Positions 1-64,000 of a stretch of 64,000 nucleotides of DNA are shown one piece after another. Within the stretch, counting starts at the first letter, position 1, and the number at the start of each line of letters is the position of its first letter. A program made the translations under genes and the position numbers. The stretch comes from Bacteroidota bacterium (GTDB lineage Bacteria > Bacteroidota > Bacteroidia > Chitinophagales > Saprospiraceae), in assembly GCA_039194925.1 (NCBI GenBank), contig JBCCVV010000006.1, forward strand, positions 205 through 64,204, read 5' to 3'. Under the pieces are notes generated by a model, which had not been told where the DNA came from, searched no databases, and saw only the letters and a program-made list of their open reading frames with translations.

Positions 1-1
1 C

Positions 2-460
2 GCACCAGAAGAAGAGCGTCTGGCTATGATGCCTCCATCCTATTGTAGTTCTTCTGGTTCAAATTTTAGTTACGAATATATTTCAAACGTCCAAATTGGT
101 ACACTAAACAACAGTTCTGCCGGCTCAAGTTATACTGACTATACCAGTATTGTAACGGATCTTCAGGCAGGACAGGTTTATACGATTACCATTACTCCGG
201 GTTGGCCCGGAAGTAGTTATAATGAAGGGTATGGTGCCTGGATTGATCTCAATCAAGATGGTGATTTCGATGATCCTGATGAACAAATTGCTTTGATTGA
301 TCCTACAAATTCCTCTACAGTCACCAGCACATTTCTACTCTCCAATATCGCGACGACAGGACAAACGAGGATGCGGGTATCCATGAAATATAATGATGCA
401 CCAACCTCATGTGAAACTTTTAATTATGGGGAGGTTGAAGATTATACGATCAATATTTTG
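2..460 (+). other. GEVED domain (partial at 5' end) of ORF1
   Basis: GYGAWIDLNQDGDFDD ... MRVSMKY ... CETFNYGEVEDYTINI, the signature C-terminal GEVED motif. Confidence 0.7.
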
Positions 461-3400
461 GCGCCTAATTCTGCTCTTTGTAATACGGAATGTACAACAC
501 CTTATTACTTCAATTGGTACGACGGAACAAGTGGTGCTGAATGGGCAATTACCAACGGTGAAACTTCTGTACAGAATGTATATACGGTCTCAGGGGATCA
601 AGGTGATTACAATGTTACCGTTACCATGAGTAACCCTGATGGTCAAAATATCGATTTTTCGAATTGTGCAGTGCCTTTGGAAAGAGCATACACAGCAACC
701 TGTAATGATCCTAATGGTGATGCCAATTGTGATGGGGACAATGGAACCACAGATAGTCAATTTTCGTACGGTTGTGGTTATCTTACCTTTGGTGTAACGT
801 CAAATAATAGTTCAGAATATACATCCATAACCTATGAATTCGAATTTCCTGCTTACATCTGTGGATTGGAAATTGGTGATATTGATTATGCTGGCGCCTC
901 TTATCCGAGTTTGACCAGTTATCAGGATGAAGTAGATGTAGTAGCGGACAGTATGGGAGTTCCGGTTGTTATAAATGCTGCTGTAGGGCCTGCAGTAGAT
1001 GTTTATAACAATAATACTACTGCGGTTAAGTTACTTGCGGAATATACGAACCCATATTCAGGAGATATACTGCCCAATGATCCGGCAGGACATGCATATA
1101 TTACTACGGCTAATCGGGTAACATCAATAACGTTTACGTATTCGAATGGTCCTGATGATGAAGGGCAAAGTGATGACCACGCCATCCGATTGGCAGGATT
1201 TGATTTTTGTCCTACCAGCCAAGTCGAAATCTGTGTCAATGGTATTGACGATAATGCTAATGGTTATATCGATAATTTTGACCCTGGATGTCCGCTTTAT
1301 GCACCCTTTGATTGTGACAAAACTTTATTTCAAACCCGTTCTCCCGACAATGGTTCTACGTACTATCTGGATACGATTACCCGATCTCCTGTGACATTTA
1401 ACCAATTGCATAACCTTACTGCAAATGGGATGACAGCCGCTGGATTTAATGCTACTGCGTATAACCCACAAGATCGATATATTTATGGTTTAAATCCTTT
1501 GAAATCAGATAGTTATCAAATGTATCGAATTAATGCCCTTGGCGCAGTACAGTTCATTGGAAACGTGACTGGTTTGACGGGGACAAATGATGCAGGTGCT
1601 TTTTCTCAAGATGGCAGGTATTATGTCTTTGGAGCAAGCGGTAGATTGTATGAAATCGATATATTTTCCTACGCTGCTAATGAGATAGCAAATCTTGGAT
1701 TTGCCGGAGGAGATATAGTAGTCAATCCAGCAGATGGGCTGATATACACCTGGAATAGTGATGCCAATCAATTGTACTCAATTGATCCCTCCAACGGGAA
1801 TGCCACTGCCATAGGTTCTCCGAACTCACAATACACCGAATTTGGTTCTCTTTTTGCCAATGAGCAAGGAGATATTATTGGATATGGGAATGATGCAAAC
1901 GTCACTGGAACCAGTCAGGAAACATTGGTGAGTATCAATCCTGCTACAGGCATTGTTACTCCGATTGAAGTGGGACCTGAAGTTACGTATAATGATGGAT
2001 GCTCATGCGCATTTGGAGTGGGTATGACGAAAGAAGCATCAGTCAGTGTAGTAGAACCTGGAAATTCACTGACATATACTTTTAATGTATACAACCGAAC
2101 CGATAGTATCTTAACGAATTTGACATTTATTGATAATTTGCCTACGGGATTGACATTTAGTTCAAATCCTTATAATGTTACTGGAATGTCTCTGGGTTCT
2201 GCCAGTATAAGTGGAAGTAGTTCGGCTAATTTTACCATCAATTCTCTGGCCCCTGGGGTTAATTCATTTATGGTGGATGTATCTATTCCTTTGACTTTTT
2301 GTAGTGACATCGAGAATCAGGCCAGAATAGAAGGTTTGCCTTCAAGTTTGGGGTCTGCAATAGTATCAGATGATCCATCCACAGGTGAAATTGCTGATGC
2401 AACAACCACTTTGATCAGCAATTGTGAGGAATATTGGATTGAGGCAGAGTGTGAACAAGTAGGAGCCAATTGGAATGTAGTGGTAGATTCTACTGCATCC
2501 AGATATAGTTATGCTTCTATTATGACCGGATTTAATTCTTTAGGTTCTGCACCTACCGGAGCAGATGATAGAATTAGATTTAATGTAACGATTACCAATG
2601 CAGGAAATTATAACATCTTTGCTCGAGTGTTAGCTCCAAATTCAAGTGATGATTCCTTTTGGGTAAGAGCGAATGGTGGAACATGGTACAGATGGAATGG
2701 TTTGAATGATTTTGCCGCAAGTGATTGGGCTTGGGGTCAAGTCTGGAATTCTGATGCAGGAAATGCAGTGGTAACCTTCCCTCTCGTATCTGGAGCAAAT
2801 ACCATTGATATTGCCTATCGTGAAGATGGAACTCGACTGGATAAGATCAAGGTAGCCTTGAACAATCAAGTACCAACCGGAGAGGGTGGAATATCTACGA
2901 ACTGTCCTGAGATATGTGATAATGGAGAAGATGACGATGGAGATGGTCTGGTAGATTGTGCTGATGACGACTGCGGTGGTGAAGCAGTTTGTCAAGGTCC
3001 ATGTATTCCAGAGAAACTATTCGTAGAAAGATGGTTTGGAATAAGTGGAACTGCAATTACAGATTTGACCTCTCATCCGAATTATCCTAATTCTCCTGAT
3101 GAATTGGATTACATTGATTTGTTTCAGGGGCCCAATGGTTATGCAGATAATTACGGAACACGCGTAAGAGGTTTTGTAATCCCAAATGAATCCGGAACTT
3201 ATACATTTAATGTTACGGGAGATGATAACACAGTATTGTACCTCAGTACAGATGTAAATGAAACCAATAAAACGGAGATAGCCTCTGTAACTGGATGGAG
3301 CGGCGTAACAGAACACAATAAATACGCAGTTCAGACCTCGGTCGACATCGAATTATTGGCAAATGTCTGGTACTATGTCGAACTCCTTGTAAAAGAAGGA

Positions 3401-6400
3401 ACCGGTGGTGATCATTTCCAGGTATATTGGAGAACTCCAAGTCAACCTTCAACATGGAATATTATACCTGGAACGCAATTGGCACCTTTTATTTGTCCTG
3501 AAATATGCGATAACGGTGAGGATGATGATAACAATGGTCTTACAGATTGTTTGGATCCATATTGTGAAAATGGGGTAAATGTCTATATCACCTCAGCAGA
3601 TAATGTCATATGTCTAGGTGAATCTGCAACGCTGGATGCCGAATTTTTAGGTAGTCCCGGTACATTGACCTATGCTTGGTCGAATGGGGCAGGATCTGCT
3701 AGTACCGCCAATGTAAGTCCAAATGTTACAACTACTTATGTGGTGACCGTTACCAATACTAATGGATGTACTGCGACAGATCAAATGGTTGTGACGGTAA
3801 ATGATTTACCAACGGCGGGAGCTTCTAATGATGGCCCGATTACTTGTAGTCAACCGATTGTTAGACTTGCAGCTACTCCAGTTGGTATGAGTTACTTATG
3901 GCCTGGGGGTGAAACGACACAGACTGCAGATATTACGGTTGCCGGAACTTATATAGTTACGGTTACAGACAGTAATGGATGTACAGATACTGCATCAACC
4001 GTTGTAACAGACGATATAGTGCCACCTGTTGCCGATGCTGGGGCAGATGTGGCAATCTGTTTTGGCGAAAGCACTAATTTAACGGCCTCGGGAGGTGGAT
4101 CATATGCCTGGTCCAATGGTGCAGGAAATACCGCCGCAGTTAGCGTGAGTCCAACTTCTTCAACGACATACACTGTAACGGTTACTGCTGCTAATGGATG
4201 TACAGATACAGATATGGTTACCGTAACCGTGACACCGCTTCCGGTTTCGAGTATAAATGCTGTCAATACCATATGTGAAGGGACAACAGTTTCAATCAAT
4301 GCAGCAGATGCCGGTGCAGGAGCGACATATTCATGGGATTTTGGCGCCAATGCCACACCTCAGACGGCATCGGGTATTGGGCCTCATGACGTTGTCTACG
4401 ATAATGACCACGTTACTGGAAATGATGTTCAAAACACAATCACATTAGATGTTGTATTGAATGGATGTACGGATCAATTTACCGATAATATTTCTATAGA
4501 TGCGATTCCTGATGTTACGGTTTCAAGTACCTCACCTTCGTGTGGAGTGGATGATGGAACAATAACATTCACTTTTCCAGATAATACATCACGAACAAAT
4601 ATTGAATTTAGTATAGATGGAGGAGCATCTTATCCACATGATTTTTCGGATAATATTGGTTCGGCAACAGTTTCAAGTTTGGCTTCAGGAACGTATGATT
4701 TATATGTACGATGGGGCAATACGAATTGTCCAATAGACCTACCAGACGTAATGCTCAGTGATAATACTGTTCCTACAGCAAATGCCGGATCAGATGATGA
4801 AATATGCATAGGTGAAAATACTACTCTTACAGCTACAGGAGGTACTTCCTATGTTTGGTCGAATGGAGCTGGTAGTACAGCATCGGTTAATGTAAGCCCC
4901 ACAACTACAACTACATATACAGTTACAGTGACCGCTGCAAATGGTTGTACAGCCGAAGATAATGTTACGGTTACCGTACATGCATTACCGGTGGTTTCCG
5001 CATCCAATGACGGACCCATTACGTGTAGTCAACCAAATGTAATCCTAACAGCCTCACCTGCGGGAATGACTTATGCATGGCAAGGAGGAGGAAGCAATCA
5101 GACTAAAACTGTATCCGCTACCGGTAGCTATTCTGTGACCATAACTGATGCAAATGGTTGTACCAATGTTGCTAGTACAACAGTAGCTATAGATACGATT
5201 TCGCCCACTGCGAATGCTGGAGCAGATAATGAAATATGTATAGGAGAAAACACAACCCTCACCGCTTCGGGAGGAGTATCATATATTTGGTCAGACGGAG
5301 CGGGTAGTACAGCTTCAGTTAATGTAAGCCCAACTACAACAACTACTTATACTGTGACAGTAACCGCTGCAAATGGCTGTACAGCCGAAGATAATGTTAC
5401 AGTTACTGTACACGCATTACCGGTGGTTTCCGCATCCAATGACGGCCCCATCACGTGTAGTCAACCAAATGTAATCCTAACAGCCACACCTGCGGGAATG
5501 ACTTACGCATGGCAAGGAGGAGGAAGCAATCAGACAAAAACGGTAACAACTACCGGTAGCTATTCTGTGACGATTACGGATGCCAATGGTTGTACGAATG
5601 TAGCTACAACAATTGTAACCGATGATTTGACACCTCCAGCGGCAGATGCTGGATCAGATGATGAAATATGTATAGGTGAAAGCACAACCCTCACCGCTTC
5701 GGGAGGCATTGCTTATTCTTGGTCTAATGGAGCTGGGAGTACAGCCTCAGTTAATGTGAGTCCAACGATAACAACTACGTATACCGTGACCGTAACTGCT
5801 GCAAATGGATGTACTGCTGAGGATGATGTTACAGTTACCGTGCACGCATTGCCGGTGGTTTCGGCTTCCAATGATGGCCCTTTGACCTGTGCCCAGACTA
5901 GTGTGATCTTAACGGCTTTACCTGCAGGGATGACCTATTCCTGGGATACTGGCGGAAGTAACCAAACTGAAACGGTAACAAGTACAGGAACCTATTCCGT
6001 GACGATTACAGATGCCAATGGTTGTACGAATGTGGCAACTACAGTGGTAACAGATGATCTTACCACACCAGTAGCGGATGCTGGATCCGATGTTGAGATT
6101 TGTATAGGAGAAAGTACAACGCTTTCTGCTTCAGGAGGTATAGCTTATATTTGGTCAAACGGAGCAGGAAATACAGCTTCTGTAACTGTAAGTCCAACAA
6201 CGACAACAACATATACAGTCATTGTTACAGCTGCAAATGGGTGTCAGGATATTGATGATGTCACCGTAACCGTAAATCCCCTGCCAACAGTAGGTGCTAC
6301 AAATGATGGTCCATTAACGTGTGTACAAAATAATGTTATCCTTAGCGCAACTCCAGCAGGGATGACCTATTCCTGGGATACTGGTGGAAGCAATCAGACT

Positions 6401-9400
6401 GAAACAGTCACCACTACAGGAATTTATTCCGTTACCGTGACTGATGCAAATGGTTGTACGAACGTTGCGAATACAACGGTAGCCATTGATACAATTTCAC
6501 CAACTGCCAATGCTGGATTAGATGATGAAATATGTATCGGAGAAAGTACAACACTTACAGCAACGGGAGGTGTATCATATGAATGGTCGAATGGAGCCGG
6601 AAATACGGCTTCTGTTAATGTAAGCCCAACAACAACAACTGTGTATGTGGTTACGGTTACCGCAGCAAATGGTTGCACGGATGAAGATAATGTTACAGTC
6701 ACCGTACATGCATTGCCAGTAGTTTCCGCTTCAAATGACGGACCCATTACGTGTAGTCAACCAAATGTAATCTTGTCGGCAACGCCCACAGGAATGACTT
6801 ATGCATGGCAAGGTGGTGGAAGCAATCAAACCAAGACTGTAACGGCTACAGGAAGCTATTCTGTCACGATAACTGACAGTAATGGCTGTACAAATGTTGC
6901 TACTACAATTGTAACAGATGATTTAACAAATCCAATTGCGGATGCCGGGTTGGATGACGAAATATGCATAGGAGAAAGTACTACTCTTACAGCTTCTGGA
7001 GGGGTGTCGTATGAATGGTCCAACGGAGCAGGCAACACCACATCTGTTACGGTAAGCCCTACAATAACTACGACATACACCGTAACTGTAACTGCAGCGA
7101 ATGGATGTCAAGACACCGATGATATTATTGTTACGGTGAATCCTTTACCGATCGTAGGTGCTACAAATGATGGCCCATTGACATGTGCTCAAAATAGTGT
7201 CATCTTAACTGCCACGCCAGCAGGGATGATATATTCCTGGGACACAGGTGGAAATAACCAGACAGAAACAGTTACCAGTACAGGAACATATTCGGTTACG
7301 GTAACTGATGCCAATGGCTGTACAAATGTGACTAGCACAACAGTAGCAATTGACACTATCTCACCCACTCCCGATGCTGGAATGGATGATGAAATATGCA
7401 TTGGAGACAATATAAACCTCACGGCCACTGGAGGAATATCCTACGTCTGGTCTGAAGGAGCAGGTACTACAGCTACAGTTAATGTAAGTCCGGTGACTAC
7501 GACTACCTACGTGGTGACGGTGACCGGTGCAAATGGCTGTACCTCTGAAGATAATGTGACGATTACAGTACATCCGTTGCCGATTGTATCAGCCTCAAAT
7601 GATGGACCAATCACATGTAGTCAACCAAATGTAATACTTACTGCATTTCCAGCAGGAATGACTTACGAATGGGAAGGTGGCGGAAGCAATCAAACTAAAA
7701 CCGTATCTGCCACAGGTACCTATTCTGTAACCATTACCGACGCAAATGGCTGTAGAAATGTGGCTAGTACAACAGTAACAGATGATCTTATACCCCCAGT
7801 TGCGAATGCTGGAACAGATACGGAAATATGTATTGGAGAAAGTACAAACCTTACAGCTTCAGGAGGTGTATCTTATGCATGGTCGGATGGAGCGGGTAGT
7901 TCGTCATCTGTAAGTGTAAGTCCAACTACAACGACAACATATACCGTCACGGTGACTGCTGCAAATGGCTGTCAGCATACGGATGATGTAATAGTTACAG
8001 TAAATCCTTTGCCTATCGTAAGCGTTACAAATGATGGTCCATTGACGTGTGCTCAAAACAGTGTCATCTTGACTGCTACACCCGCAGGGATGTTGTATTC
8101 CTGGGACACTGGCGGAAGCAATCAGACCGAAACGGTAACAGCAACAGGTACATATTCAGTAACGATCACTGATGCGAATGGCTGTACAAATGTTGCTAAT
8201 ACAACGGTATCTATTGATACGATTTCTCCTAATGCCAATGCAGGGTTGGATGACGAGATATGTATAGGAGAAAATACAATCCTTACGGCTTCCGGCGGTG
8301 TATCGTATGAATGGTCTGAAGGTGCTGGAAATTCAGCATTGGTGACAGTAAGTCCTACAACGACGACAACCTATACGGTAACAGTGACTGCTTCCAATGG
8401 ATGTACAGATGAAGACTACGTTACAATAACAGTACACCCTTTACCAGTAGTGTCGGCTTCAAATGATGGACCGATTACTTGTAACCAACCAAATGTGATC
8501 CTTACGGCATTCCCGGCAGGAATGACTTACGAATGGGAAGGCGGCGGAAGCAATCAAACTAAAACAGTATCTGCCACAGGTACGTATTCTGTTACGATAA
8601 CGGATGCCAATGGCTGTAGAAATGTGGCTTCCACCACAGTGACGGATAATGTTGATCCACCAATTGCCGAGGCTGGGCCGGATGATTTAATATGCGAAGG
8701 ATTAAGTACTGATTTAACCGCAACTGGAGGCGTATCTTATGAATGGTCTCACAGTGCGGGAAATACAGCGTCAGTAACCGTAAATCCCACCTCAACCACA
8801 ACATATACGGTAACTGTAACTGGTGCGAATGGTTGTACGGCCGAAGATAATGTCACGGTATCCGTTGACCCCAAACCAACTGTCGGAATCTCTGGTTCGG
8901 ATATAATTTGTATTCAAACGACGACTACCTTGTCTCCAAACTCTGGTGGTACATGGCGAAGTAGTGATAATAGTATAGCCATAGTTTCCAGTTCGGGAAT
9001 AGTCTATGGATTGACACCGGGTACAGCTTCTTTTATTTTTACAAGCTCTGCAACGGGTTGTGAATCGGATACTACTGCAGAAGTGATAGTTACACCCAAT
9101 ATTTCAGTTGATATTGATTTTTCTGGTGGAATTTGCCTTGAAGATGACTCAGAGTTGACTGCAAATGTCACAGGTGGAACATTGAATTTCACTTACAATT
9201 GGTCAGGTCCAAATGGATTTACAGCCAATACTCAGGTAATCGATGCAAATGTTTCCGGCAACTATTACGTAACGGTAACCGATGCAGCAGGATGTAGCGA
9301 TAATACATCAGCATATATCTACGCAGCATACGAACCTTTCATTTTTACATTAAGTACGGAAGTTTGTGAAGATGAAGATGTAACCTTATCCGTAAATTCT

Positions 9401-12400
9401 GCTACTGCAGTTGCTTATCAGTGGAGTGCGAATGCAGGTAGTGCGACTACACAGACTGTCTTAGTTTCTCCTGGTTTGCCATCTGAGGACTATTTTGTAA
9501 CTGTTACGAATGATTTGGGATGTACAAGTGAGGCTACCATTCATATTGATGTGAAGCCTAAGACACCGGTGAATGTAACCGGAGATGATGAGATTTGTAT
9601 CGGTGAAACTACCACTCTGAGTCCTACTACAGGCGGTTCGTGGGTGAGTGCAGATAATACGATAGCAGGAGTAACGGATGACGGAACAGTCACGGGTCTT
9701 GCACCAGGGACAGTAACCTTTACCTTCTATGATAGTACTTTGAATTGTGAATCGAATCCAACTTTACCTGTAACGGTACTGCAACGGCCTCCTGCCAGTA
9801 TTTCCGGACCAGATGCCATCTGTGTAAGAGAAAATACAACCTTATCTCCGGCAACTGGCGGAACATGGGAAAGTAGCGATACTACTATAGCTATGGTAAC
9901 GAACGGAGGAATAGTAACTGCTGTTGCTGAGGGTAATGTAAGGTTTGTTTGGACGGATTCTGCAACCGGATGTGTGTCTAATGCAACCACAGATTTGACC
10001 GTATATCCACTAGTGCCTACTTCATTTACAGGACCTACATCAGTATGTGAAGGTTCTCAGACATATTTGAGTCCTACAACGGGCGGTACCTGGACTTCTA
10101 ATGATACTACGATTGCTACTGTATCAGATATTGGAGTTGTGACCACGTTGGCTCCTGGTACAGTGACCTTTACTTTTACAAGTCAATACACTTGCGTCTC
10201 TGATGCTACGACTCCATTGATGGTCATGCCTAAAGATATAATTACAATAAGTGGTGATTCAGAAGTCTGTGAAGATGATGTTATAACACTAATACCAACT
10301 TCACCGGGAGGTTCTTGGGTTAGTGGCAATACTTCAATTGCTACCGTAAACAGCGGTGGACAAGTGACTGGAATTGCACAAGGAAGTGCGACTATTACAT
10401 ATTTACATGATCCGGCAACCTGCGCTATAGATCCGACATTTGTAGTTACAGTACTTGGAAAACCAGATGTTTGGGTAAGTGGTCCAGTTGAAATTTGTAC
10501 AGGAGATGTAACAAGTGTATCAGCGTCCTCACCAAGCGGTATTTGGTCTAGTAGCGATGAGTCAATAGCGCTAGTATCAGTTGATGGAACTGTAGTGGGA
10601 ATGTCTGGAGGAACAGCAACTTTTAGTTATACGGATACTCAAACATGTGTATCTGATGCGTCGGTTCCAGTAATCGTAAATCCACCGGTAGATGTAGATA
10701 TTGATTACATCGGTTCAGTATGCCTTGAAGATGATACAAAACTGGTAGCATCTCCATCTGGGGGCACACCAGGTTTTTCTTATTCCTGGTCTGGTCCAGG
10801 TGGTTTTACTTCCAATCTTGATACAATAGATATAGTGTTAAGTGGATTATACAATGTATTGGTAACGGATGGAGAAGGTTGTTCAAGTAACAAAACGGCT
10901 TATGTGTATGAGGCTTACAATCCATTCATATTTACACTGGATACAGAAATTTGTGAAGGAGAGGACGTTACGCTCTCTGTGAATGGATCCTCGGGCGGAA
11001 CATATCAATGGAGTGCTAATACAGGATCATTAACATCTCAATCTGTAACCGTTACACCATCGGTTCCGGGAGAAACGTATTATGTTACAATCACGAGCCC
11101 TCAAGGATGTACTACCGTTGCAAATACAGTAATCGATGTTGAACAATTGCCTGTGATCAATTTGACCGGTCAGGATTCCATTTGTATGGGACAAACGACG
11201 ACTTTCACACCAGGTATAGGAGGAGTATGGTCTAGCAGTAATTATGATGTTGCATCCATTACCAACTCAGGAGTAGTAACTGCTTTATCTCCGGGAGCTG
11301 TGACATTTACATTTAGAGATACCTCTTCAGGTTGTTATTCAGCGGAGTCAACAAATATTACGGTAAATGCCAATGATAATATATTAATTAATGGTGATGG
11401 TGATCTTTGCCTTGGAATTCCAGAAACACTTACTGCTTCAGTGCTGGGAGGAACATGGAGCAGCTCAAACCCTGGTATTGCTTCTATAGATGCGATGGGT
11501 GCGGTTACTCCAATTGCCGAAGGAAGTACGACCATTCTTTATACACCCGCACCGAACACATGCTACAATGTAGGTACTCATACAATGAGTGTAAATACTA
11601 TTCCAACAGTAGATGTAAACGGTCCTTCTACAATTTGCGAAGGAGAAATTACCTACCTGGTGCCGAGCAATGGTGGGACTTGGGAAAGTAGCGATACAAC
11701 AGTGGCTACGGTCAACGCTATAGGAATCGTAACTGGAGTTTCTGGCGGTAGCGCATCCTTTACGTTTACTTCAACAGCAGGTTGCATTCAGACTTTATCT
11801 GCACCTATAAATGTTGTTCCTACTCCGGTTGTTAGTCTTACGGGTCCATCATCGATATGTATTGATGAGAGTACAACACTTTCGCCAACTTCTGGAGGAA
11901 TATGGTTAAGTAGTAATAATCTGGTAGCTTCGGTGAGCAGTTCAGGAGTAGTGCTTGGAAAATCTGCAGGTACAGCCCAGTTTACCTTCATTGAAATTAT
12001 TAATGGATGTATATCCTCAAATGTAATTGAAGTTACGGTTGACCCAAGACCTAATGTAACAGGGTTGGGAGATAGTAATATATGTATTGGCGAAACGACT
12101 ACTATAAGCCCATCAACGGGAGGTTCGTGGACAAGTAGTGATACTACGGTAGCTACGATTACATCTTCCGGTCTTATTACAGCTGTTGGTGCGGGTGCAG
12201 CTACATTTACGTATACAGATGCTTCAACGGGCTGTTCATCATATGCATCAAGTGCTCTTACTGTTGATGGAAGACCAACTATAAATATTAGTGGAGCAAC
12301 AGAACTATGTGTAGGCGATAATTCATCAATTCTGCCTAATTCAGGAGGAGTCTGGTCAACATCAGATGTTTCTGTAGCAACGATTACAAGTGATGGAACC

Positions 12401-15400
12401 ATCACGGCAGTCTCTGCTGGTACAGTGACATTTACTTATACAAGCGACCTGACGGGCTGTTCTTCATTGGCAAGCGATGTTTTTACCGTGAGTAATCCAA
12501 CAACAGCTAATATTACAGGAACATCGATTCTCTGTATCGGAGCTACTGGAAATTTAGTGGGTTCTGAAAGTGGTACATGGACATCGAGTAATAATGCCAT
12601 TGCAACTGTAAATAGTGCGGGTGTGGTAACCGGACATGCACCAGGAATGGTTACGATTACCTTAAATACAACAGCCTCCTGTATTACCAATCCAACCTAT
12701 GATGTTCAAGTTGAACCAAATCCGAATCCAATTTATACGGGATCAACATCTCTTTGTCTAGGAGAAACGACTTCACTTAGCCCAACTACGGGAGGTATAT
12801 GGACGAGTAGTAATGACGCCATAGCCACAATTGATCACACCGGAAATGTGACAACTCTGACCAGTGGGGTAGTGAATTTCAGTTTTACAGATACATTATC
12901 GGGATGCAGCGGAACGACGTCTTCATCACTGAGCATTTTTGAGTTACCAGAAGTTGAGATTTCGGGTAACAATATCATTTGTGTTGGAGAGACAACAAGT
13001 ATGAGCCCATCTTCTGGGGGATCTTGGTCAAGTAATAATACAGCAGTAGCAACTATCAATTCTAATGGGGTCGTTACGGCTATATCAGCAGGTACAGCAA
13101 CTTTCACATATACTGAAACGGGCACATCGTGTACTTCACTAGCTTCAGAACCCGTGACGGTGTTGGCAAGACCTAATGCCTCGATTACAGGTTCTACAAC
13201 GCTTTGTGTTGGAGAAACATCTACTTTATCACCTACGACGGGTGGTAGTTGGATTAGTTCTGACGAATCGGTGGCCACAGTAACTGATCAAGGGGTGGTT
13301 ACAGCTGTAGCACAAGGTGTTGCAAGATTTACTTTTGTGGCAAATAATGGTTGTGCCTCGAACCAAACATCTCCAATCATTGTATTTGGTATTCCATCTA
13401 TAGGGGTAGATGGAGTAACAGAATTGTGTGTCGGAGAATCGGCTCAAATGCTTCCATCATCTGGTGGTCTTTGGGTATCGAGTAACGAATTGGTGGCTAC
13501 GATTACAAATGACGGGGTAGTAACTACATTATCTCCGGGTACCGTTTCGTTTACCTTCACGGACTCAAGTACAGGTTGTATTTCGGACGCTTCTGAAATT
13601 CTGACAATAAGTGCTATCCCCAATACTGCAATAAATGGTCCGTCCAGTATTTGTATAGGAAGTACAACGAATTTTACACCTACAGCGGGAGGAGTCTGGT
13701 CAAGTGTAGATCCTTCTGTAGCATCTATTCAAAACAATGGAGATGTTACCGGTATTTCTGCAGGAACTGTACGTTTTATTTTTACAAATTTAACAACGGG
13801 ATGTGTTTCAGATACTTCCTCTGCAATTATAGTAACGACAGAATCGACACCTATATATATAGGTTCGGATGTAATATGTATTGGGGATACTACCTATCTT
13901 TCACCTTCATCAGGTGGGACATGGGAGAGTACAAATACTGAAGTAGCCACCATAGATAATTCAGGAATGATCATTGGAGTAGGACAGGGTACGGCAAGAT
14001 TTAGGTTTACCAATAGTACTACCGGATGTGTTTCAGATTTTAGCACCACACTTACAGTGAATGGTGTAGGAACGGTCTTTGTTAATGGTAGCTCATCCAT
14101 TTGTATTGGAACATCGACCACATTATCTCCAAGTAGCGGTGGCTCTTGGGTGAGTTTGAGTCCAGGAGTGGCAGTTGTAAGTTCATCTGGAGTTGTGACC
14201 GGGGTCACCGCAGGGACTGCCAACTTTGTGTTTACAGATTCGATTACGGGCTGTAGCTCAGATGGGTCACTTGGTGTAATAGTGCAGGATTTTACCGAAA
14301 TATCCATAAATAGCACTGGTGGGGAATTGTGTATTGGATATACACTTCAAATGACAACATCTACGTCTGGCGGTGTATGGACCAGTAGCAATAAAGACAT
14401 TGCATCCATTTCGAATTCTGGAATAGTACGAGGAAGAGCTCCTGGAAAAGTAACTTTCACTTACACGGAGTCAATCGCAGGGTGCGTAAATTCTTCTACC
14501 TCGGATACGTTGGTTGTCAACAATTGTATGAATCATGATTTCAATGTTGCTGTTATTGATCAACAAATTTTTGGAAATGTAAGTACAAATGATAATTATC
14601 CAACGACGGCATCGTACAGCAGTACTCCACAATTGGTTTCAAAGCCGGATGCGAGTATTGCGACTTTTACGATAAATGCTGATGGGAGCTATTCCTTCCA
14701 GGGTAATAAAGCCGGCAACTATCGATATAATGTTCCAGTTTGTTTAGATCCGATTTATACAGGATGTCCAACATCAATGATTGAGTTTACCTTAGTTGAG
14801 AATCAATATTCAACTGGTAATCCTGTGACGAATCTTGATATTGCGACAATGTTTGGAGTGGAAGAAGCTGGTAAGTATGCCAAAAACGATAGTGCATTCT
14901 GGATTAGTACAATTCAAAATGACGTATGCATATATACGTTAGGATGTGATATGGATTGGAGTTCCGCTTGGTTGGAATCGAATGCCTCGAATGGGTGGGC
15001 TGAAATTATGCCCGGTGGAATTATTGAATATACTCCCGATGTAGGGTACATTGGTTTCGATACGATCTATTATGGCATATGCGCTGATGGATATTCCAAC
15101 TGCAACAATACCATGCAGATAATGACAATAAATCACAGTAGTGCACAGAATACAGTAGTGGCTGCAGATGATTTCCAATTTACCCTAAGAGAAACTGCAG
15201 TTTCAGGTAATTTACTTACCAATGATAGTGATGCGGAAGGAGATTCAATCCTTGTTACGCCTCAAGGGGCATTCATGGCTCCAATCATAACGAGTGCCGG
15301 ACAATACTACATTGATGCACTCGGTAATTTCAATTTTACTCCTAATGGTTTGTTCAGTGGGCATACCGAGATAATCTATGAAATTTGCGATGATAATCCA

Positions 15401-16339
15401 GATCAGGCATGCATGCAGGCTACCCTGCACTTGTTAGTTTTTGATGATATCGCCATCAAACTAAGAGTCTATCTTGAAGGAGCCTTAATGCAAAATGGCG
15501 GGGCTGTTTCTTCTACGGGAAGACCTCTGATGCGTGATAATTTAAGAGTAAGTCCATTTACAGGATTAAATTATATTCCGTTGTATGACCCATATACGAT
15601 TTCTGCCGATCCATTTGTAGGAACTCCGAGTAGATATAATAAAATCGGTCCGGGCCAATTGGCAGAAAATCAAGAAATTACCGATTCATTGGGTGTCTTT
15701 GGAGTGATTGGAGAAAACGCAATTGTCGATTGGGTGCACGTTGAGTTACGTTCAAAAGACGACTATACGATACCCATTGCTACACGTTCTGGCTTGTTGC
15801 AACGAGACGGTGATATAGTTGATCTGGATGGAGTCTCTGACCTTCGTTTTAATGCCGTAAATGTGGATAGCTTCTATGTTGTGGTCAAACACAGATCTCA
15901 TCTCGGAGTAATGTCCGAAAAGGTTGGATTCGCTGAGACAGTGGATTTTACATCAACTTCATATCCAGTCTTCAATTTTGAAATCAAAGAGTTGAATGAT
16001 TATTCGGGATTATCGCAAAAAAATGACCTCTTACCAGGTTATTCTGCGCTGTGGGCGGGTGATTTTGACTCGAATGGAAAAATCAAATTTACCAACCCTT
16101 CTGATGATCAAAACGTGTTGTTTTTCAACGTATTATTCTCGTCTCCAGACTTTCTTATCAATTATGATCAGGCTTATGGTTATATGACAGGTGATTTTAA
16201 TATGAATAGTAAATCCAAGTTTACCAACCCTAGTGACGATATCAACTTCTTATTTAGTCAAATTCTTTTATATCCTTTGAACAGTTCATTCTTGTCGAAT
16301 TATAACTCACTGATTGAACAAGTACCTGAGGACGAGTAG
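2..16339 (+). CDS. Giant modular cell-surface adhesin-like protein, 5'-truncated by the window edge (frame open from nt 2; >=5445 codons)
   Basis: One uninterrupted ORF. Modules in order: GEVED motif (NYGEVEDYTINI), unknown Cys-rich module, propeller-like region, DUF11-like repeat, CBM-like module, PA14, Ig-like/SprB-like tandem repeats. Then ~21 Big_2-like 75-aa units (ICxGETTxLSP..GGxWxSS...IATV..G.VT....GT..FTFT...GC), cadherin/VCBS-like repeats (NDSDAEGD) and the conserved C-terminal module. Confidence 0.9.
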   Translation, partial: APEEERLAMMPPSYCSSSGSNFSYEYISNVQIGTLNNSSAGSSYTDYTSIVTDLQAGQVYTITITPGWPGSSYNEGYGAWIDLNQDGDFDDPDEQIALIDPTNSSTVTSTFLLSNIATTGQTRMRVSMKYNDAPTSCETFNYGEVEDYTINILAPNSALCNTECTTPYYFNWYDGTSGAEWAITNGETSVQNVYTVSGDQGDYNVTVTMSNPDGQNIDFSNCAVPLERAYTATCNDPNGDANCDGDNGTTDSQFSYGCGYLTFGVTSNNSSEYTSITYEFEFPAYICGLEIGDIDYAGASYPSLTSYQDEVDVVADSMGVPVVINAAVGPAVDVYNNNTTAVKLLAEYTNPYSGDILPNDPAGHAYITTANRVTSITFTYSNGPDDEGQSDDHAIRLAGFDFCPTSQVEICVNGIDDNANGYIDNFDPGCPLYAPFDCDKTLFQTRSPDNGSTYYLDTITRSPVTFNQLHNLTANGMTAAGFNATAYNPQDRYIYGLNPLKSDSYQMYRINALGAVQFIGNVTGLTGTNDAGAFSQDGRYYVFGASGRLYEIDIFSYAANEIANLGFAGGDIVVNPADGLIYTWNSDANQLYSIDPSNGNATAIGSPNSQYTEFGSLFANEQGDIIGYGNDANVTGTSQETLVSINPATGIVTPIEVGPEVTYNDGCSCAFGVGMTKEASVSVVEPGNSLTYTFNVYNRTDSILTNLTFIDNLPTGLTFSSNPYNVTGMSLGSASISGSSSANFTINSLAPGVNSFMVDVSIPLTFCSDIENQARIEGLPSSLGSAIVSDDPSTGEIADATTTLISNCEEYWIEAECEQVGANWNVVVDSTASRYSYASIMTGFNSLGSAPTGADDRIRFNVTITNAGNYNIFARVLAPNSSDDSFWVRANGGTWYRWNGLNDFAASDWAWGQVWNSDAGNAVVTFPLVSGANTIDIAYREDGTRLDKIKVALNNQVPTGEGGISTNCPEICDNGEDDDGDGLVDCADDDCGGEAVCQGPCIPEKLFVERWFGISGTAITDLTSHPNYPNSPDELDYIDLFQGPNGYADNYGTRVRGFVIPNESGTYTFNVTGDDNTVLYLSTDVNETNKTEIASVTGWSGVTEHNKYAVQTSVDIELLANVWYYVELLVKEGTGGDHFQVYWRTPSQPSTWNIIPGTQLAPFICPEICDNGEDDDNNGLTDCLDPYCENGVNVYITSADNVICLGESATLDAEFLGSPGTLTYAWSNGAGSASTANVSPNVTTTYVVTVTNTNGCTATDQMVVTVNDLPTAGASNDGPITCSQPIVRLAATPVGMSYLWPGGETTQTADITVAGTYIVTVTDSNGCTDTASTVVTDDIVPPVADAGADVAICFGESTNLTASGGGSYAWSNGAGNTAAVSVSPTSSTTYTVTVTAANGCTDTDMVTVTVTPLPVSSINAVNTICEGTTVSINAADAGAGATYSWDFGANATPQTASGIGPHDVVYDNDHVTGNDVQNTITLDVVLNGCTDQFTDNISIDAIPDVTVSSTSPSCGVDDGTITFTFPDNTSRTNIEFSIDGGASYPHDFSDNIGSATVSSLASGTYDLYVRWGNTNCPIDLPDVMLSDNTVPTANAGSDDEICIGENTTLTATGGTSYVWSNGAGSTASVNVSPTTTTTYTVTVTAANGCTAEDNVTVTVHALPVVSASNDGPITCSQPNVILTASPAGMTYAWQGGGSNQTKTVSATGSYSVTITDANGCTNVASTTVAIDTISPTANAGADNEICIGENTTLTASGGVSYIWSDGAGSTASVNVSPTTTTTYTVTVTAANGCTAEDNVTVTVHALPVVSASNDGPITCSQPNVILTATPAGMTYAWQGGGSNQTKTVTTTGSYSVTITDANGCTNVATTIVTDDLTPPAADAGSDDEICIGESTTLTASGGIAYSWSNGAGSTASVNVSPTITTTYTVTVTAANGCTAEDDVTVTVHALPVVSASNDGPLTCAQTSVILTALPAGMTYSWDTGGSNQTETVTSTGTYSVTITDANGCTNVATTVVTDDLTTPVADAGSDVEICIGESTTLSASGGIAYIWSNGAGNTASVTVSPTTTTTYTVIVTAANGCQDIDDVTVTVNPLPTVGATNDGPLTCVQNNVILSATPAGMTYSWDTGGSNQTETVTTTGIYSVTVTDANGCTNVANTTVAIDTISPTANAGLDDEICIGESTTLTATGGVSYEWSNGAGNTASVNVSPTTTTVYVVTVTAANGCTDEDNVTVTVHALPVVSASNDGPITCSQPNVILSATPTGMTYAWQGGGSNQTKTVTATGSYSVTITDSNGCTNVATTIVTDDLTNPIADAGLDDEICIGESTTLTASGGVSYEWSNGAGNTTSVTVSPTITTTYTVTVTAANGCQDTDDIIVTVNPLPIVGATNDGPLTCAQNSVILTATPAGMIYSWDTGGNNQTETVTSTGTYSVTVTDANGCTNVTSTTVAIDTISPTPDAGMDDEICIGDNINLTATGGISYVWSEGAGTTATVNVSPVTTTTYVVTVTGANGCTSEDNVTITVHPLPIVSASNDGPITCSQPNVILTAFPAGMTYEWEGGGSNQTKTVSATGTYSVTITDANGCRNVASTTVTDDLIPPVANAGTDTEICIGESTNLTASGGVSYAWSDGAGSSSSVSVSPTTTTTYTVTVTAANGCQHTDDVIVTVNPLPIVSVTNDGPLTCAQNSVILTATPAGMLYSWDTGGSNQTETVTATGTYSVTITDANGCTNVANTTVSIDTISPNANAGLDDEICIGENTILTASGGVSYEWSEGAGNSALVTVSPTTTTTYTVTVTASNGCTDEDYVTITVHPLPVVSASNDGPITCNQPNVILTAFPAGMTYEWEGGGSNQTKTVSATGTYSVTITDANGCRNVASTTVTDNVDPPIAEAGPDDLICEGLSTDLTATGGVSYEWSHSAGNTASVTVNPTSTTTYTVTVTGANGCTAEDNVTVSVDPKPTVGISGSDIICIQTTTTLSPNSGGTWRSSDNSIAIVSSSGIVYGLTPGTASFIFTSSATGCESDTTAEVIVTPNISVDIDFSGGICLEDDSELTANVTGGTLNFTYNWSGPNGFTANTQVIDANVSGNYYVTVTDAAGCSDNTSAYIYAAYEPFIFTLSTEVCEDEDVTLSVNSATAVAYQWSANAGSATTQTVLVSPGLPSEDYFVTVTNDLGCTSEATIHIDVKPKTPVNVTGDDEICIGETTTLSPTTGGSWVSADNTIAGVTDDGTVTGLAPGTVTFTFYDSTLNCESNPTLPVTVLQRPPASISGPDAICVRENTTLSPATGGTWESSDTTIAMVTNGGIVTAVAEGNVRFVWTDSATGCVSNATTDLTVYPLVPTSFTGPTSVCEGSQTYLSPTTGGTWTSNDTTIATVSDIGVVTTLAPGTVTFTFTSQYTCVSDATTPLMVMPKDIITISGDSEVCEDDVITLIPTSPGGSWVSGNTSIATVNSGGQVTGIAQGSATITYLHDPATCAIDPTFVVTVLGKPDVWVSGPVEICTGDVTSVSASSPSGIWSSSDESIALVSVDGTVVGMSGGTATFSYTDTQTCVSDASVPVIVNPPVDVDIDYIGSVCLEDDTKLVASPSGGTPGFSYSWSGPGGFTSNLDTIDIVLSGLYNVLVTDGEGCSSNKTAYVYEAYNPFIFTLDTEICEGEDVTLSVNGSSGGTYQWSANTGSLTSQSVTVTPSVPGETYYVTITSPQGCTTVANTVIDVEQLPVINLTGQDSICMGQTTTFTPGIGGVWSSSNYDVASITNSGVVTALSPGAVTFTFRDTSSGCYSAESTNITVNANDNILINGDGDLCLGIPETLTASVLGGTWSSSNPGIASIDAMGAVTPIAEGSTTILYTPAPNTCYNVGTHTMSVNTIPTVDVNGPSTICEGEITYLVPSNGGTWESSDTTVATVNAIGIVTGVSGGSASFTFTSTAGCIQTLSAPINVVPTPVVSLTGPSSICIDESTTLSPTSGGIWLSSNNLVASVSSSGVVLGKSAGTAQFTFIEIINGCISSNVIEVTVDPRPNVTGLGDSNICIGETTTISPSTGGSWTSSDTTVATITSSGLITAVGAGAATFTYTDASTGCSSYASSALTVDGRPTINISGATELCVGDNSSILPNSGGVWSTSDVSVATITSDGTITAVSAGTVTFTYTSDLTGCSSLASDVFTVSNPTTANITGTSILCIGATGNLVGSESGTWTSSNNAIATVNSAGVVTGHAPGMVTITLNTTASCITNPTYDVQVEPNPNPIYTGSTSLCLGETTSLSPTTGGIWTSSNDAIATIDHTGNVTTLTSGVVNFSFTDTLSGCSGTTSSSLSIFELPEVEISGNNIICVGETTSMSPSSGGSWSSNNTAVATINSNGVVTAISAGTATFTYTETGTSCTSLASEPVTVLARPNASITGSTTLCVGETSTLSPTTGGSWISSDESVATVTDQGVVTAVAQGVARFTFVANNGCASNQTSPIIVFGIPSIGVDGVTELCVGESAQMLPSSGGLWVSSNELVATITNDGVVTTLSPGTVSFTFTDSSTGCISDASEILTISAIPNTAINGPSSICIGSTTNFTPTAGGVWSSVDPSVASIQNNGDVTGISAGTVRFIFTNLTTGCVSDTSSAIIVTTESTPIYIGSDVICIGDTTYLSPSSGGTWESTNTEVATIDNSGMIIGVGQGTARFRFTNSTTGCVSDFSTTLTVNGVGTVFVNGSSSICIGTSTTLSPSSGGSWVSLSPGVAVVSSSGVVTGVTAGTANFVFTDSITGCSSDGSLGVIVQDFTEISINSTGGELCIGYTLQMTTSTSGGVWTSSNKDIASISNSGIVRGRAPGKVTFTYTESIAGCVNSSTSDTLVVNNCMNHDFNVAVIDQQIFGNVSTNDNYPTTASYSSTPQLVSKPDASIATFTINADGSYSFQGNKAGNYRYNVPVCLDPIYTGCPTSMIEFTLVENQYSTGNPVTNLDIATMFGVEEAGKYAKNDSAFWISTIQNDVCIYTLGCDMDWSSAWLESNASNGWAEIMPGGIIEYTPDVGYIGFDTIYYGICADGYSNCNNTMQIMTINHSSAQNTVVAADDFQFTLRETAVSGNLLTNDSDAEGDSILVTPQGAFMAPIITSAGQYYIDALGNFNFTPNGLFSGHTEIIYEICDDNPDQACMQATLHLLVFDDIAIKLRVYLEGALMQNGGAVSSTGRPLMRDNLRVSPFTGLNYIPLYDPYTISADPFVGTPSRYNKIGPGQLAENQEITDSLGVFGVIGENAIVDWVHVELRSKDDYTIPIATRSGLLQRDGDIVDLDGVSDLRFNAVNVDSFYVVVKHRSHLGVMSEKVGFAETVDFTSTSYPVFNFEIKELNDYSGLSQKNDLLPGYSALWAGDFDSNGKIKFTNPSDDQNVLFFNVLFSSPDFLINYDQAYGYMTGDFNMNSKSKFTNPSDDINFLFSQILLYPLNSSFLSNYNSLIEQVPEDE
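479..1215 (+). other. Uncharacterised ~245-aa Cys-rich module (copy in ORF1; paralogous copy in ORF3 at 26644-27390)
   Basis: Colinear match between ORF1 and ORF3: C.T/ECxTPYxFxWxDG, NPDGQNIDF(S/T)NC, CNDPNG(D/N)xNCDGD, SQF(S/T)YGC, IGDID(Y/H), FTYSNGPDD(E/D)GxSxDHAIRxxGF(D/E)FCP. I recognise no named family. Confidence 0.6.
2423..2860 (+). other. CBM-like / galactose-binding-like module of ORF1
   Basis: EYWIEAECEQVGANWN...DDRIRFNVTITNAGNYNIFARV...DDSFWVRANGGTWYRW...GANTIDIAYREDGTRLDKIKV. This pattern is typical of bacterial carbohydrate-binding modules; the family is not assignable by eye. Confidence 0.55.
3001..3490 (+). other. PA14 domain of ORF1
   Basis: ERWFGISGTAITDL...YGTRVRGFVIPNESGTYTFNVTGDDNTVLYLS...YYVELLVKEGTGGDHFQVYWRTP. 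Confidence 0.7.
4778..8665 (+). repeat. Nine exact 432-nt (144-codon) in-frame tandem units, each one Ig-like 'A' plus one Ig-like 'B' domain
   Basis: The equivalent Ala codon of the xA(N/D)AG..(E/D)ICIGE motif recurs at 4778, 5210, 5642, 6074, 6506, 6938, 7370, 7802, 8234 and 8666, i.e. spacing is exactly 432 nt each time. More divergent copies flank the array at ~3590-4245 and 8666-8880. Confidence 0.95.
10681..16339 (+). repeat. Paralogous 3' block, copy 1 (SprB-like cassette + 15 Big_2-like units + cadherin-like repeats + CTD)
   Basis: Colinear at protein level with 20007-25649 and 31200-36851. The distance from the (V/I)D(Y/F) landmark codon to the stop is 5631, 5619 and 5622 nt in the three genes. 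Confidence 0.85.
15443..16336 (+). other. Conserved ~300-aa C-terminal module with paired dockerin-like loops (ORF1 copy)
   Basis: DDIAIKLRVYLEGAL...AIVDWVHVELRSKDD...RSGLLQRDGDIVDLDGVSDLRF...FYVVVKHRSHLGVMS...WAGDFDSNGKIKFTNPSDDQNVLF...TGDFNMNSKSKFTNPSDDINFLFSQILLYPLNSSFLSNYNSLIEQVPEDE. Confidence 0.8.
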
Positions 16340-16348
16340 ATGGTTCAA

Positions 16349-16386
16349 AAGTTAGGAAATGTAAACTACTTTGCATTTCCTAACTT
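16349..16386 (+). terminator. Hairpin 10 nt after the ORF1 stop
   Basis: aagttaggaaatg (16349-16361) pairs perfectly with catttcctaactt (16374-16386), giving a 13-bp stem and 12-nt loop. There is no U-tract. Confidence 0.55.
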
Positions 16387-16444
16387 CAAACGTAAACCAC
16401 TGGCATATAATGACTTCTGATAGTTTCTTCCCTCCTTTGTTGAG

Positions 16445-16452
16445 TATTTTTG
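16445..16452 (+). promoter_or_regulatory. Candidate Bacteroidota -7 box (TAnnTTTG) upstream of ORF2
   Basis: TATTTTTG is an exact match to TAnnTTTG, 150 nt upstream of the ATG at 16602. No good TTTG -33 element lies at the expected spacing. Confidence 0.25.
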
Positions 16453-16601
16453 AATTGTGAATATTACAACTCCCTTACCTCGTTGTAATTAGTGTTTGGT
16501 TGAGTGATTTGTCCTGACTTACCTATAAGGACTTTACCAGGTCACTTGATTCTTCTTACTTAACAGGTAGTATTGGGAGTTATAATCAAGACACCGATAA
16601 T

Positions 16602-19600
16602 ATGGAAGAAACAATACACTCAAGGAGTGCGCATGCACTTCATACACGGTATGCCGTTAGACGCTTTTATGCTGTCGCCATACTGATATTCTTCATCAGT
16701 GTATTGCCTTTGTCCGACCTTTTGGCTTGCAATTCTCCAACAACTTCTTTTCCAATTAATGAAGACTTTGAAACCAATTCAATTGTAAACTGGACTCAGG
16801 ATTCGGCAGATGATTTTAATTGGATAACAAACTCGGGAGGTACAACTTCAAATAACACGGGACCTACAGCAGCTTATAATGGTACATACTATGCTTACAC
16901 GGAAGCAACCTCTCCTAACAATCCGGACAAAGTGGCAAATTTGATTTCACCTTGTTTTTCTGTTCAAGCTGGATTTAGTACTGAATTATCCTTCGCATAT
17001 CACATGTATGGTGATGGTATGGGTGATTTTAATGTGGACATTTCAACCAATGACGGATCATCCTGGACCAATCTTTGGGGGCTAAGTGGTGATCAGGGCA
17101 ATGCATGGTCTACGCAAACTATTGATCTCTCTACCTATGCAGGTCAAGATGTATTGGTCCGATTTAATGTTATTACAGGCAACTTCAGATCCGACGTTTC
17201 GATTGATGATGTAGTGATTTCGAGCACACAAAATCTAACTTGTGACCCAGGTCATTTGACCGTTGAAAGATGGCTGGGAATATCTGGAAGTTCCGTATCC
17301 GATTTGACTTCTAATTCTAATTATCCCGATACTCCTTCTGAATCTGAAAACATAACCTCTTTCCAGGGACCAAATAGCTATGCAGAAAACTATGGTACCA
17401 GAGTTCGAGGGTATATAATTCCTTCAGAAACAGGGTCTTACATTTTTAATGTGACAGGTGATGATAATACTATACTTTATCTAAGTACCGATGGTCAGGA
17501 GTCAAATAAAACTGAAATTGCATCGGTTACAGGTTGGTCTGGAATTACCGATCACACAAAATACACTCAGCAAACTTCATCAACTTTAAATCTTACAGCA
17601 GGAGTTTCTTACTATGTAGAACTTCTTCACAAAGAAGGTGGAGGAGGAGACCATTTTCAGGTTTATTGGCAAACACCAAGTTCTTCTACATGGACGATTA
17701 TTCCAGGAGTAAATTTAGCCCCGTTTGGATGTCCTGAAATTTGCGGTGATGGAATAGACAATGATGGAAATGGAGACATTGATGGAACGGATTCAGTATG
17801 TGAAGAACACTGGTTGGAGGCAGAGTGTGCAACTATAGGTGCAAACTGGAATACGATTGCGGACGCCACGGCATCAAATGGCTTTCATTTGACAATTCAA
17901 TCCGGGAATAATTCACTTGGATCTCCACCAACTGGAGTTGATGATAGAATCCGATTTGATGTTAATATTACAACGGCTGGTATATACAATATTTTTGCTC
18001 GTGTCCAGGCACCAAGTACTGGTGATGATTCTTTTTGGGTTCGTGTAAATGAAGGAACCTGGTATAGATGGAATGAACTGAGTTCATTTGCAAGTTCTAG
18101 TTGGGAATGGGGTCAGGTCTGGGATTGGGATAATAGCAATACACCCTTGAGTTTTAATTTGATCACTGGTGCAAATACGATAGATTTTGCCTATCGTGAA
18201 GATGGAACCCTTTTGGATAAAATAGTAGTTACCACTGCATCGATCCCTCCTTCTGGAGAAGGAAATACAGCAGGTAATTGTTCAGAAATTTGCGATAATG
18301 GTATTGATGATGACGGGGATATGTTGGTCGATTGTGCCGACCCGGATTGTCTATCGTTTAGTTATGATGGCGGAACAATTTCGGGTGATGAGATTTATTG
18401 TACATCATTTACACCTGGAACCATTCTTTCATATACTGATCCTAGTTATTCGGGAGGCGCTTATACCACGCAATGGCAACAAAGTTCTGATAATGTAAAT
18501 TGGAATGATATTCCAGGTGAAACTGGATTGACATACTTGCCTGGTACCGTTGCCGCAACTACCTACTTCAGAAGAGTCACAAATGTAGGCGACTGCTTGC
18601 CAGAAATATATTCGAATGTTGTGATCAAGGAAATTGATGGAAGTTTACCCATTTGTATTGAGGACGAAAGCTTTGAGTTTGATTGCGAGGTGGGGTACAA
18701 AATTTCACCTACAGGTATTGGAATTCAAGGTCTCTCTAATGCTGCTCTTCGTGTATTGAATCCAACATTTATGGATTATTATATCGTTGAAGCTGCTTTT
18801 AGTGGCGGAACAAATGCGACAGAGCATGTAATCTTCAGCACTCTTGAAGGAGAGCAAAAAGTAGTAAACAAACAATACTTTGAGGGAGAAAGTGGCACTT
18901 CTGGAGATCGTTATTTCAGAACAATCCTTCCGGCATCTGACTCTATATTTCTTTCACACAACGGTGACAATGCTCTTGCTGAATCCTTTGCAGTATATAC
19001 CGTTGCTCCTATGGACAATTTCAGCAGTACTTCTAAAGGATATGAAAGCTTTGGTCAATCAGTACATGCAGAATTACTTCCAGGGGAGGACTATCGGGTA
19101 AGTTTTCCATTGATTAGTACTATTAATCATAAGGAAGCTTTTATTAATGTAAATCTGGCGAGTATTGTAAACGATGGAACCGAACTATTCATCGAAGCAA
19201 CGGGTGGTGGAGTTACTCTTATTGATACCATTACAGAACCCAATGAGGGGAATACATTGAATCTTGAGTTTATTAATTTGGAAGAAATTGCACCAGATGC
19301 GGATAGTCTACATATTACGATATCCTCACCTTCTTCCAGTGGACAGACAGCATTGATTTCAGGATATGTGGCAGCCATAGTGGAATGCGATCAAAACATT
19401 GTTATTGTCGGTGAAACGGATGCCGAATGCGTCTCGGTAGGTGATACTATTATCTACAATTACCAGGTTTACAATTTTGCCGATGTTGAATTCTTGAATT
19501 TATCAACAAGCTCTTCTTTGGGCGGAACGATAGAATTTGGAATTGATACCTTACCACCCAATAGCAATTATAGCGCTTCACAGGAAGTAGTCATTACGCA

Positions 19601-22600
19601 AGCTATGATCGATAATCCACCTTTGGTGAATTCTATTTCTGCTCTCGGTTGGAATTTTACGTTTGGAATAAAACCGTTTAATGATGCTCTTGGAGATACA
19701 CTTACAATATGTGAAATATGCGACGATGGGGTAGACAATGATGGAGATGGATTAACCGATTGTCTGGATCCTGATTGCGATGAAGATGTTACCATATTAA
19801 ACCCCGACCTAATCGTATGTGTTGGAGAAACCGTACAACTGCAATCTACCGATTCCGGTGTCGGATCTTGGGTGAGTAGCAATTCGAGTGTTGCAATTGT
19901 TTCTACAGATGGATTAGCGGTTGGTGTGGCACCAGGTCAAGCGACATTTACGTACACCTCATCAAGTGGATGCACAGGGGTCACAGGTACCTTTACAGTA
20001 GATCAAACCCTGGATGTAACCATTGATTACAATGGAAGCATATGTATTACCGCTGATTCTCAACTAAGTGCAATAGCAAGCAATGGTACACCAGGATATG
20101 CATATAATTGGACAGGGCCCAATGGGTTTACTGCTTCTGGACAAACGATAGATATACTGGAAAATGGTAATTATGACGTTACTGTAACGGATAGCAAAGG
20201 GTGCTCTACCAATACAACAGCTTTCATTTATGAACAATATGACCCATTTATATTTACGCTCAATTCCGAAGTTTGTGATGGTGAAGAGGTAACACTTTCA
20301 ATAAACGATTCCGATGGAGTGGCCTACCAATGGGGACCAAATGCTGGAAATGACACCTCTTCCAGCGTAACCGTCATACCATCGGCTCCAGCTACTACTT
20401 ATTTTGTTACCGTAACAAATTCAATTGGTTGCTCCACCACGGCATCAGCTGTAATTGATGTGATACCCAAACCCATAGTGGATGTGACTGGTTCAGACGA
20501 AATATGCATCGGGGGGACAACCCAGCTATCTCCAAGTTCGGATGGTATCTGGATAAGTGCAGATTATAGTATTGCCAATGTAAGTAATACCGGCCTTGTT
20601 ACCGGAACAGGTTTGGGAAGTGTATCTTTTATTTATAAAGAAGATTCTACGGGGTGCGATTCAGACCCTACGGAAATAGTCTCCGTTATTGACAACAACA
20701 CACCCGTAATTTCGGGTAATGATAATATCTGTTTTGGCGAAACTTCCACCCTTATTTCATCTGTGTCCGGTGGTACCTGGTTTAGTGATAATAATGCCAT
20801 TGCAACAGTTGACGCAAGTACTGGTGAGATTACTCCCATAACTCAGGGTACGGTCACCATTTCGTATATTCCACCATCTGAAGGGTGTTATCTCAATGCA
20901 TTTTATACCGTAAACACTCATAATAATCTGGTTCTTTCGCTTAATGGTCCTTCTTCCATTTGTGAGGGTTCTTTGACATATGTTTCTGCCAATACGAGTG
21001 GAACATGGACGAGTAGTGATGAAAGTGTAGCTACTATTTCCAATTCTGGAGAAATTACAGCAGTTGGTGCAGGAACAGTGACTTTATCATTCCTCTCTTC
21101 AGCAGGATGTACTGAGGTAATGGCAACTCCTGTAACGGTAATTGCTAATCCCGTTGTTTCATTAACTGGTCCGGGAGACCTATGCATAAATGAAACCACT
21201 ATATTGAGTCCATCATCCGGAGGGGTATGGATAAGCAGTAATAGTGGAGTGGCGAGTGTGAATAGTTCAGGTGTAGTAACTGCCAAGTCTCCAGGCACTG
21301 CATCTTTTACCTTCATAGAAACTAGTCACGGATGTATTTCAGAAAATAATGTTAGTGTCAATGTCAATTCACGGCCAACCATTTCATCTCCTTCGTCCAA
21401 TTCATTATGCATTGGAGAAACCGCTAATATTACACCTGCAAGTGGAGGAATTTGGCAAAGTTCCAATTCTTCCATAGCGAGTATTACCAATGATGGGACC
21501 ATAACAGCAATCAGTCAAGGAACAGTATCTTTTACGTTTACAAATAGTTTGACAGGATGTACTTCCAATGCTTCCTCGCCATTAACCGTTCAACCATCTC
21601 CGACCACAACATTTACAGGTCCCTCTTCAATCTGTCAAAATGAAACGACGACTATCTTACCCAATTCGGGAGGGTTTTGGTCAAGCTCTGATGTAACCAT
21701 CGCAACGATAACCAACCAAGGAATAATAACTGGTTTGTCACCTGGTACTGTAAGATTTATCTTTACGAATGGAAATTCAGGTTGTGTATCTGATTCAAGT
21801 GATGTACTTACTATTATTGAACCTAACGATGTGATCGTAACCGGACCAAGTAATATTTGTATTGGTGAGACATCTGCCTTATCTCCTGGTACAGGAGGTC
21901 AATGGACAAGCAGCAATATCGGCATTGCTACAGTCACCAATTCTGGAATTGTAACCGCAGTATCCCCTGGTTCAGTAACATTTACTTATCAAAATTCGAA
22001 TGGATGCAGCTCCGACCCTACTGAAGCGATTGTTGTAGAGGCAGCTCCTACATTAACATATTTGGGGTCAACTTCCATATGCATTGGAGAAAGTACTACG
22101 TTGAGTCCTTCCACTGGAGGTCAGTGGACAAGTAATAATACATCGATTGCGACCATCACGAATGAAGGTGTAGTGACTGCATTAGCTGCAGGTTCCGTTT
22201 CATTTACATTTACCAATAATGCTACAGGATGTTCGGCATCTATCTTATCAGATTTAACGGTAAATACTCCACCAACAATAAATGTAACTGGTGATGATGA
22301 AATTTGCATTGGAGAAACCACTACACTTCAACCCTCTACCGGTGGTGCTTGGATTAGTGGCAATAATAGTATTGCCAGTGTCATGACCAATGGTACGGTT
22401 ACCGGATTAAGTGCAGGAGTAGTAACCTTTACCTTTATTGAATCTGCAACGGGGTGTACTTCGGCCGCTTCGGCTCCAATAACTGTAGTTCCAGCTCCTG
22501 TTGTTTCCATCGATGGGGCAAATACAGTCTGTGCCGGTACAACAACAACTTTGTCTCCAAGCACAGGAGGTACATGGTCAAGTGATAATGAAGCAGTGGC

Positions 22601-25600
22601 CACAGTCACGAATTCAGGTATTGTGACAGGGATAAGCCAAGGGGTGGCGCGATTCACCTTCACCAATACAGAAGGATGTTCATCCAATCAAACAGCCCCT
22701 GTCATAGTCTTTGATAGTCCAAGTACATTAATTGATGGTCCGAATGCACTGTGCCTGGGAGAAACTGCGCAAATGCAGCCCTCAACAGGAGGAGTATGGC
22801 AAAGCAGTAATCCCTCAATTGCCACTATAAATAATTCAGGATTGGTATCTGCAATAATGCCGGGAACAGTCACCTTTACCTATACAGATGGCAGTACAGG
22901 TTGCATATCCAATCCGTCTGATCCAATCACTGTTGAGAATAATCCTGTAATTAATCTTACCGGACCCTCAGAGATTTGTATAGGAGAAACAACCCACATG
23001 ATTCCCTCAATTGGGGGCATTTGGACAAGCTTGAATACATCTGTTGCTACTATCCAAAACGATGGCGAAATAATCGGAATTGGTGGAGGACAAGCTAGAT
23101 TTATATTTTTAAACCTTGCTACAGGTTGTGTGTCGGACACCTCGGCGGCGATTACAGTTTTATCTGGCCCTTCTATTTCTTTTAATGGCCCCACCAATCT
23201 TTGTTTGGGAGATACTTCATACATTTTACCATTGACAGGGGGGACATGGGAAAGCTCGAATCCAGCTGTGGCTTCCGTGACAAACACAGGAATGATCATA
23301 GCTTTAGGTCCAGGAACAGCAACATTCCAATTTACCGAATCATCTTCAGGCTGTAAATCGGATTGGAGTGAAGCACTGACAGTCAATGGACCTCCAACGG
23401 TGGGCATTACAGGTCCTTCAGCAATTTGTATAAGCGCTACAACCAATCTTTTGCCTTCCAGTGGAGGAGTATGGACAAGTTTGAATCCAGGTATTGCTTC
23501 GGTTGATATGAATGGAGTTGTCACCGGATTAACAGAAGGGACGGCCTATTTTCAATTTATGGATAATGAGACGGGTTGTGTATCCGATGGAAGTCTTTCC
23601 ATTGAAGTTCAACCCACACCTGAAATTGAGATTACTGGAAGTAATGTAATTTGTTTGGGATACACCACAACACTTTCGCCTGGTATTTCGGGTATTTGGA
23701 CCAGTAGTAATCCCGCCATAGCCTCTGTCTCGAATTTGGGAGTAGTCACAGGGCTTGCACCTGGGGTTGTTAGTTTTCAGTTTATGGACCCTATAACGGG
23801 TTGTACTTCTAATGGATGGTCAGATCCTGTTTCGGTGACGAATTGTACCAATCATGATTTCAATGTGACCCTTGTAAATGAGGTAGTCTATGGTGATTTG
23901 AGTACCAATGATAATGTAAGTTCTACCGTATATGGAGGAGCAATAGAAACGTTAAGCAAGCCAACTGCCAGCTTTCCCCAGCTTACAGTAAATGCAGATG
24001 GTACCTATTCTTTTCAAGCCAATAGAGCAGGTAAATATCTGTTCAAAGTTCCCGTTTGCATAGCTCCAATACTTGTGGGATGTGAAGGAACGCTATTGGA
24101 AATCAATGTGGCGGATGATGTCTTGGTTGTGATGAATCCAATCGCCAATCTTGAGTTTACTACTACATACAAGGGAGCCTTATCTACGGATTCTGGTGAA
24201 ACGGTGGAAATAGATGCGTTGGCAAATGATACGTGTATCTACGCTGGATCTTGTCTCTTGGATGCTTCATCATTAACGATCCTTGGCACTCCTGAAAATG
24301 GAAACGCCTCGGTAAGCAATGGTAAGATTGAATATACTCCGGATGCAAATTTTGTGGGGCTGGATACTATTGATTATTCAGTGTGCCATTCCAATGGCAT
24401 TACCTGTTCACAATCCCAGGAAATTGTAATAGTCAACGATACTTCTGCTTTGAATTCTACTGTAGCTAATGATGATTTCTATTATCTACTGAGAGGATCT
24501 TCAGTTTCGGGAAATGTAATGCGAAATGATATGGATCCAGAGGGTGATGGAATTTCGGTCACTGCAGTTGGTTCATCATCCAGCCCAGCAGTAATTCCAG
24601 AAGGCGAATATTACATTACAAACACCGGAGAATTTTCATTCACACCCAACGCTGATTTCTTTGGAACTCTAAATATTGTGTATACGATCTGTGACGACAA
24701 TACCGAATCGTTCTGTACAAATGCTACGATACATTTATTGGTTTTGAATGATATGAGTATTCGACTTCGGGTATACCTTGAAGGAGCTTTAATCAATAAT
24801 GGAGGTGAAGAGACACAGGCAGGAATTCCCTTAATGCGTGATGATTTGCGTGTAAGTCCTTACACTGGCGAAAATTACATTCCACTCACCGATCCGTATA
24901 CATATGACCATGATCCATTTATTGATACCGAAAATAAGTTTGTGAAAATGGGCCCGGGGATGTTAAGCAATAATTTAACCATAGCAGATTCGCTTAAGGT
25001 ATTTAGTGTGTCAGGAGAAAATGCAATTGTGGATTGGGTGCATGTAGAAATAAGATCCAAAGAAGACAGCACTCAGATTATGGCTACCAGATCAGGGTTG
25101 GTACAACGAGATGGTGATGTGGTTGATCTGGACGGTGTAAGCAATTTGAGATTTCAAAATGTACAAGTAGACAGTTTCTATGTGGTTGTAAAACATAGAT
25201 CACATTTAGGAGTTATGTCGGAACTGATCACTAGTGACGATATCATTGATTTTACCGATCCTAACTTTCCGGTTTTTAACTTTGGAAACACCTACGGAAA
25301 TGGACTTGATTATACCGGATTGTCACGAAAAAATTCTGTGGCGTTTGGATTTTCTGCGCTTTGGGCGGGTGACTTTGATTCTAATGGAAAAGTAAAATTT
25401 ACGAATCCAGGAGATGATCAAAATATACTGTATTTGGGAGTACTATTAAGCTCGCCGGATTTCTTAATAAATTATAACAATGCATATGGATATTTTACCG
25501 GGGATTTTAATATGGATGGTAAGGCCAAATTCACTAATCCAGGAGATGATTTGAATTTTCTTTTTAGTCAAATCCTATTGTATCCTTTGAATACTTCATT

Positions 25601-25649
25601 CTTATCCAATTTCAGTGCATTGATAGAACAAGTGCCGGACCCAGAGTGA
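16602..25649 (+). CDS. Giant modular surface protein, paralog 2 (3015 aa): signal peptide, MAM, PA14, CBM-like, unknown module, DUF11-like, then the conserved 3' block
   Basis: Complete ORF. The N-terminus is MEETI...RRFYAVAILIFFISVLPLSDLLAC(43)N (signal peptide, possible lipobox). Domain motifs are listed in the sub-features. Confidence 0.92.
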   Translation: MEETIHSRSAHALHTRYAVRRFYAVAILIFFISVLPLSDLLACNSPTTSFPINEDFETNSIVNWTQDSADDFNWITNSGGTTSNNTGPTAAYNGTYYAYTEATSPNNPDKVANLISPCFSVQAGFSTELSFAYHMYGDGMGDFNVDISTNDGSSWTNLWGLSGDQGNAWSTQTIDLSTYAGQDVLVRFNVITGNFRSDVSIDDVVISSTQNLTCDPGHLTVERWLGISGSSVSDLTSNSNYPDTPSESENITSFQGPNSYAENYGTRVRGYIIPSETGSYIFNVTGDDNTILYLSTDGQESNKTEIASVTGWSGITDHTKYTQQTSSTLNLTAGVSYYVELLHKEGGGGDHFQVYWQTPSSSTWTIIPGVNLAPFGCPEICGDGIDNDGNGDIDGTDSVCEEHWLEAECATIGANWNTIADATASNGFHLTIQSGNNSLGSPPTGVDDRIRFDVNITTAGIYNIFARVQAPSTGDDSFWVRVNEGTWYRWNELSSFASSSWEWGQVWDWDNSNTPLSFNLITGANTIDFAYREDGTLLDKIVVTTASIPPSGEGNTAGNCSEICDNGIDDDGDMLVDCADPDCLSFSYDGGTISGDEIYCTSFTPGTILSYTDPSYSGGAYTTQWQQSSDNVNWNDIPGETGLTYLPGTVAATTYFRRVTNVGDCLPEIYSNVVIKEIDGSLPICIEDESFEFDCEVGYKISPTGIGIQGLSNAALRVLNPTFMDYYIVEAAFSGGTNATEHVIFSTLEGEQKVVNKQYFEGESGTSGDRYFRTILPASDSIFLSHNGDNALAESFAVYTVAPMDNFSSTSKGYESFGQSVHAELLPGEDYRVSFPLISTINHKEAFINVNLASIVNDGTELFIEATGGGVTLIDTITEPNEGNTLNLEFINLEEIAPDADSLHITISSPSSSGQTALISGYVAAIVECDQNIVIVGETDAECVSVGDTIIYNYQVYNFADVEFLNLSTSSSLGGTIEFGIDTLPPNSNYSASQEVVITQAMIDNPPLVNSISALGWNFTFGIKPFNDALGDTLTICEICDDGVDNDGDGLTDCLDPDCDEDVTILNPDLIVCVGETVQLQSTDSGVGSWVSSNSSVAIVSTDGLAVGVAPGQATFTYTSSSGCTGVTGTFTVDQTLDVTIDYNGSICITADSQLSAIASNGTPGYAYNWTGPNGFTASGQTIDILENGNYDVTVTDSKGCSTNTTAFIYEQYDPFIFTLNSEVCDGEEVTLSINDSDGVAYQWGPNAGNDTSSSVTVIPSAPATTYFVTVTNSIGCSTTASAVIDVIPKPIVDVTGSDEICIGGTTQLSPSSDGIWISADYSIANVSNTGLVTGTGLGSVSFIYKEDSTGCDSDPTEIVSVIDNNTPVISGNDNICFGETSTLISSVSGGTWFSDNNAIATVDASTGEITPITQGTVTISYIPPSEGCYLNAFYTVNTHNNLVLSLNGPSSICEGSLTYVSANTSGTWTSSDESVATISNSGEITAVGAGTVTLSFLSSAGCTEVMATPVTVIANPVVSLTGPGDLCINETTILSPSSGGVWISSNSGVASVNSSGVVTAKSPGTASFTFIETSHGCISENNVSVNVNSRPTISSPSSNSLCIGETANITPASGGIWQSSNSSIASITNDGTITAISQGTVSFTFTNSLTGCTSNASSPLTVQPSPTTTFTGPSSICQNETTTILPNSGGFWSSSDVTIATITNQGIITGLSPGTVRFIFTNGNSGCVSDSSDVLTIIEPNDVIVTGPSNICIGETSALSPGTGGQWTSSNIGIATVTNSGIVTAVSPGSVTFTYQNSNGCSSDPTEAIVVEAAPTLTYLGSTSICIGESTTLSPSTGGQWTSNNTSIATITNEGVVTALAAGSVSFTFTNNATGCSASILSDLTVNTPPTINVTGDDEICIGETTTLQPSTGGAWISGNNSIASVMTNGTVTGLSAGVVTFTFIESATGCTSAASAPITVVPAPVVSIDGANTVCAGTTTTLSPSTGGTWSSDNEAVATVTNSGIVTGISQGVARFTFTNTEGCSSNQTAPVIVFDSPSTLIDGPNALCLGETAQMQPSTGGVWQSSNPSIATINNSGLVSAIMPGTVTFTYTDGSTGCISNPSDPITVENNPVINLTGPSEICIGETTHMIPSIGGIWTSLNTSVATIQNDGEIIGIGGGQARFIFLNLATGCVSDTSAAITVLSGPSISFNGPTNLCLGDTSYILPLTGGTWESSNPAVASVTNTGMIIALGPGTATFQFTESSSGCKSDWSEALTVNGPPTVGITGPSAICISATTNLLPSSGGVWTSLNPGIASVDMNGVVTGLTEGTAYFQFMDNETGCVSDGSLSIEVQPTPEIEITGSNVICLGYTTTLSPGISGIWTSSNPAIASVSNLGVVTGLAPGVVSFQFMDPITGCTSNGWSDPVSVTNCTNHDFNVTLVNEVVYGDLSTNDNVSSTVYGGAIETLSKPTASFPQLTVNADGTYSFQANRAGKYLFKVPVCIAPILVGCEGTLLEINVADDVLVVMNPIANLEFTTTYKGALSTDSGETVEIDALANDTCIYAGSCLLDASSLTILGTPENGNASVSNGKIEYTPDANFVGLDTIDYSVCHSNGITCSQSQEIVIVNDTSALNSTVANDDFYYLLRGSSVSGNVMRNDMDPEGDGISVTAVGSSSSPAVIPEGEYYITNTGEFSFTPNADFFGTLNIVYTICDDNTESFCTNATIHLLVLNDMSIRLRVYLEGALINNGGEETQAGIPLMRDDLRVSPYTGENYIPLTDPYTYDHDPFIDTENKFVKMGPGMLSNNLTIADSLKVFSVSGENAIVDWVHVEIRSKEDSTQIMATRSGLVQRDGDVVDLDGVSNLRFQNVQVDSFYVVVKHRSHLGVMSELITSDDIIDFTDPNFPVFNFGNTYGNGLDYTGLSRKNSVAFGFSALWAGDFDSNGKVKFTNPGDDQNILYLGVLLSSPDFLINYNNAYGYFTGDFNMDGKAKFTNPGDDLNFLFSQILLYPLNTSFLSNFSALIEQVPDPE
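16728..17225 (+). other. MAM domain of ORF2
   Basis: CNSPTTSFPINEDFE..WTQDSADDFNWI...TGPTAAYNGTYYAYTEAT...ANLISPCFS...LSFAYHMYGDGMGDFNVDIS...WTNLWGLSGDQGNAWSTQTIDLS...VSIDDVVI. Confidence 0.75.
17241..17729 (+). other. PA14 domain of ORF2
   Basis: ERWLGISGSSVSDL...YGTRVRGYIIPSETGSYIFNVTGDDNTILYLS...YYVELLHKEGGGGDHFQVYWQTP. Confidence 0.7.
17802..18240 (+). other. CBM-like module of ORF2 (after PA14, the reverse of the ORF1 order)
   Basis: EEHWLEAECATIGANWN...DDRIRFDVNITTAGIYNIFARV...DDSFWVRVNEGTWYRW...GANTIDFAYREDGTLLDKIVV. Confidence 0.55.
20007..25649 (+). repeat. Paralogous 3' block, copy 2
   Basis: Same module order and unit count as 10681-16339 and 31200-36851. Confidence 0.85.
24747..25646 (+). 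other. Conserved C-terminal module (ORF2 copy)
   Basis: NDMSIRLRVYLEGAL...AIVDWVHVEIRSKED...WAGDFDSNGKVKFTNPGDDQNILY...TGDFNMDGKAKFTNPGDDLNFLFSQILLYPLNTSFLSNFSALIEQVPDPE. Confidence 0.8.
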
Positions 25650-25668
25650 TAAAAAATATAAATGTAAG

Positions 25669-25736
25669 ATACTTTACAAAGTATAATTTCTTTCGTAAAG
25701 TATTGGGCATAAAGCAGTTGAAAGGATTTTATGCCC
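25669..25736 (+). terminator. Two consecutive hairpins after the ORF2 stop
   Basis: atactttac (25669-25677) pairs with gtaaagtat (25695-25703). gggcataaa (25705-25713) pairs with tttatgccc (25728-25736). Both are perfect 9-bp stems. Confidence 0.5.
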
Positions 25737-25946
25737 CTATTTAGAATTAGATTTATGGTTGAAAATTTGACCAGAAAATTGCTGGATTGAAACACAGCAG
25801 CATGTTCTGTAATTCATCTTATTGATTGGTTTTGAAAGCCAGTCTGGGTTATTTGATGTACCGAGAAACTTACCATTTCTTTCAAATAATTAAAATTAAA
25901 GGACGAGTTACATAAGGACAAGTAGGGCACATGTTTTCAACTTAAT

Positions 25947-28900
25947 ATGGACGAAACAATAATGCTGATGAACTCATGCAAATACCCTTACGTTGCTAAG
26001 TTTATGCAGAACACGTTGTGGTTTGCATTCTTACTATTTGCAGTTGGTTATACCACTGCATGTTCCAATCCCACGTCGACTTTTCCAATAGTAGAAGATT
26101 TTGAAACGAATGCCCTGGTCAATTGGACCCAGGATTCAGGAGATGATTTCAACTGGTCCATCAACACTGGTGCTACTACTTCAGGAAGTACCGGACCAAG
26201 TGGAGCATACAGCGGCTCCTATTATGCATATACCGAAGCCACGACACCCAATAACCCAAATAAAATAGCAAATCTTATTTCTCCTTGTTTTACAGTTCAG
26301 TCAGGGACTACCACACAGATATCGTTTGCCTACCATATGTATGGGAATGGTCAGGGAACATTCAATCTGGATATTTCTACAAATGATGGAAGTTCATGGA
26401 CCACACTTTGGTCATTATCAGGCAATCAAGGGGACGTCTGGCGAGTACAATCACTAAATCTGAACCCATACATTGGGCAAGATGTATTACTTAGATTTCA
26501 CGTAGAAACAAATTCGTATCAATCCGATGTAGCCATAGATGATGTTGTACTTACAACTTCCAGTACAGGAGAAATATGTGATGATGGCATTGATAACGAT
26601 GGAGATGGGCTAATAGATGAGTACGATCCCGATTGTGGAGTGGTCTGCTACAATGATTGTGAGACACCCTATACCTTTGATTGGTTTGATGGATCAGGTT
26701 CAGGTGCAGTATGGAATATTACAAATGGGCAAAGTTCACTTACCAGAGTATATACCATTTCCGGGTCACAAGGAGAGTATAATGTTAGTGTTACACTGGA
26801 TAATCCGGATGGTCAGAATATTGATTTTACCAATTGTGGTACACCCGGAGGTACTTCTCATTTTTACACAGGAACATGCAATGATCCGAATGGAAATACC
26901 AATTGCGATGGAGACCCCAATACCAATGACTCACAATTCACCTATGGTTGCGATTTTCTCACGTTTGGTATTACTTCTGATAACGGCGATCAAAAAACAT
27001 CCTTTACCTACGATTTTGAATTTCCCTCTCAGATTTGCAACATGTTGATTGGCGATATTGATCACCAGGGTTGGGCATTCAACTCTCAGGATAGTTGGCA
27101 GGACGAGGTCGAAGTGGTAGCCATGAATAATGGAGTGCCAGTAGCGATCAACGCTGTAGTAGGAAGTAAGGTGAATGTATTTAACAACAATACCGATAGT
27201 CTTGTCTTGATCTCCGAATACAATGGTACATTAACTGGAGACCTTGTACATACCGATCCGGATGGTCATGCGACGATTACTACCTTAGATAAGGTTACAT
27301 CAATCAAATTTACCTATTCCAATGGCCCCGATGATGATGGACCAAGTAACGATCATGCCATTCGAATCAATGGTTTTGAATTTTGCCCGGAGGAAAAAGT
27401 AGAAATTTGCAATAACGAGATTGACGATGATGACGATGGCTTGGTCGATTGTGAGGATATAGATTGTGGAATGTTGGATAATATAGAATTCAAGGATGGA
27501 ACAGCGAATTGGAATTTATATAATCAGAGTGTTAATCAAAGTACATTTACCATTGATAATACCGGACAAATTTCAGGAAATAATTCCGCAAGGATTGACA
27601 TTACAGAGATTGGTTCTCAGGAGTGGTTTACTATCTTCGAACAAAATGGAGCAAGTATTGAAAGCGGAAAGACTTACCGTATCCACTTTAGCGCAAAAGC
27701 GAACATTAGTAGAGAAATTCAGGTATTAGTACAAAAAACGGGATTTCCATTTACGACATATTTCATCCAAGATGTTCCTATAGCTAATTTTAACGGAGAA
27801 TATGTATATGAATTTACAGCAACTACTTCGGATAATAGTGTCGATTTAACTTTCCACCTGGGACAAGCATTGGGAACCGTATGGTTGGATAAAATACAGT
27901 TGAAAGAAGTATGTCCTGATCCGGAATGTATTCTACCTTCTGATGATGGATTTGATATATGCAGCGGAGAAGTATTATCTGGAACAGTATCTACCAATGA
28001 CGCTGCCCCAACAAATTATTTCAATACCGTTTATCAAGTAACTACGCCTCCATCGAATGGAAATGTTGTCATGCAAGACGATGGAAGTTTTGTATATACC
28101 CCGGATTCAGGTGCAGCTGGAACGGATAACTTTGTTTACGAAAGATGCTATTCTTTCAAAAATGATGTAGGTTTATCAAATCTTATTTATAACCCTTGTG
28201 GTGAAGGAAAAATAATCGAGACCTTCATGGAAGGAATCGAAGGTGAAACGAATCCATCGATTGCCATTACGAATCCAACAGATTTTTCCCGGATTTTTGT
28301 GGAGGTTTGGGCTGAGTCTTCGTGCAGCTCAGTGACTATAGAAGGACAGGTAGCGACTGAAAATATTATTTACAGATCTAATGGATCACCGGATACAGAG
28401 CGAATTTACCGAGTAGAATTGAATTCTGTAAGCACAGATGGATTGATCGATATTTCAAGCACTGGAGGATGCACATTATCCAGCGCAGCAGCATATGTGG
28501 AGAGAGTTCAACCGAGTGGACAAGGTTCATCAAGTTTGGTCATAAGTGATATTGATTTGTTTTATAATTATGTTGGTGGAGATGATTGCTTCATCTACAG
28601 TATGCCGATAGGAACAAGCGATACCAATAGAGACATTACATTTGTTATCCCGCTTCATGAAAAAGATAATACAAGAAACGTAACTGCAAAAGTAATTGCC
28701 GGATCTGTATCAGAAATTGATTCTACTTCTTCGTGGTCTGCTATAGGTGAAGGTGCAGGAGTGATCGAAATTACCCTTTCCAATGTTCCTGGAAGTGTAA
28801 ACGTAGCAACCATTGAAGTATGTTCACCTAATGGTAATGGTGATTCATTTGGTGTAGGAATTATATCAGCGACAAGTTTGATTTGTACTGCAGAGCCTGT

Positions 28901-31900
28901 ATATGACTGCTGCTCTCAAGCTACTGCCACAGTGAATATATCTGCAGCAAGTATAGCCAATTCAAATCCTACATTATGTGCTGGATCAGGTTTTGCCACG
29001 CTGACTGCAAGTGATAATTCTTCGAGCTTGAATTATAGCTACGCATGGGGGCATACGACTGAAACAACATCGCAGGTAATCGTGAGTCCTACGGCGACTA
29101 CAACATATACAGTTACTGTCACAAATGATCAAGGGTGTATGAATACAGCAGAGACTACTGTTACGGTATTGCCCGACTTGGATGTGGACATTGATTATAG
29201 TGGTGAATTATGTTTAGAAGATAATACTCAATTATCTGCTTTAGTTAAGGGAGGTTCTGCACCATTCTCATACGCTTGGGCTGGACCAAATTCATTTACT
29301 GCCAATACCGATGTTATCACCATTCCTGAAAGTGGAAACTATAGCGTAACTGTAACTGATACACAGGGATGTACCGGACAATATTCGGCATTTGTATATG
29401 AAGCGTATGCTCCGTTAATCTTTGCATTGAATACAGAAGTCTGCGAAGGAGAGAGTGTAACCCTTTCTATAAATTCGGGAAGTGCGGTTCAATTTAATTG
29501 GGGTGCAAATGCAGGAAATGCAACTTCTTCTTCCGTAACTGTTACACCATCACCTCCATCCACGGATTATATGGTTACGGTTACCAATGATTTGGGATGT
29601 ACCTCAGAAGCTACGGCTACGATTAATGTTACTCCCAGGCCTGAAGTCTATTTTACGGGTGCAAATCCGATTTGCGTAGGTGAGACAACAACGTTGGAAC
29701 CAAACACTGGAGGTACATGGATAAGTACCAATAGTGCAGTAGCTTTGATTAATGATTTAGGTCAGGTGACAGCCGTATCCCCAGGTACTGTGAATTTTAT
29801 TTTTACCGATACCACGACTTTGTGTGAATCACTTCCCACTGCCGATTTGATCGTAAACCCAAGACCTACAGTCGAGGTAACAGGACCCACGTCTATTTGT
29901 GAAGGATTTACTTCTCAATTGTCACCAACAACTGGAGGTGTATGGATGAGCAATGATCCTACCATTGCCACTGTAAACAATAATGGTACAGTAATAGGTG
30001 TAAGTGAAGGAAGTACAACCTTCTACTTTACAAACTCCATTTCCGGATGTACATCTGATGATACACAACCCATAACGGTCAACGAAGTGCCCACTGCAAC
30101 AATAACGGGTGCTTCTAATCTGTGCATTGGTTCAACAACTACGTTATCACCTACTACGGGTGGTACCTGGACCAGTACAAATACTTCCGTCGCAACAGTA
30201 TCAAATGGAGGTATTGTTCAGGCAATTGCGACAGGAACGGCATCTTTCGCGTTTACCTCAAGTTTTGGCTGTGTATCACAACCAACCGAAGAAATTGTAG
30301 TAAACGATACACCTATTATATCTGTAACTGGAGAATCAGTAATTTGCGAAGGAGAAACCGCCACGTTAACGGTTTCCGGTGCAGATGCATATGTCTGGTC
30401 TACGGATGAGACAACCGAGTCAATCTTTGTAAGTCCTACCACCAATACGATATATGAGGTAACAGGATATAATGCAATAGGAACTGCCAGAAACCTGGTT
30501 ACGGAAGTAAATGGTTTTGATAATTCTAATTTTACATTTATCAATTCAACCAACTCTTATGCCGGGGCTGCCAGCTTGTTTGATGGAGTTGATAACACCA
30601 GTTCGGCAACTTTTCATGCCAGCCGTACGAATGCCGGTCAGACATGGGGTATTGGGTATAGTCTACAAACCGATTTTTTTATTGACCGTGTTGGTTTGGA
30701 TCGACGAAACGATTGTTGTACCACCAGAGCTCATGGAGGTGTGGTAGAGATATACAATGATGGCGAGCTTGTATTTACGAGCAACATTTTAACAGGAAGT
30801 GGTAATGGTGAACTGTATTGCAGCCCAAACCCAAATGTTGTTGGTGATGAAATAAGATATGTGTTTTTGAATGGTGTGAACAATGAAGATGGGAGTGGAA
30901 CCTTGAATTTTTCAGAATGGATTATAGAAGGACGAGATTATTGTGAGGTGCAAGAAAGTTTTACAGTAGGTGTCAATACTACTCCTACCGTTAATATTTC
31001 TGGTTCTACAACGTTATGTGTGGGAGAATCTACACAGCTTACAACGGATGCCTCCGGAGGGTTTTGGACAAGTAGTGATCCAAGTATAGCCATTGTATCC
31101 TCTACTGGTGTTGTAGTGGGGATTGGAGAAGGTTCAGTATCTTTTACATATACCGGAGCCAATGGATGTGAATCGGACGGCACTGGAATGATAACGATTG
31201 ACCCTGAAGTTGAAGTTGAAGTAGATTTCAATGGATCAATTTGTCTTACAGAAGATTCTCAATTAAGCGCAATTGTTAATAGTGGAACGGCGGGTTACAC
31301 TTATGCATGGATAGGGCCTGGCGGATTTGCCTCGTCGCAACAGACCATCGATATTTTGATCAATGGAAATTATAATCTTACGGTTACCGATTCCAAAGGA
31401 TGCAGTTCTAATACAACCGCCTTTGTTTACGAGGCGTATGAGCCATTTATCTTTGCCTTGAATACAGAAGTATGTGAAGGAGAAGAGGTAACACTTTCCG
31501 TTAACTCTTCATCCGCTGCCACTTATCAATGGGGAGTAAATGCTGGGAATGCTACAACTCAATCGGTAACGGTTACTCCTGGATTGCCTGCTACGACTTA
31601 TTTTGTCACTGTAACCAATAGTATAGGATGTACTACCGAGGCTACTGCAGTAATCAATGTAGAGCCGAAACCAACAGTAAGTATTACTGGTCCAGATGCC
31701 ATTTGTCAAAATGGAACAACTCAGTTATCTCCTTCCACTGGTGGTGTTTGGACGAGTGATGACTATACAGTGGCTACTGTTAGCAATACAGGCCTGGTGA
31801 CAGGAGTTGGAGCTGGAACCACCACGTTTACATTTAGAAGTGATGCCACAGGGTGCTTTTCCGATCCTTCAGAACCCATTACCGTTACAGATAATGCAGC

Positions 31901-34900
31901 CATAACGATCACCGGAGATAATCAAATTTGTATTGGAGATAATCCAATATTAATTGCTTCTGTGTTAGGTGGAAGTTGGAGTAGTAGCAACCTTGGAGTG
32001 GCTCAAATAAGCAGCACGGGAGTAATAACACCCAATGCTCAAGGAAGTGCCATAATAACGTATACGCCCCCTGAGGGAGATTGTTATTTTGATGCCACCT
32101 ATGAAATCAATGTGCATGAATCACCCAATCTTAGCATTAATGGTCCGTCTACCATTTGTGAAAACGATGTCACTTATCTTAGTGCATCAACAAATGGATC
32201 ATGGACAAGTAGTGATCCAGGTATAGCCACCGTATCTTCTACAGGAGTGGTGACAGGGGTAAGTGATGGAACGGTTACTTTCTCTTTTGTTTCCTCTGCC
32301 GGATGCCCAAAAACATTGGGTACACCAGTAACCGTGATTGGGAATCCTGTAATTAGTTTAAATGGACCTGCGGATATTTGTATAAACTCCACCACATCAT
32401 TACTTCCCAATTCTGGCGGTTTGTGGATGAGCAGTAATACAAACGTAGCGACAGTAAACAGCAATGGAATTGTGACAGGGATTAATCCCGGAATAGCCGC
32501 GTTTACCTTTATTGAGTTTACTTATGGTTGTACCTCTGAAAATACAATATCCATTACCGTGAATGATGATCCTGTGATCAATGGTTTGGATGATAATATT
32601 CTATGTATTGGTGAAACAACCACCATTACACCTTCAACGGGAGGTACGTGGTCTAGCTCAAATAATGCTGTAGCCACTATAGGCAATGATGGAACGATTA
32701 CAGCTATAGGACCCGGGTCAGCCACTTTTACATTTACAGATCTTTTAACTGGATGTACTTCCGAGGCATCCATGCCATTGACTGTGAATAGTAACCCCGA
32801 AACTAACTTTAACGGGCCTACATCTATTTGTGCTGGCGAAACTACTGCTATTTCACCTACAACAGGTGGGGATTGGTCCAGCACAAATGTAGCTGTTGCT
32901 ACAATTACTTCAAACGGGACTATAACAGGTGTGTCACCAGGTACGGTGCAATTTATCTTTACGAATAGCACAACGGGTTGTGTTTCAGACGCCAGTGAAG
33001 TTTTAACGGTTGATGATCCGGTAGATATCCAAGTTACGGGCCCTTCTAACATTTGTATTGGAGAGTCGACAACGTTTACTCCAACTACTGGTGGAACATG
33101 GGAAAGCAGCAATACGAATATCGCAACGATAACCAATAATGGAGTAGTTACAGGAGTAGCTCCTGGAACGGTTTCGTTCACGTTTAATAGTAGTACGGGA
33201 TGTACATCTGATCCTTCAGCTGAGATTACCATTGAAGCCAATCCTTCCATTGAATTCACAGGACCAACCGCAATTTGTATTGGTTCTACGACGACACTTA
33301 CTCCAACATCGGGAGGAGAATGGTCTAGCTCAAATAATGCAGTTGCCACGGTTGACAATAATGGTCTTGTAACTGCCTTAGCTACTGGAACGGCAAATTT
33401 CACGTTTGTTAGTTCGACAACCGGATGTGCATCAACAACAAATACCAATCTAAATGTATACGACAAACCTACAGCAGTCATCTCTGGTGAGAGTCAGATC
33501 TGTATTGGAGAAATGACTAATATGTTGCCTGCAACTGGAGGTACGTGGGTGAGCAGTGATAATGATGTAGCCACGATTGCTTCTAACGGTGTAGTAACAG
33601 CAATCAGTGCAGGAACAGTGACGTTTACCTTTTATGAAACAGGATCGGGTTGCGTTTCCGATGCCTCGGATCCTATAACGGTATTACCTCAACCAACTGT
33701 GGCGATTACGGGAGACAACATTCTTTGCGAGGGAGAAACGACTACGCTTAGCCCTACCTCTGGAGGAGTATGGATCAGTGACAATGAAATGGTTGCTACT
33801 GTGACGGATCAAGGTGTTGTCACGGGACATATGCAAGGATTAGTACGATTTACATTTACTTCCAATGACGGTTGCTCTTCAAATGAAACTTCGCCAGTGA
33901 TTGTTTATGGAAAATCTACGGTTGTTTTGGATAGTCCCAATCTATTGTGTTCAGAAGATACAGGACAAATGTTACCTTCTTCTGGAGGGACCTGGGATTC
34001 GACAGATCCATCTGTAGCTACTATTGATGATAATGGAGTGTTTACGGCTGTCTCGGCTGGTACCGTTCGATTTACATTTACCGATAGTTCGACAGGATGC
34101 ATTTCCGAATTGTCCGATTTGGTTACGGTAAATGAAACTCCTGCAATAAGTATAATTGGACCTACGAATATATGTGTGGGAGGTGTAACCAATCTGGTGC
34201 CAACAACTGGAGGGATTTGGACCAGTTTAAACCCGAGTATTGCAACCATTCAAAATAATGGTGAGGTAACCGGTATAGCTGATGGATCTGCTAGATTCAT
34301 ATTTACCAATGTCGCTACGGGATGTGTTTCGGACACTTCTTCGTACGTAATTGTGGGTTCAGGACCAACGATAACGTTTACTGGACCGCAAGACGTTTGT
34401 ATTGGAGAAACATCGAGCATATCACCTTCAACAGGCGGTACATGGATAAGTACGAATCCTTCAGTGGCAAGCATAGATGATAATGGATTGATAACCGCAA
34501 TAAGTCAAGGTTCTGCTCGATTCATTTATACTGAAACGGCTTCAGGTTGTACTTCCGATCAAAGTGAAACACTAATTGTCAATGGACCACCAACAGTTTC
34601 TGTTTCGGGTTCAAATGCGATTTGTGTGAATAGTACGACCACCTTGTCTCCTTCCAGTGGTGGGACATGGATCAGTTTACATCCTGCAATCGCAGCCGTC
34701 GATGATTTTGGGAATGTCACAGGATTCGCTCCTGGAACTGCATATTTCGTCTTTACGGACAGCGCAACCGGATGTGAATCCGATGGTTCGTTAAGTGTTG
34801 AAATTGAAGATGGAATAGATGTGGGAATAACTGGAGATACAGAAATCTGTATTGGATATTCAACTACACTGTCACCATCTACAGGAGGTTTTTGGACCAG

Positions 34901-36851
34901 TAGTAACCCTGACGTGGCTACTGTAACAAATTCAGGAGTAGTAACCGGAAAAGCACCTGGAATTGTGACTTTTGAATTTGTGGATGGTACAACTGGGTGT
35001 ATTGCGAATGCTCCAACAGATCCAGTTACTGTTGAATTGTGTACGAATCATGATTTCAATGTGACGCTTGTAGGAATGGAAATTCAGGGTAATCTTAGTA
35101 CAAATGATAATGCACCAGCAGGAACCGTTTATAGCAACGCAGCAGTGCAATTGTCCAAACCCTTGGGAAGTCTTCCTTCGCTAACTGTGAATTCTGATGG
35201 TACATACTCATTTACATCTGATCAGGCGGGAAAATATCTTTACCGTGTTCCAGTATGTATTGCACCCATGATAGTTGGTTGTCCGGGAACATACTTAGAG
35301 ATTACCGTAATAGAGAATATTTATTCACAGTTAAATCCAGTAGCGAATTTGGAATTTGCTACAACGTATGCAAATGCGGACCCTTTGTTGGATGGACTAT
35401 CCATGAATATAGATGTTTCCAGCAATGACAAATGTGTGACGGCAGGTAGCTGTAGTCTGGATAATTCAACACTTTCAGTAACTGGTGGTGCCTCAAGAGG
35501 AAGTTACTCGATAATGGGGACTGGGGATATTTTGTATACTCCGAATCCAGGATTTATCGGAAAAGACACAATCTATTATTCTATTTGTGTGGATGGTGAA
35601 CCAACAAATTGCAACAACTCATTGCAGGTTGTAACGATCAATGATGTAAGTGCATTAAATTCAACCGTAGCGGCAGATGATTTCGAATTCACACTGAAAG
35701 AAACCCCTGTAAGTGGAAATGTAATGGACAATGATAGTGACCCGGAAAGTAACGTAATTACAGTCGTATCCCAGGGTAGTTTGATGCTTCCGGTATCAAT
35801 ACCGGAAGGGGAGTACTTTATAGAATCAGATGGTTCATTTACGTTTACTCCTGCAGCTGGATTTTCCGGACCTTTAGAAATTGTTTATACGCTTTGTGAT
35901 AATGCTGCCGAACAAGCATGCACCGATGCAACCATTCATTTACTTGTATTTGATGATATAGCGATCAAATTAAGAGTATATTTGGAAGGGGCTTTAATAA
36001 ATAATAATGGGGATTTTTCCATCATATCGGGACGACCACTGATGCGTGATGATTTGAGAATTAGTCCGTTTACGGGAGAGAATTATATACCAGCTTCGGA
36101 TCCCTATAGTTTCGTACATGATCCTTTTGTGAACACCCCTGCAATGTTTGTAAAGATGGGACCTGGTTTAATCAGTAAAAACACAGCAATTTCAGATTCT
36201 GCGGGAGTTTTCTCAGTCTCAGGTGACAATGCCATAGTGGATTGGGTACACGTAGAATTGAGGTCCAAAGATGATCCTACCGTTCCCATTGCTACAAGAT
36301 CGGGATTATTACAGCGTGATGGTGATGTAGTCGATTTGGATGGAGTGAGTGACTTGCGATTTGACGGGGTCAGTGCGGATAGCTTCTATGTGAAAGTCAA
36401 ACATCGTTCACATTTAGCAGCAATGTCCATGAAGGTCGCCAGCGATCAGTTAATAGATTTTACAGATCCAAACTTTGAAGTATTTAATCATGGATCGAGT
36501 TATGATGCGACATTCAATTATACAGGCTTGTCGCAAAAGGAGAATATAGTTCCTGGATATACGGCGCTTTGGGCTGGTGATTTTGATTCCAACGGGCAGG
36601 TCAAATTTACAAATCCAAATGATGACCTTAATATTTTATTCCTTGATGTTTTATTTAGCTCACCGGAGTTTTTGATCAACTACAATGACGCGATCGGATA
36701 TTTTACGGGGGATTATAATATGAATAGTAAAGCGAAATATACGAATCCAGATGATGATACAAACCTTTTGTTCGGTCAACTACTATTGTACCCATTGAAT
36801 ACAAGCTTTTTGTCCAATTTCAATGGTCTGATCGAACAAGTTCCAGAGTAA
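25947..36851 (+). CDS. Giant modular surface protein, paralog 3 (3634 aa): signal peptide, MAM, unknown Cys-rich module, CBM4_9-like, unknown module, Ig/SprB/Big_2-like repeats with a discoidin-like insert, then the conserved 3' block
   Basis: Complete ORF. It starts MDETI like ORF2 (MEETI). An alternative start at 26004 (MQNTLWFAFLLFAVGYTTAC) would give a canonical short signal peptide. Confidence 0.92.
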   Translation: MDETIMLMNSCKYPYVAKFMQNTLWFAFLLFAVGYTTACSNPTSTFPIVEDFETNALVNWTQDSGDDFNWSINTGATTSGSTGPSGAYSGSYYAYTEATTPNNPNKIANLISPCFTVQSGTTTQISFAYHMYGNGQGTFNLDISTNDGSSWTTLWSLSGNQGDVWRVQSLNLNPYIGQDVLLRFHVETNSYQSDVAIDDVVLTTSSTGEICDDGIDNDGDGLIDEYDPDCGVVCYNDCETPYTFDWFDGSGSGAVWNITNGQSSLTRVYTISGSQGEYNVSVTLDNPDGQNIDFTNCGTPGGTSHFYTGTCNDPNGNTNCDGDPNTNDSQFTYGCDFLTFGITSDNGDQKTSFTYDFEFPSQICNMLIGDIDHQGWAFNSQDSWQDEVEVVAMNNGVPVAINAVVGSKVNVFNNNTDSLVLISEYNGTLTGDLVHTDPDGHATITTLDKVTSIKFTYSNGPDDDGPSNDHAIRINGFEFCPEEKVEICNNEIDDDDDGLVDCEDIDCGMLDNIEFKDGTANWNLYNQSVNQSTFTIDNTGQISGNNSARIDITEIGSQEWFTIFEQNGASIESGKTYRIHFSAKANISREIQVLVQKTGFPFTTYFIQDVPIANFNGEYVYEFTATTSDNSVDLTFHLGQALGTVWLDKIQLKEVCPDPECILPSDDGFDICSGEVLSGTVSTNDAAPTNYFNTVYQVTTPPSNGNVVMQDDGSFVYTPDSGAAGTDNFVYERCYSFKNDVGLSNLIYNPCGEGKIIETFMEGIEGETNPSIAITNPTDFSRIFVEVWAESSCSSVTIEGQVATENIIYRSNGSPDTERIYRVELNSVSTDGLIDISSTGGCTLSSAAAYVERVQPSGQGSSSLVISDIDLFYNYVGGDDCFIYSMPIGTSDTNRDITFVIPLHEKDNTRNVTAKVIAGSVSEIDSTSSWSAIGEGAGVIEITLSNVPGSVNVATIEVCSPNGNGDSFGVGIISATSLICTAEPVYDCCSQATATVNISAASIANSNPTLCAGSGFATLTASDNSSSLNYSYAWGHTTETTSQVIVSPTATTTYTVTVTNDQGCMNTAETTVTVLPDLDVDIDYSGELCLEDNTQLSALVKGGSAPFSYAWAGPNSFTANTDVITIPESGNYSVTVTDTQGCTGQYSAFVYEAYAPLIFALNTEVCEGESVTLSINSGSAVQFNWGANAGNATSSSVTVTPSPPSTDYMVTVTNDLGCTSEATATINVTPRPEVYFTGANPICVGETTTLEPNTGGTWISTNSAVALINDLGQVTAVSPGTVNFIFTDTTTLCESLPTADLIVNPRPTVEVTGPTSICEGFTSQLSPTTGGVWMSNDPTIATVNNNGTVIGVSEGSTTFYFTNSISGCTSDDTQPITVNEVPTATITGASNLCIGSTTTLSPTTGGTWTSTNTSVATVSNGGIVQAIATGTASFAFTSSFGCVSQPTEEIVVNDTPIISVTGESVICEGETATLTVSGADAYVWSTDETTESIFVSPTTNTIYEVTGYNAIGTARNLVTEVNGFDNSNFTFINSTNSYAGAASLFDGVDNTSSATFHASRTNAGQTWGIGYSLQTDFFIDRVGLDRRNDCCTTRAHGGVVEIYNDGELVFTSNILTGSGNGELYCSPNPNVVGDEIRYVFLNGVNNEDGSGTLNFSEWIIEGRDYCEVQESFTVGVNTTPTVNISGSTTLCVGESTQLTTDASGGFWTSSDPSIAIVSSTGVVVGIGEGSVSFTYTGANGCESDGTGMITIDPEVEVEVDFNGSICLTEDSQLSAIVNSGTAGYTYAWIGPGGFASSQQTIDILINGNYNLTVTDSKGCSSNTTAFVYEAYEPFIFALNTEVCEGEEVTLSVNSSSAATYQWGVNAGNATTQSVTVTPGLPATTYFVTVTNSIGCTTEATAVINVEPKPTVSITGPDAICQNGTTQLSPSTGGVWTSDDYTVATVSNTGLVTGVGAGTTTFTFRSDATGCFSDPSEPITVTDNAAITITGDNQICIGDNPILIASVLGGSWSSSNLGVAQISSTGVITPNAQGSAIITYTPPEGDCYFDATYEINVHESPNLSINGPSTICENDVTYLSASTNGSWTSSDPGIATVSSTGVVTGVSDGTVTFSFVSSAGCPKTLGTPVTVIGNPVISLNGPADICINSTTSLLPNSGGLWMSSNTNVATVNSNGIVTGINPGIAAFTFIEFTYGCTSENTISITVNDDPVINGLDDNILCIGETTTITPSTGGTWSSSNNAVATIGNDGTITAIGPGSATFTFTDLLTGCTSEASMPLTVNSNPETNFNGPTSICAGETTAISPTTGGDWSSTNVAVATITSNGTITGVSPGTVQFIFTNSTTGCVSDASEVLTVDDPVDIQVTGPSNICIGESTTFTPTTGGTWESSNTNIATITNNGVVTGVAPGTVSFTFNSSTGCTSDPSAEITIEANPSIEFTGPTAICIGSTTTLTPTSGGEWSSSNNAVATVDNNGLVTALATGTANFTFVSSTTGCASTTNTNLNVYDKPTAVISGESQICIGEMTNMLPATGGTWVSSDNDVATIASNGVVTAISAGTVTFTFYETGSGCVSDASDPITVLPQPTVAITGDNILCEGETTTLSPTSGGVWISDNEMVATVTDQGVVTGHMQGLVRFTFTSNDGCSSNETSPVIVYGKSTVVLDSPNLLCSEDTGQMLPSSGGTWDSTDPSVATIDDNGVFTAVSAGTVRFTFTDSSTGCISELSDLVTVNETPAISIIGPTNICVGGVTNLVPTTGGIWTSLNPSIATIQNNGEVTGIADGSARFIFTNVATGCVSDTSSYVIVGSGPTITFTGPQDVCIGETSSISPSTGGTWISTNPSVASIDDNGLITAISQGSARFIYTETASGCTSDQSETLIVNGPPTVSVSGSNAICVNSTTTLSPSSGGTWISLHPAIAAVDDFGNVTGFAPGTAYFVFTDSATGCESDGSLSVEIEDGIDVGITGDTEICIGYSTTLSPSTGGFWTSSNPDVATVTNSGVVTGKAPGIVTFEFVDGTTGCIANAPTDPVTVELCTNHDFNVTLVGMEIQGNLSTNDNAPAGTVYSNAAVQLSKPLGSLPSLTVNSDGTYSFTSDQAGKYLYRVPVCIAPMIVGCPGTYLEITVIENIYSQLNPVANLEFATTYANADPLLDGLSMNIDVSSNDKCVTAGSCSLDNSTLSVTGGASRGSYSIMGTGDILYTPNPGFIGKDTIYYSICVDGEPTNCNNSLQVVTINDVSALNSTVAADDFEFTLKETPVSGNVMDNDSDPESNVITVVSQGSLMLPVSIPEGEYFIESDGSFTFTPAAGFSGPLEIVYTLCDNAAEQACTDATIHLLVFDDIAIKLRVYLEGALINNNGDFSIISGRPLMRDDLRISPFTGENYIPASDPYSFVHDPFVNTPAMFVKMGPGLISKNTAISDSAGVFSVSGDNAIVDWVHVELRSKDDPTVPIATRSGLLQRDGDVVDLDGVSDLRFDGVSADSFYVKVKHRSHLAAMSMKVASDQLIDFTDPNFEVFNHGSSYDATFNYTGLSQKENIVPGYTALWAGDFDSNGQVKFTNPNDDLNILFLDVLFSSPEFLINYNDAIGYFTGDYNMNSKAKYTNPDDDTNLLFGQLLLYPLNTSFLSNFNGLIEQVPE
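26061..26565 (+). other. MAM domain of ORF3
   Basis: CSNPTSTFPIVEDFE..WTQDSGDDFNWS...TGPSGAYSGSYYAYTEAT...ANLISPCFT...ISFAYHMYGNGQGTFNLDIS...VAIDDVVL. Confidence 0.75.
26644..27390 (+). other. Uncharacterised Cys-rich module (ORF3 copy of 479-1215)
   Basis: CYNDCETPYTFDWFDG...NPDGQNIDFTNC...CNDPNGNTNCDGD...SQFTYGC...IGDIDH...FTYSNGPDDDGPSNDHAIRINGFEFCP. Confidence 0.6.
27471..27912 (+). other. CBM4_9-like carbohydrate-binding module of ORF3
   Basis: NIEFKDGTANWNLYNQ...GNNSARIDITEIGSQEWFTIFEQNGASIESGKTYRIHFSAKA...VDLTFHLGQALGTVWLDKIQL. Confidence 0.5.
30470..30935 (+). other. F5/8 type C (discoidin)-like module inserted in the ORF3 repeat run
   Basis: SLFDGVDNTSSATFHASRTNAGQTWGIGYSLQTDFFIDRVGLDRRNDCCTTRAHGGVVEIYNDGELVF...IRYVFLNG...LNFSEWIIEG. 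Confidence 0.5.
31200..36851 (+). repeat. Paralogous 3' block, copy 3
   Basis: Same module order and unit count as the other two copies. Confidence 0.85.
35951..36848 (+). other. Conserved C-terminal module (ORF3 copy)
   Basis: DDIAIKLRVYLEGAL...AIVDWVHVELRSKDD...WAGDFDSNGQVKFTNPNDDLNILF...TGDYNMNSKAKYTNPDDDTNLLFGQLLLYPLNTSFLSNFNGLIEQVPE. Confidence 0.8.
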
Positions 36852-36878
36852 TACACAGACACCTTTTTTAATTCTCCA

Positions 36879-36919
36879 GGACCGTATTAGGGTGACTGCC
36901 TTGATGCGGTTCTTTTTTT
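36879..36919 (+). terminator. Rho-independent terminator after ORF3
   Basis: ggaccgtat (36879-36887) pairs with atgcggttc (36904-36912), 9 bp including 2 G-U pairs and extendable inward. It is immediately followed by T7 (36913-36919). Confidence 0.7.
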
Positions 36920-36921
36920 AA

Positions 36922-37078
36922 GATCGGATAGATTTGAAAGGTTCGAAAGATTGGTGAGGACGGAAATTATTGAATGGAGTTTCGCGGAAAAGGTACGGAG
37001 AACCAAAGAGGAAAATATCATCTAACATAGTGAAGCCTTAGTATAGCTTAGTGAGATTCGTGGTTATAAAAAAGAATG
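36922..37078 (-). repeat. Dispersed composite intergenic element, copy A (minus orientation)
   Basis: Read on the minus strand: ...aaccacgaatctcactaag... then ggttctccgtaccttttccgcgaaa... then tcaccaatctttcgaacctttcaaatc. The sub-block order matches 58041-58142 and 62560-62755. Confidence 0.45.
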
Positions 37079-37094
37079 CACACCAAAGACAATT

Positions 37095-37910
37095 TTATTT
37101 ATTCGAAGCTAATTGTTGTAGCGCAGCTCTTACGCTACCGGCATTCAACAATAACACTTTCGCTTCTTCATAACTTAATTCCGAACGGTTGACGATCATT
37201 TTTGTGCCACGATCAACCAACTTGTTATTGCTGAGTTGCATGTCGACCATTTTATTGTCTCGGACCCGACCCAGTTTGATCATGACTGAGGTGGTGAGCA
37301 TATTGAGCACCAGTTTTTGGGCCGTTCCTGACTTCATGCGCGTTGAACCTGTAACATATTCGGGGCCAACAACAACTTCGACAGGAAATTGGGCTGCTGA
37401 GGCAATAGGCGATTTAGGGTTGCAAGTGATACACCCCGTTAGAATATCATGTCGATTGCAATCCAGTAATCCATTTACAACATAAGGAGTGGTGCCGGAA
37501 GCAGCAATTCCTACTACAATATCATTCTTGTCCACCGCATATTCGCTCAGATCTTTCCAGGCAAGATTGACATCGTCTTCAGCAAACTCTACCGCCTTTC
37601 GCATTGCACTATCACCTCCGGCCATCAACCCAATAACCCAATTGTGAGGAACACCAAAGGTTGGAGGACATTCACTTGCATCTACAATGCCAAGGCGTCC
37701 GCTTGTTCCGGCTCCAATATAAAAAAGTCGACCGCCCTGCCTCATTTTATCATAAATGGCATCGGCCAGTTTTTCTATTTGATTTAGCTTTTTCTCAACA
37801 GCCAAGGCAACTTTTTTGTCCTCGGTATTGATGTCCGTCAGAATTTCTATCGTTGATTTTTTTTCCAGATGTCGGTAGAGCGAATCAGATTCTGTTATTC
37901 TATTATCCAT
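37095..37910 (-). CDS. murQ: N-acetylmuramic acid 6-phosphate etherase
   Basis: SIS-domain protein with GRLFYIGAGTSGRLGIVDASECPPTFG, VVGIAASGTTPYV and TGSTRMKSGTAQKLVLNML, colinear with E. coli MurQ. The start is placed at MDNRITES (ATG 37910), which overlaps the upstream gene's stop by 8 nt (ATGGATAA). Confidence 0.9.
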   Translation of the reverse strand: MDNRITESDSLYRHLEKKSTIEILTDINTEDKKVALAVEKKLNQIEKLADAIYDKMRQGGRLFYIGAGTSGRLGIVDASECPPTFGVPHNWVIGLMAGGDSAMRKAVEFAEDDVNLAWKDLSEYAVDKNDIVVGIAASGTTPYVVNGLLDCNRHDILTGCITCNPKSPIASAAQFPVEVVVGPEYVTGSTRMKSGTAQKLVLNMLTTSVMIKLGRVRDNKMVDMQLSNNKLVDRGTKMIVNRSELSYEEAKVLLLNAGSVRAALQQLASNK

Positions 37911-39408
37911 TGGAGCGTTTGGTTGAAAAAATATAAAGGCCAAGAAATGTCAAGGCACCATTTAAAGCCAGTATCATATAGCCCCATGTAAATCCACCGA
38001 ACCAAATTGGCGAATAGCTATTGATGATGTAGCACAAAACAGGTGATGCCAAACATATGGGCAAGATCATACTGTTATTTGTGAGCCTATTGGTCATTAT
38101 GGCAAACGAAAACAGGCCAAGGATTGGGCCATAGGTGTAGGTGGCAGCTACAAAAATCTTGTTGATTACGGAGTCGTCGTTATAGGCATTGAACGCGAGG
38201 ATGATCAGCAATAAGATTACACTCCAACCAATATGGACGTACAACCTGGTGCGCGTATTATTTTTTTCTTGGTTGGAATCGGTTTGGGTATCTTCTTGAC
38301 CATTATACATTCCCAGGAAATCCACACAAAATGAGGTAGTCAGACTGGTCAAGGCTGAGTCGGCGCTGGAATAGGCCGCAGCGATCAATCCTAGAATGAA
38401 AAGAATGCCCACTGCAGGAGTGAGATGATTCAAGGCAATAAGCGGGAATAATTGATCGGATCTTTCAGGTATGGTGATTCCCTTACTTGCGGCGAAAATG
38501 TACAATAAGGCTCCAAGTGTCAGGAATAATAAATTGGCAAAAACCAGAATGATAGAAAAGGTGAACACGTTTTTCTGCGCATCTCCGATGGATCGACACG
38601 TAATGTTTTTTTGCATCATATCTTGATCCAATCCGGTCATCACAATAGCAATTAAGGCACCGCTTATGAATTGTTTGAAGAAATTGTTGGGATTATTCCA
38701 TCCATTTTCAAAATAAAAAGTATCCGTATATCCGTTTTCTTTCATCAATCCCCACATTTCTGAAAAGCTAATTCCCATCGTATCGGTAATCGCATAAATG
38801 GTCAAAGCCACGGCCATCAACATGCTTACAGTCTGAAAAGTATCGGTAATCACAATGGTCTTGATTCCACCTTTGAACGTATAAATCCAAATGAGAATGA
38901 TGGTAATGATGACCGTTAATACAAATGGTAATCCTAAAGGTCCGGTGACAAATGTATCAAGGATCATAGCTACCAGATATAGGCGAAATGCAGCCTGAAT
39001 GACCCGTGAGAGTAAGAAGTAACCTGCTCCTGTTTTGTATGCTGCCGTTCCTAATCGCTTGTCCAGATAGGTGTATATGGATGTCAAATTGTATCGATAA
39101 TAAATGGGCAACAGCACAGAAGCAATGAATAGGTACCCCAACAAATACCCAAAGACCATTTGCATATAAGAGAAATTGATGTTTGGTCCACTTTCTTTTC
39201 CAATCAATCCAGGAATCGAGACAAAGGTCACTCCGGATAGGCTGGCACCAATCATCCCAACTGCTACGAGCAACCATGGTGAGTTTTTATTTGCCGTAAA
39301 AAACGTTTTGTTATCGCCTTTGCCTGCGGATAAATAAGAAATGCCAATGAGAACAAGAAAATAACCGATAATTACCGCAAGGATCAAGGTTGGAGAAAGT
39401 TGGCCCAT
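37903..39408 (-). CDS. Sodium:solute symporter (SSS) family transporter
   Basis: ~500 aa polytopic membrane protein with typical SSS layout. The start is placed at MGQLSPTLILAVIIGYF (ATG 39408); the longer ORF to 39450 adds a non-hydrophobic extension. Confidence 0.8.
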   Translation of the reverse strand: MGQLSPTLILAVIIGYFLVLIGISYLSAGKGDNKTFFTANKNSPWLLVAVGMIGASLSGVTFVSIPGLIGKESGPNINFSYMQMVFGYLLGYLFIASVLLPIYYRYNLTSIYTYLDKRLGTAAYKTGAGYFLLSRVIQAAFRLYLVAMILDTFVTGPLGLPFVLTVIITIILIWIYTFKGGIKTIVITDTFQTVSMLMAVALTIYAITDTMGISFSEMWGLMKENGYTDTFYFENGWNNPNNFFKQFISGALIAIVMTGLDQDMMQKNITCRSIGDAQKNVFTFSIILVFANLLFLTLGALLYIFAASKGITIPERSDQLFPLIALNHLTPAVGILFILGLIAAAYSSADSALTSLTTSFCVDFLGMYNGQEDTQTDSNQEKNNTRTRLYVHIGWSVILLLIILAFNAYNDDSVINKIFVAATYTYGPILGLFSFAIMTNRLTNNSMILPICLASPVLCYIINSYSPIWFGGFTWGYMILALNGALTFLGLYIFSTKRSNG

Positions 39409-39459
39409 ATTGTTGCTGTTTAAAATGTTTTTTGTCCCATTTTTTATCAAAAACTACTG

Positions 39460-39467
39460 CAAATGTA
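39460..39467 (-). promoter_or_regulatory. Candidate -7 box (TAcaTTTG on the minus strand) for the symporter-murQ operon
   Basis: Exact TAnnTTTG match about 50 nt upstream of the ATG at 39408, within the 109-bp divergent spacer shared with upp. Confidence 0.3.
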
Positions 39468-39517
39468 ACAATGCCACCCGCACTTTACTATATTGCTCTC
39501 ACAAAATTGAATCGGAC

Positions 39518-40168
39518 ATGCTTCATAAAATCTTTGAGCCAAATACTGTACTTAATCAATTCGTCGCCGAAATTCGTGATGTGGAAATTCAATCGGATAG
39601 AATGCGATTTAGACATAATATGGAGCGCATCGGGCAGGTTTTTGCCTATGAAATTAGTAAGTATCTCAATTACTCGGAAAAAGAGGTCGAAACTCCATTA
39701 GGAATTTCAAATTGCCAATTATCTACGGATAGAATCGTTTTAGCCACAATCTTACGAGCTGGATTGCCTTTGCACAATGGGCTATTGTCTTTTCTGGATA
39801 AGGCAGATAATGCATTCATCTCTGCTTACCGTCAGCATCATAAAGACGGTACATTTGAAATTAAAATGCAATACATTACATGCCCATCCATTGAAGATTC
39901 TATTTTGATTATTTCGGATCCTATGCTGGCTACCGGTGCATCCATGCATCAGACGATTCGTGCGATATTGGATAATGGAAAGCCAAAGCAGATCCATGTT
40001 GTAGTGGCAATAGCATCAACCAATGGGATTAACTATATACGAAGACACTTCCCGGATGTGCATCTTTGGGTGGCTGCCGAAGACGAGGAACTTACGGCGA
40101 AGTCCTACATTGTTCCAGGGCTTGGCGATGCTGGGGATTTGGCGTATGGATCGAAATTGCAGGAGTAG
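39518..40168 (+). CDS. upp: Uracil phosphoribosyltransferase
   Basis: ILRAGLPL, PRPP loop ILIISDPMLATGAS, and C-terminal YIVPGLGDAGDLAYGSK; colinear with E. coli Upp. The start is placed at MLHKIFEP (39518). Confidence 0.9.
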   Translation: MLHKIFEPNTVLNQFVAEIRDVEIQSDRMRFRHNMERIGQVFAYEISKYLNYSEKEVETPLGISNCQLSTDRIVLATILRAGLPLHNGLLSFLDKADNAFISAYRQHHKDGTFEIKMQYITCPSIEDSILIISDPMLATGASMHQTIRAILDNGKPKQIHVVVAIASTNGINYIRRHFPDVHLWVAAEDEELTAKSYIVPGLGDAGDLAYGSKLQE

Positions 40169-40695
40169 TTGGGTTTGCGGAACCGCTGAAACTGTTTGAA
40201 CCGCTGAAACACTTCTTTTGTAAGAAAGGACTATCTGAATAGTTATGAAAAAATTGTTGAAGTGTTCTCTTTAGGATATTCCATATTCTGCTATACATGA
40301 CGTTGATTATAAATCACCAAGGTTGCACAGACCACAAAGGATGCTAGGGATACGATCTGTAACCTTGTAAAACTTGAAGCATGTTGTACTGTTCTTAGAG
40401 TTCCCTGTGTTTAAAATAGAAATGTTACAGCCCCATAGGCTTTTTTATATGAAATATTATTCTTGCAGTGTAGTTACCGGTATGTTTGTAAATTACTTCA
40501 GTACTAAATTTCGCCATACAAATTGATCATTACCTTAATTCTTAAAGCTGAAAAAGTACTTTTGGGGTCTTGGGACTGCCTTCAGGAAACGAAAAAGTGA
40601 AATGCGCCTCTAAAAATCTAAGTTTCGATGTAAATCAGAATTTCATTATTTTTCTGATTGAAAACTTCTTACTAACTAAACTAAAACTGAACATT

Positions 40696-41268
40696 ATGGA
40701 TAAGAAAGGAATCATTACCATTATCCTGGGCACACTTATTTTATTTATTTGGGGAATCATCTCTTGGATGGTTTTACCATTTCATGGCAATTCTCTAAAC
40801 AGTATTCCTGAAGGGGCCATGGATACGCAAGAACTTAAAAAGCTGATGCCTGAAAGCGGGGTTTACCATCTTCCTGGAATGCCAGCAGATAATTCGGAAG
40901 CGGCTATGAAAAAAGTCGAAGATCAACTGGCAGAAGGGCCGAGAATTACGCTCATGGTTTACAAAAATGAACCCACACAACTATTTGATCCAAAAGACTT
41001 TATAACGAGTTTGTTGCTTAACTTACTCACTGCATTATTTACATTTCTTTTGATCTCAAAACTTGGATACAAGGACTTAAAGTCGATTATGATGGCCTGC
41101 TTGTTAATCGCATTGCTGATGGCGGTGGTTGCTGACCTTAGTGTAATGAATTGGTTTATGTTTCCATTTGATTTCACCTTTGCTAACATTATTGATCGGA
41201 TAGTATCGTTTGGTCTTTTGGGGCTGCTCTTTGCTTTTTATACATTCAAAGGAGAACCTGCTGCGTGA
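40696..41268 (+). CDS. Hypothetical 4-TM membrane protein (190 aa)
   Basis: Start at MDKKGIITIILGTLILFIWGIISW. Hydrophobic segments lie at the N-terminus and in the C-terminal half. No family recognised. Confidence 0.6.
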   Translation: MDKKGIITIILGTLILFIWGIISWMVLPFHGNSLNSIPEGAMDTQELKKLMPESGVYHLPGMPADNSEAAMKKVEDQLAEGPRITLMVYKNEPTQLFDPKDFITSLLLNLLTALFTFLLISKLGYKDLKSIMMACLLIALLMAVVADLSVMNWFMFPFDFTFANIIDRIVSFGLLGLLFAFYTFKGEPAA

Positions 41269-41278
41269 CAGGCAATTT

Positions 41279-41782
41279 ATGATTTATAATGTAAGGCTAT
41301 CACATAATCGCAATGATGTAAGAGGATCTTATTATCTCTTTGATGGAAAATCGAATGATATAGGTCGTTCCCAAGGATATACTGTTACCAAACGGTACAT
41401 TACGTATCAATCTTCCATCTCAAATACCCTTTTCAGAATAATGAAGAGAGGATGGAAGAAGTATGTACTATTTAATAAGGATGAAATTTTTGGTGTTGTA
41501 AAAATCTATTTTCTTTACCATAAGGTGGAAGTTTTTCTCTCCAATTAGACCGAGTTTATGTTTTTATCGGAGAATGCGGGAAAGACATATCGTATGACTA
41601 GAAATGGAGAACAAATAAAAGGAAAAATTCACAGTCCGTTTTGGATGGAAGATGATGTAGAAATTGGTTTGGACGCTATGACTCCCATTGAGGCAGATTG
41701 TCTAATTGCTGCGATTATCGCAATTGGCTATAACATTGACTCAGATCCATTTTCATTTTTTAAACAAAAAGAAGAAAGATGA
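41279..41782 (+). pseudogene. YxjI / LURP-one-related (tubby C-terminal-like) gene interrupted by one in-frame TAG
   Basis: ORFs 41279-41548 and 41558-41782 are in the same frame, separated only by TAG (41546-41548) plus 3 codons. Joined length is 167 codons, matching the ~160-aa family. The C-terminal hydrophobic helix EADCLIAAIIAIGYNI resembles that of B. subtilis YxjI (from memory). Confidence 0.5.
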
Positions 41783-41808
41783 AAATTAAAATGAATTCTT
41801 TTCCCGCC

Positions 41809-42963
41809 TTAAGCATTAAGAATGATATCATCCACTAAATTCTCAAACTGAACGATTAATTTTTCGTAGCTGCCTACGGTCATTGATGTCTTATTGAATT
41901 TGGAAAACGATTTTTGCTGCAAAATGGCCATTTCATTGTCTTCTTGAATGGCATTCCAAAAAATGTCAGCGTTTAAATCCCAATATCCTTTTTCTTTTTC
42001 AGTAGTGGGTTCAGTAGGCAACATCATAAAAGATTTGATCTCTGTGGTGCTTTCATCCAATGGACAAAATGTAACGGCCATGATATGATCAGGTTCTATT
42101 AAAATGATGGTGCTGGGAAAAATATGGATGAGAATGTTGGCAACTTTTCGAAGATTCCAATCCGAAGAAGGCGTATCTTTAAGTCCTTTCATCGCTCGTT
42201 TTGGGAAGACTATTGAACTGTGAAACGTGTTGTCTGTATTGACACTCAGGTTATCTAAAAAATATTTTCCGATCGTTCGGGCATGTGCAATTTTAAAATG
42301 ATAGCCTTCCAAGGCACCATCCACAATTAACTTCCAATTGCAGGGCAACTGTTCTGTCTTAAAATGGTAAGGGACGTATTCGCCAAAATCAAACTCCTCC
42401 GTAATTTTGTATACCTCAATCAACCATTCATCAATGTCAAACTTACCTTTTAATTCTGGATTAGGTACTACAAATATCATCCCCAATCTCACCCAACAAT
42501 CCAGCTGTATAAGACTATGCGTTTCGGGACTCACATCTTCAAATCCCTGCGGATGAAAAACGCCTTTCAGACACCCCGCTGTATCGTAGGACCAAGCGTG
42601 ATAAGGGCAAACGATGTTTCTTTTTATGGTACCCTCATTTTGCTCAATCAGACGAACACCTCTATGCCTGCACATATTTAAAAATGCCCGAACTTGCCCA
42701 TCTTTCCCTTTGACTACTAGAATGGGTATGCCTGATGCATCGTGCAAAAAATAATCGCCTTGATTTTTAACTTGCCCCACAGGACCGAATATGATAGGAT
42801 GATTTTGAAATAAAACTCTTCTTTCATTCTCAAACCGTTCTTTTGAAACATACCGATCTATGTCTATTTCGGCAGTTTTTCCGTCTGCATCCTGTTTGAT
42901 TTTTTGCTTCTCCAAGTTTTCAAAAACGATATTGATGGTATTGACCTGATCGGCTTTCTTCAT
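41809..42963 (-). CDS. Rieske [2Fe-2S] non-haem iron oxygenase, alpha-subunit type
   Basis: Rieske motif CRHRGVRL...(17 aa)...CPYHAWSY, and mononuclear Fe motif DGALEGYHFKIAH. Confidence 0.8.
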   Translation of the reverse strand: MKKADQVNTINIVFENLEKQKIKQDADGKTAEIDIDRYVSKERFENERRVLFQNHPIIFGPVGQVKNQGDYFLHDASGIPILVVKGKDGQVRAFLNMCRHRGVRLIEQNEGTIKRNIVCPYHAWSYDTAGCLKGVFHPQGFEDVSPETHSLIQLDCWVRLGMIFVVPNPELKGKFDIDEWLIEVYKITEEFDFGEYVPYHFKTEQLPCNWKLIVDGALEGYHFKIAHARTIGKYFLDNLSVNTDNTFHSSIVFPKRAMKGLKDTPSSDWNLRKVANILIHIFPSTIILIEPDHIMAVTFCPLDESTTEIKSFMMLPTEPTTEKEKGYWDLNADIFWNAIQEDNEMAILQQKSFSKFNKTSMTVGSYEKLIVQFENLVDDIILNA

Positions 42964-42985
42964 AGTTGATATTGTGTGTTACAAT

Positions 42986-43504
42986 TTAGAGCATCTCGCC
43001 ACGTGCCGGATAACCGGATTTCACAATATAATCAATAGCCTTTACAAATGAAGGTAAATAGGGGCGACCCCATGGATTGCTGTTTATGGCCGAGTAATAC
43101 ATTAGATTGTTGCTATCGATTAAAAACAATCCGGGTTCACTGAAAAGGTTTGGTTCGCCTTCTTTTACCCCGGCGCTTAGGTATAAAGACCATTCTCTCG
43201 CTGTGGTTTCGGTCAACTCAAAGCCTAAATCGAGGTGAGGTATTTCCCATTTTTGGCGAGAAAGTCTTGCTCTTTTTTGAGTATCCATACTTACGGCTAC
43301 CACATTAACACCTCTTTCTGAAAATGCGGGTAGAAGCTCTTGCAATTGCTGCAAATACTTTTTGCAAATCGGACAATGCAAACCACGATAAAATACAACC
43401 AAGGTGAAATTGTCTGGCTGTTGTTCTTTTAGATTCCATTCATTTCCATTTAATAATGAAAAGGATAATTCTGGCGCTTTTTGTTTTGGTGTGGGTCTTT
43501 TCAT
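42986..43504 (-). CDS. Peroxiredoxin-like / AhpC-TSA (redoxin) family protein
   Basis: Thioredoxin-fold pattern FTLVVFYRGLHCPICKKYLQQL...GVNVVAVSMD. Confidence 0.7.
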   Translation of the reverse strand: MKRPTPKQKAPELSFSLLNGNEWNLKEQQPDNFTLVVFYRGLHCPICKKYLQQLQELLPAFSERGVNVVAVSMDTQKRARLSRQKWEIPHLDLGFELTETTAREWSLYLSAGVKEGEPNLFSEPGLFLIDSNNLMYYSAINSNPWGRPYLPSFVKAIDYIVKSGYPARGEML

Positions 43505-43509
43505 TTTAT

Positions 43510-44094
43510 TTAGTTAAAATTATTGTTTAAATGCTCATCAAAACGCTTAAAATCATTTTCGATTTCTGGATTCTTCATTACATCGTAGGCCATGAATGTG
43601 GGCATGGCTTCGAATCCAAACCACTTGAAATTTAGATGCATTGGTCTCAATAAATCGTCTTCACTCATTCCATCAAAAAACGTCTCTGAAGGATTGTTGA
43701 ATGCTTCTTTTGGAGCATTTGCAGTCACAGAAATCATATATTTCCCATTTAGCTTACCACCAAGTCCATAATTCTTTTTTGGAGCCTCTTTACTTCTACC
43801 ATCACCATCGGACATTTGACCCATCATACCCATGGAAAATACCTCATCTATATATTTTTTGAATGACCAGCTCACGCCCATCCAGTTCAGAGGAGTTTGA
43901 AAAAAGACAACATCAGCCCATTTGAATTTTTCGATCTCTTCTTCAGTAGAGTGGTTGTCTTCCATCGTAGTTTTCTTGACATGGTAGCCCTTCGATCGAA
44001 AGAAAGTTTCTGCCTTTTCTGTTAGACTTGCATTTAGTCTACCTTGCGAAAATGGATACTTCTGGTGACCGTTTATGATAAATATGTTCATCAT
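43510..44094 (-). CDS. mdaB: NADPH:quinone oxidoreductase MdaB (flavodoxin-like fold)
   Basis: Colinear with E. coli MdaB along the full length: IFIINGHQKYPFSQGRLNASLTE, KWADVVFFQTPLNWMGVSWSFKKYIDEVF, KKNYGLGGKLNGKYMISVTANAP. Confidence 0.85.
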   Translation of the reverse strand: MMNIFIINGHQKYPFSQGRLNASLTEKAETFFRSKGYHVKKTTMEDNHSTEEEIEKFKWADVVFFQTPLNWMGVSWSFKKYIDEVFSMGMMGQMSDGDGRSKEAPKKNYGLGGKLNGKYMISVTANAPKEAFNNPSETFFDGMSEDDLLRPMHLNFKWFGFEAMPTFMAYDVMKNPEIENDFKRFDEHLNNNFN

Positions 44095-44200
44095 CTTTAT
44101 TATTTGATTATATTTGTTTCACAAAGAAACTAATAATAGTTCATAAAAGTAACTAATGTAGGTTTCGATCACCAAAATTGTGGTAACCAAAAGGTAACTA

Positions 44201-44596
44201 ATGGCAAGAAAGTATATTGACAATCCAAATTCGTGTACTCTGGTGCATACGATGAACATTATTGGGAATAAATGGAAGCCCATTATTATTTATTTATTAT
44301 CCAATGGGCCATTACGGTTTGGTTCGCTCAATGCGATAATTCCAACGATCTCCAAAAAGGTGCTGACCAATCAGTTGAAAGAATTGGAAAGCGATGGACT
44401 GTTATTGAGAAAAGCATTTGCGGAAATTCCTCCAAGAGTGGAGTATTCTCTGACCAAGAGAGCCATAGGGCTATTGCCAATTCTCAAACAATTGAGCGAG
44501 TGGACAAACCAAACCTATCCCGAAATCGATTTTGAAGAATGCAGAATAGTTGAATCTCAGGAAAAGCAAATTGTCAATATTGATTTTGAAGTTTAG
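44201..44596 (+). CDS. HxlR (DUF24/MarR-like) family transcriptional regulator
   Basis: C(12)TLVHTMNIIGNKWKPIIIYLL..GPLRFGSL...ISKKVLTNQLKELESDGLLLR...PPRVEYSLT. It is divergent from the mdaB operon. Confidence 0.85.
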   Translation: MARKYIDNPNSCTLVHTMNIIGNKWKPIIIYLLSNGPLRFGSLNAIIPTISKKVLTNQLKELESDGLLLRKAFAEIPPRVEYSLTKRAIGLLPILKQLSEWTNQTYPEIDFEECRIVESQEKQIVNIDFEV

Positions 44597-45080
44597 CCTA
44601 ATATTGCTGCAATAGCTCTATCTTTTTTTGGTGTTATGGAGCATAGCTTGGTTGTATATAGAATTCTGATTTCTGTTGTAAAGGAATTACACCATTATCT
44701 TAATGAAAACGCACCTAAAAATAAATTTGGGTTTCGAAATCGGCAATTGAGTAGGAGATACTTTGTTCCTACTTCGCTCCAGATAAGCAGGAAATTTCCG
44801 TTATTTAAGCAAAATACTACTTTGTCATAAGTACCGACTTGGAAAATTTTGAGCCTGACGGTCACGGAGAAATCCAACGCCCTTTGTGATCAGTGCATTT
44901 TCCAGGCGATTATTTTAAGTGCATCACTTGTAAGCACGAATTGAGTTATCAATAAAATGAAGTCAAATTTTTGGTCATAGGCAATCTGCGAAAATAAAAC
45001 CTGTTATCTTGTCCCTGAAGTGATTTAGCATCAGGTTTTTCAACCACTTCATAATCTGTATAATTATCTAAACATCAAAA

Positions 45081-45920
45081 ATGAGTAAACCTATTGTCTC
45101 TGTCGAATGGTTGGCAACTCATATCCATGAGCCAAGTCTGATCGTATTGGATTCCAGTCCGGTTTCGAATGTTTCGGGAATTTCGTCTTCTCATGCTGAT
45201 GCATGCATTCCCAGTTCACGTCTTTTTGATCTGAAAGAAAAATTTACTGATAAATCCAGCCCATTTCCAAACACTATCCCTACGCCAGAGCGATTTGAAG
45301 AAGAATGCCAAAAACTAGGTATCGACAAGAGTTCAAAAATTGTAGTGTATGATAATTTGGGAAATTATACCAGTCCAAGAGTTTGGTGGTTGTTCAAAGT
45401 AATGGGACATGAACAAGTGTTTGTGTTGAATGGCGGTTTACCGGAGTGGATAAAACAGGGCCATCCAACGGGTAAAAAAAGTGATTTGTCCAATGATTTT
45501 AGCAGGGGTGATTTTCAAAGTCGTTATAATTCGGAGTTCGTAATATCCTATGCAGATGTAATTGAAAATAACCATGCAGGAGCCTTTCGCATTGTGGATG
45601 CTCGTTCGGAAGGTCGGTTTACAGGATCAGATCCGGAACCAAGAAAATATCTGCAAAGCGGCTGTATCCCTAATTCCGTAAATATTCCCTGGAAAAGTCT
45701 TTTAACAGATGAGAAATTCAAATCGAAAGAAGAACTGGAGTCGATTTTTGATCATAAATTAGTAGGCAGTAGTAAGTTGGTCTTTAGTTGTGGATCGGGT
45801 CTTACGGCTTGTATTGTGATGCTGGCTCATGAAATAGCACGTGGAGAAAACCTAAGTTTATTTGATGGGTCATGGACGGAATATGCGGAGCGACAAAATT
45901 TGCGTGTGAAAGATGGCTAG
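45081..45920 (+). CDS. sseA: 3-mercaptopyruvate/thiosulfate sulfurtransferase (tandem rhodanese)
   Basis: Two rhodanese halves. The active-site loop FSCGSGLTACIV is of the CG(S/T)GxTA mercaptopyruvate type. Confidence 0.8.
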   Translation: MSKPIVSVEWLATHIHEPSLIVLDSSPVSNVSGISSSHADACIPSSRLFDLKEKFTDKSSPFPNTIPTPERFEEECQKLGIDKSSKIVVYDNLGNYTSPRVWWLFKVMGHEQVFVLNGGLPEWIKQGHPTGKKSDLSNDFSRGDFQSRYNSEFVISYADVIENNHAGAFRIVDARSEGRFTGSDPEPRKYLQSGCIPNSVNIPWKSLLTDEKFKSKEELESIFDHKLVGSSKLVFSCGSGLTACIVMLAHEIARGENLSLFDGSWTEYAERQNLRVKDG

Positions 45921-45995
45921 AATTATAAGAAAGTAATAAAATTCAGCATAAGGATCAAAATACTCTGCATTATAAAATTGTCAATTTAATAAAAT

Positions 45996-46520
45996 GTGAG
46001 CGATAAAATATTCAATAAGGCGACAGGAGATTCTATCGAATTTATTCAGACCGATAAAGAAACCCAAGGACAAATGTCTCACTTTATAATGACTTTAGCT
46101 CCGGGTTCGAATTGGGCAAAATGGCCAAGGCATTTTCATCCCTTCCAAACGGAAACTTTTCGAGTAATATCAGGAGAATTAAAACTTACAGTCGGTAAAG
46201 AAAACTATACATTGGGACCTCATGACAAAAAGGTTATTGTGAATAAATTTGTTTTGCACTCCTTTTGGAATGAGCAAGAAGAACCCGTAGTTTTTGAGGC
46301 TGAAATTTATCCACCAAAGAATATTGAAAAAGGCTTGAGACTTTCATACAAGCTTTCTCAAGAAGGAAAAGTCAATAAAAAAAACATACCTTTTAATCTA
46401 TTTTATACACTCGTACTTATGAGTTATTTTGATTCGTATTTCGCTTTTATCCCCTGGAGAATTCAGCGATTTCTTTTTCAGCAGGGTGCTAAATTTGCGA
46501 AATGGTTTGGATATCAATAA
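45996..46520 (+). CDS. Cupin-domain protein (GTG start)
   Basis: HFHPFQTETFRVISGELKLTVG...H..W cupin-like motifs. Confidence 0.6.
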   Translation: MSDKIFNKATGDSIEFIQTDKETQGQMSHFIMTLAPGSNWAKWPRHFHPFQTETFRVISGELKLTVGKENYTLGPHDKKVIVNKFVLHSFWNEQEEPVVFEAEIYPPKNIEKGLRLSYKLSQEGKVNKKNIPFNLFYTLVLMSYFDSYFAFIPWRIQRFLFQQGAKFAKWFGYQ

Positions 46521-46550
46521 AAAGTAAAATCGTGGAGATTTATAGAGATT

Positions 46551-47105
46551 ATGGAAAAATACCAATTTAAAATAACGGTTCATATGGTCTGTAGTTTGGA
46601 TGGATTTGTGGTGAAGAATGATGGGGATGTATCGTGGCTGAAATCGACAGATCGTTATGAAGAGGGCGTTTCACTTACGCAGGAAGATATAGATGCGTAC
46701 CTGAGCGCAATAGATTGTTATGTTATGGGGTCTAAAACGTACGAACATGCCTTGGAGTTAGGATGGCCCTATGGCGAGACTCCTGTAATCGTAATGACAA
46801 AAAGAAATCTAAAATCTGAAAAGAAGAACGTGGAATTTTATACGGGAGGTATTAAGGAATTGATGGATACCGTATTAAAGTCAACCTATCCGCGTATTTG
46901 GGTAGTAGGTGGCCCTGCATTGGTCAAGGATTTTTTGCAAAAGCGGATGGTGGATGAATTGATCGTATCTTTTTTGCCCGTGATCGTAGGCGAAGGAAAG
47001 TTGTTTTTTGACTATGTGGGAATTGAAGAAAGACTTCACTTGAAAGATTGCAAAGCATATACGGATGGAATGGTAGAGATGGTCTATGAAGTGATGAAAG
47101 GGTAA
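46551..47105 (+). CDS. Dihydrofolate reductase-like (RibD C-terminal domain) protein
   Basis: ITVHMVCSLDGFV...DCYVMGSKTYE...IWVVGGPALVKDFLQ..VDELIVSFLPVIVGEGKLFF. Confidence 0.75.
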   Translation: MEKYQFKITVHMVCSLDGFVVKNDGDVSWLKSTDRYEEGVSLTQEDIDAYLSAIDCYVMGSKTYEHALELGWPYGETPVIVMTKRNLKSEKKNVEFYTGGIKELMDTVLKSTYPRIWVVGGPALVKDFLQKRMVDELIVSFLPVIVGEGKLFFDYVGIEERLHLKDCKAYTDGMVEMVYEVMKG

Positions 47106-47133
47106 CAATTGACAATTGATAATTGATAATTGC
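47106..47133 (+). repeat. Four tandem heptamers (caattga caattga taattga taattgc) starting 1 nt after the stop codon
   Basis: Read directly; the TAA stop of the preceding gene is at 47103-47105. Confidence 0.8.
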
Positions 47134-47162
47134 TAAATTTAAATAGATAAATAAAATAGGAT

Positions 47163-47510
47163 ATGGAATTTGTAGATAATCATATAAACTATGTAGAATT
47201 CTACGCGAAGGATTTGGAAGCAGTAAAGACTTTCTACAATACCTGCTTTGGTTGGTCGTTTACGGATTATGGGCCGACCTACACGGCTTTTGACGACAGC
47301 GGATTGTTAGGGGGATTCGAAAAATCGGGTGAGCCGGTTAAAAATGGTGCTTTGGTGATTTTGTATCATCATGACCTCGAGGCGATTCTCGAAAAAATAA
47401 AGAGTGTCGGGGCTGAGATTACCGTAGAGATATTTTCTTTTCCAGGTGGCCGAAGATTCCATTTTAAAGACCCTGCCGGAAATGAATTGGCCATTTGGTC
47501 GGATAAGTAA
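47163..47510 (+). CDS. VOC (glyoxalase/bleomycin-resistance) family protein
   Basis: INYVEFYAKDLEAVKTFY...FGW...GGRRFHFKDPAGNELAIWSD. Confidence 0.75.
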   Translation: MEFVDNHINYVEFYAKDLEAVKTFYNTCFGWSFTDYGPTYTAFDDSGLLGGFEKSGEPVKNGALVILYHHDLEAILEKIKSVGAEITVEIFSFPGGRRFHFKDPAGNELAIWSDK

Positions 47511-47674
47511 GAAGATTCGTACCGATAGTCGCATATGTCCCACAATTGAACGCTGGTTAGAGTGGTAAATACTTGTTAGCTACCTGTTAAATCGGCTTAT
47601 CTTCTCTATTTGATGCAATTTTTCAATTACTTTAGAATCGAGATGATTTTATTTTAGATACAATACCCGAAACT

Positions 47675-48079
47675 ATGAAGCCATTAGTATTGCACTTCTT
47701 GCTCTTTGTATTTTGTTCGCTGGCGTATGCCCAGGAAAGTGAAAAAATTACGTCGATAAGTTTTATCCAGGTAATCGATGATAATAGGGAAGAGACCATT
47801 TATTACTATGAAAATAACTGGAAAGTTTTACGGAAACGGGCTATAGAAGAAGGTTATATTGATTCGTACCGATGGCTGGAAGTACCCTACAGTGAAGAAG
47901 CTCCTTATCACTTCATGCTTTTTACTACGTATAAGAATAAGGAACAATTTGATAGGCGTGAAGATAACTTTGCCATTTTGATTGAAGAAAAAGGTCCATT
48001 GCGACTGCTAAATGAAAAAAAGTCCAGTGAAATAAGAAAAATTGTTTATGACGTGGATACGTTTAAGCATTGGGAATGA
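47675..48079 (+). CDS. Hypothetical secreted protein (134 aa)
   Basis: Signal peptide MKPLVLHFLLFVFCSLAYAQ; no family recognised. Confidence 0.55.
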   Translation: MKPLVLHFLLFVFCSLAYAQESEKITSISFIQVIDDNREETIYYYENNWKVLRKRAIEEGYIDSYRWLEVPYSEEAPYHFMLFTTYKNKEQFDRREDNFAILIEEKGPLRLLNEKKSSEIRKIVYDVDTFKHWE

Positions 48080-48114
48080 GGATGTCATATCAAAACGATT
48101 ACAATTGAATCAAA

Positions 48115-49044
48115 ATGCTGAAAATACCCCTTAGTGAAATTTTGCCAATCGTCTTTTTTGTTTTGCTTGGTTTCCATATCAATGCTCAGGAAACCAATCT
48201 TCTCCTTCATAAATTTGAAACGGATAAAATATCTACTGACCAGGTAGAATACTCATTATCATTTTCGCCGGATGGAGAAGAGTTGTTTTTTGCAAGAAGC
48301 AAAGGCCAGTGGGGACAAGGGGGGATGAAAAGTAGTATTTATACCAGCAAGCGAATTGATGGAGTTTGGTCCGATCCTATGCTTGTTCCATTTTCAAGTA
48401 ATTATGACGATGGAGATCCACATCTAAGCCATGATGGGAATACGCTATTTTTTGTATCTGATCGACCTTCAGGCGCAGAAATTCAATCGCAAGATATTTG
48501 GCAGGTACAACGAAGTGAAAGTGGAGAGTGGGCAGCTCCGGAAAGACTTTTGTATCCTATAAATACGGAACAGCGGGAATATAGTCCGCGAACGGATAAA
48601 GATGGAAACCTGTATTTTGCTTCTGATCGAGCAGGAGGTTTAGGACAAGGGGATATCTATATGACTCTTTCGGTAGCTGGTCAATATTCAGAACCGACCA
48701 ACTTGGGAGCACCGATCAATACCAGCACAGGAGAATGGAATCTGGAGATCAATAGTGATGGGGATGTGATGATTGTTGAAGCATCGGAAAGATCCGAAAA
48801 CCTGTCTCCGTATGGTGATTTATACATAAGTTTTAAATCAGATAATGAATGGTCGGCACCCCAGAACCTTTCTGAAATAAATACAACAGGCAGCGATCTG
48901 TATCCTCAAATTGTGCAGGATGGGAAATTTCTTTATTATACAAGCAGTGACAGTCTAAGAAGCACCGATACCAATATCTATTGTATAGAATTTAAGGACA
49001 TGTTGGAGGCATATCGCCAAAAAGCTGTTTTCCCAAAAGAATAA
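48115..49044 (+). CDS. Secreted WD40-like (PD40/TolB-type) beta-propeller repeat protein
   Basis: Signal peptide, plus repeated SFSPDGEELFFARS, HLSHDGNTLFFVSDR and SPRTDKDGNLYFASDR. Confidence 0.7.
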   Translation: MLKIPLSEILPIVFFVLLGFHINAQETNLLLHKFETDKISTDQVEYSLSFSPDGEELFFARSKGQWGQGGMKSSIYTSKRIDGVWSDPMLVPFSSNYDDGDPHLSHDGNTLFFVSDRPSGAEIQSQDIWQVQRSESGEWAAPERLLYPINTEQREYSPRTDKDGNLYFASDRAGGLGQGDIYMTLSVAGQYSEPTNLGAPINTSTGEWNLEINSDGDVMIVEASERSENLSPYGDLYISFKSDNEWSAPQNLSEINTTGSDLYPQIVQDGKFLYYTSSDSLRSTDTNIYCIEFKDMLEAYRQKAVFPKE

Positions 49045-49269
49045 TCACTTCTATAGCTGTGAAGTTACATGATGTATTTATGGCATGAAAATACAGAGTT
49101 TGATACGACTTCGACGAAAGGAGAGATATATGACAGGGCTCGATAAATTGATGTTTTTCAATACGAATTTTTGAATAAAGTATAATCCTATTGATGGTCC
49201 TACAAACCCAGAAAAATCAGTGTGTTCTCCAGCTATTTCCGTACTTATGCGTTATACAGAAAAAAAGAA

Positions 49270-49842
49270 ATGAAAACTCTGCTGTTTGTAGTCTTTGTGC
49301 TCATTATTGGTTCTAATACACTGAAGGGTCAGTACGACTATGAACCTTCCGCTGAACATCCTTTTGGTTTGCCCAACCCTGCCGCACCCATTGAAATCAA
49401 AGATTATCATCCACTAATTGGAATTTGTACTTGTAAATCAGAAGCCAGAAATCAGGATGGCAGTTGGCAAGATCCTGAAGATATGACGTGGGAATTCAAA
49501 TACATAATGAATGGCATGGGCGTACAAGATCAAACGTTGAAAGAGGATGGTGGACATTCCGGAAGTATCCGACAATACATCCCGGACAGCAGCCAATGGT
49601 ACGTACATTATTATTCTTCTAAAAGTCCAACACCTTCATTAAGTACATGGTCTGGTGGCAAGGCGGGAAATGAGATCATCTTGTATAGAAGCCAAAAGGC
49701 ACCCAATGGAATGGAAGGCAAGTATAAAATTACGTTTAGTAATATTTCGGATCTTGGTTTTAATTGGTTGGGAGAATGGGTAAATCCAGATGAATCTATC
49801 AAGTATCCTACTTGGAAAATAGAATGCAAGAAGAAAGAATGA
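49270..49842 (+). CDS. Hypothetical secreted protein (190 aa)
   Basis: Start placed at MKTLLFVVFVLIIGSNTLKGQ (signal peptide); no family recognised. Confidence 0.55.
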   Translation: MKTLLFVVFVLIIGSNTLKGQYDYEPSAEHPFGLPNPAAPIEIKDYHPLIGICTCKSEARNQDGSWQDPEDMTWEFKYIMNGMGVQDQTLKEDGGHSGSIRQYIPDSSQWYVHYYSSKSPTPSLSTWSGGKAGNEIILYRSQKAPNGMEGKYKITFSNISDLGFNWLGEWVNPDESIKYPTWKIECKKKE

Positions 49843-49878
49843 CTGCCATGTAAATAACTTCAATTTCATAAAGAGAAG

Positions 49879-49917
49879 TACATGCATGGCAATTCAAATC
49901 TTCCTGTCGTGCATGTA
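49879..49917. terminator. Hairpin between convergent genes (possible bidirectional terminator)
   Basis: tacatgca (49879-49886) pairs with tgcatgta (49910-49917), a perfect 8 bp extendable inward with G-U pairs. Confidence 0.45.
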
Positions 49918-49921
49918 ATTT

Positions 49922-50491
49922 TTATTTAGAATGTTCTAATAAGAATGGCTCTCTTTCATCCATCCACTGATCAATCTCATCCAGGCTTAAGGATTCACCC
50001 TGTGACTCAATCCATTCCTGGCAGTATTTCATTTCTGCCTGAATCGCTGAATCGTCAACTCTACTTAAATCATTGGGTGATTCTCCGTTGAATGGCCATC
50101 TTGGTCCTCCCAGTCTTACACCGGCATACATCGTATTCGCTTTTACTCTTCTGGTCCCATTGGCAATACATGCTTTATGAAACATGCGATGCGTATCTTG
50201 CCACCGTTCGATTTGGTAAGAAGGGCCACCAGCATTTGCCTGGCCGCAATACGCATCGTGCACGATTGCTGCGAATAAATGATTTTTATTCAGTTTGCCA
50301 CCAAAAAATCCTGCGAGTAGGGAAGGGATAGAGGCACCATCTGTTATGGTACCTGCGGGTGCCGTCCATATTTTTCCTTCAGGGTCTGTAAATTGAATAT
50401 CTACTGGGGTGTCGAAATCTCCATCTTTTCTGGAAATGAGATCAATCGTTGACGTGTGTGAAGGAGTAAAAGATCCTATGTGTTTTGACAT
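49922..50491 (-). CDS. DUF1353-like protein
   Basis: TDGASIPSLL...AAIVHDAYC...THRMFHKAC...MYAGVRLGG matches my recollection of the DUF1353 signature (TDGaSiP ... HD.lY). Confidence 0.55.
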   Translation of the reverse strand: MSKHIGSFTPSHTSTIDLISRKDGDFDTPVDIQFTDPEGKIWTAPAGTITDGASIPSLLAGFFGGKLNKNHLFAAIVHDAYCGQANAGGPSYQIERWQDTHRMFHKACIANGTRRVKANTMYAGVRLGGPRWPFNGESPNDLSRVDDSAIQAEMKYCQEWIESQGESLSLDEIDQWMDEREPFLLEHSK

Positions 50492-50714
50492 GATATTTAA
50501 TTTTTAGTTCTGCTACAAATTTTCGACAAATTCTGATGAGGTGAACTACATAATCATGTAGGTAAACAAAATTTGATACGTAATTTCGTAGTAGAAATCA
50601 TAAAATGCGCCACTTAGATTTTTGCTTTGAAAGCAATATGTTTTCCATTTATGTCACTTCATTCGCAGAACTTACTCTCTTTTATGATTTCATGCCAGGC
50701 TGGAATTACTGATT

Positions 50715-51944
50715 TTATTTTTCTAAAATGAACTTTTCTGTTTTTGTTTCTCGAGTATCCAAGTCGACCAATTTTAGAAAATACATTCCATTTGAAAGAT
50801 TACTTAGATCAAGCGTTGGATTTTGTGTAGGTATTGTCACAATTCGACCATACATGTCAAAAATGGAATACTCTAATTTTAAGTTGAAAGGATTGGATAT
50901 TGTCACCAGACCAGCGCTAGGATTTGGGTAAGAATGAACAGATTCCAGACGTTCAGAAAAATCCGCCACACTTGAAGTTAAATCTCCACAGAGGATATTT
51001 GCGAGGAAGTCTGCTGTGAAATCTACACTACTTACAACATTATCCGCTCCAAATAGAAAACTTACATGTCCTTGACTATTCTCTATAGTTCGCAACTGGT
51101 TCAGGACTGAGACACTATCACCCACTTCCTGGCATCGTTGGCTTCCCTCCATGAAAATGATTGGAATATTAAAAACTGTTGCAAAACCACCACCATACGG
51201 TACTACGGGATCCATATCATCATGAATACTTACAAAAGGCGGGTCATTGGCATCAATCCATGAAGCGTTATTCAAGCCACCTGAGAAATTGACTAACCCT
51301 TGTACTTCTGACGAATATTCCAAATTCGAGCTTGAGTTGCCTTCAATTCCTCCATTGTCGTCCAAAATAGTCATAATATCTTCTGGCAAATCGTCCGTTT
51401 CGTCAAGCACTGCCGTATGAAATGCCGTAATGCTGCCTGCGGAGACACCACCAACAAAGATATTATCCGGATCAATTCTAAATTGATTGTTTGTGTCCGC
51501 ATCTTGCCGCATAAATCGAATCGCAGCCTTCATATCCGAAACCGATTTGATTACGACGACCTTAAAATCGTCATCCGAAGGAATTGGAACCAAAGGACCG
51601 TCATACAATCGATAATCAATCGCGACTGCAACGTATCCTTTTTTTGCATACGCCTCACATAAAAATCCTACGTCAGATCTTTCTCCACCTATGAAACTTC
51701 CACCAAATGCCAGAATAATAACCGGTCTTTTTTCAAGATTATCGCCTATGGGCTCATATACATTAAGAAACAATTCCTGAAAATTCCCTGCGAACGTCTC
51801 ACCTTCACCAAACTTAATGTCATTGAAAACTCCAACAGTACTGAAGACATCATCTCTAAAACGAATGCCATCGCAACCTTCAATTTGTGAATAGGAAATA
51901 TCATAAACAAAAAGAAAGCATAAAAGAAGTAGATATTTTTTCAT
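50715..51944 (-). CDS. Secreted alpha/beta-hydrolase (carboxylesterase-like) with T9SS type A C-terminal domain
   Basis: Signal peptide; nucleophile elbow GGVSAGS; C-terminus VHSYPNPSAGLVTISNP...YSIFDMYGRIV...LSNGMYFLKLVD...KFILEK. Confidence 0.8.
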   Translation of the reverse strand: MKKYLLLLCFLFVYDISYSQIEGCDGIRFRDDVFSTVGVFNDIKFGEGETFAGNFQELFLNVYEPIGDNLEKRPVIILAFGGSFIGGERSDVGFLCEAYAKKGYVAVAIDYRLYDGPLVPIPSDDDFKVVVIKSVSDMKAAIRFMRQDADTNNQFRIDPDNIFVGGVSAGSITAFHTAVLDETDDLPEDIMTILDDNGGIEGNSSSNLEYSSEVQGLVNFSGGLNNASWIDANDPPFVSIHDDMDPVVPYGGGFATVFNIPIIFMEGSQRCQEVGDSVSVLNQLRTIENSQGHVSFLFGADNVVSSVDFTADFLANILCGDLTSSVADFSERLESVHSYPNPSAGLVTISNPFNLKLEYSIFDMYGRIVTIPTQNPTLDLSNLSNGMYFLKLVDLDTRETKTEKFILEK

Positions 51945-52073
51945 TAAACAAGTTTTAAAATCAAAGAAAAAGAAGAGGGTGTAACATCCAATTCCTTCTA
52001 TACACTAAAATAAGATCAGGTACTGAATTCGAGAATTCAAACGCAAAATAAGGAATATGGTTTCGAAGATAGA

Positions 52074-52745
52074 TTAAACCTTTTTCAATTCTCCCACATA
52101 GAGCTCAATGAATTCGTACAATCGTTTTCGGCGATATTGCATTACCCATCTGGGATGCGGTAAGGGTACGATGGAATCAAAAAAAGAGAATTCTTCGTTG
52201 AGTTTTTTCAAAAATTTAAAATTAAGTCCATTGCCCATGCAGAAGGCGACATCCGTATGCATCCCCATGGCGATTTGGTCTTGAAGGCCTGAGACAATAT
52301 GTTTTTTCACACTCTTGAAAAGCATCTTATCATCGTAATAATTGCAATTGATGCCATTACGGAGAAATCCAAGAGGGCAAACAGAATTGATGTAAAACTT
52401 TTGGTAAAACCGTTCGATACCACCATAAGCGTGAATAAATTTGTATACAAAAATGGCTGATAATTCATTTTTTTTGGGAAAATCGTTGGCTATACCGCAG
52501 TCCTCGGCAATGATTTTTGGATCGGTAAAGGGTACACCTGTAACACCGGCACCATGTCTACCGGGATTTATCCCAATTAGGAAGTGACGACGTTGCGTAT
52601 CATTAAAATATTTCTGATAAAAAGCAGAAAAGATCTCGATTGTCTCCATGTTGGAGAAAGGGTCGATCAAGTCGAAACCTTTTGCGATTTTCCAATTTCG
52701 ATCCATTGAGGTATAGAAATGGATAACTTTTTCGGCTAATGTCAT
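52074..52745 (-). CDS. SMUG-type uracil-DNA glycosylase superfamily protein
   Basis: Motif 1 FLIGINPGRHGAGVTGVPFTD (compare SMUG1 GMNPGPFGMAQTGVPF) and a C-terminal LPHPRW motif. Confidence 0.6.
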   Translation of the reverse strand: MTLAEKVIHFYTSMDRNWKIAKGFDLIDPFSNMETIEIFSAFYQKYFNDTQRRHFLIGINPGRHGAGVTGVPFTDPKIIAEDCGIANDFPKKNELSAIFVYKFIHAYGGIERFYQKFYINSVCPLGFLRNGINCNYYDDKMLFKSVKKHIVSGLQDQIAMGMHTDVAFCMGNGLNFKFLKKLNEEFSFFDSIVPLPHPRWVMQYRRKRLYEFIELYVGELKKV

Positions 52746-52771
52746 CTAAGGGAAAGATTAAAGAGATTGGA

Positions 52772-52825
52772 GAAAATTGAAAAGATTGTAATTATCAATT
52801 ATCCTTAACAATCTTTTCAATTTTT
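52772..52825 (-). terminator. 17-bp inverted repeat downstream of the OMP gene and upstream of the UDG gene
   Basis: gaaaattgaaaagattg (52772-52788) pairs with caatcttttcaattttt (52809-52825) across a 20-nt spacer, with one G-U at the end. Confidence 0.45.
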
Positions 52826-52836
52826 AAACTTCTTCT

Positions 52837-53334
52837 TTACAAAAACATCGCGAAACCTACTCTCAAATTAAAGACAAGATCCTCGTCGGCATATAGACCA
52901 CCAATGGTCGGTTCAAGCATAACATTTGGCGCAAGGCTAATGGCATATCCTATTCCCAGGTTTCCTTGGAATTCTGTTCCAAACGCATCAACGAGAATTC
53001 CACCAAAATCAATAATAAAATTGCCATCGCTATAATATTTTCCACCTAAACCAAAACTTGTAATGCTCGACCCATCACTGGACACCAAACCAAATTTTGC
53101 TTTCAACGCGAAATTATTACTCAGAAATTTTCCCAATTCTGCGCCCACAGTAGTAAATGAGTTGCCATCGACTGAAATAATGTTTGCCCCTGTTCCACCT
53201 CCTGTAATACCCGTGAAAATATTGAAGCCTGTTTCTACCAGCCATCTCCCATCACGTACAAAGGGCTCATCATCCTGAGCTTGCATGGAGCTGGTAGCGA
53301 ACAAGGTAAAGATCAGTAAGGAGGCAATTTTCAT
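52837..53334 (-). CDS. Small outer-membrane beta-barrel protein (OmpW/porin-like)
   Basis: Start at MKIASLLIFTLFATSSMQAQ. Alternating Gly/aromatic beta-strand pattern and a terminal ...VGFAMFL (C-terminal Phe-x motif). Confidence 0.65.
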   Translation of the reverse strand: MKIASLLIFTLFATSSMQAQDDEPFVRDGRWLVETGFNIFTGITGGGTGANIISVDGNSFTTVGAELGKFLSNNFALKAKFGLVSSDGSSITSFGLGGKYYSDGNFIIDFGGILVDAFGTEFQGNLGIGYAISLAPNVMLEPTIGGLYADEDLVFNLRVGFAMFL

Positions 53335-53840
53335 TAATTTCAAGGGATTTAGAATGTAATTGAATTTAGCGTTGAAAAAAGACTTCATTAATGTGTTTTT
53401 CAATAGTCTCATGATTTAACGTTTAATGTATTTAGTAAACTAATAATGGTTAGAAATGATCCAATATCAACCTGAAGTTACTGGTTGTGTTTCCATACAT
53501 TTCTCATTTGAATCAGTTCAAGATCAATGAACCGGGCAATGATCAACGTATGTAATTCAGACGACGTCACATCATTTCGATATCATTGCAATATATACAT
53601 TCGGGATTAAATGAAGGTATGCTGAAAGACCGATTTTTTTAAATTGAAACAAACAGAAATACCCAAAGCACTTTTAATTTGAGAATTCTCTATCCTCTTA
53701 TGTCGTCATCTCCGAAAACTAAAAGCGGCCTTTTCTTCAAAACTCAGCGCATTGGTATAATTATTGTATTAAATATTTTCATAATATGTTATAAGCTGAA
53801 AAAGTGTTAAAAACAAATTATACTAAAATTTAATATATCG

Positions 53841-56800
53841 TTGAAAATTATTTCTACCATATTGGCACTCTTGCTCTATGTCACAGCGTTTTCCGCGCCA
53901 GGATCATCTTCAATGATGATAAATGTTGAAGCGGGAACCTCTCAAACCATATGTTATGGAGAGACGTTGGATTTGGATTTGCTGGGCGCTTCCATTTCTG
54001 GTGATGTGAGCGATGGAATATGGTTTACTACAGGAGATGGTATTTTCCTGCCTGGAAATAGCAACAATGGCGTGTTTTCAACTACGGACCAATATCAACC
54101 GGGCCCTCAAGATCAAAGCAATGGATCATTTACGCTGATTTTAGTGAGCGATGACCCTGATGGCAATGGCCCTATGGTCGAGGTGTCGGATGAAGTCGAA
54201 ATCAGTTTTATGAATGCTCCGGCTTTGGTTTGTAACACTAGTATCAATGTGTCTCTGGCTGAGGGCTGTGAACAGGCAGTTGATATTTTTATGCTTTTGG
54301 CCAATCCGGCAGAGCCCTACACTAAATACATCATTGAATTGTATGACGAAAATGATGTTTTGATTCCGAATAATGTATTGACTGTTGATCATCTGGGAAC
54401 CGATGTTTCGTTTGTTGTTGGGCATGATTGTACAAGTAATAGTTGTGGTGGAGATATTTCTGTAACGGATAATATAGCTCCCTTTCTCAACTGTGTGGAT
54501 GCAGATGTGGAGTGTGAATTTGGAGTGAATCCCGAATCTGTCGGACTTCCAATCCCTTTTTATGCTATAGCAACAGCCATTGATGACAACACCTATTTAG
54601 TAGAAGACTTTGACGCATGTGGTGATGTCACACTTACGTTTCAAGATATAGAAGTGGAAATGGCTTGTGCAAGCACGGGATATATCAAGGAGATTACGCG
54701 TAGTTGGGTAGCGGAGGATGATCAAGGGAATAGTTCTACCTGTGAACAAATCATATTGGTAAGACCGCTTCCACTATCTGCGGTAATGACTCCACCGAAT
54801 TATGACGGTACAGACGAATTGCCATTGGAGTGCGATGGTGACTGGGAGGCGCTTCCAGATGGACATCCGTCACCTGCTTCGACCGGAATGCCTTCTTTTC
54901 CAGATTGTGGGAATATAGACGGAACCTATATGGATGTCGAATTCGAAGAGTGTGGAGACGGATTCAAAGTATTGCGACAGTGGTTTATCATAGATTGGTG
55001 TACCACTCAAACCTTAGAAGAGAACCAAGTGATAAAAATTCTGGATCAGCAAGGACCGGTCTTTGAATGCCCGGAAGATTTGGTGCTTTCTTCCCATGCC
55101 TATGAATGCATCAATGAACCCTATGAACTAAGTTTTGTCGATAGCGTCTATGATTGTTCGATGTACGATTCCAGTTTTCAAATCCTGACATTGGAAGAAG
55201 TAGACATTTCGATGGATTTCATTGTCGACGGAAATAGAATTGAAGGACTGCCGGTAGGGGAGTACTTTTTGCTGTATGTAGCAACGGATGTTTGTGGAAA
55301 TGCTTCACAATGCACTACTTCCCTTGAGGTAATTGATGATACGGCTCCTTTTGCTGTTTGTGATGGATTTACACAGGTTGCTGTAAGCAGCAACGGAATT
55401 GCCGATCTTTTGGCTATAAGCCTGGATGATGGTAGTTTTGATAATTGCGGCAATATCATCATGGAGGTAGCCAAAATGACCGACGAATGTGCCTGGGGGT
55501 TGGATTTTGGTCCGAAAGTTCATTTCTGTTGTGAAGAAATTGGAGATACAACCATGGTGGCATTTAGAGTTACAGACGATCGAGGATTGAGTAATACGTG
55601 CATGGTCTCTGTTTTTATAGAAGACAAATTACCTCCATCGATCGTATGCCCCTCCGATTTAACCATATCTTGTGCATATCATTTTGATCCGGACGACTTG
55701 AGTATATTTGGTTCTGTGGTAGAGGGTGAAGGAAATGAAGAACCCATTCTCATCAATGGTCAGGAGCTGGGAATCGATGGCTATTTCGAAGACAACTGTG
55801 CAGCCTCAGTAGAGGAAGAATCCATAATTAACCTGGATTGTGGTGCAGGAATTATTACCCGAACATTCACCGCAACGGATCTTTTTGGTCAAACGGCCTC
55901 TTGTACACAAACTATTACAGTAGCTAGTGATAACCCATTTTTGGAAAGTGATATTCTTTGGCCCGGTAATTTTGAGATGAATGGCTGCGATACCATACAA
56001 GCAGACCCAAGCATAACTGGCCTACCTACATGGGAGAATAATAAGTGCGCCTTAGTTGCCGCAGAGCACAAGGATCAAATCTTTTATATTTCCGGAGGTG
56101 CTTGTGTAAAAATATTACGTGAATGGACTGTAATTGACTGGTGTCAGTATGATGTGGGTCAAAACATCGGAATCTGGACATATCTCCAGGAAATAAAATT
56201 AAAGAATACCATCGCACCGGAATTTGTGGAATGTGAAGATCAGGAAATATGTTCGTACGACGAAAACTGTACTTCGGAGTTGGTTACGATAACGGCTTAT
56301 GCCAATGATGATTGCACGGATTCTTTAGATCTTTTTTATCAATGGAGTCTGGATATCGATGATGATGGTACTGTGGATGAGTTTGGTCAGGGAATTGAAT
56401 TCACAAGAGAGTTGTTGTATGGTGAACATAGAGTCTTTTGGACTGTGGAAGATGGATGTGGTAATGCGGAGACCTGCAATTATAAATTGACCGTAAGAGA
56501 TTGCAAAAACCCAACACCGTATTGTACTTCTTCCATTACCACGACGATTATGCCGAGCTCAGGAATGATTGATATTTGGGCTGTAGACTATAATTATGGA
56601 AGTTTTGATAACTGTACCGCCCCAGAAGATCTTATCTTTTCCTTTTCACAAGATGTCACGGATGACAACCGGGTAATTAGCTGTGAGGATATTGAAAATG
56701 GAGTAGCGCAAGAATTTACGTTCGAATTGTGGGTAACAGATGAATACGGCAATCAGGACCGATGTGAAGTATCATTTATCGTGCAAGACAATTCTGATGC

Positions 56801-58013
56801 ATGCCCAAATGGTACGATCAAAGGTAAAATTGAAGGCAGAGTGATGTCTCATCGAGACGACTATATTCCCAATGTGGAGTTGAATTATACTGCCTCTATT
56901 GATACGTTCTCAGGGATGAAGTTGACAGATGGATTGGGAGAGTTTGTACTGGATACAATTCCCGAATATTTGAAATACATATTTAAGCCCTCGTTCGAAT
57001 CGGAACCGCTTTCCGGTGTAAATACTCTGGATCTGGTACTGATCCAACGTCACATTTTGGAGCTTGCACCATTTGATAATCCTTACGATATCATGGCTTC
57101 AGATGTAACGGGAAATGAAAAAGTAAGCAGTGCCGATTTGCTTACGCTTCGTAAATTGATACTTGGGATTATAAGCGATTGGCCGCAAGGTGTAGACGAA
57201 TGGGTATTTGTAGATTCTTCATTTGTATTTTTTGATGAAGAGCAACCCTGGTATTATCCTGATTCAATAGTCATAGATAAACTGGGTGATTCAGTGGAGC
57301 ATGTAGACTTTGTGGCTGTGAAAATGGGAGATGTCAACGGTTCATATCAACCCGGATTGCAGAATGAGCGCAATCATTCGACTACTAGAAACAATGAGGC
57401 AATTCCTGTCTTGTTCTCCAAAAAGAATGAAGGTGATAATTACTCCTATGATCTGATCTTTGAAGAATTAGATGATATTCCCGATGGGTTACAATTGAGT
57501 TTTCAAGTGCCGGAGAAGGTGGTTTTGACTTCTGAATACTTATCAGAAAGTGATTTTAGCATTATTGATAATGTATTGCGGATTTCGTGGGTCAATACAC
57601 GGATGAAAGACATTCAAGATATTCCTTTTCTAACGCTTACGGTTGCAAATGACAAAGAGATTTCTCTATTGCAGGAATTGAAACCGGAAATCTACATCGA
57701 CTTAAACCCACTCGATTTGCAGGTTGAATTTAAAGAAAACCAGCCTTTGATTTCTGAGGATGTTAAGAAGGATCTGTCTATTTATGCGATACAAAATCCT
57801 TTTGACGGTGATTTGAACATAAAAGTTGAGGGGAGCTATACCCAAATGCAGATCACGATGTTGGATACGCGAGGCCAATTAATTTATTCAGGCCAATATC
57901 ACGGTACAAATGAAATTATAATTCCAGATGAGACCTTCTCTGGCAGCGGGCTTTATTGGGTTCGTGCTTTGATTGATGATCATCTTCAAACGCTAAAGGT
58001 GATAAAGTTATAA
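53841..58013 (+). CDS. Large secreted HYR-like repeat protein (1390 aa) with a dockerin-like segment and T9SS type A CTD; TTG start
   Basis: Signal peptide MKIISTILALLLYVTAFSAP. Repeated D..(A/P)P....C openers (DNIAPFLNC, DTAPFAVC, DKLPPSIVC, NTIAPEFVEC) and GSFDNC motifs. Dockerin-like GVNTLDLVLIQRHIL...SDVTGNEKVSSADLLTLRKLILG. C-terminus YAIQNPFDGDLNIKV...GLYWVRALIDDHLQTLKVIKL. Confidence 0.8.
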   Translation: MKIISTILALLLYVTAFSAPGSSSMMINVEAGTSQTICYGETLDLDLLGASISGDVSDGIWFTTGDGIFLPGNSNNGVFSTTDQYQPGPQDQSNGSFTLILVSDDPDGNGPMVEVSDEVEISFMNAPALVCNTSINVSLAEGCEQAVDIFMLLANPAEPYTKYIIELYDENDVLIPNNVLTVDHLGTDVSFVVGHDCTSNSCGGDISVTDNIAPFLNCVDADVECEFGVNPESVGLPIPFYAIATAIDDNTYLVEDFDACGDVTLTFQDIEVEMACASTGYIKEITRSWVAEDDQGNSSTCEQIILVRPLPLSAVMTPPNYDGTDELPLECDGDWEALPDGHPSPASTGMPSFPDCGNIDGTYMDVEFEECGDGFKVLRQWFIIDWCTTQTLEENQVIKILDQQGPVFECPEDLVLSSHAYECINEPYELSFVDSVYDCSMYDSSFQILTLEEVDISMDFIVDGNRIEGLPVGEYFLLYVATDVCGNASQCTTSLEVIDDTAPFAVCDGFTQVAVSSNGIADLLAISLDDGSFDNCGNIIMEVAKMTDECAWGLDFGPKVHFCCEEIGDTTMVAFRVTDDRGLSNTCMVSVFIEDKLPPSIVCPSDLTISCAYHFDPDDLSIFGSVVEGEGNEEPILINGQELGIDGYFEDNCAASVEEESIINLDCGAGIITRTFTATDLFGQTASCTQTITVASDNPFLESDILWPGNFEMNGCDTIQADPSITGLPTWENNKCALVAAEHKDQIFYISGGACVKILREWTVIDWCQYDVGQNIGIWTYLQEIKLKNTIAPEFVECEDQEICSYDENCTSELVTITAYANDDCTDSLDLFYQWSLDIDDDGTVDEFGQGIEFTRELLYGEHRVFWTVEDGCGNAETCNYKLTVRDCKNPTPYCTSSITTTIMPSSGMIDIWAVDYNYGSFDNCTAPEDLIFSFSQDVTDDNRVISCEDIENGVAQEFTFELWVTDEYGNQDRCEVSFIVQDNSDACPNGTIKGKIEGRVMSHRDDYIPNVELNYTASIDTFSGMKLTDGLGEFVLDTIPEYLKYIFKPSFESEPLSGVNTLDLVLIQRHILELAPFDNPYDIMASDVTGNEKVSSADLLTLRKLILGIISDWPQGVDEWVFVDSSFVFFDEEQPWYYPDSIVIDKLGDSVEHVDFVAVKMGDVNGSYQPGLQNERNHSTTRNNEAIPVLFSKKNEGDNYSYDLIFEELDDIPDGLQLSFQVPEKVVLTSEYLSESDFSIIDNVLRISWVNTRMKDIQDIPFLTLTVANDKEISLLQELKPEIYIDLNPLDLQVEFKENQPLISEDVKKDLSIYAIQNPFDGDLNIKVEGSYTQMQITMLDTRGQLIYSGQYHGTNEIIIPDETFSGSGLYWVRALIDDHLQTLKVIKL

Positions 58014-58031
58014 TTGAAAATTGAAAATTAA
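58011..58031 (+). repeat. Three tandem heptamers (taattga aaattga aaattaa) beginning with the stop codon
   Basis: Read directly; TAA at 58011-58013 is the stop of the 1390-aa protein gene. Confidence 0.7.
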
Positions 58032-58040
58032 CGATTTAAA

Positions 58041-58142
58041 ATTTCTCTAATCCTTTCGTTTTACTCAGAAGAACTCTTACTAATGTCTTGACTTCGTCCG
58101 AAAGGATAATATTTCAATCTCTTCAATCTTTCTTTCATTCTT
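58041..58142 (+). repeat. Dispersed composite intergenic element, copy B
   Basis: ctcagaagaactcttactaatg (58064-58085), then gacttcgtccgaaagg (58090-58105), then tttcaatctcttcaatctttctttcattc (58112-58140). Confidence 0.45.
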
Positions 58143-58219
58143 ACCCTTTGTTTCAAATGTTTTAAATTGGATTACATATCTTTAGATTGTTTAGCGTTGG
58201 GATATATCTTAAGATTTAA

Positions 58220-59503
58220 ATGAATAATCGGATTTGTAACATATGGATGGTAGTTAGTTTTTTGTGCACAGGCATAATGGGCATACATGCTCAAAATATG
58301 ATCCAAAACAATTCATTTGAGGAAGTTGAATGTCCGGATAATACTATTGCCAGTTTTTATGAAACAGAATTCTGGAAGGTGACTGGGGCAGATGCCTATT
58401 GGATGCACTACAGCTGTCCTCCGGATCCTGTTGCCACACAGTCAATTTTTGCTATTAAAACCGGAATTATTCCCTATGAGGGGTCAGGTTATATATCACT
58501 TGAATGCGCCATATTTAATAATGGCTTCATATTAACGGAAGGCGTCTCACAGCAATTGGAACGGCCTATTAAAAAGAATTCCTATTATTATCTGGAATTG
58601 GCAACATTAAAATATGGTCTGTTGGATCATTTTGAAATGGTTCCTGAAGGATGCTCTGATTTTCCGGATAGAGGGTTAGAATTTCGATTGGATAACAAGC
58701 ATATTGAATTTGATTTGGACTCCAAGTCTCAAAATTTTCTACCCATTATCATGGGAATGGAAACCTCATCTAAAGTCATATTTGACGATATACACATCGA
58801 GGATAAAATCTCTTCCGGAACGTCTTGGGATGTGTATTGGAATTGTTTTCAAGCCGATGACGATTATGAATATATTGCAGTGGGAGGTCCTACCAAATTT
58901 TTTGATGAACTGAATTCATGTATGGAAGAAGGGCTTGAAGGCGTTCAGTGGTTATCTGGATATGCCATCGATTTCATTCAATTGTATGAATTGCCGGAGA
59001 CCTTGGATACCACCATATCTTTATGTCAAGGGGCGGCGGTTTTTGTACTGGGAGATTTGATCGAAGGACCTTTTTTAAAACGCGCTACGTTGCGTTGGGA
59101 GGATGGTGTCACAGGAGGAGATCGAACGTTTACTCAAGCGGGAAGTTATGTTTTAAATATGGAGTTGCCATGCAGATCGTTTCCCATTACGGTACATTTA
59201 GAAGAAGAGAATTGTGATGTGAATGTCTTTATGCCCAATATCTTCTCGGTTTATAGCGCTCCACCTCATAATATCGTTAAACCATATGTTCAAAGTGATT
59301 TTCCGATTGAGGAGTTTTCCTGGATTATTTATGATCGATGGGGAAATTTGTTATTTGAAACCAACGAATTGGATCAGGAATGGGATGGACGGTTTAATGG
59401 CAGCTTCGTAGACAAAGGAGTGTACATGTGGAAAATTGAATATTCTATAAATCGAGGTCTTGTAAAAGAAGAGGTGATCGGATCACTGACGCTTTTAAAA
59501 TAG
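58220..59503 (+). CDS. Secreted protein with T9SS type B (gliding motility-associated, CHU_C-type) C-terminal domain
   Basis: The N-terminal NNSFEEVECP motif is typical of this family. C-terminus MPNIFS...FSWIIYDRWGNLLFETNELDQEWDGRFNGSFVDKGVYMWKIEY...GSLTLLK. Confidence 0.8.
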   Translation: MNNRICNIWMVVSFLCTGIMGIHAQNMIQNNSFEEVECPDNTIASFYETEFWKVTGADAYWMHYSCPPDPVATQSIFAIKTGIIPYEGSGYISLECAIFNNGFILTEGVSQQLERPIKKNSYYYLELATLKYGLLDHFEMVPEGCSDFPDRGLEFRLDNKHIEFDLDSKSQNFLPIIMGMETSSKVIFDDIHIEDKISSGTSWDVYWNCFQADDDYEYIAVGGPTKFFDELNSCMEEGLEGVQWLSGYAIDFIQLYELPETLDTTISLCQGAAVFVLGDLIEGPFLKRATLRWEDGVTGGDRTFTQAGSYVLNMELPCRSFPITVHLEEENCDVNVFMPNIFSVYSAPPHNIVKPYVQSDFPIEEFSWIIYDRWGNLLFETNELDQEWDGRFNGSFVDKGVYMWKIEYSINRGLVKEEVIGSLTLLK

Positions 59504-59517
59504 GGTAGTAAAGTTTT

Positions 59518-60510
59518 CTACACCACAAAGGAGTGACTGTATACTTCTTCAATCTCATCCAGTATTTCGAATAAGATTTCAGGTTCGTAGATGGTTACCA
59601 ATTTGGTACGATACGGCTTGATGTTTCTAAAGCCCCTGAAATAGTTGGTATAGTGTCGTCTCATCTCGACCACGCCCAATCGATCTCCTTTCCATTCGAG
59701 ACTGTGTTTGAGATGTCTTCTGGCGGCGTCTACTCTTTCCTGAATGGTAGGTGGGTCAAGGAGTTCACCCGTTGCTACATAATGCTTTATTTCTCTAAAG
59801 ATCCACGGATAGCCAATGCTCGCCCGGCCAATCATAATGCCATCTACTCCATATCTATTTTTGTATTCCACCGCTTTTTGAGGACTGTCAATGTCTCCAT
59901 TTCCGATGATAGGAATATGAATTCTGGGATTTCGCTTAATATTTCCGATTTGAGTCCAGTCTGCTTCTCCCTTATACATTTGCTTACGCGTACGTCCGTG
60001 GATGGACAATGCTTTGATTCCTACGTCTTGCAATCGTTCTGCAACTTCTTCAATTTTAATGGAATTGTCATCCCAACCCAATCGGGTCTTTACGGTGACG
60101 GGCAAAGAAGTGCTATCTACAATGCTTTTGGTGAGTTGTACCATTTTAGGAATGTCTTGTAAAATCCCTGCTCCCGCCATTTTACAAACCACTTTTTTTA
60201 CCGGACAACCATAATTGATGTCTAAAACTTCGGGTTTGGCTTCTTCTACAATCTCAGCCGCTTTGCGCATACTTGCCTCTTCTGCACCAAAAATCTGAAT
60301 TCCGATAGGGCGCTCGTAATCGTAGATATCCATTTTTTGGACACTTTTATCCGCATCTCGGATCAATCCTTCTACTGAAATAAACTCCGTATACATCATA
60401 TCACACCCTTGCTCTTTACACAAGGCACGAAATGGTGGATCACTGACGTCTTCCATCGGAGCCAGTAAAAGCGGAAAATCTCCTAAATCTATATCTGCGA
60501 TTTTTGCCAT
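59518..60510 (-). CDS. dusB: tRNA-dihydrouridine synthase
   Basis: LAPMEDVSDPPFR...IQIFG...DINYGCPVKKV...LSIHGRTR...GNGDI; full-length Dus TIM-barrel plus helical domain. Confidence 0.85.
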   Translation of the reverse strand: MAKIADIDLGDFPLLLAPMEDVSDPPFRALCKEQGCDMMYTEFISVEGLIRDADKSVQKMDIYDYERPIGIQIFGAEEASMRKAAEIVEEAKPEVLDINYGCPVKKVVCKMAGAGILQDIPKMVQLTKSIVDSTSLPVTVKTRLGWDDNSIKIEEVAERLQDVGIKALSIHGRTRKQMYKGEADWTQIGNIKRNPRIHIPIIGNGDIDSPQKAVEYKNRYGVDGIMIGRASIGYPWIFREIKHYVATGELLDPPTIQERVDAARRHLKHSLEWKGDRLGVVEMRRHYTNYFRGFRNIKPYRTKLVTIYEPEILFEILDEIEEVYSHSFVV

Positions 60511-61142
60511 AGTGGTGCAAAAATACTGAAGTTGTCCAAGAATTCCAAGGCATATCGAGCTAGAGGGCTTGTGTTTATTGACAATACTTCTTGCGGTTCT
60601 TCAGGACAGGCTGTTTTTCTTTTCATAGCCATTACTACGGGATGAAGGAGCGATCGAAGAAAATCATCAGAGTTGGTCTAATGAATGAACCGAAAACATA
60701 CCTTTTTGCTTATCAAAAATGCCACCAATATTTTGATTTTAGCCAATACTTAGCCCTAGATTGCAATACTAAGCTGCATATTTATAAGTCATACAATCTT
60801 GTATGTGTAGAGTCAAAGACCACCAACTACTTTTAGTGTATAATAGAAATTAGGATTTGTCGGTTGAAATGCTGAGAGGAAGGACTTTTTGAGTTGAGAA
60901 ATGGCTTCGATTATGCAAAATCATTGTACAAAAATCAATTTAAAACACTATTTTTTGGTCTAAATACTCCCACTAAAATTGACATAATTTTTCAAATCAT
61001 TTTATATCAAGACAATTACACAAAACCTTAATACAAACTTGTCCAGATCTTTTTACACGCAGGTGAAAATAAATGATAACTTTACCGACAATTTTGAAAT
61101 GGGATACACCACTTCCGTGTAGAAAATTTAAGCTAGAGTTTT

Positions 61143-62510
61143 ATGTTTGCAGCAATTATTGTCTTATTCATTCTCGGTTATCTTACCATCGTTTTAGAGC
61201 ATCCTTTAAATTTAGATAAAACTGTTCCCGCATTAATTATGGGGGCGGGGTGTTGGGCCCTATTGGCTATTGGTTTTAATAATGGCTGGCTGACGGCCGT
61301 TGATTCACATGAGCATATTTTTGATATGGCGGGTGGACATTCAGAAGACGCAGAGCATGGATTTACCAACGCATTACTCCATCATCTGGGCAAAACAGCT
61401 GAAATTCTAGTGTTTTTGATCGGTGCTATGACCATTGTTGAGATTATTGACCTGCATAGAGGTTTCGAAATTCTGAAAGGTTGGGTCAATACAAAAAGTA
61501 AGAAAAGATTGCTATGGATTATTGGAATTTTAGCCTTTATCCTTTCTGCGATTATTGATAACCTTACTGCGACAATAGTTTTGGTTACACTTCTGCGAAA
61601 GATCATTGCGGACAAAAAAGAAAGACTTTGGTATGCTTCATTGGTAGTGATTGCCGCCAATGCTGGTGGTGCATGGTCTCCGATCGGGGATGTCACCACT
61701 ACAATGCTTTGGATTGGTAAACAAGTGACTACCGTTGGTTTGGTAAAATGGTTGGTCATACCATCACTAGTCTGTTTCATTATTCCCTTCATTATTGCTT
61801 CGTTTAAGAAAGAATTTCAGGGAGAGATTATTGTCAACGCGGAAGAAGATACTCGGGCCGAAAAACTATTATCCAGTCAAACCATGCTTTTCCTTGGTTT
61901 GGGAATGATCGTTTTTGTGCCATTTTTTAAGACATTTACCCACTTGCCGCCTTATTTAGGCATGATGCTGTCCTTAGGTGTTGTATGGTTGGTGTCTGAA
62001 TACATTCATCCGGAAGAAGATTTTGACGAAGAACGGAAGCATTTATATTCAGCACACATCGCCCTATCAAGAATTGAGATGTCAAGTATTTTGTTCTTCT
62101 TGGGTATTCTGATGGCAGTGGCTGCATTGGAAACCGTCGTAGTGGATGGAGTGGGAGCTTTGCGTTATGCTGCCCAAGGGCTGGATAATGCGATTCCAAA
62201 TCAAGATATAGTCGTTATGCTTTTGGGTGTAGGCTCTGCTATAATTGACAATGTGCCTCTGGTAGCTGCTTCAATGGGTATGTATGATATGGCTGTTTAT
62301 CCAGCCGATAGTAAATTGTGGCATTTTATCGCTTATGCGGCAGGTACCGGTGGAAGTATGTTGATCATCGGCTCAGCTGCAGGCGTTGCCGCCATGGGAA
62401 TGGAAAAAATAGATTTCATCTGGTATTTAAGAAAGATTTCCTGGTTGGCTGCGATTGGCTTTGTAGCGGGTGCTTTGGTATTTTTGGGGATGTATTCGTT
62501 CATGACCTGA
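61143..62510 (+). CDS. nhaD: Na+/H+ antiporter, NhaD family
   Basis: 455-aa polytopic protein with LGKTAEILVFLIGAMTIVEIID, IIDNLTAT and AIIDNVPLVAA duplicated motifs, typical of NhaD/ArsB-superfamily antiporters. Confidence 0.7.
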   Translation: MFAAIIVLFILGYLTIVLEHPLNLDKTVPALIMGAGCWALLAIGFNNGWLTAVDSHEHIFDMAGGHSEDAEHGFTNALLHHLGKTAEILVFLIGAMTIVEIIDLHRGFEILKGWVNTKSKKRLLWIIGILAFILSAIIDNLTATIVLVTLLRKIIADKKERLWYASLVVIAANAGGAWSPIGDVTTTMLWIGKQVTTVGLVKWLVIPSLVCFIIPFIIASFKKEFQGEIIVNAEEDTRAEKLLSSQTMLFLGLGMIVFVPFFKTFTHLPPYLGMMLSLGVVWLVSEYIHPEEDFDEERKHLYSAHIALSRIEMSSILFFLGILMAVAALETVVVDGVGALRYAAQGLDNAIPNQDIVVMLLGVGSAIIDNVPLVAASMGMYDMAVYPADSKLWHFIAYAAGTGGSMLIIGSAAGVAAMGMEKIDFIWYLRKISWLAAIGFVAGALVFLGMYSFMT

Positions 62511-62559
62511 TTCCTATTCATGATATTTAGAAAGTAACTTGAAGATTTTAAAGAGGATG

Positions 62560-62755
62560 TTTCACCGAGAAGTTCGAAGAAGACACCAAGAACCACTAAG
62601 ATTTATTTAGTATAACGCAAACCTTTCCGTGCTACCCCGTGACTTCTCCGAGAAATTCCGTGAAATACCCTCGTGCCAACCAATTTCTCGACTACGCTCA
62701 AAATGACAAATCTTGTATATCTCTTCAATTTTTCCAATCTTTCTAATCTTTAATT
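62560..62755 (+). repeat. Dispersed composite intergenic element, copy C (longest)
   Basis: caccaagaaccactaag (62584-62600). Then phased CCGTG/CCGAG motifs at 62627, 62637, 62648 and 62658, including gacttctccgagaaattccgtgaaa (62641-62665). Then ctcttcaatttttccaatctttctaatctttaatt (62721-62755). Confidence 0.5.
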
Positions 62756-62790
62756 ATTTGAGATATATTTGCCAGCAATTAATAGTTTGA

Positions 62791-63306
62791 ATGAGTATTC
62801 GCCTGCAACAATTGCTTTTTTTATTTCTGATTCTTTGTTTTTCAATGGAGACATCGGCTCAATCTTCAGCTATCAAGACTGGGCCAGTGGGCTACGCGTT
62901 TGGATTCGTTGGTATTTGTTACGAAAAAGTATTAAGTGATCATGGTTCATTTCAAGCAACTCTAAATCCTTATAATAAGGTGAAAGATTACGATGGCACA
63001 TCTTATGGAGCTAGTCTAGAATATCGGTTGTACATTACAAACAAAGAAGTACTAAATGGATTTTACATCTCTCCGAATATCGGTTTCACTTTGGGTAATC
63101 TGACAGAACAAGACACTACAGTTGAACGAAATGCTAACGCGTTTCATCTAGTTGGTAAACTGGGGTATCAATGGATTTGGACCAATAACATACTAGTAGA
63201 TCTCAGTCTAGGACCCAAATTTTCTTTTGGCCAAGATGATTCCATAGCTCCGGAATTTGACGGGACGCATCCAGACGTAAATTTTGCTATCGGCTATATT
63301 TTCTGA
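62791..63306 (+). CDS. Hypothetical small outer-membrane beta-barrel-like protein
   Basis: Signal peptide ...FSMETSAQ, alternating beta-strand pattern, C-terminal ...NFAIGYIF. Confidence 0.55.
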   Translation: MSIRLQQLLFLFLILCFSMETSAQSSAIKTGPVGYAFGFVGICYEKVLSDHGSFQATLNPYNKVKDYDGTSYGASLEYRLYITNKEVLNGFYISPNIGFTLGNLTEQDTTVERNANAFHLVGKLGYQWIWTNNILVDLSLGPKFSFGQDDSIAPEFDGTHPDVNFAIGYIF

Positions 63307-63403
63307 TATCTGATACTACGATCTATTATATTAGGTATTTTAGGACCATAGTATCCCAAGAAGTCCGCTATAACATTATGTTCTTTCTTTCGTTGTAAGT
63401 TAT

Positions 63404-64000
63404 ATGAATAAAAGAATTCCCAATTTGTTTCAATCCGCCAAGACAACATTTTACTTTCTAGCCATTATCTTCTTAAATCCATTTCAATTACAAAGTCAGA
63501 ATTATCTTATGGATGCGGGTCATTCGAGTTACCATGCGGGTGCTGTAATTGAATACAATACGTTCGAAAACTATTATGCCCTATTACCAGGATATACGTA
63601 CAAGGGCAGACTCACCGTAGGTTTTGATATTGGCAAAAATGATGATCTGGTTAATGGGTTCAATAGTACCGTGTTGCGGCCTAATGCAGGTTTTCTGGTA
63701 TTTAAACAAGGGGCGGATAACTCTCCAATTAGCGTAAATATCAATATGGCCTATCAAGTCAATTACCTTCTCGATCTAGATGTAAGCGCAAATACTGTTC
63801 AGTTTGGAATGGGATTTTATAAAGAATATGTCCCTCTGGAAAATGTTCGAGTCATACCCGGCATTGTAATCGAAGGCAATAAAGCCAATAATGACATAAA
63901 TCCCAACTTTGAAGATTCAGTATTCTTTTCTTACGGTGTGCAAACTACGATTCTTTGGAATAATTATTACATCACTCCCAAAGTGGAGTCCTTTGATGGA
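63404..64000 (+). CDS. Hypothetical secreted/outer-membrane protein, 3'-truncated by the window edge
   Basis: My own translation from ATG 63404 gives 199 stop-free codons to the window end (MNKRIPNLFQSAKTTFYFLAIIFLNPFQLQSQNYLMDAG...). It is absent from the ORF track, presumably because it has no stop. Confidence 0.5.
   Translation, partial: MNKRIPNLFQSAKTTFYFLAIIFLNPFQLQSQNYLMDAGHSSYHAGAVIEYNTFENYYALLPGYTYKGRLTVGFDIGKNDDLVNGFNSTVLRPNAGFLVFKQGADNSPISVNINMAYQVNYLLDLDVSANTVQFGMGFYKEYVPLENVRVIPGIVIEGNKANNDINPNFEDSVFFSYGVQTTILWNNYYITPKVESFDG

Follow-up and report, generated by a model that had tools for sequence, protein, structure and literature searches.

How does a giant surface protein of the Bacteroidota cross the outer membrane and stay on the cell when it ends in none of the known T9SS tails? 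Giant Ig-repeat adhesins mediate the contact of gliding, filamentous and predatory Bacteroidota with surfaces, prey and each other, and to our knowledge every characterised one is exported and anchored via a T9SS CTD. The question is raised here by a tandem triplet of giant genes in a 64,000-nt stretch of DNA (hereafter, the window) from a Saprospiraceae-like organism, whose nearest CTD match among GTDB representatives is 72%. The three proteins place different heads on a chassis of nearly constant length, which closes with a 300-residue module, designated CTD300 below.

Three old paralogues in tandem

The plus strand is filled from position 2 to 36,851 by three intact same-strand ORFs of at least 5,445, 3,015 and 3,634 codons, with spacers of 262 nt (ORF1–ORF2) and 297 nt (ORF2–ORF3) (Table 1). 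The terminal stop of each ORF is its only one, leaving 36.8 kb with zero internal stops; these sizes and spacers agree with the original prediction. ORF1 lacks its 5′ end, since the contig (64,387 nt) stops inside it. The hairpin just downstream of ORF1 is a possible terminator.

It is extremely improbable that the triplet, or the giant ORFs themselves, arose in assembly as chimeras or collapsed repeats. The sequence does come from a metagenome-assembled contig with one end inside ORF1, but DNA identity among the three genes reaches ~70% at most and their longest common exact word is 18–22 nt, values that do not fit an assembly collapse. The reading frames are free of internal stops, the copies of an internal 432-nt array are just ~72–74% identical to each other, and independent MAGs contain the tandem arrangement together with a syntenic ORF3 orthologue. 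Low identity, short shared words and recurrence in independent MAGs are the grounds on which collapse or chimerism is rejected. Judged by their DNA identity, the three genes are old paralogues.

Table 1 Features of the giant-gene triplet (window coordinates; a slash marks predicted signal-peptide cleavage)
Feature	Position	Strand	Basis or remark
ORF1, giant paralogue 1, ≥5445 aa	2(26)-16339	+	reading frame open to window edge; 5′ end absent
ORF1 head modules, whole	230-3568	+	Pfam, paralogue BLAST
ORF1 GEVED	230-454	+	Pfam
ORF1 unnamed module 1	476-1534	+	paralogue BLAST
ORF1 DUF6923, propeller-like	1412-2011	+	Pfam
ORF1 DUF11	2024-2332	+	Pfam
ORF1 CBM-like	2333-2974	+	
ORF1 PA14	3002-3568	+	Pfam
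ORF1 432-nt tandem array, 9 copies	4781-8647	+	TRF: 72% matches, 0 indels
ORF1 extra stalk segment	8834-10291	+	common to ORF3 28884-30368, not ORF2
ORF1 chassis, whole	10700-16339	+	Pfam, alignment, Cys register
ORF1 SprB-like + Ig_7 units	10700-11155	+	
ORF1 15 two-Cys Big_2 units	11156-14515	+	
ORF1 cadherin-like/Big_9 repeats	14516-15436	+	
ORF1 CTD300	15437-16336	+	
Hairpin, 10 nt past ORF1 stop	16349-16386	+	17-nt arms, 94% complementary, 4-nt loop
ORF2, giant paralogue 2, 3015 aa	16602-25649	+	identical to NCBI MEM9544650.1
ORF2 head, whole	16602-19709	+	Pfam, NCBIfam NF033662, sequence
ORF2 signal peptide, end LLA/C	16602-16730	+	sequence
ORF2 MAM	16764-17228	+	Pfam
ORF2 PA14	17241-17804	+	Pfam
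ORF2 CBM-like	17727-18350	+	
ORF2 unnamed module 2, acidic double-disulfide repeats on its flanks	18354-19709	+	
ORF2 chassis, whole	20022-25649	+	Pfam, alignment, Cys register
ORF2 SprB-like/Ig_7	20022-20477	+	
ORF2 15 Big_2 units	20478-23837	+	
ORF2 cadherin-like	23838-24746	+	
ORF2 CTD300	24747-25646	+	AF2 model, pLDDT 95.6
Two hairpins directly past ORF2 stop	25669-25736	+	12-nt arms; 9-nt arms
ORF3, giant paralogue 3, 3634 aa	25947-36851	+	syntenic orthologues in related loci L001 and L002; exact sequence absent from the protein collection searched
ORF3 head + extra stalk, whole	25947-30872	+	Pfam, NCBIfam, paralogue BLAST
ORF3 signal peptide, end TTA/C	25947-26063	+	sequence
ORF3 MAM	26097-26558	+	Pfam
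ORF3 unnamed module 1	26643-27686	+	paralogue BLAST
ORF3 CBM_4_9	27477-27863	+	Pfam
ORF3 Big_9	27942-28139	+	Pfam
ORF3 extra stalk	28884-30368	+	paralogue BLAST vs ORF1
ORF3 weak F5/8 type C insert	30546-30872	+	sub-threshold Pfam
ORF3 chassis, whole	31221-36851	+	Pfam, alignment, Cys register
ORF3 SprB-like/Ig_7	31221-31676	+	
ORF3 15 Big_2 units	31677-35036	+	
ORF3 cadherin-like	35037-35948	+	
ORF3 CTD300	35949-36848	+	

Variable heads

The heads differ in content, as the original prediction held: Pfam finds, above cut-off, GEVED, DUF6923, DUF11 and PA14 in ORF1, MAM and PA14 in ORF2, and MAM, CBM_4_9 and Big_9 in ORF3. The 432-nt array predicted for ORF1 was recovered by TRF, without indels; each copy codes for two Ig_7/PKD-like domains (Pfam), and the array is confined to ORF1. 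The further claim that everything upstream of the common block differs goes too far, because ORF1 and ORF3 share about 500 colinear upstream residues (ORF1 residues 2945–3430 versus ORF3 residues 980–1474; 47% identity over 499 aa), a colinearity broken in ORF3 by an insert. This insert had been called discoidin-like, and it does give an F5_F8_type_C signal, albeit a sub-threshold one (20 bits against a cut-off of 28.2). A second unknown module said to be common to ORF2 and ORF3 found no support (best BLAST E of 0.44).

BLAST comparison presents the heads as mosaics of common modules in differing order, which is the part of the proposed interchangeability of heads that stands. No sign of active exchange of heads is seen: the genes are old paralogues, and in another MAG the orthologue of ORF3 retains this head, with colinearity over 1,490 aa at 66% identity.

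A chassis of constant length

From the (V/I)D(Y/F) landmark to the stop, we re-measured 5,631 nt in ORF1, 5,619 nt in ORF2 and 5,622 nt in ORF3, matching the predicted landmark positions and block sizes. BLASTP returns a single colinear C-terminal alignment for every ORF pair, with 51% identity over 1,962 columns (ORF1/ORF2), 59% over 1,947 (ORF2/ORF3) and 46% over 2,699 (ORF1/ORF3), and a three-way MAFFT alignment has gaps in 14 columns only beyond the landmark, so that the predicted colinearity over ~1,875 codons is upheld. This chassis of ~1,873 aa runs from two SprB/Ig_7-like units through 15 two-Cys Big_2 units and about three cadherin-like repeats to CTD300. Assuming about 20 Ig-like domains of ~3.5–4 nm each, a fibre would measure roughly 70–80 nm.

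Tandem Big_2 domains (PF02368) score up to 146.8 bits per 600–700-aa segment, with 4–8 matched stretches in each, and the 15 units of ~75 aa lie in register. Their Cys residues are spaced by 50 within and 25 between units; all 43 Cys per block match in position across the three ORFs. For 35 of the 45 units the best match is the paralogue's unit at the same position, and unit identity is 52.8% at the same position versus 41% at other positions, which bears out the positional correspondence proposed for them. The SprB-like cassette said to open the block is less secure: PF13573 does give signals in ORF1, but the best (27.1 and 18 bits) fall under the cut-off of 28, and Pfam reports none in ORF2 or ORF3.

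Nine or more further Saprospiraceae loci have, behind different heads, a block of 1,868–1,878 aa with 39–59% identity, and proteins of ~2,000–2,050 aa carry the chassis behind a single unnamed domain, NTD-X (see below). These alignments support a shared-chassis, variable-head architecture that extends past the source genome.

One explanation for a length fixed within a few residues is that the paralogues co-assemble. Their chains would then lie side by side and in register in one fibre bearing different heads, similar to GhpA, the 5,898-aa heptameric grappling-hook protein of Aureispira (Saprospiraceae), in which seven parallel chains make up a stem with 52 Ig-like repeats and disulfides between domains (bioRxiv 10.1101/2024.01.29.577165). 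The invariant length at 39–59% identity, within and between genomes, is consistent with such a fibre, as are the ~75-aa Ig-like units with conserved Cys pairs and the Saprospiraceae-like organism. We nevertheless consider it quite unlikely: the likeness to GhpA is one of described architecture, the proteins have no T9SS tail, PorP/PorE genes of the ghpBC kind are missing among the downstream ORFs scanned, and a diverged array that has ceased to recombine can also keep its length through plain purifying selection.

CTD300 is not a known T9SS tail

CTD300, the last 300 aa, is the best-conserved part of the proteins (64–80% conserved between paralogues) and has no match in Pfam (E ≤ 10), NCBIfam (E ≤ 0.1) or PDB sequences (profile search, E ≤ 10). 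The T9SS type A CTD (PF18962/TIGR04183) is absent from the last 400 aa of ORF1–3 (NCBIfam E ≤ 0.1, Pfam E ≤ 10), type B (CHU_C, PF13585/TIGR04131) from ORF1–3 by Pfam and NCBIfam, and type C (NF033708, ChiA-like) from ORF1–3 by NCBIfam at E ≤ 0.1. Positive controls were detected, namely type A in protein P0121 and two T9SS cargo genes of the same window, with Por_Secre_tail at 50715–51944 and CHU_C at 58220–59503 (Pfam). The original prediction, which set the tail apart from T9SS CTDs, is thereby confirmed. A known T9SS tail hidden in the module was also rejected, since Pfam, NCBIfam and Foldseek were all negative while these controls worked. Among the window ORFs of at least 150 aa that were scanned in the 37–62.5 kb interval, Pfam finds no PorP/SprF-family gene, and 79 related loci contain no conserved PorP/SprF neighbour cluster.

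At E ≤ 1e-3, the CTD300 family numbers 10,307 representatives (clusters at 50% identity). In nearly all multi-domain members it occupies the extreme C-terminus, in Bacteroidota proteins of up to 7,457 aa, and in the 79 loci it never shares an ORF with a T9SS type A tail. Known T9SS tails take up roughly the last 100 residues, as Ig-like domains or as conserved regions (PMC10202324). CTD300 shares with them a position strictly at the C-terminus of secreted Bacteroidota proteins, and it and type A tails are mutually exclusive on proteins sharing an NTD-X head; unlike them, it is ~300 aa long and partly helical and matches no T9SS CTD model or, by Foldseek, structure. Our search of the literature on a dockerin-like or additional T9SS tail class in Saprospiraceae or Bacteroidota found nothing relevant.

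CTD300 also occurs in stand-alone proteins, directly behind a signal peptide, and in duplicated form; the stand-alone proteins point to a domain active in its own right more than to one that serves purely for sorting. Alternatively, the three giants could be released matrix components, that is, secreted multivalent lectins that cross-link polysaccharide or a sheath, with CTD300 mediating Ca-dependent self-association. Consistent with this are the several carbohydrate-binding-type modules per chain and the very acidic composition (542 D+E against 98 K+R in ORF1), along with the stand-alone and duplicated forms. This explanation is decidedly unlikely, because strict C-terminal position and exclusion of T9SS tails typify sorting or anchoring domains, and a long, rigid, fixed-length stalk is of no obvious use to a free cross-linker.

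A weak resemblance of the CTD300 model to X-module-dockerins

The AlphaFold model of CTD300 from ORF2 has a pLDDT of 95.6; an N-terminal arm is joined in it by a beta-sandwich and by two Ca-loop-plus-helix repeats. In sequence, the latter are two GDF(D/N)xNGKxK...DD repeats with a predicted helix after each (H224–235, H268–277). In a Foldseek search of the PDB, the top matches are type II X-module-dockerin (XDoc) chains (4wi0_B, 2b59_B, 4u3s_B and 5m0y_B), aligned over ~180 columns; the match is weak (E of 0.03–0.06, TM of 0.45–0.50 on the target). The T9SS CTD fold gave no match to the model, whereas Foldseek readily found it in an NTD-X protein.

Type II X-module-dockerin anchors a scaffoldin through the scaffoldin's C-terminus. 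Like the XDoc of Clostridium thermocellum CipA/ScaA, CTD300 as modelled places two Ca-loop-plus-helix repeats after a beta-sandwich, and it forms the C-terminal end of a scaffold-like protein of very large size. It differs from XDoc in an additional N-terminal arm of ~90 aa, and its Ca loops exceed those of canonical dockerins by about 4 residues. A dockerin at the sequence level is rejected: Pfam finds no PF00404 in CTD300 at E ≤ 10, the CTD300 profile search of PDB sequences retrieves no solved dockerin at E ≤ 10, and hhalign against a canonical dockerin sequence aligns 13 columns, at the Ca loop, with 11.7% probability.

A recurrent candidate partner domain in other lineages

NTD-X is an N-terminal domain that elsewhere is linked to CTD300 and otherwise occurs with T9SS type A tails; 24 NTD-X-headed proteins end in CTD300 and at least 29 in a type A tail. 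An NTD-X gene lies at most 1 kb downstream on the same strand in 39 of 74 CTD300 loci. All-against-all ORF clustering of the 79 loci identifies NTD-X genes as the sole frequent neighbour, with no gene present in all loci, and in other lineages small type A-tailed proteins with NTD-X are encoded beside CTD300 genes. At the level of gene content and order, these data demonstrate a link between CTD300 and NTD-X in those lineages. The window itself contains no NTD-X gene (a marginal match at 49195–49839 is merely signal-peptide similarity), and the closest relatives (loci L001–L013) are mostly without a downstream one.

The NTD-X model is a beta-sandwich (pLDDT 85). With the whole protein as query, the Foldseek matches were limited to its T9SS CTD and to generic Ig-like folds; as the T9SS CTD dominated this search, the lack of a cohesin among the top 50 applies to the protein as a whole. 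A cohesin-like fold for NTD-X is not supported, and in the comparison with XDoc no cohesin partner came to light for CTD300.

It is conceivable, although in our estimate unlikely, that CTD300 and NTD-X together constitute a system, undescribed so far and spread across the Bacteroidota, by which giant surface proteins are attached. In this reading, an X-dockerin-like CTD300 would bind the NTD-X beta-sandwich in a Ca-dependent manner, and NTD-X would be displayed on small proteins from adjacent genes, attached through T9SS type A tails. Since many giants have an N-terminal NTD-X of their own, head-to-tail chaining could occur. The 1,873-aa chassis would be a fixed-length spacer or an in-register strand of a multi-chain fibre. 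In a variant, CTD300 would instead be a fourth class of T9SS export signal.

Polarity and attachment

On balance, the three genes probably encode Sec-exported giant adhesin-type surface proteins with distal heads and CTD300 as a cell-proximal attachment or sorting module. ORF2 and ORF3 begin with hydrophobic signal peptides. From here, we infer surface location, adhesion, polarity, the attachment role of CTD300 and a route across the outer membrane. A variable lectin-like N-terminal head (MAM, PA14, CBM_4_9/CBM-like, GEVED, DUF6923 propeller, DUF11) on the constant chassis would be the distal ligand-binding end, with the C-terminus near the cell, by analogy with SprB and GhpA. CTD300 would replace the T9SS CTD, sorting the protein to the cell surface, holding it there, or both. 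It may dock non-covalently on a surface-anchored partner, for which NTD-X is the best candidate, or may act on its own as a signal for export or attachment that has so far gone unrecognised; we know of no outer-membrane route open to proteins that lack a T9SS tail.

The known systems each share part of this arrangement. Like SprB and RemA of Flavobacterium johnsoniae, these would be giant Sec-exported Bacteroidota surface proteins with dozens of Ig-like repeats, and SprB-type motifs (the sub-threshold PF13573 signals in ORF1) and T9SS cargo are present in the organism. However, SprB ends in a type B CTD and has its SprF/PorP partner encoded in a cluster with it, and RemA ends in a type A CTD (PMC10202324), whereas the window genes have no type A, B or C tail and no PorP-like neighbour. 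GhpA has its N-terminus distal and its C-terminus at the outer membrane, a T9SS sorting domain, and the downstream PorP/PorE homologues GhpB and GhpC (bioRxiv 10.1101/2024.01.29.577165). As described, it resembles the window proteins in family, size class, an adhesin-like distal N-terminal module and short Ig-like stem repeats with conserved disulfides; they differ in having CTD300 and no T9SS sorting domain, and no PorP/PorE gene lies downstream among the Pfam-scanned window ORFs.

RTX/T1SS adhesins (LapA, MpIBP, SiiE) likewise mount lectin-type ligand-binding modules on a modular stalk, which is long, repetitive, Ca-binding and Ig-like, but they have no Sec signal peptide; RTX repeats and a T1SS signal occupy their C-terminal part, and it is the N-terminus that retains them. 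ORF2 and ORF3 do have Sec signal peptides, and neither Pfam nor NCBIfam finds RTX/HemolysinCabind in ORF1–3.

The opposite polarity is an alternative to this assignment. A Cys directly follows the predicted cleavage site in ORF2 (LLA/C), ORF3 (TTA/C) and the L002 orthologue (IYA/C), so an N-terminal lipid anchor is possible. As lipoproteins acylated on this Cys, the proteins would hold their variable modules near the membrane and present CTD300 as the distal working end, for example as a Ca-dependent docking domain for partners on other cells or filaments. Such an arrangement would require no T9SS tail, and it agrees with CTD300 being the most conserved part of the protein. We judge it very unlikely. 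The lipoboxes are poor, with D, Y or K at −4 and L, T or Y at −2. No acidic export signal of the kind described for Bacteroidota lipoproteins is apparent after the Cys. On most other complete CTD300 proteins the signal peptide is of the ordinary AQ/x type, without Cys, and the characterised giant adhesins of Bacteroidota are C-terminally anchored (PMC10202324; bioRxiv 10.1101/2024.01.29.577165).

Implications

CTD300 marks a very large group of proteins that end without a known T9SS tail, some 10,300 clusters at 50% identity whose members reach 7,457 aa. It is a 300-aa module, well folded in its model, that has no database name and that has, in other lineages, a recurrent candidate partner encoded beside it, NTD-X. 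The different heads on a length-conserved stalk make up a natural set with which to ask whether stalk length matters. Cultured carriers in Runella, Spirosoma, Emticicia, Kordia and Winogradskyella give access to the question of how such proteins cross the outer membrane and are retained there.

Three paralogues share a length-conserved stalk

Each of the three giant surface-protein genes ORF1, ORF2 and ORF3 contains a single, terminal stop codon, with spacers of 262 nt (ORF1/ORF2) and 297 nt (ORF2/ORF3) between them. The window spans nearly all of the 64,387-nt contig, and ORF1 is therefore cut off at the contig end. The ORF2 product is identical to NCBI MEM9544650.1, annotated as 'MAG: Ig-like domain-containing protein [Bacteroidota bacterium]'. 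DNA identity among the three genes does not exceed about 70% and their longest exact common word is 22 nt, so that neither collapsed repeats nor recent gene conversion can explain the triplet; we reject misassembly as the source of the triplication, with very little probability left to it. Strong hairpins without T-runs lie directly 3′ of the ORF1 and ORF2 stops, and none was found 3′ of ORF3 (36840-37100); these hairpins suggest a separate transcription unit per giant gene. Long antisense ORFs also occur within the genes, and similar ones form one cluster from 17 related loci; most likely the repetitive Thr/Ser/Gly-rich coding strand produces them as a side effect and they are not genes.

The original prediction described a C-terminal block, opening at a (V/I)D(Y/F) landmark, of nearly invariant length. 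Its landmarks and landmark-to-stop distances (5631, 5619 and 5622 nt) were exact on recomputation, and the encoded blocks are colinear, giving one long BLASTP alignment per pair at 51%, 46% and 59% identity. The three-way alignment from landmark to end has only 14 gapped columns; identity is about 40-60% in the stalk and climbs to 74-77% over the last 90 residues. Each block has 43 cysteines at matching positions and fifteen Big_2 units of ~75 aa, each with two cysteines; the Cys spacing is 50 residues inside a unit and 25 from one unit to the next. Units average 52.8% identity to the same-numbered paralogue unit versus 41% to other units, and the best match is at the same position for 35 of 45, indicating that the array arose before the triplication and was not homogenised afterwards.

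Upstream of the block everything had been said to differ. The genes do have head modules in common, arranged in different orders, and the colinear stalk of ORF1 and ORF3 extends over about 500 additional residues there. By BLAST, a CBM-like module followed by PA14 in ORF1 corresponds to PA14 followed by the CBM-like module in ORF2 (60-67% identity), module 1 is common to ORF1 and ORF3 (49%), and the signal peptide and MAM domain of ORF2 match those of ORF3 (57-65%); a 'second unknown module' proposed for both ORF2 and ORF3 showed no detectable similarity between them. Acidic double-disulfide repeats (NF033662) lie within or flank the unnamed head modules, and look like short Ca-binding linkers joining modules. 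The proteins are very acidic (ORF1: D+E 542, K+R 98), and contain fewer copies of the Bacteroidota O-glycosylation sequon D[ST][AILVMT] than shuffled sequences do (ORF1 26 vs 39±5, ORF2 12 vs 18±4, ORF3 7 vs 23±4) despite 24-26% Ser+Thr. The observation is real and well described, and the reading of a stalk with interchangeable heads is supported.

Coordinates of features in the window and in related loci (prefix L, from GTDB genomes)
Feature	Position	Strand	Remarks
ORF1	2(26)-16339	+	Pfam head: GEVED, DUF6923, DUF11, PA14, long Ig_7/PKD array
ORF2	16602-25649	+	Pfam head: MAM, PA14
ORF3	25947-36851	+	Pfam head: MAM, CBM_4_9, Big_9; F5/8 type C sub-threshold
432-nt array	4781-8647		ORF1; 9 copies, 0 indels
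NF033662 repeats	18270-18350, 19710-19778 (ORF2); ORF1 aa 407-430; ORF3 aa 207-231		CxxCDDGxDxDGDGxxDCxDPDC; at module borders
Hairpin(s)	16349-16386		3′ of ORF1 stop
Hairpin(s)	25669-25736		3′ of ORF2 stop
Antisense ORFs	11788-12405, 22880-23524, 32522-33481	-	within giant genes
BD-FAE-type esterase	50715-51944	-	type A tail
427-aa protein	58220-59503	+	CHU_C (type B) tail
1390-aa protein	53841-58013	+	Dockerin_1, residues 1060-1108
~808-aa barrel protein	L016:3811-6237, L021:13839-16262, L023:4083-6506		Saprospirales
Small NTD-X gene after giant CTD300 gene	L029:10897-11460, L032:10915-11478, L034:2885-3448, L066:3617-4183, L035:4528-5130		Cytophagales

The same block recurs in other genomes. 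Counted from the residue equivalent to the landmark, the C-terminal part spans 1868-1878 aa in nine loci (L001, L003, L006, L007 and L009-L013), at 39-59% identity, and in L017, L019 and L020 proteins of ~2,000-2,050 aa carry the block behind just a signal peptide and a ~180-aa N-terminal domain. An in-register multi-chain fibre would account for this fixed length, and we regard it as an unlikely arrangement. L001, from the 8.07-Mb chromosome of a Saprospiraceae MAG, shows synteny with the window: its ORF3-like gene precedes the same genes as here (SIS/MurQ-like, sodium:solute symporter, uracil phosphoribosyltransferase), which are 77-86% identical. L002 has a CTD, a spacer and then an ORF3 orthologue, in which the head aligns colinearly for 1,490 aa (66% identity). 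Tandem layout and heads are therefore stable across that evolutionary distance.

CTD300 defines a large unnamed family

The last 300 residues of the giants (CTD300) share 64-65% pairwise identity (80% mean column identity), and the best CTD match across GTDB representative genomes was 72%. Searches with CTD300 drew a blank in Pfam with the threshold relaxed to E<=10, in NCBIfam with its models for T9SS types A, B and C, and, with single sequences or a profile, among PDB sequences. Two window genes with type A and CHU_C tails served as positive controls; the organism thus uses T9SS, and the known tags, whose classes are reviewed in PMC10202324, are absent from the three giants.

All 241 matches in a 90%-identity database are 'hypothetical' proteins of Saprospiraceae or Bacteroidota. 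HMMER, run over all 1.84 billion representatives, found 10,307 CTD300 proteins at E<=1e-3 (7,413 at E<=1e-10), the longest of 7,457 aa, and in multi-domain members CTD300 is almost always at the extreme C-terminus. GTDB genomes hold at least 576 loci, in Saprospiraceae, Chitinophagaceae, Spirosomataceae and Flavobacteriaceae, often as same-strand tandem pairs; a minority of members have CTD300 alone behind a signal peptide. In three loci such stand-alone proteins adjoin an outer-membrane beta-barrel protein (CarboxypepD_reg plus OMP_b-brl_3; 59-60% identity among loci), which could be a membrane partner or mere shared synteny. Several proteins carry multiple or partial CTD300 copies (P0241, 822 aa; P0242, 789 aa; P0329, 1313 aa; P0352, 1083 aa), and two or more copies in one chain are not what a pure sorting signal usually shows. 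A 509-aa member on a contig assigned to the gammaproteobacterium 'Candidatus Thiothrix sp. SCUT-1' (L070, NZ_JAYMYJ010000043.1) reflects either mis-binning of a Bacteroidota contig or a rare transfer event.

An AlphaFold2 model from an 81-sequence alignment (pLDDT 95.6, pTM 0.93) predicts an N-terminal arm and a beta-sandwich, together with two helices, each preceded by a GDF(D/N)xNGKxK...DD loop. Foldseek against the PDB gave nothing at E<=1e-3; the top matches were type II X-module-dockerin chains of the C. thermocellum scaffoldin (E 0.03-0.06, target TM 0.45-0.50, about 180 columns), and hhalign against a canonical dockerin aligned only the 13-residue Ca loop. With such scores, the likeness is a lead on working mode, not evidence for dockerin family membership. 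Separately, a 1390-aa window protein has a Dockerin_1 match above the Pfam cut-off (26.1 vs 22.9 bits) and a weak C-terminal Por_Secre_tail (17.6 bits); it is probably a T9SS cargo with a dockerin-like module, 17 kb away from the giants.

NTD-X is linked to CTD300

Clustering all ORFs of 79 CTD300 loci revealed, in nine Flavobacteriaceae loci, a gene directly downstream of the giant gene for a ~270-aa protein comprising a signal peptide, an unnamed ~180-aa domain (NTD-X) and a T9SS type A tail. An iterated HMM found 82 copies of NTD-X in the 79 loci, N-terminal in every case. It begins 24 of 49 complete multi-domain CTD300 proteins, and in 39 of 74 loci an NTD-X gene lies on the same strand within 1 kb downstream. 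NTD-X proteins end in CTD300 (24) or a type A tail (at least 29), never both in these loci; most of the others are cut by the locus edge or carry other T9SS-like tails. In Cytophagales two small NTD-X genes follow the giant CTD300 gene; one encodes NTD-X alone (187-200 aa) with a conserved terminal motif, NYANTGTxCxxCN(L/I/V)TAPxLSK, and the other ~275 aa with a tail missed by the narrow type A HMM.

Pfam and NCBIfam gave no match for NTD-X. It is modelled as a beta-sandwich (pLDDT 85), for which Foldseek returned T9SS tail and generic Ig-like folds only, with no cohesin among the top 50. NTD-X may be the commonest head, surface-displayed via a T9SS tail or on a stalk via CTD300, which would make CTD300 an alternative C-terminal anchor; on a second reading, it may be a receptor for CTD300 docking. 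It is absent from the window, whose giants bear MAM and other heads instead.

Polarity and anchoring

By lifestyle and taxonomy, the nearest characterised relative of the giants is GhpA of Aureispira, a heptamer with a Sec signal, a distal N-terminal adhesin module, 52 Ig-like repeats with disulfides, and a C-terminal T9SS domain at the outer membrane beside PorP and PorE homologues (bioRxiv 10.1101/2024.01.29.577165). By this analogy the heads would lie at the distal end and CTD300 close to the cell, and we lean towards CTD300 being a sorting or attachment module so placed; an anchor role is plausible. That the giants are instead lectins released into a matrix is quite improbable. An N-terminal lipid anchor would draw on the Cys at +1 that ORF2, ORF3 and the L002 orthologue share, but poor lipoboxes and the ordinary signal peptides of most family members make it very unlikely.

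The giants would belong with the giant Bacteroidota Ig-repeat adhesins. Their main interest lies less in the triplication than in the very large unnamed CTD300 family and its link to NTD-X, and also in a stalk block whose length is kept within about five residues between genomes.

Follow-up and report, generated by a model that had tools for sequence, protein, structure and literature searches.

The closest described system is grappling hook protein A (GhpA) of Aureispira sp. CCB-QB1, a protein of 5,898 aa whose stem of 52 Ig-like repeats builds a straight appendage of 240 nm (10.1101/2024.01.29.577165; PDB 9flp, 9fls, 9flu-9fly and 9g8b). Tandem folded domains whose termini lie at opposite ends also make up the Periscope Proteins (SasG/Aap G5-E, Rib and SHIRT/Sgo_0707; PMC8201768), in which short Pro-containing linkers join the domains, the stalk projects an N-terminal binding region and the repeat number varies among relatives. 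Long runs of PF19081 pairs with the pattern C..G..L.A.GG..Y.W...NGC are found in SprB and other giant Ig_7/CHU_C-type proteins of the Bacteroidota. These traits of the Periscope and the Ig_7 proteins recur in ORF1, for which a projecting stalk is predicted, a giant gene at the start of the window (the whole stretch of DNA analysed here, 64,000 nucleotides in length). Like GhpA, the ORF1 product belongs to a member of the Saprospiraceae, is giant (5,496 aa), carries a Sec signal and an adhesin-like head, and has a long stalk built from Ig-like domains with disulfides.

ORF1 is open at its 5′ end in the window. Its full length is contained in the contig, where the 5,496-aa product begins with MKVILSK and shows a signal-peptide-like N-terminus. 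Pfam searches of ORF1 returned GEVED, DUF6923, DUF11, PA14, Ig_7/PKD, Big_2 and Big_9/cadherin-like domains. The gene is followed on its 3′ side by two paralogous giant genes and then by a murQ/symporter pair. The features of ORF1 and its repeat region are as follows; those flanking the array were placed by hmmsearch with the unit, a and b profiles and by trees.

2..16339, plus strand: ORF1, giant surface-protein gene, 5′ end open in the window
3590..4030, plus strand: older diverged a+b unit of 147 aa
4031..4246, plus strand: lone a-type domain after the older diverged unit
4778..8665, plus strand: the array, nine 432-nt units equal to 18 Ig-like domains, a and b alternating
4778..5209, plus strand: unit 1, type I in its body and type II in its tail (AIDTISPT)
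5210..5641, plus strand: unit 2, type I
5642..6073, plus strand: unit 3, mosaic I / II / I with the type II segment at ~5882-5969
6074..6505, plus strand: unit 4, type II
6506..6937, plus strand: unit 5, type I
6938..7369, plus strand: unit 6, type II
7370..7801, plus strand: unit 7, type I
7802..8233, plus strand: unit 8, type II
8234..8665, plus strand: unit 9, type I
8666..8881, plus strand: terminal a-type half unit that closes the array
15443..16336, plus strand: C-terminal module of ~300 aa common to ORF1, ORF2 and ORF3

The original prediction had described nine in-frame units of 432 nt at 4778-8665 without any indel. This was confirmed by Tandem Repeats Finder, which reported a single array at 4781-8647 with 9.0 copies of period 432, 72% matching positions, 0% indels and a score of 2692, and by lag identity, with a self-identity of 0.72 at a lag of 432 and of 0.20-0.29 at lags of 429-435 and 216. 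The long ORF at 2..16339 shares its frame with the unit boundaries, which fall at 4778+432n. The repeat region extends slightly beyond the nine units, through the half unit at 8666-8881 on the 3′ side and the older unit plus a-domain at 3590-4246 on the 5′ side. A minus-strand ORF at 6424-6747 within the array was taken as incidental. Compared over their whole length, the unit pairs share 65-84% nucleotide and 66-89% amino-acid identity; the longest in-register exact run between units measures 39 nt, and no k-mer of at least 41 nt is repeated within the array. Two comparisons that had been made by hand proved exact, namely the 115 of 120 matching positions between 4981-5100 and 5413-5532 and the different codons by which ACCATTACCGACGCAAAT and ACGATAACGGATGCCAAT both encode TITDAN. 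The claim of heterogeneous DNA identity agrees with the spread among units and with local low-synonymous tracts. The view that some units were recently homogenised is unsupported or overstated, as the closest unit pair is 84% identical overall with a dS of 0.63, and the best low-divergence tract between units reaches 96% over 120 nt.

One unit of 144 residues comprises two Ig-like domains of ~72 aa, a and b, whose profiles cross-match at ~25 bits. Eight stretches within 4778-8665 matched Pfam Ig_7 (PF19081, the CHU_C-associated Ig-like domain), whose score of 149.1 bits lies well over the gathering cut-off of 27.3 (E=4.4e-44); PKD was also matched in the array, and an NCBIfam search of the array gave no match. 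Modelling of units 4+5 by AlphaFold2 yielded an extended all-β structure of four serial β-sandwich domains (pLDDT 96.2, pTM 0.70). In a Foldseek search with this model, each of the best eight PDB matches was a fragment from the stem, the neck or the base of GhpA, with E-values of 1e-17 to 1e-15 and a TMq of 0.47-0.63; searched against PDB sequences, the unit profile matched 18 stretches of GhpA (E=3.8e-279). The predicted fold and this best match to the GhpA stem support the stalk or spacer role that had been proposed, in which the array would be part of the extended stalk or spacer of a secreted surface fibre or adhesin. Judging from the model and from GhpA, the stalk may be rigid and serve in adhesion.

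Between the units, dS ranges from 0.6 to 3.1 and dN from 0.07 to 0.27 (ratio of means 0.10), and synonymous codon identity of unit pairs is 0.52 versus 0.41 expected by chance. The single-copy flank falls into the same range when compared between species (dN 0.13-0.20, dS 1.5-2.9). Judging from these divergences, the unit duplications are about as old as species splits within the genus. The array evolves under purifying selection with strict length conservation, as had been suggested, which is supported by a mean dN/dS of ~0.10, saturated dS and the lack of indels. A DNA- or RNA-level role for the periodicity was rejected in view of the dN/dS of ~0.1 and the near-random synonymous sites.

The 864-nt alternation that had been proposed from unit 4 onward was borne out. 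Units 4, 6 and 8 differ from units 5, 7 and 9 by 21 fixed nucleotide differences and eight fixed amino-acid differences, whereas each of the remaining nine 3-vs-3 partitions among units 4-9 yields 0-3 fixed nucleotide differences. The bulk effect of the alternation is small, as the identity across the array is 0.744 at a lag of 864 versus 0.721 at a lag of 432. At the level of domains, identity is ~40% between adjacent copies, ~70-75% between next-but-one copies and ~82% between next-but-three copies (the last within units 4-9). The neighbouring domains of the array thus remain under the identity of 50% that has been linked to misfolding avoidance (PMC8201768).

Units 1-3 had all been regarded as hybrids of the two subtypes. 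Units 1 and 3 are indeed mosaic, the type II segment of unit 3 covering unit nt 241-328 with type I on either side, but unit 2 is type I almost throughout. Recombination or gene conversion as the origin of the mosaics is supported by the type I/II segments and by two low-synonymous tracts that are significant by permutation: codons 52-120 of units 1 and 2 (4931-5137 and 5363-5569) and codons 95-119 of units 7 and 9 (7652-7726 versus 8516-8590). Units 7 and 9 are thus not simply the old copies they had been taken for. In a Sawyer-type longest-run test, units 3 and 4 were the sole pair surviving Bonferroni correction (P=0.0006 x 36). The low-synonymous tracts and a PHI-like test lend support to gene conversion; selection that clusters the subtype-defining sites could make the signal of the latter too strong. 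A literature search for higher-order repeats with gene conversion in Ig-like adhesins found no paper. Simple duplication of an 864-nt block as the entire history finds no support in tree congruence: the b-domain tree gives ((4,6),8) but (5,(7,9)), which is not the congruent pattern predicted by simple block duplication. Duplication by 864-nt blocks is thus not proven by these trees, which were built on 72-aa domains, have low resolution and leave many forks open.

Orthologues of the array come from different species and contain one unit (G001/L020), one unit (L018), three units (G006/P0051) and five units (P0025), compared to nine here. The loci L018, L020 and L021 were found in metagenome and genome contigs by a search with a four-sequence flank alignment. 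A family-wide search by means of flank alignment A1 gave no information, its module being also present in paralogues and a single congener being sampled. The domains flanking the array are positional orthologues across the relatives (the terminal a-domain at 8666-8881 and the region 3590-4246 in all), and the interior units group by lineage in the trees. Together, the orthologue counts and this lineage-wise clustering indicate that the expansion of the array was lineage-specific; the clustering could instead reflect concerted evolution of a longer ancestral array. In the five-unit orthologue P0025, the linkers alternate between TDDLxPP and AIDT[IL]SP at the protein level, and its trees show the alternation too. 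The three units of G006 all end in TDDL tails and have 81% nucleotide matches among each other. In two congeners (G005:C28 and G003:C103), the contig begins inside the array.

Our best explanation, to which we assign a probability of about 0.8, is an Ig-like stalk array that arose by tandem a-b duplication, grew to nine units in this lineage, and is old and under purifying selection. It comprises 18 serial Ig-like β-sandwich domains, i.e., nine a-b pairs of 72+72 aa, which would be part of an extended stalk. Its starting point would have been an a-b pair, single in some congeners, that was duplicated in tandem. Growth to nine units would then have proceeded at least partly by 864-nt blocks of diverged type I and type II units, which would give rise to the alternation. 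Selection at the level of the fold would have held each domain to 72 residues while synonymous sites neared saturation, and occasional unequal crossover or gene conversion may account for units 1 and 3 as 5′ mosaics and for the short tracts of low divergence. We infer this order of the duplication events, and likewise the effect on length: the number of units would set the length of the stalk, with nine units adding ~70 nm if an Ig-like domain contributes ~4 nm, and stalk length would set the distance of the N-terminal lectin-like head (GEVED, DUF6923, DUF11, PA14) from the cell. The array offers a clean natural case of length gain in giant bacterial fibre proteins, in which a two-domain module went from one to nine copies within a genus, and dissimilar neighbours (~40% identity) and zero indels were kept despite near-saturated synonymous change. 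The natural length variants of one, three, five and nine units could probe whether adhesion or the capture of prey is tuned by the length of the stalk.

A possible but doubtful alternative is that the two-unit, four-domain period of 288 aa is itself functional, that is, a selected register and not a mere relic of block duplication, which would set glycan spacing or lateral protomer packing in a multi-stranded GhpA-like stem with a non-T9SS C-terminal anchor. The O-glycosylation sequon of Bacteroidota is D[ST][AILVMT]. It occurs four times in the array, in units 1, 4, 6 and 8, whose type II tails each have it at position 139 of the unit. Within the unit it is the only such sequon and is part (as D-T-I/L) of the AIDT[IL]SP motif, which is found in every second b-to-a linker; this sequon rule is background knowledge, and both glycosylation and a multi-stranded stem are putative here. 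A functional period would also fit the linker alternation in P0025, which is present although the domain bodies group by lineage, as well as the strong fold match to the GhpA stem, a heptamer that is stabilised through inter-domain contacts and bears Ser/Thr glycans (10.1101/2024.01.29.577165). However, the uniform TDDL tails of G006 and the single units of G001 and L018 imply that the alternation is dispensable for the family, and the alternating linkers may be simply inherited from a duplicated two-unit block.

It is unlikely, in our view, that we are looking at an actively length-variable array of the Periscope type, with frequent intragenic recombination driven by a high DNA identity of the units, a unit number that varies by strain or population, and an assembly that may misreport it. 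The unit number does vary across orthologues (1, 1, 3, 5 and 9), the two truncated contigs of congeners begin where expected if units were too alike for assembly, the three units of G006 match each other at 81% of nucleotides, and conversion tracts exist in the present array. Yet known Periscope repeats are highly identical and vary most at the highest identity (PMC8201768), whereas the DNA identity, exact runs, k-mers and dS reported above are those of diverged units, and the differences in count lie between species whose single-copy flanks are synonymously saturated. Of the originally predicted copy-number variation, the part that concerns evolutionary time stands, as the orthologues demonstrate; on sequence grounds, present-day instability and short-read misassembly, the latter having been called likely, are both improbable given the lack of long repeated k-mers and of any other array-like contig in the assembly. 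That the nine units are an erroneous consensus, mis-joined or inflated from fewer real units or from units of mixed strains in a metagenome bin, is highly improbable: the draft assembly that provides the nine-unit count is fragmented (449 contigs, N50 23 kb, short-read-type) and contigs of relatives break in the same array, but all units are distinct with a divergence of at least 16%, the frame is intact across 3.9 kb within a 16-kb ORF, no k-mer of at least 41 nt recurs, no array-like contig is left over, and the alternation and linker motifs recur in the independent orthologue P0025.

Viewed as an old Ig-like stalk, the array can be set against the known systems. The stem of GhpA and the repeats of ORF1 are both made of many homologous Ig-like domains, with 22-27% identity between the two. 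GhpA has a hook module, a homologue of which was undetected in the N-terminal 1,592 aa of ORF1: phmmer with this region against PDB sequences, including full-length GhpA, gave no match at E<=0.01. GhpA ends in a T9SS sorting domain, whereas ORF1 has the unnamed ~300-aa module instead; neither Por_Secre_tail nor CHU_C matched its C-terminal 1,145 or 400 aa, and both kinds of domain are present in other genes of the window. The ghpA gene is directly followed by PorP/PorE homologues (ghpB/C), which ORF1 lacks downstream; the genome holds ten PorP_SprF genes, none of them on the contig of ORF1 (C6). Finally, the GhpA stem is a hollow heptamer, an assembly that is putative for the ORF1 product. Among domains of this type, only those of the GhpA stem have a solved structure, which offers a modelling template for the unstudied Saprospiraceae family to which ORF1 belongs.

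Among Bacteroidota, a search for similar proteins returned 938 matches at 30-50% identity, with hundreds of proteins of 3,000-8,000 aa. Their Ig_7 arrays mostly have a variable pair spacing of 135-152 aa, in contrast to exactly 144 aa nine times over and a clean alternation of two subtypes in ORF1, and most end in Por_Secre_tail or CHU_C, unlike ORF1. The Pfam matches of ORF1 include neither the repeat typical of SprB (PF13573) nor the type B sorting domain (CHU_C) of that adhesin, which serves in gliding. The G5-E array of SasG resembles that of ORF1 in that two alternating domain types create dissimilar neighbours. Periscope repeats are near-identical and belong to host-associated pathogens, whereas those of ORF1 are old and diverged (65-84% nucleotide identity), belong to an environmental member of the Bacteroidota, and were seen to vary in number between the species compared. 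Titin-type super-repeats share with the array the nesting of Ig-like periods (72 aa for the domain, 144 aa for the pair and 288 aa for the pair of pairs) and a higher-order period that is most conserved; ORF1 differs in that its product is bacterial and extracellular and has no more than three clean super-repeats. Taken together, the array does not amount to a new kind of system, as fibrillar adhesin stalks with a higher-order repeat are already known. Both real and old, the repeat is ordinary for giant adhesins of this kind, and its two-unit alternation is unusually clear.

Within the first 14 kb, Tandem Repeats Finder detects just one array, at 4781-8647 (score 2692), with 9.0 copies of a 432-nt period, 72% matches and 0% indels. 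It lies within a single long frame (2..16339, + strand), which is 5'-open at the window edge. Cuts at 4778 + 432n yield nine in-frame units of 144 aa. Self-identity is 0.72 at lag 432, compared with 0.20-0.29 at lags 216 and 429-435; thus, the periodicity far exceeds chance expectation. The program, the frame and the lag identity bear out the original prediction of nine exact 432-nt in-frame tandem units without an indel. Its hand count of 115 of 120 matching positions in a tract of units 1 and 2 (u1/u2) and its two synonymous spellings of TITDAN were exact on recounting. Whole units compared pairwise share 65-84% DNA and 66-89% protein identity. The array also holds a minus-strand ORF of 107 aa (6424-6747); the coding strand is Thr/Val/Gly-rich, and this ORF is probably a side effect of that composition.

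In the contig, the full surface-protein gene ORF1 encodes 5,496 aa, starting from MKVILSK with a hydrophobic, signal-like N-terminus. Its two giant downstream paralogues, ORF2 and ORF3, end in the same C-terminal module of ~300 aa, which closes with LIEQVPE and carries paired GDFDxNG/FTNPxDD loops.

Architecture of ORF1 and modules of the three giant genes
Part 1: head with GEVED, DUF6923, DUF11, acidic double-disulfide linkers and PA14
Part 2: 3590-4246, older a-b unit and a-domain, then PKD-like spacer domains
Part 3: nine-unit array and closing a-domain (8666-8881)
Part 4: long Big_2 run
Part 5: cadherin-like Big_9 domain
Part 6: C-terminal module, ~300 aa
15443-16336, 24750-25646, 35950-36848: the shared C-terminal module
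8873-9565, 10460-11143: ~230-aa module in ORF1, two copies 1,587 nt apart
19812-20471, 29133-29636, 30981-31670: ~230-aa module in ORF2 and ORF3

No T9SS sorting domain was detected in the shared C-terminal module of the three giant genes; Por_Secre_tail or CHU_C is present in smaller genes of the window (50715-51944, 58220-59503). The ~230-aa module consists of Big_2 followed by Ig_7-like domains, with the motifs GGICLEDD and EPFIFTL..E.CEDE. It forms a second, older higher-order repeat common to ORF1 and its paralogues.

Each unit comprises two ~72-aa domains, a and b, with two cysteines in each. A Pfam search assigned the array to Ig_7 (PF19081, 'Ig-like domain CHU_C associated') in 8 stretches at 149 bits; PKD also matched, more weakly, and an NCBIfam search of the array gave no match. 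The a and b profiles match each other's domains at about 25 bits. Domain identity is about 40% between adjacent domains (a to b), about 70-75% between next-but-one domains and about 82% between next-but-three domains within units 4-9. An AlphaFold2 model of units 4 and 5, built with a 29-row alignment (mean pLDDT 96.2, pTM 0.70), shows four beta-sandwich domains joined by Pro-containing linkers of 4-6 residues. Through the a/b alternation, identity between neighbours stays near 40%, under the ~50% level associated with misfolding in tandem domains (PMC8201768).

Units 4-9 fall into two alternating subtypes, as had been proposed from unit 4 onward: {4,6,8} and {5,7,9} are separated by 21 fixed nucleotide and 8 fixed amino-acid differences, versus 0-3 in each of the other nine 3-versus-3 splits. 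All but one of these differences lie within unit positions 172-419, that is, the first domain's end and the second domain. We painted units 1-3 with these fixed sites.

Subtype ancestry of units 1-3
Unit 1: type I body, type II tail
Unit 2: type I
Unit 3: type I, interrupted by type II at positions 241-328

Hence, units 1 and 3 are hybrids as suggested, but unit 2 is not. A PHI-like incompatibility statistic lies 6.8 standard deviations under the permutation mean (0/2000 permutations), and a Sawyer-type run test gives P=0.0006 for units 3 and 4, uncorrected for 36 pairs. Low-divergence tracts were scored by synonymous differences only, at codons where both units encode the same residue: codons 52-120 of u1/u2 show 9 differences in 66 codons versus 29 in 61 elsewhere, and codons 95-119 of units 7 and 9 show 3 in 25, values reached in 0/300 permutations each. 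Together, these three lines of evidence indicate that the mosaic ancestry is real, and the PHI-like test and tracts back recombination or gene conversion as its source. Units 7 and 9 had been read as simply old copies; their tract shows that mosaic ancestry touched them too.

By the Nei-Gojobori method, units differ from each other by dS 0.63-3.15 and dN 0.07-0.27; the ratio of the means is 0.10. At positions with an invariant amino acid, pairs of units share the codon at a frequency of 0.52, versus 0.41 when codons are drawn at random according to the codon usage of the gene, so synonymous sites are nearly saturated. The single-copy segment immediately after the array gives similar values between this genome and three orthologues (dN 0.13-0.20, dS 1.65-2.85), so the units date back about as far as the splits between species of the genus; 'recently homogenised' holds for some of them in a relative sense only. 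The array had also been suspected as a likely site of short-read assembly error. Exact in-register matches between units reach at most 39 nt, every k-mer of at least 41 nt occurs only once within the array, and array-like DNA is absent from all other contigs of the assembly, which makes collapse or expansion by a short-read assembler unlikely.

A close orthologue is present in 5/9 species-level genomes of the genus; named relatives are Saprospiraceae MAGs.

Full units in ORF1 orthologues, counted by profile search
This genome: 9, 144 aa each
P0025 (5,220-aa metagenome protein): 5, all at 144-aa spacing
Congener G006 (protein P0051, locus L021): 3, 143 aa, 429 nt, 81% matches
Congener G001 (complete genome, locus L020): 1
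L018 (metagenome contig): 1

All five counts are odd, as expected with two-unit steps, although five non-independent cases give only a hint. In two further congeners, G005 (L015, G005:C28:1-12000) and G003 (L016, G003:C103:1-12000), the orthologous array is truncated at a contig start; high similarity between their units may have prevented assembly. G005 carries a further array piece in the end region of another contig (C146:12675-13568).

In domain trees, the upstream unit and the closing a-domain, which flank the array, are positional orthologues in the different species. Units in the interior cluster by lineage; this pattern is consistent with independent growth, or with concerted evolution in each lineage. 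P0025 alternates as well, in its a-domains ({1946, 2090, 2378} versus {2234, 2522}) and its b-domains ({1874, 2162, 2450} versus the rest). Its b-to-a linkers alternate between TDDLxPP and AIDTLSP, the same two motifs as here; thus, the linker alternation probably predates the split of the two lineages. The domain bodies, unlike the linkers, would since have drifted or been homogenised. Pair spacing varies from ~135 to 152 aa in other giant Ig_7 proteins (938 matches in the search), so the exact 144-aa spacing is a trait of this young-to-middle-aged family and not of the Ig_7 domain type. Between the old upstream unit and the array lies a spacer (4247-4777), which here contains PKD-like domains and a ~100-aa domain (VTVSSTSPSCGVDDGTITF...); in G001, G006, L018 and P0025 it holds a ~105-aa Cys-rich Ig-like insert (TTIFCE.YR...) and a leading b-domain. 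This difference looks like a module swap adjoining the array.

The Bacteroidota O-glycosylation sequon is D-(S/T)-(A/I/L/V/M/T). The array contains four matches; each is a DTI in a type II tail, at unit position 139. In P0025, DTL occupies the same places, alternating likewise.

DTI sequon matches
5192-5200: unit 1
6488-6496: unit 4
7352-7360: unit 6
8216-8224: unit 8

It is conceivable that the alternating sequon gives the two-unit period a structural meaning.

On our best reading, the array would be the length-setting segment of a stalk. An a-b pair would have been duplicated by unequal crossover and later, once type I and type II had diverged, as two-unit blocks of both; selection on the beta-sandwich fold would bar indels, and rare conversion events would have left the mosaics. 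An Ig-like domain is about 4 nm long, consistent with 52 repeats forming most of the 240-nm Aureispira grappling hook, and at this length nine units (18 extra domains) would add about 70 nm. The original interpretation of the array is partly supported.

Among the closest known systems is the Aureispira grappling-hook protein GhpA, a 5,898-aa T9SS substrate whose stem of 52 Ig-like repeats is straight, heptameric, glycosylated and 240 nm long (10.1101/2024.01.29.577165). In a Foldseek search of the PDB with the units 4 and 5 model, GhpA fragments took ranks 1-8 (E 1e-17 to 1.6e-15, TMq 0.47-0.63, 22-27% identity), with RTX-adhesin and animal Ig arrays far behind, and our alignment profile matches the GhpA sequence at E=3.8e-279 over 18 stretches. 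The predicted array fold thus resembles the GhpA stem, whereas the heads share no detectable similarity, ORF1 lacks a detected T9SS sorting domain and the PorP/PorE neighbours of GhpA have no counterpart beside ORF1; of the ten PorP/SprF-family genes in this genome, none lies on the contig of the three giant genes. Periscope Proteins, with their length-variable arrays, have near-identical DNA repeats, unlike the ORF1 units (65-84% DNA identity, dS 0.63-3.15); ORF1 orthologues do differ in repeat number between species. By analogy, the ORF1 protein may work like a fibrillar adhesin stalk. The observation itself is confirmed, and the array belongs to an already known kind.

Follow-up and report, generated by a model that had tools for sequence, protein, structure and literature searches.

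Known T9SS sorting domains (CTDs) are seven-stranded beta-sandwiches of ~80-100 aa at the extreme end of the protein (PMC10994853). NCBIfam also includes a model for type C, ChiA-like T9SS domains, so that non-canonical T9SS signals exist. Clostridial scaffoldins end in an X-module-dockerin, of which the module described here is proposed to be the Bacteroidota counterpart. The module forms the C-terminus of three giant proteins encoded in a 64,000-nt stretch of DNA (the window) from a Saprospiraceae-like bacterium, and we give a probability of roughly one half to the reading that it is a Ca-dependent docking or anchoring end that binds a T9SS-anchored partner, the best candidate being an unnamed N-terminal beta-sandwich domain of ~150 aa, hereafter the N-domain.

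All three giant ORFs lie on the + strand. Giant 1 (26-16339) is open at the window start and exceeds 5437 aa; giant 2 (16602-25649) and giant 3 (25947-36851) have 3015 and 3634 aa. The signal peptides proposed for the latter two were seen upon inspection of their N-terminal sequences, with a lipobox-like LLAC in giant 2 and TTAC in giant 3. According to Pfam, the body of giant 2 (16602-24746, +) continues after the signal peptide with MAM, PA14/GLEYA and Big_2 and Ig_7 repeats, a final Big_9/cadherin-like repeat preceding the module, and the body of giant 3 (25947-35948, +) contains MAM, CBM_4_9, a weak F5/8 type C match, nine Big_2 domains, Ig_7 and Big_9/cadherin-like domains. The lectin-like domains of both (MAM, PA14, CBM) are N-terminal, and the module is therefore placed at the opposite, presumably cell-proximal, end.

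The original prediction placed a shared ~300-aa module at 15443-16336, 24747-25646 and 35951-36848. Translation, alignment and the family HMM support the first two intervals, both in frame, whereas the third is out of frame with many stops; the in-frame interval of giant 3 is 35949-36848 (+), its start moved by 2 nt. The modules are 68-69% identical pairwise, with a mean column identity of 82%, and the family profile scores the giants at E ~1e-136 (giant 1) to 1e-139, with no further match in the window; judged from these sequences, the likeness is far beyond chance. The module was rightly taken as the best-conserved part of the giants, the last ~300 columns showing 59-81% identity per 100-column block and the preceding 1700 mostly 40-60%. 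Every quoted motif was recovered in the three-module alignment, from LRVYLEGAL through NAIVDWVHVE(L/I)RSK, ATRSGL.QRDGD.VDLDGVS, KHRSHL and both GD(F/Y)(D/N)..(N/D)(G/S)K.K(F/Y)TNP.DD.N.L segments to LIEQVP(E/D).

The AF2 model of module 1 (pLDDT 91.4, pTM 0.92) is a single compact domain, in which an N-terminal wrap is followed by a beta-sandwich and two loop-helix repeats. The wrap and sandwich (15443-16048, +) were delimited by DSSP strands (residues 94-103, 111-120, 124-126, 133-137, 143-150, 153-158, 166-168, 193-197 and 200-203) and conservation. The wrap carries the motifs LRVYLEGAL, LMRD.LR and IP..DPY, and the sandwich the near-invariant AIVDW (15716-15736, +), QRDGD.VD.DG (15800-15832, +) and HR.HL (15887-15904, +). 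The first dockerin-like repeat (LWAGDFDSNGKIKFTNPSDDQNVLFFNVLF; 16049-16138, +; helix 222-231) was located by in-register alignment to the first Ca loop in P0202, a distant homologue described below whose dockerin units are canonical, and the second (YMTGDFNMNSKSKFTNPSDDINFLFSQILL; 16181-16270, +; helix 266-275) by alignment to the second dockerin loop. The conserved terminal LIEQVP (16310-16327, +) is followed by EDE and the stop codon. The corresponding repeats lie at 25359-25448 and 25491-25580 (+) in module 2 and at 36567-36656 and 36699-36788 (+) in module 3, with LIEQVP at 25620-25637 and 36828-36845 (+), respectively.

Residue conservation was counted over 156 family representatives at ≤60% identity. 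Near-invariant residues cluster in the wrap and sandwich (M-R-D-x-L-R, D-W, Q-R-D-G-D and H-R-N-H), with the D and W and both H of the sandwich site at 100%, Q at 98%, R at 95%, and D and G at 98% each. The putative Ca ligands of the loops are conserved. Repeat 1 has D or N at loop positions 1, 3 and 5 in 78-97% of representatives; repeat 2 has D at position 1 in 100% and either residue at positions 3 and 5 in 98%. At the last loop position, both repeats have D in 97%. The Q and P of LIEQVP are each kept in 96%, and the protein ends exactly at this P in ~44% of representatives. The most invariant residues of all (DW, QRDGD, HRNH) sit in the sandwich, outside the dockerin helices, a hint that the module may have a different role from dockerin-type binding, or a further one.

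The resemblance of the paired loops to dockerins, also proposed originally, was borne out. In P0202, homologous units occur internally and in tandem, and align with the module through the sandwich into a WAGD..DG loop at which a Pfam Dockerin_1 match starts (E 6e-8). The family C-terminal profile matches the P0202 dockerins in hhalign with both loops in register (probability 94%, E 1.3e-7), and on this alignment the module loops are homologous to dockerin loops; each carries a 4-residue insertion relative to the canonical EF-hand-type Ca loop of dockerins. Neither the modules of the window nor the majority of the family pass Dockerin_1 itself, Pfam yielding no more than sporadic EF-hand, dockerin and FG-GAP matches below threshold. 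The top PDB folds are type II X-module-dockerins (2b59_B, 4u3s_B and 3kcp_A), which are weak matches (E 0.025, prob 0.84, TMt 0.46-0.48), and every fold match is non-significant (E≥0.007).

At the sequence level the module has no match in Pfam, NCBIfam or PDB and, as had been suspected, is absent as a named family from Pfam 2025, NCBIfam 2026 and the searchable literature. At E≤1, neither Pfam nor NCBIfam recognised anything in the last ~400 aa of the giants except the preceding Big_9/cadherin-like repeat, and the last 200 aa of each gave zero NCBIfam matches even at E≤10. The hallmarks of T9SS sorting domains are likewise missing: at E≤10 the modules matched none of the models for types A, B and C (PF18962 and PF13585 from Pfam; TIGR04183, TIGR04131 and NF033708 from NCBIfam).

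The module family is large and, among the loci examined, confined to Bacteroidota. In almost all of 119 module genes from genome and metagenome loci the module ends 0-8 aa before the stop; the distance reaches 26 aa, mostly in Flavobacteriia. The extreme C-terminal position also holds in the best 150 of 10,269 library representatives. The N-termini of module proteins are Sec signal peptides, and proteins consisting of a signal peptide and the module, with no cargo, are common. In P0121 two modules stand in tandem, the internal first one still keeping LIEQVP. One PGAP record calls a family member 'hemagglutinin protein', a name whose basis is traceable to no model.

N-domain genes are interleaved with module genes in other genomes. 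The N-domain is present in 45 of 79 genome loci, and the proteins that carry it terminate in the module, in a CTD of type A or type B, or in CVP-CTERM. A separate N-domain gene lies within three genes of 18 of the 31 module proteins without an N-domain of their own, and the tails of such neighbours match TIGR04183 in 21 of 30 cases. In operon L087, found by an N-domain-seeded look-up, the genes encode in order Ig_7 with module, N-domain with module, N-domain, Big_9 with module, and N-domain with type A CTD, their stops and starts overlapping; L090 is arranged similarly. The model of P0083, an N-domain protein with a module, has as its top PDB match 4fl4_C (CipA cohesin9-X-dockerin, over 478 columns) and also matches CBM3b and type II cohesin, all weakly; the N-domain is the candidate cohesin-like partner. 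In this AF2 model (pTM 0.69) the N-domain is not packed on the module and the linker is disordered. That N-domain and module genes are neighbours could also have a simpler cause, namely paralogous surface proteins in tandem arrays exchanging their termini. Since no N-domain ORF was found in the 64-kb window or beside the closest MAM-type relatives, the partner of these three giants is hypothetical.

The module occupies the C-terminal slot that sister proteins give to T9SS sorting or anchoring domains, with lectin-like domains at the opposite end, and on these grounds we take it for the docking end nearest the cell. This self-contained domain would consist of a wrap of ~90 residues, then a beta-sandwich whose polar site is highly conserved, and finally a dockerin that is duplicated and divergent, with two putative EF-hand-type Ca loops, each leading into a helix. 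Binding would be non-covalent and probably Ca-dependent, to a partner that is itself exported and anchored via T9SS, and the N-domain, frequently carrying a type A sorting domain, would suit this role; as it also heads other module proteins, head-to-tail chains may form. If so, the module plugs giant surface proteins onto a cell-surface partner and replaces the usual secretion or anchor tag. Docking alone leaves the outer-membrane crossing of the CTD-less giants unexplained. The original interpretation is thus partly supported: the partner tether is strengthened because the N-domain, often fused to type A sorting domains, is encoded beside module genes, and its other suggestion, an autonomous sorting signal, is weakened.

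In that other form the module would be a new, fourth class of T9SS targeting or anchoring domain, read directly by the translocon or by a dedicated carrier, and the N-domain proteins encoded nearby would be either carriers acting downstream or paralogues with no connection to it. This agrees with the strictly C-terminal location in proteins that start with a Sec signal peptide and belong to a phylum with T9SS. It also agrees with the alternation of the module with CVP-CTERM and with CTDs of either type A or type B on proteins sharing the N-domain, with the want of another evident outer-membrane route and with the precedent of type C signals. We nevertheless consider it unlikely, because P0202, which has a T9SS-like tail of its own, carries its homologous units internally as tandem repeats, and the cargo-less proteins would be signals without cargo; the tandem modules of P0121, the silence of the A, B and C models, and a last ~100 aa that is loop-helix where known CTDs are terminal beta-sandwiches (PMC10994853) also count against it.

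It is equally doubtful that the module is a lectin- or 'hemagglutinin'-like domain, binding either a ligand from outside or a surface glycan (LPS or capsule) of the cell itself through the conserved polar sandwich site, with the dockerin-like loops as structural Ca sites only. The clustering of near-invariant residues in sandwich and wrap would fit, as would the PGAP name and the secreted stand-alone copies, some of which adjoin an 808-aa TonB-dependent-receptor-like barrel (four loci) and one of which directly follows an ECF sigma/FecR pair. However, these contexts recur in a few related genomes only, the name has no model behind it, neither Pfam nor PDB relates the module to a CBM or lectin family, and its strict C-terminal position, with lectin domains at the N-terminus, suits an anchor better than a tip.

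An ordinary type A or B CTD diverged past easy recognition is extremely improbable and effectively refuted: although T9SS is in use in this genome and both types occur on the products of neighbouring genes, no model matched at E≤10, the terminal 100 aa are not a beta-sandwich, and the top 50 PDB fold matches include no CTD structure. The CTDs foreseen on these neighbours were found, with TIGR04183 (type A) matching the products of 50715-51944 (E 1.3e-11) and, just under the cutoff, 53841-58013 (E 3.7e-4), and TIGR04131 (type B), also just under the cutoff, that of 58220-59503 (E 3.1e-8).

The three giants are consecutive ORFs on the + strand of the window, at 26-16339 (giant 1, open at the window start), 16602-25649 (giant 2) and 25947-36851 (giant 3). 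The frame of giant 1 contains no stop in bases 2-25 and the ATG at 26 probably lies within the gene; the true N-terminus of this protein, and everything upstream of it, lies beyond the window start. Translations of the last ~300 codons agreed with the original prediction of a C-terminal module shared by the three giants and all of the motifs quoted for it were found, while the start of the third module, placed at 35951, was corrected to 35949 because the former is out of frame. Pairwise identity of the three modules was 68-69%. The module had been described as the best-conserved stretch of the family and this was borne out over the last 2000 residues of the giants, with 59-81% per block against mostly 40-60% elsewhere. 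A family profile searched against the window matched giants 1-3 only, each with an E value of ~1e-136 or better.

The N-termini of giants 2 and 3 carry a signal peptide with a lipobox-like Cys at its end (LLAC and TTAC, respectively), thus these two giants may be lipoproteins instead of SPase I substrates. The Cys contexts are ...LSDLLAC followed by NSP (16602-16760) and ...GYTTAC followed by SNP (25947-26080), each closing a hydrophobic segment; plain SPase I-type signals are present in most other members of the module family. The Pfam domain order in both giants is MAM, PA14/GLEYA or CBM_4_9, long Big_2/Ig_7 arrays, a Big_9/cadherin-like repeat and the module, with the recognised lectin-like domains located at the N-terminal end.

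HMMER, run exhaustively against 1.84 billion representatives, identified 10,269 proteins at E<=1e-3, including 2,309 at E<=1e-30. Among the best 150 of the 10,269, the match reaches the last residues in nearly all and protein length extends up to 7,457 aa; a [..]Q[VIL]P motif lies <=8 residues from the end in 217 of 262 proteins. The 79 best genome loci all belong to Bacteroidota (79/79) and represent Saprospiraceae, Lewinella/Haliscomenobacter relatives, Spirosomataceae (including Runella, Spirosoma and Emticicia), Chitinophagales and a few Flavobacteriales. Almost all of the 119 module genes in the fetched loci have a tail of 0-8 aa past the module, the longest tails (up to 26 aa) being mostly from Flavobacteriia. 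Tandem arrays of 2-4 module genes are frequent, as seen in the window, and the N-termini of the module proteins are typical Sec signal peptides. The module also exists in a stand-alone form of ~317-347 aa that consists of signal peptide and module, and is doubled in tandem in two homologues (P0121 and P0122). Database names are 'hypothetical protein' except for one 'hemagglutinin protein', and no NCBIfam model was found behind the latter name.

Sequence searches of Pfam, NCBIfam and PDB with the last 300 aa were all empty; Pfam and NCBIfam detect only the Big_9/cadherin-like repeat preceding the module, and NCBIfam gave zero matches to the last 200 aa of the giants even at E<=10. The C-terminal sorting domains (CTDs) by which T9SS cargo is at present recognised are type A, type B and, additionally, the ChiA-like type C. 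The predicted lack of a type A or type B CTD in the giants was upheld: the type A models TIGR04183 and PF18962 had no match at E<=10 or E<=1 and the terminal 100 aa are predicted to be loop-helix, and the type B models TIGR04131 and PF13585 were likewise without a match; the type C model NF033708 had none at E<=10. As positive controls, the window products at 50715-51944 and 58220-59503 matched type A (E 1.3e-11) and type B (E 3.1e-8), respectively, while the product at 53841-58013 gave a type A match near threshold (E 3.7e-4). Neither Pfam (2025) nor NCBIfam (June 2026) was found to describe the module, and no account of it turned up in the literature that could be searched. It is well supported that the module is a real, large, unnamed and Bacteroidota-wide C-terminal domain, and equally that it is distinct from the known T9SS sorting domains.

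The AF2 model of the module, computed with a 50-sequence alignment, is a single compact domain (pLDDT 91.4, pTM 0.92). Residues 1-90 form a wrap of mainly coil, short helices and the first strand, residues 94-203 a beta-sandwich, and residues 203-232 and 247-276 two loop-helix repeats (helices 222-231 and 266-275) followed by a short tail. The top Foldseek matches in the PDB were the type II X-module-dockerins (XDocs) of C. thermocellum, 2b59_B, 4u3s_B and 3kcp_A, which are weak and non-significant matches (E 0.025-0.14, TMt 0.28-0.48, rmsd ~5 A); transthyretin-like sandwiches ranked after them. The original prediction of paired dockerin-like loops stood in terms of homology and of architecture, i.e. 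two tandem EF-hand-type loop and helix segments in the predicted structure, but not at the level of Pfam, since the last ~400 aa of each giant gave no Dockerin_1 (PF00404) match at E<=1. When 72 diverse family C-termini were searched against Pfam at E<=10, Dockerin_1 was matched by two (best E 0.14), and ten further member-family matches were to EF-hand families and one to FG-GAP, all of which are sub-threshold. Each loop bears a 4-residue insertion. Conservation was assessed on 156 representatives sharing <=60% identity, of which 78-100% have D or N at loop positions 1, 3 and 5 and 97% keep the closing Asp.

Homology to dockerins was traced through P0202, a distant homologue of 1313 aa with five internal tandem module-like units, which align with the module from AIVDW through QRDGD and HRNH to the WAGD..DG loop. 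In P0202 a canonical dockerin begins with this loop, and Pfam Dockerin_1 recognises one unit above its cutoff (E 6e-8; 33.2 bits, cutoff 22.9). A profile of the 72 family C-termini aligned to the five P0202 dockerins by hhalign with a probability of 94% and an E value of 1.3e-7, both loops being in register. Based on the P0202 link, the conserved loops and the sub-threshold individual matches, the module is dockerin-like by homology and architecture while lying outside Pfam membership, and the assignment of its C-terminal third as a divergent dockerin is well supported. Every P0202 unit combines a sandwich with a canonical 12-residue-loop dockerin and closes with SPVYYW, and T9SS type C and type A models give weak matches to the tail of the protein itself; the internal tandem copies show that in another lineage the unit can be an internal domain.

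Many full-length module proteins share an unnamed domain of ~150 aa directly after the signal peptide, here termed the N-domain. The N-domain HMM detected 91 genes in the loci, 31 with the module at the opposite end and 60 as separate genes, many of them immediately downstream of a module gene. The small N-domain proteins are of two kinds, those of ~187-226 aa with signal peptide and N-domain only, and those of ~255-400 aa with an additional tail; TIGR04183 (type A) was found in 21 of 30 tails and CVP-CTERM in two. Large N-domain proteins without the module end in type A CTDs or, in one case, a type B CTD. Since a shared N-domain is combined with differing ends, the module or a recognised sorting/anchoring domain fills one C-terminal slot. 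Clustering of 331 neighbour proteins, aimed at a PorP/SprF-like or other conserved non-giant neighbour, gave the N-domain proteins as the single recurrent family; the TonB-receptor-like barrel described below recurred in four stand-alone loci.

The N-domain is present in 45 of the 79 loci, a separate N-domain gene lies within three genes of 18 of the 31 module proteins that have complete N-termini and no N-domain of their own, and look-ups seeded from the N-domain alone returned to module genes. In locus L087, a compact cluster whose stops and starts overlap encodes, in order, Ig_7 with module, N-domain with module, N-domain, Big_9 with module, and N-domain with type A CTD; in L090, a 2017-aa giant with N-domain and module is followed by an N-domain gene. 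The linkage is strong but not universal. An adjacent N-domain gene is absent beside the closest MAM-type relatives (L006 and L007, modules 72-74% identical) and there is no N-domain ORF within the 64-kb window; the chromosome carrying L007 (OZ246013.1) encodes N-domain proteins ~95 kb away (L030), among them an N-domain-CTD protein at L030:11062-12207. A genomic and architectural link of the module to the N-domain, itself often fused to T9SS type A CTDs, is well supported. A word-indexed search with the N-domain profile returned 9 proteins, 25 N-domains had zero Pfam matches at E<=10 and a PDB sequence search was empty.

Surface proteins headed by the N-domain are numerous in Saprospiraceae, Spirosomataceae and Chitinophagales (e.g. 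L087:8556-13566, L030:11062-13382, L042:10894-11457), and the domain pairs with four C-terminal ends, namely the module, type A CTD, type B CTD and CVP-CTERM. The 187-226 aa N-domain-only proteins often end in C..CN(L/V/I)TAP.LSK. The N-domain proteins at L037:17700-19838 and L081:14685-15947 have a Cys-rich ...CCP...C(V/I)P...KK.KK tail, which matches NCBIfam NF058574 ('CVP-CTERM putative sorting domain').

In C. thermocellum CipA/ScaA, the C-terminal type II XDoc binds type II cohesins on scaffoldins that are anchored to the cell (PDB 2b59, 4u3s, 3kcp, 4fl4). The module resembles these XDocs, which are its top PDB fold matches, in that a beta-sandwich passes directly into a duplicated Ca-loop/helix dockerin and the whole unit closes a very large, secreted multi-domain protein. 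It also shares with them the proposed role, in which a giant protein would be tethered non-covalently to a partner with an anchor of its own, and the stand-alone, adaptor-like and anchor-like partner architectures. The module differs in its host (Gram-negative Bacteroidota, not a Firmicute), an extra N-terminal wrap of ~90 aa, loops of 16 instead of 12 residues, a score below the Dockerin_1 threshold, an invariant polar site in the sandwich, and the lack of a detectable cohesin (PF00963) partner, the candidate partner being an unnamed domain; the fold match is weak (E 0.025, TM 0.46-0.48). In the AF2 model of P0083, a homologue with both N-domain and module (pTM 0.69), the N-domain is a beta-sandwich of moderate confidence joined by a disordered linker, and the two domains are undocked with no interface. 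The Foldseek matches of P0083 were non-significant and led by 4fl4_C, CipA Coh9-X-Doc (478 columns, E 7.5e-3), with CBM3b (E 0.04-0.15) and the SdbA type II cohesin (E 0.7) ranking lower.

We propose that the module may be a cell-proximal docking end that binds a T9SS-anchored partner in the manner of X-dockerin and cohesin, the partner being most plausibly the N-domain. The module is read in this way because the lectin-like domains are N-terminal and because of the anchoring biology of type A CTDs: proteins with this CTD are carried by PorV and then released or attached to surface LPS (PMC10994853), and anchoring that depends on LPS was also demonstrated in Cytophaga (PMC12860637). Tandem paralogue arrays could, however, bring N-domain and module genes together as a by-product, hence docking in general is given a probability of only about 0.5 and the N-domain as its specific partner a lower one. 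Docking in the periplasm followed by co-export would be the most interesting route for CTD-less giants across the outer membrane. It is conceivable, albeit improbable as a complete scheme, that Bacteroidota possess a cellulosome-like two-part assembly in which the X-dockerin-like module at the end of CTD-less cargo is received by a cohesin-like N-domain. The small N-domain proteins carry a type A CTD and would therefore give the secretion signal in trans (piggy-back T9SS export), N-domain-CTD proteins would afterwards keep the giant attached to the LPS-anchored surface layer, and proteins with both N-domain and module would be adaptors that daisy-chain several giants into long fibres. Literature searches for dockerin or cohesin with T9SS or these taxa, and for T9SS piggy-back export, found nothing relevant; cohesin-dockerin-type tethering is known as a kind, and the form, phylum and T9SS coupling would be new.

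Giant Ig-repeat adhesins with a type B CTD and an anchoring partner gene alongside, e.g. SprB-SprF (PMC9143113) and the 5,898-aa giant GhpA of Aureispira with GhpB/GhpC, from the same class Saprospiria (bioRxiv 10.1101/2024.01.29.577165), are similar in that a giant Ig-repeat adhesin has a dedicated anchoring partner encoded next to it, which in their case is a PorP/SprF-like carrier. The SprB and GhpA systems combine cargo ending in a canonical type B CTD with an outer-membrane beta-barrel as partner, whereas the module system has cargo without a CTD and a candidate partner that is a small soluble domain bearing a type A CTD.

The main rival to docking, which we consider rather unlikely, is that the T9SS recognises the module directly. 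Like a T9SS CTD, the module stands at the C-terminus of Sec-exported, repeat-rich surface proteins of Bacteroidota and occupies the same slot on N-domain proteins, but it is ~300 aa long as compared with 55-100, differs in predicted terminal fold, lacks HMM similarity and is also found internal, in tandem and stand-alone.

None of the explanations offered accounts fully for the invariant site of the sandwich and wrap, where the most invariant residues of the module are located (156 representatives): MRD.LR, P..PY, DW (100%), QRDGD.VD.DG and H-R-N-H (both His 100%). The conservation of the QRDGD.VD.DG loop (15800-15832; DxDxDG-like) and of H-R-(N/S)-H (15887-15904), both with equivalents in modules 2 and 3, exceeds that of the dockerin-like repeats family-wide, which points to a possible third site for a metal or ligand in the sandwich. 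A ligand-binding role of the sandwich site would agree with stand-alone copies that adjoin a TonB-receptor-like barrel or follow an ECF sigma/FecR pair, and is given a small chance; the neighbours of other stand-alone modules are unrelated (topoisomerase-like and BNR/sortilin-like, by reading). The barrel, ~808 aa with CarboxypepD_reg/TonB-dependent-receptor/OMP_b-brl_3 domains, adjoins stand-alone module genes, sometimes 2-3 in tandem, in four loci (L001:10001-14869, L028:1379-6237, L033:9920-16262 and L035:283-6506), and in a further genome, at L004:8228-10954, a stand-alone module gene comes directly after an ECF sigma factor/FecR-like anti-sigma pair. Identity of the module with a canonical T9SS CTD is rejected on the predicted terminal fold and absent HMM similarity, and GhpA is judged not to belong to this family as it has a canonical T9SS CTD with PorP/PorE neighbours.

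Even if read as cautiously as possible, the data define the module and the N-domain as two large unnamed families that deserve Pfam/NCBIfam models. The module family comprises thousands of very large, signal-peptide-bearing, adhesin-like proteins of environmentally abundant Bacteroidota (Saprospiraceae, Spirosomataceae, Chitinophagales and some Flavobacteriales), which secretome predictors resting on CTD models would miss. If the docking end is real, it would represent a cohesin-dockerin-type assembly on a Gram-negative outer surface coupled to T9SS, and the export and retention of CTD-less giants would be addressable in cultured Runella, Spirosoma, Emticicia, Lewinella and Haliscomenobacter.

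Elsewhere in the window, Pfam Dockerin_1 significantly matches residues 1060-1108 of the 1390-aa product at 53841-58013 (E 9.7e-6), so that canonical dockerin-like repeats and the divergent module coexist in one genome. The spacers of 262 and 297 nt that separate the giants contain short similar stretches just past the stops, and a + strand terminator-like site at 25824-25844 is present in the second only. A strong terminator-like hairpin of 16 pairs with a T run is located at 36878-36913, 27 nt past the giant 3 stop.
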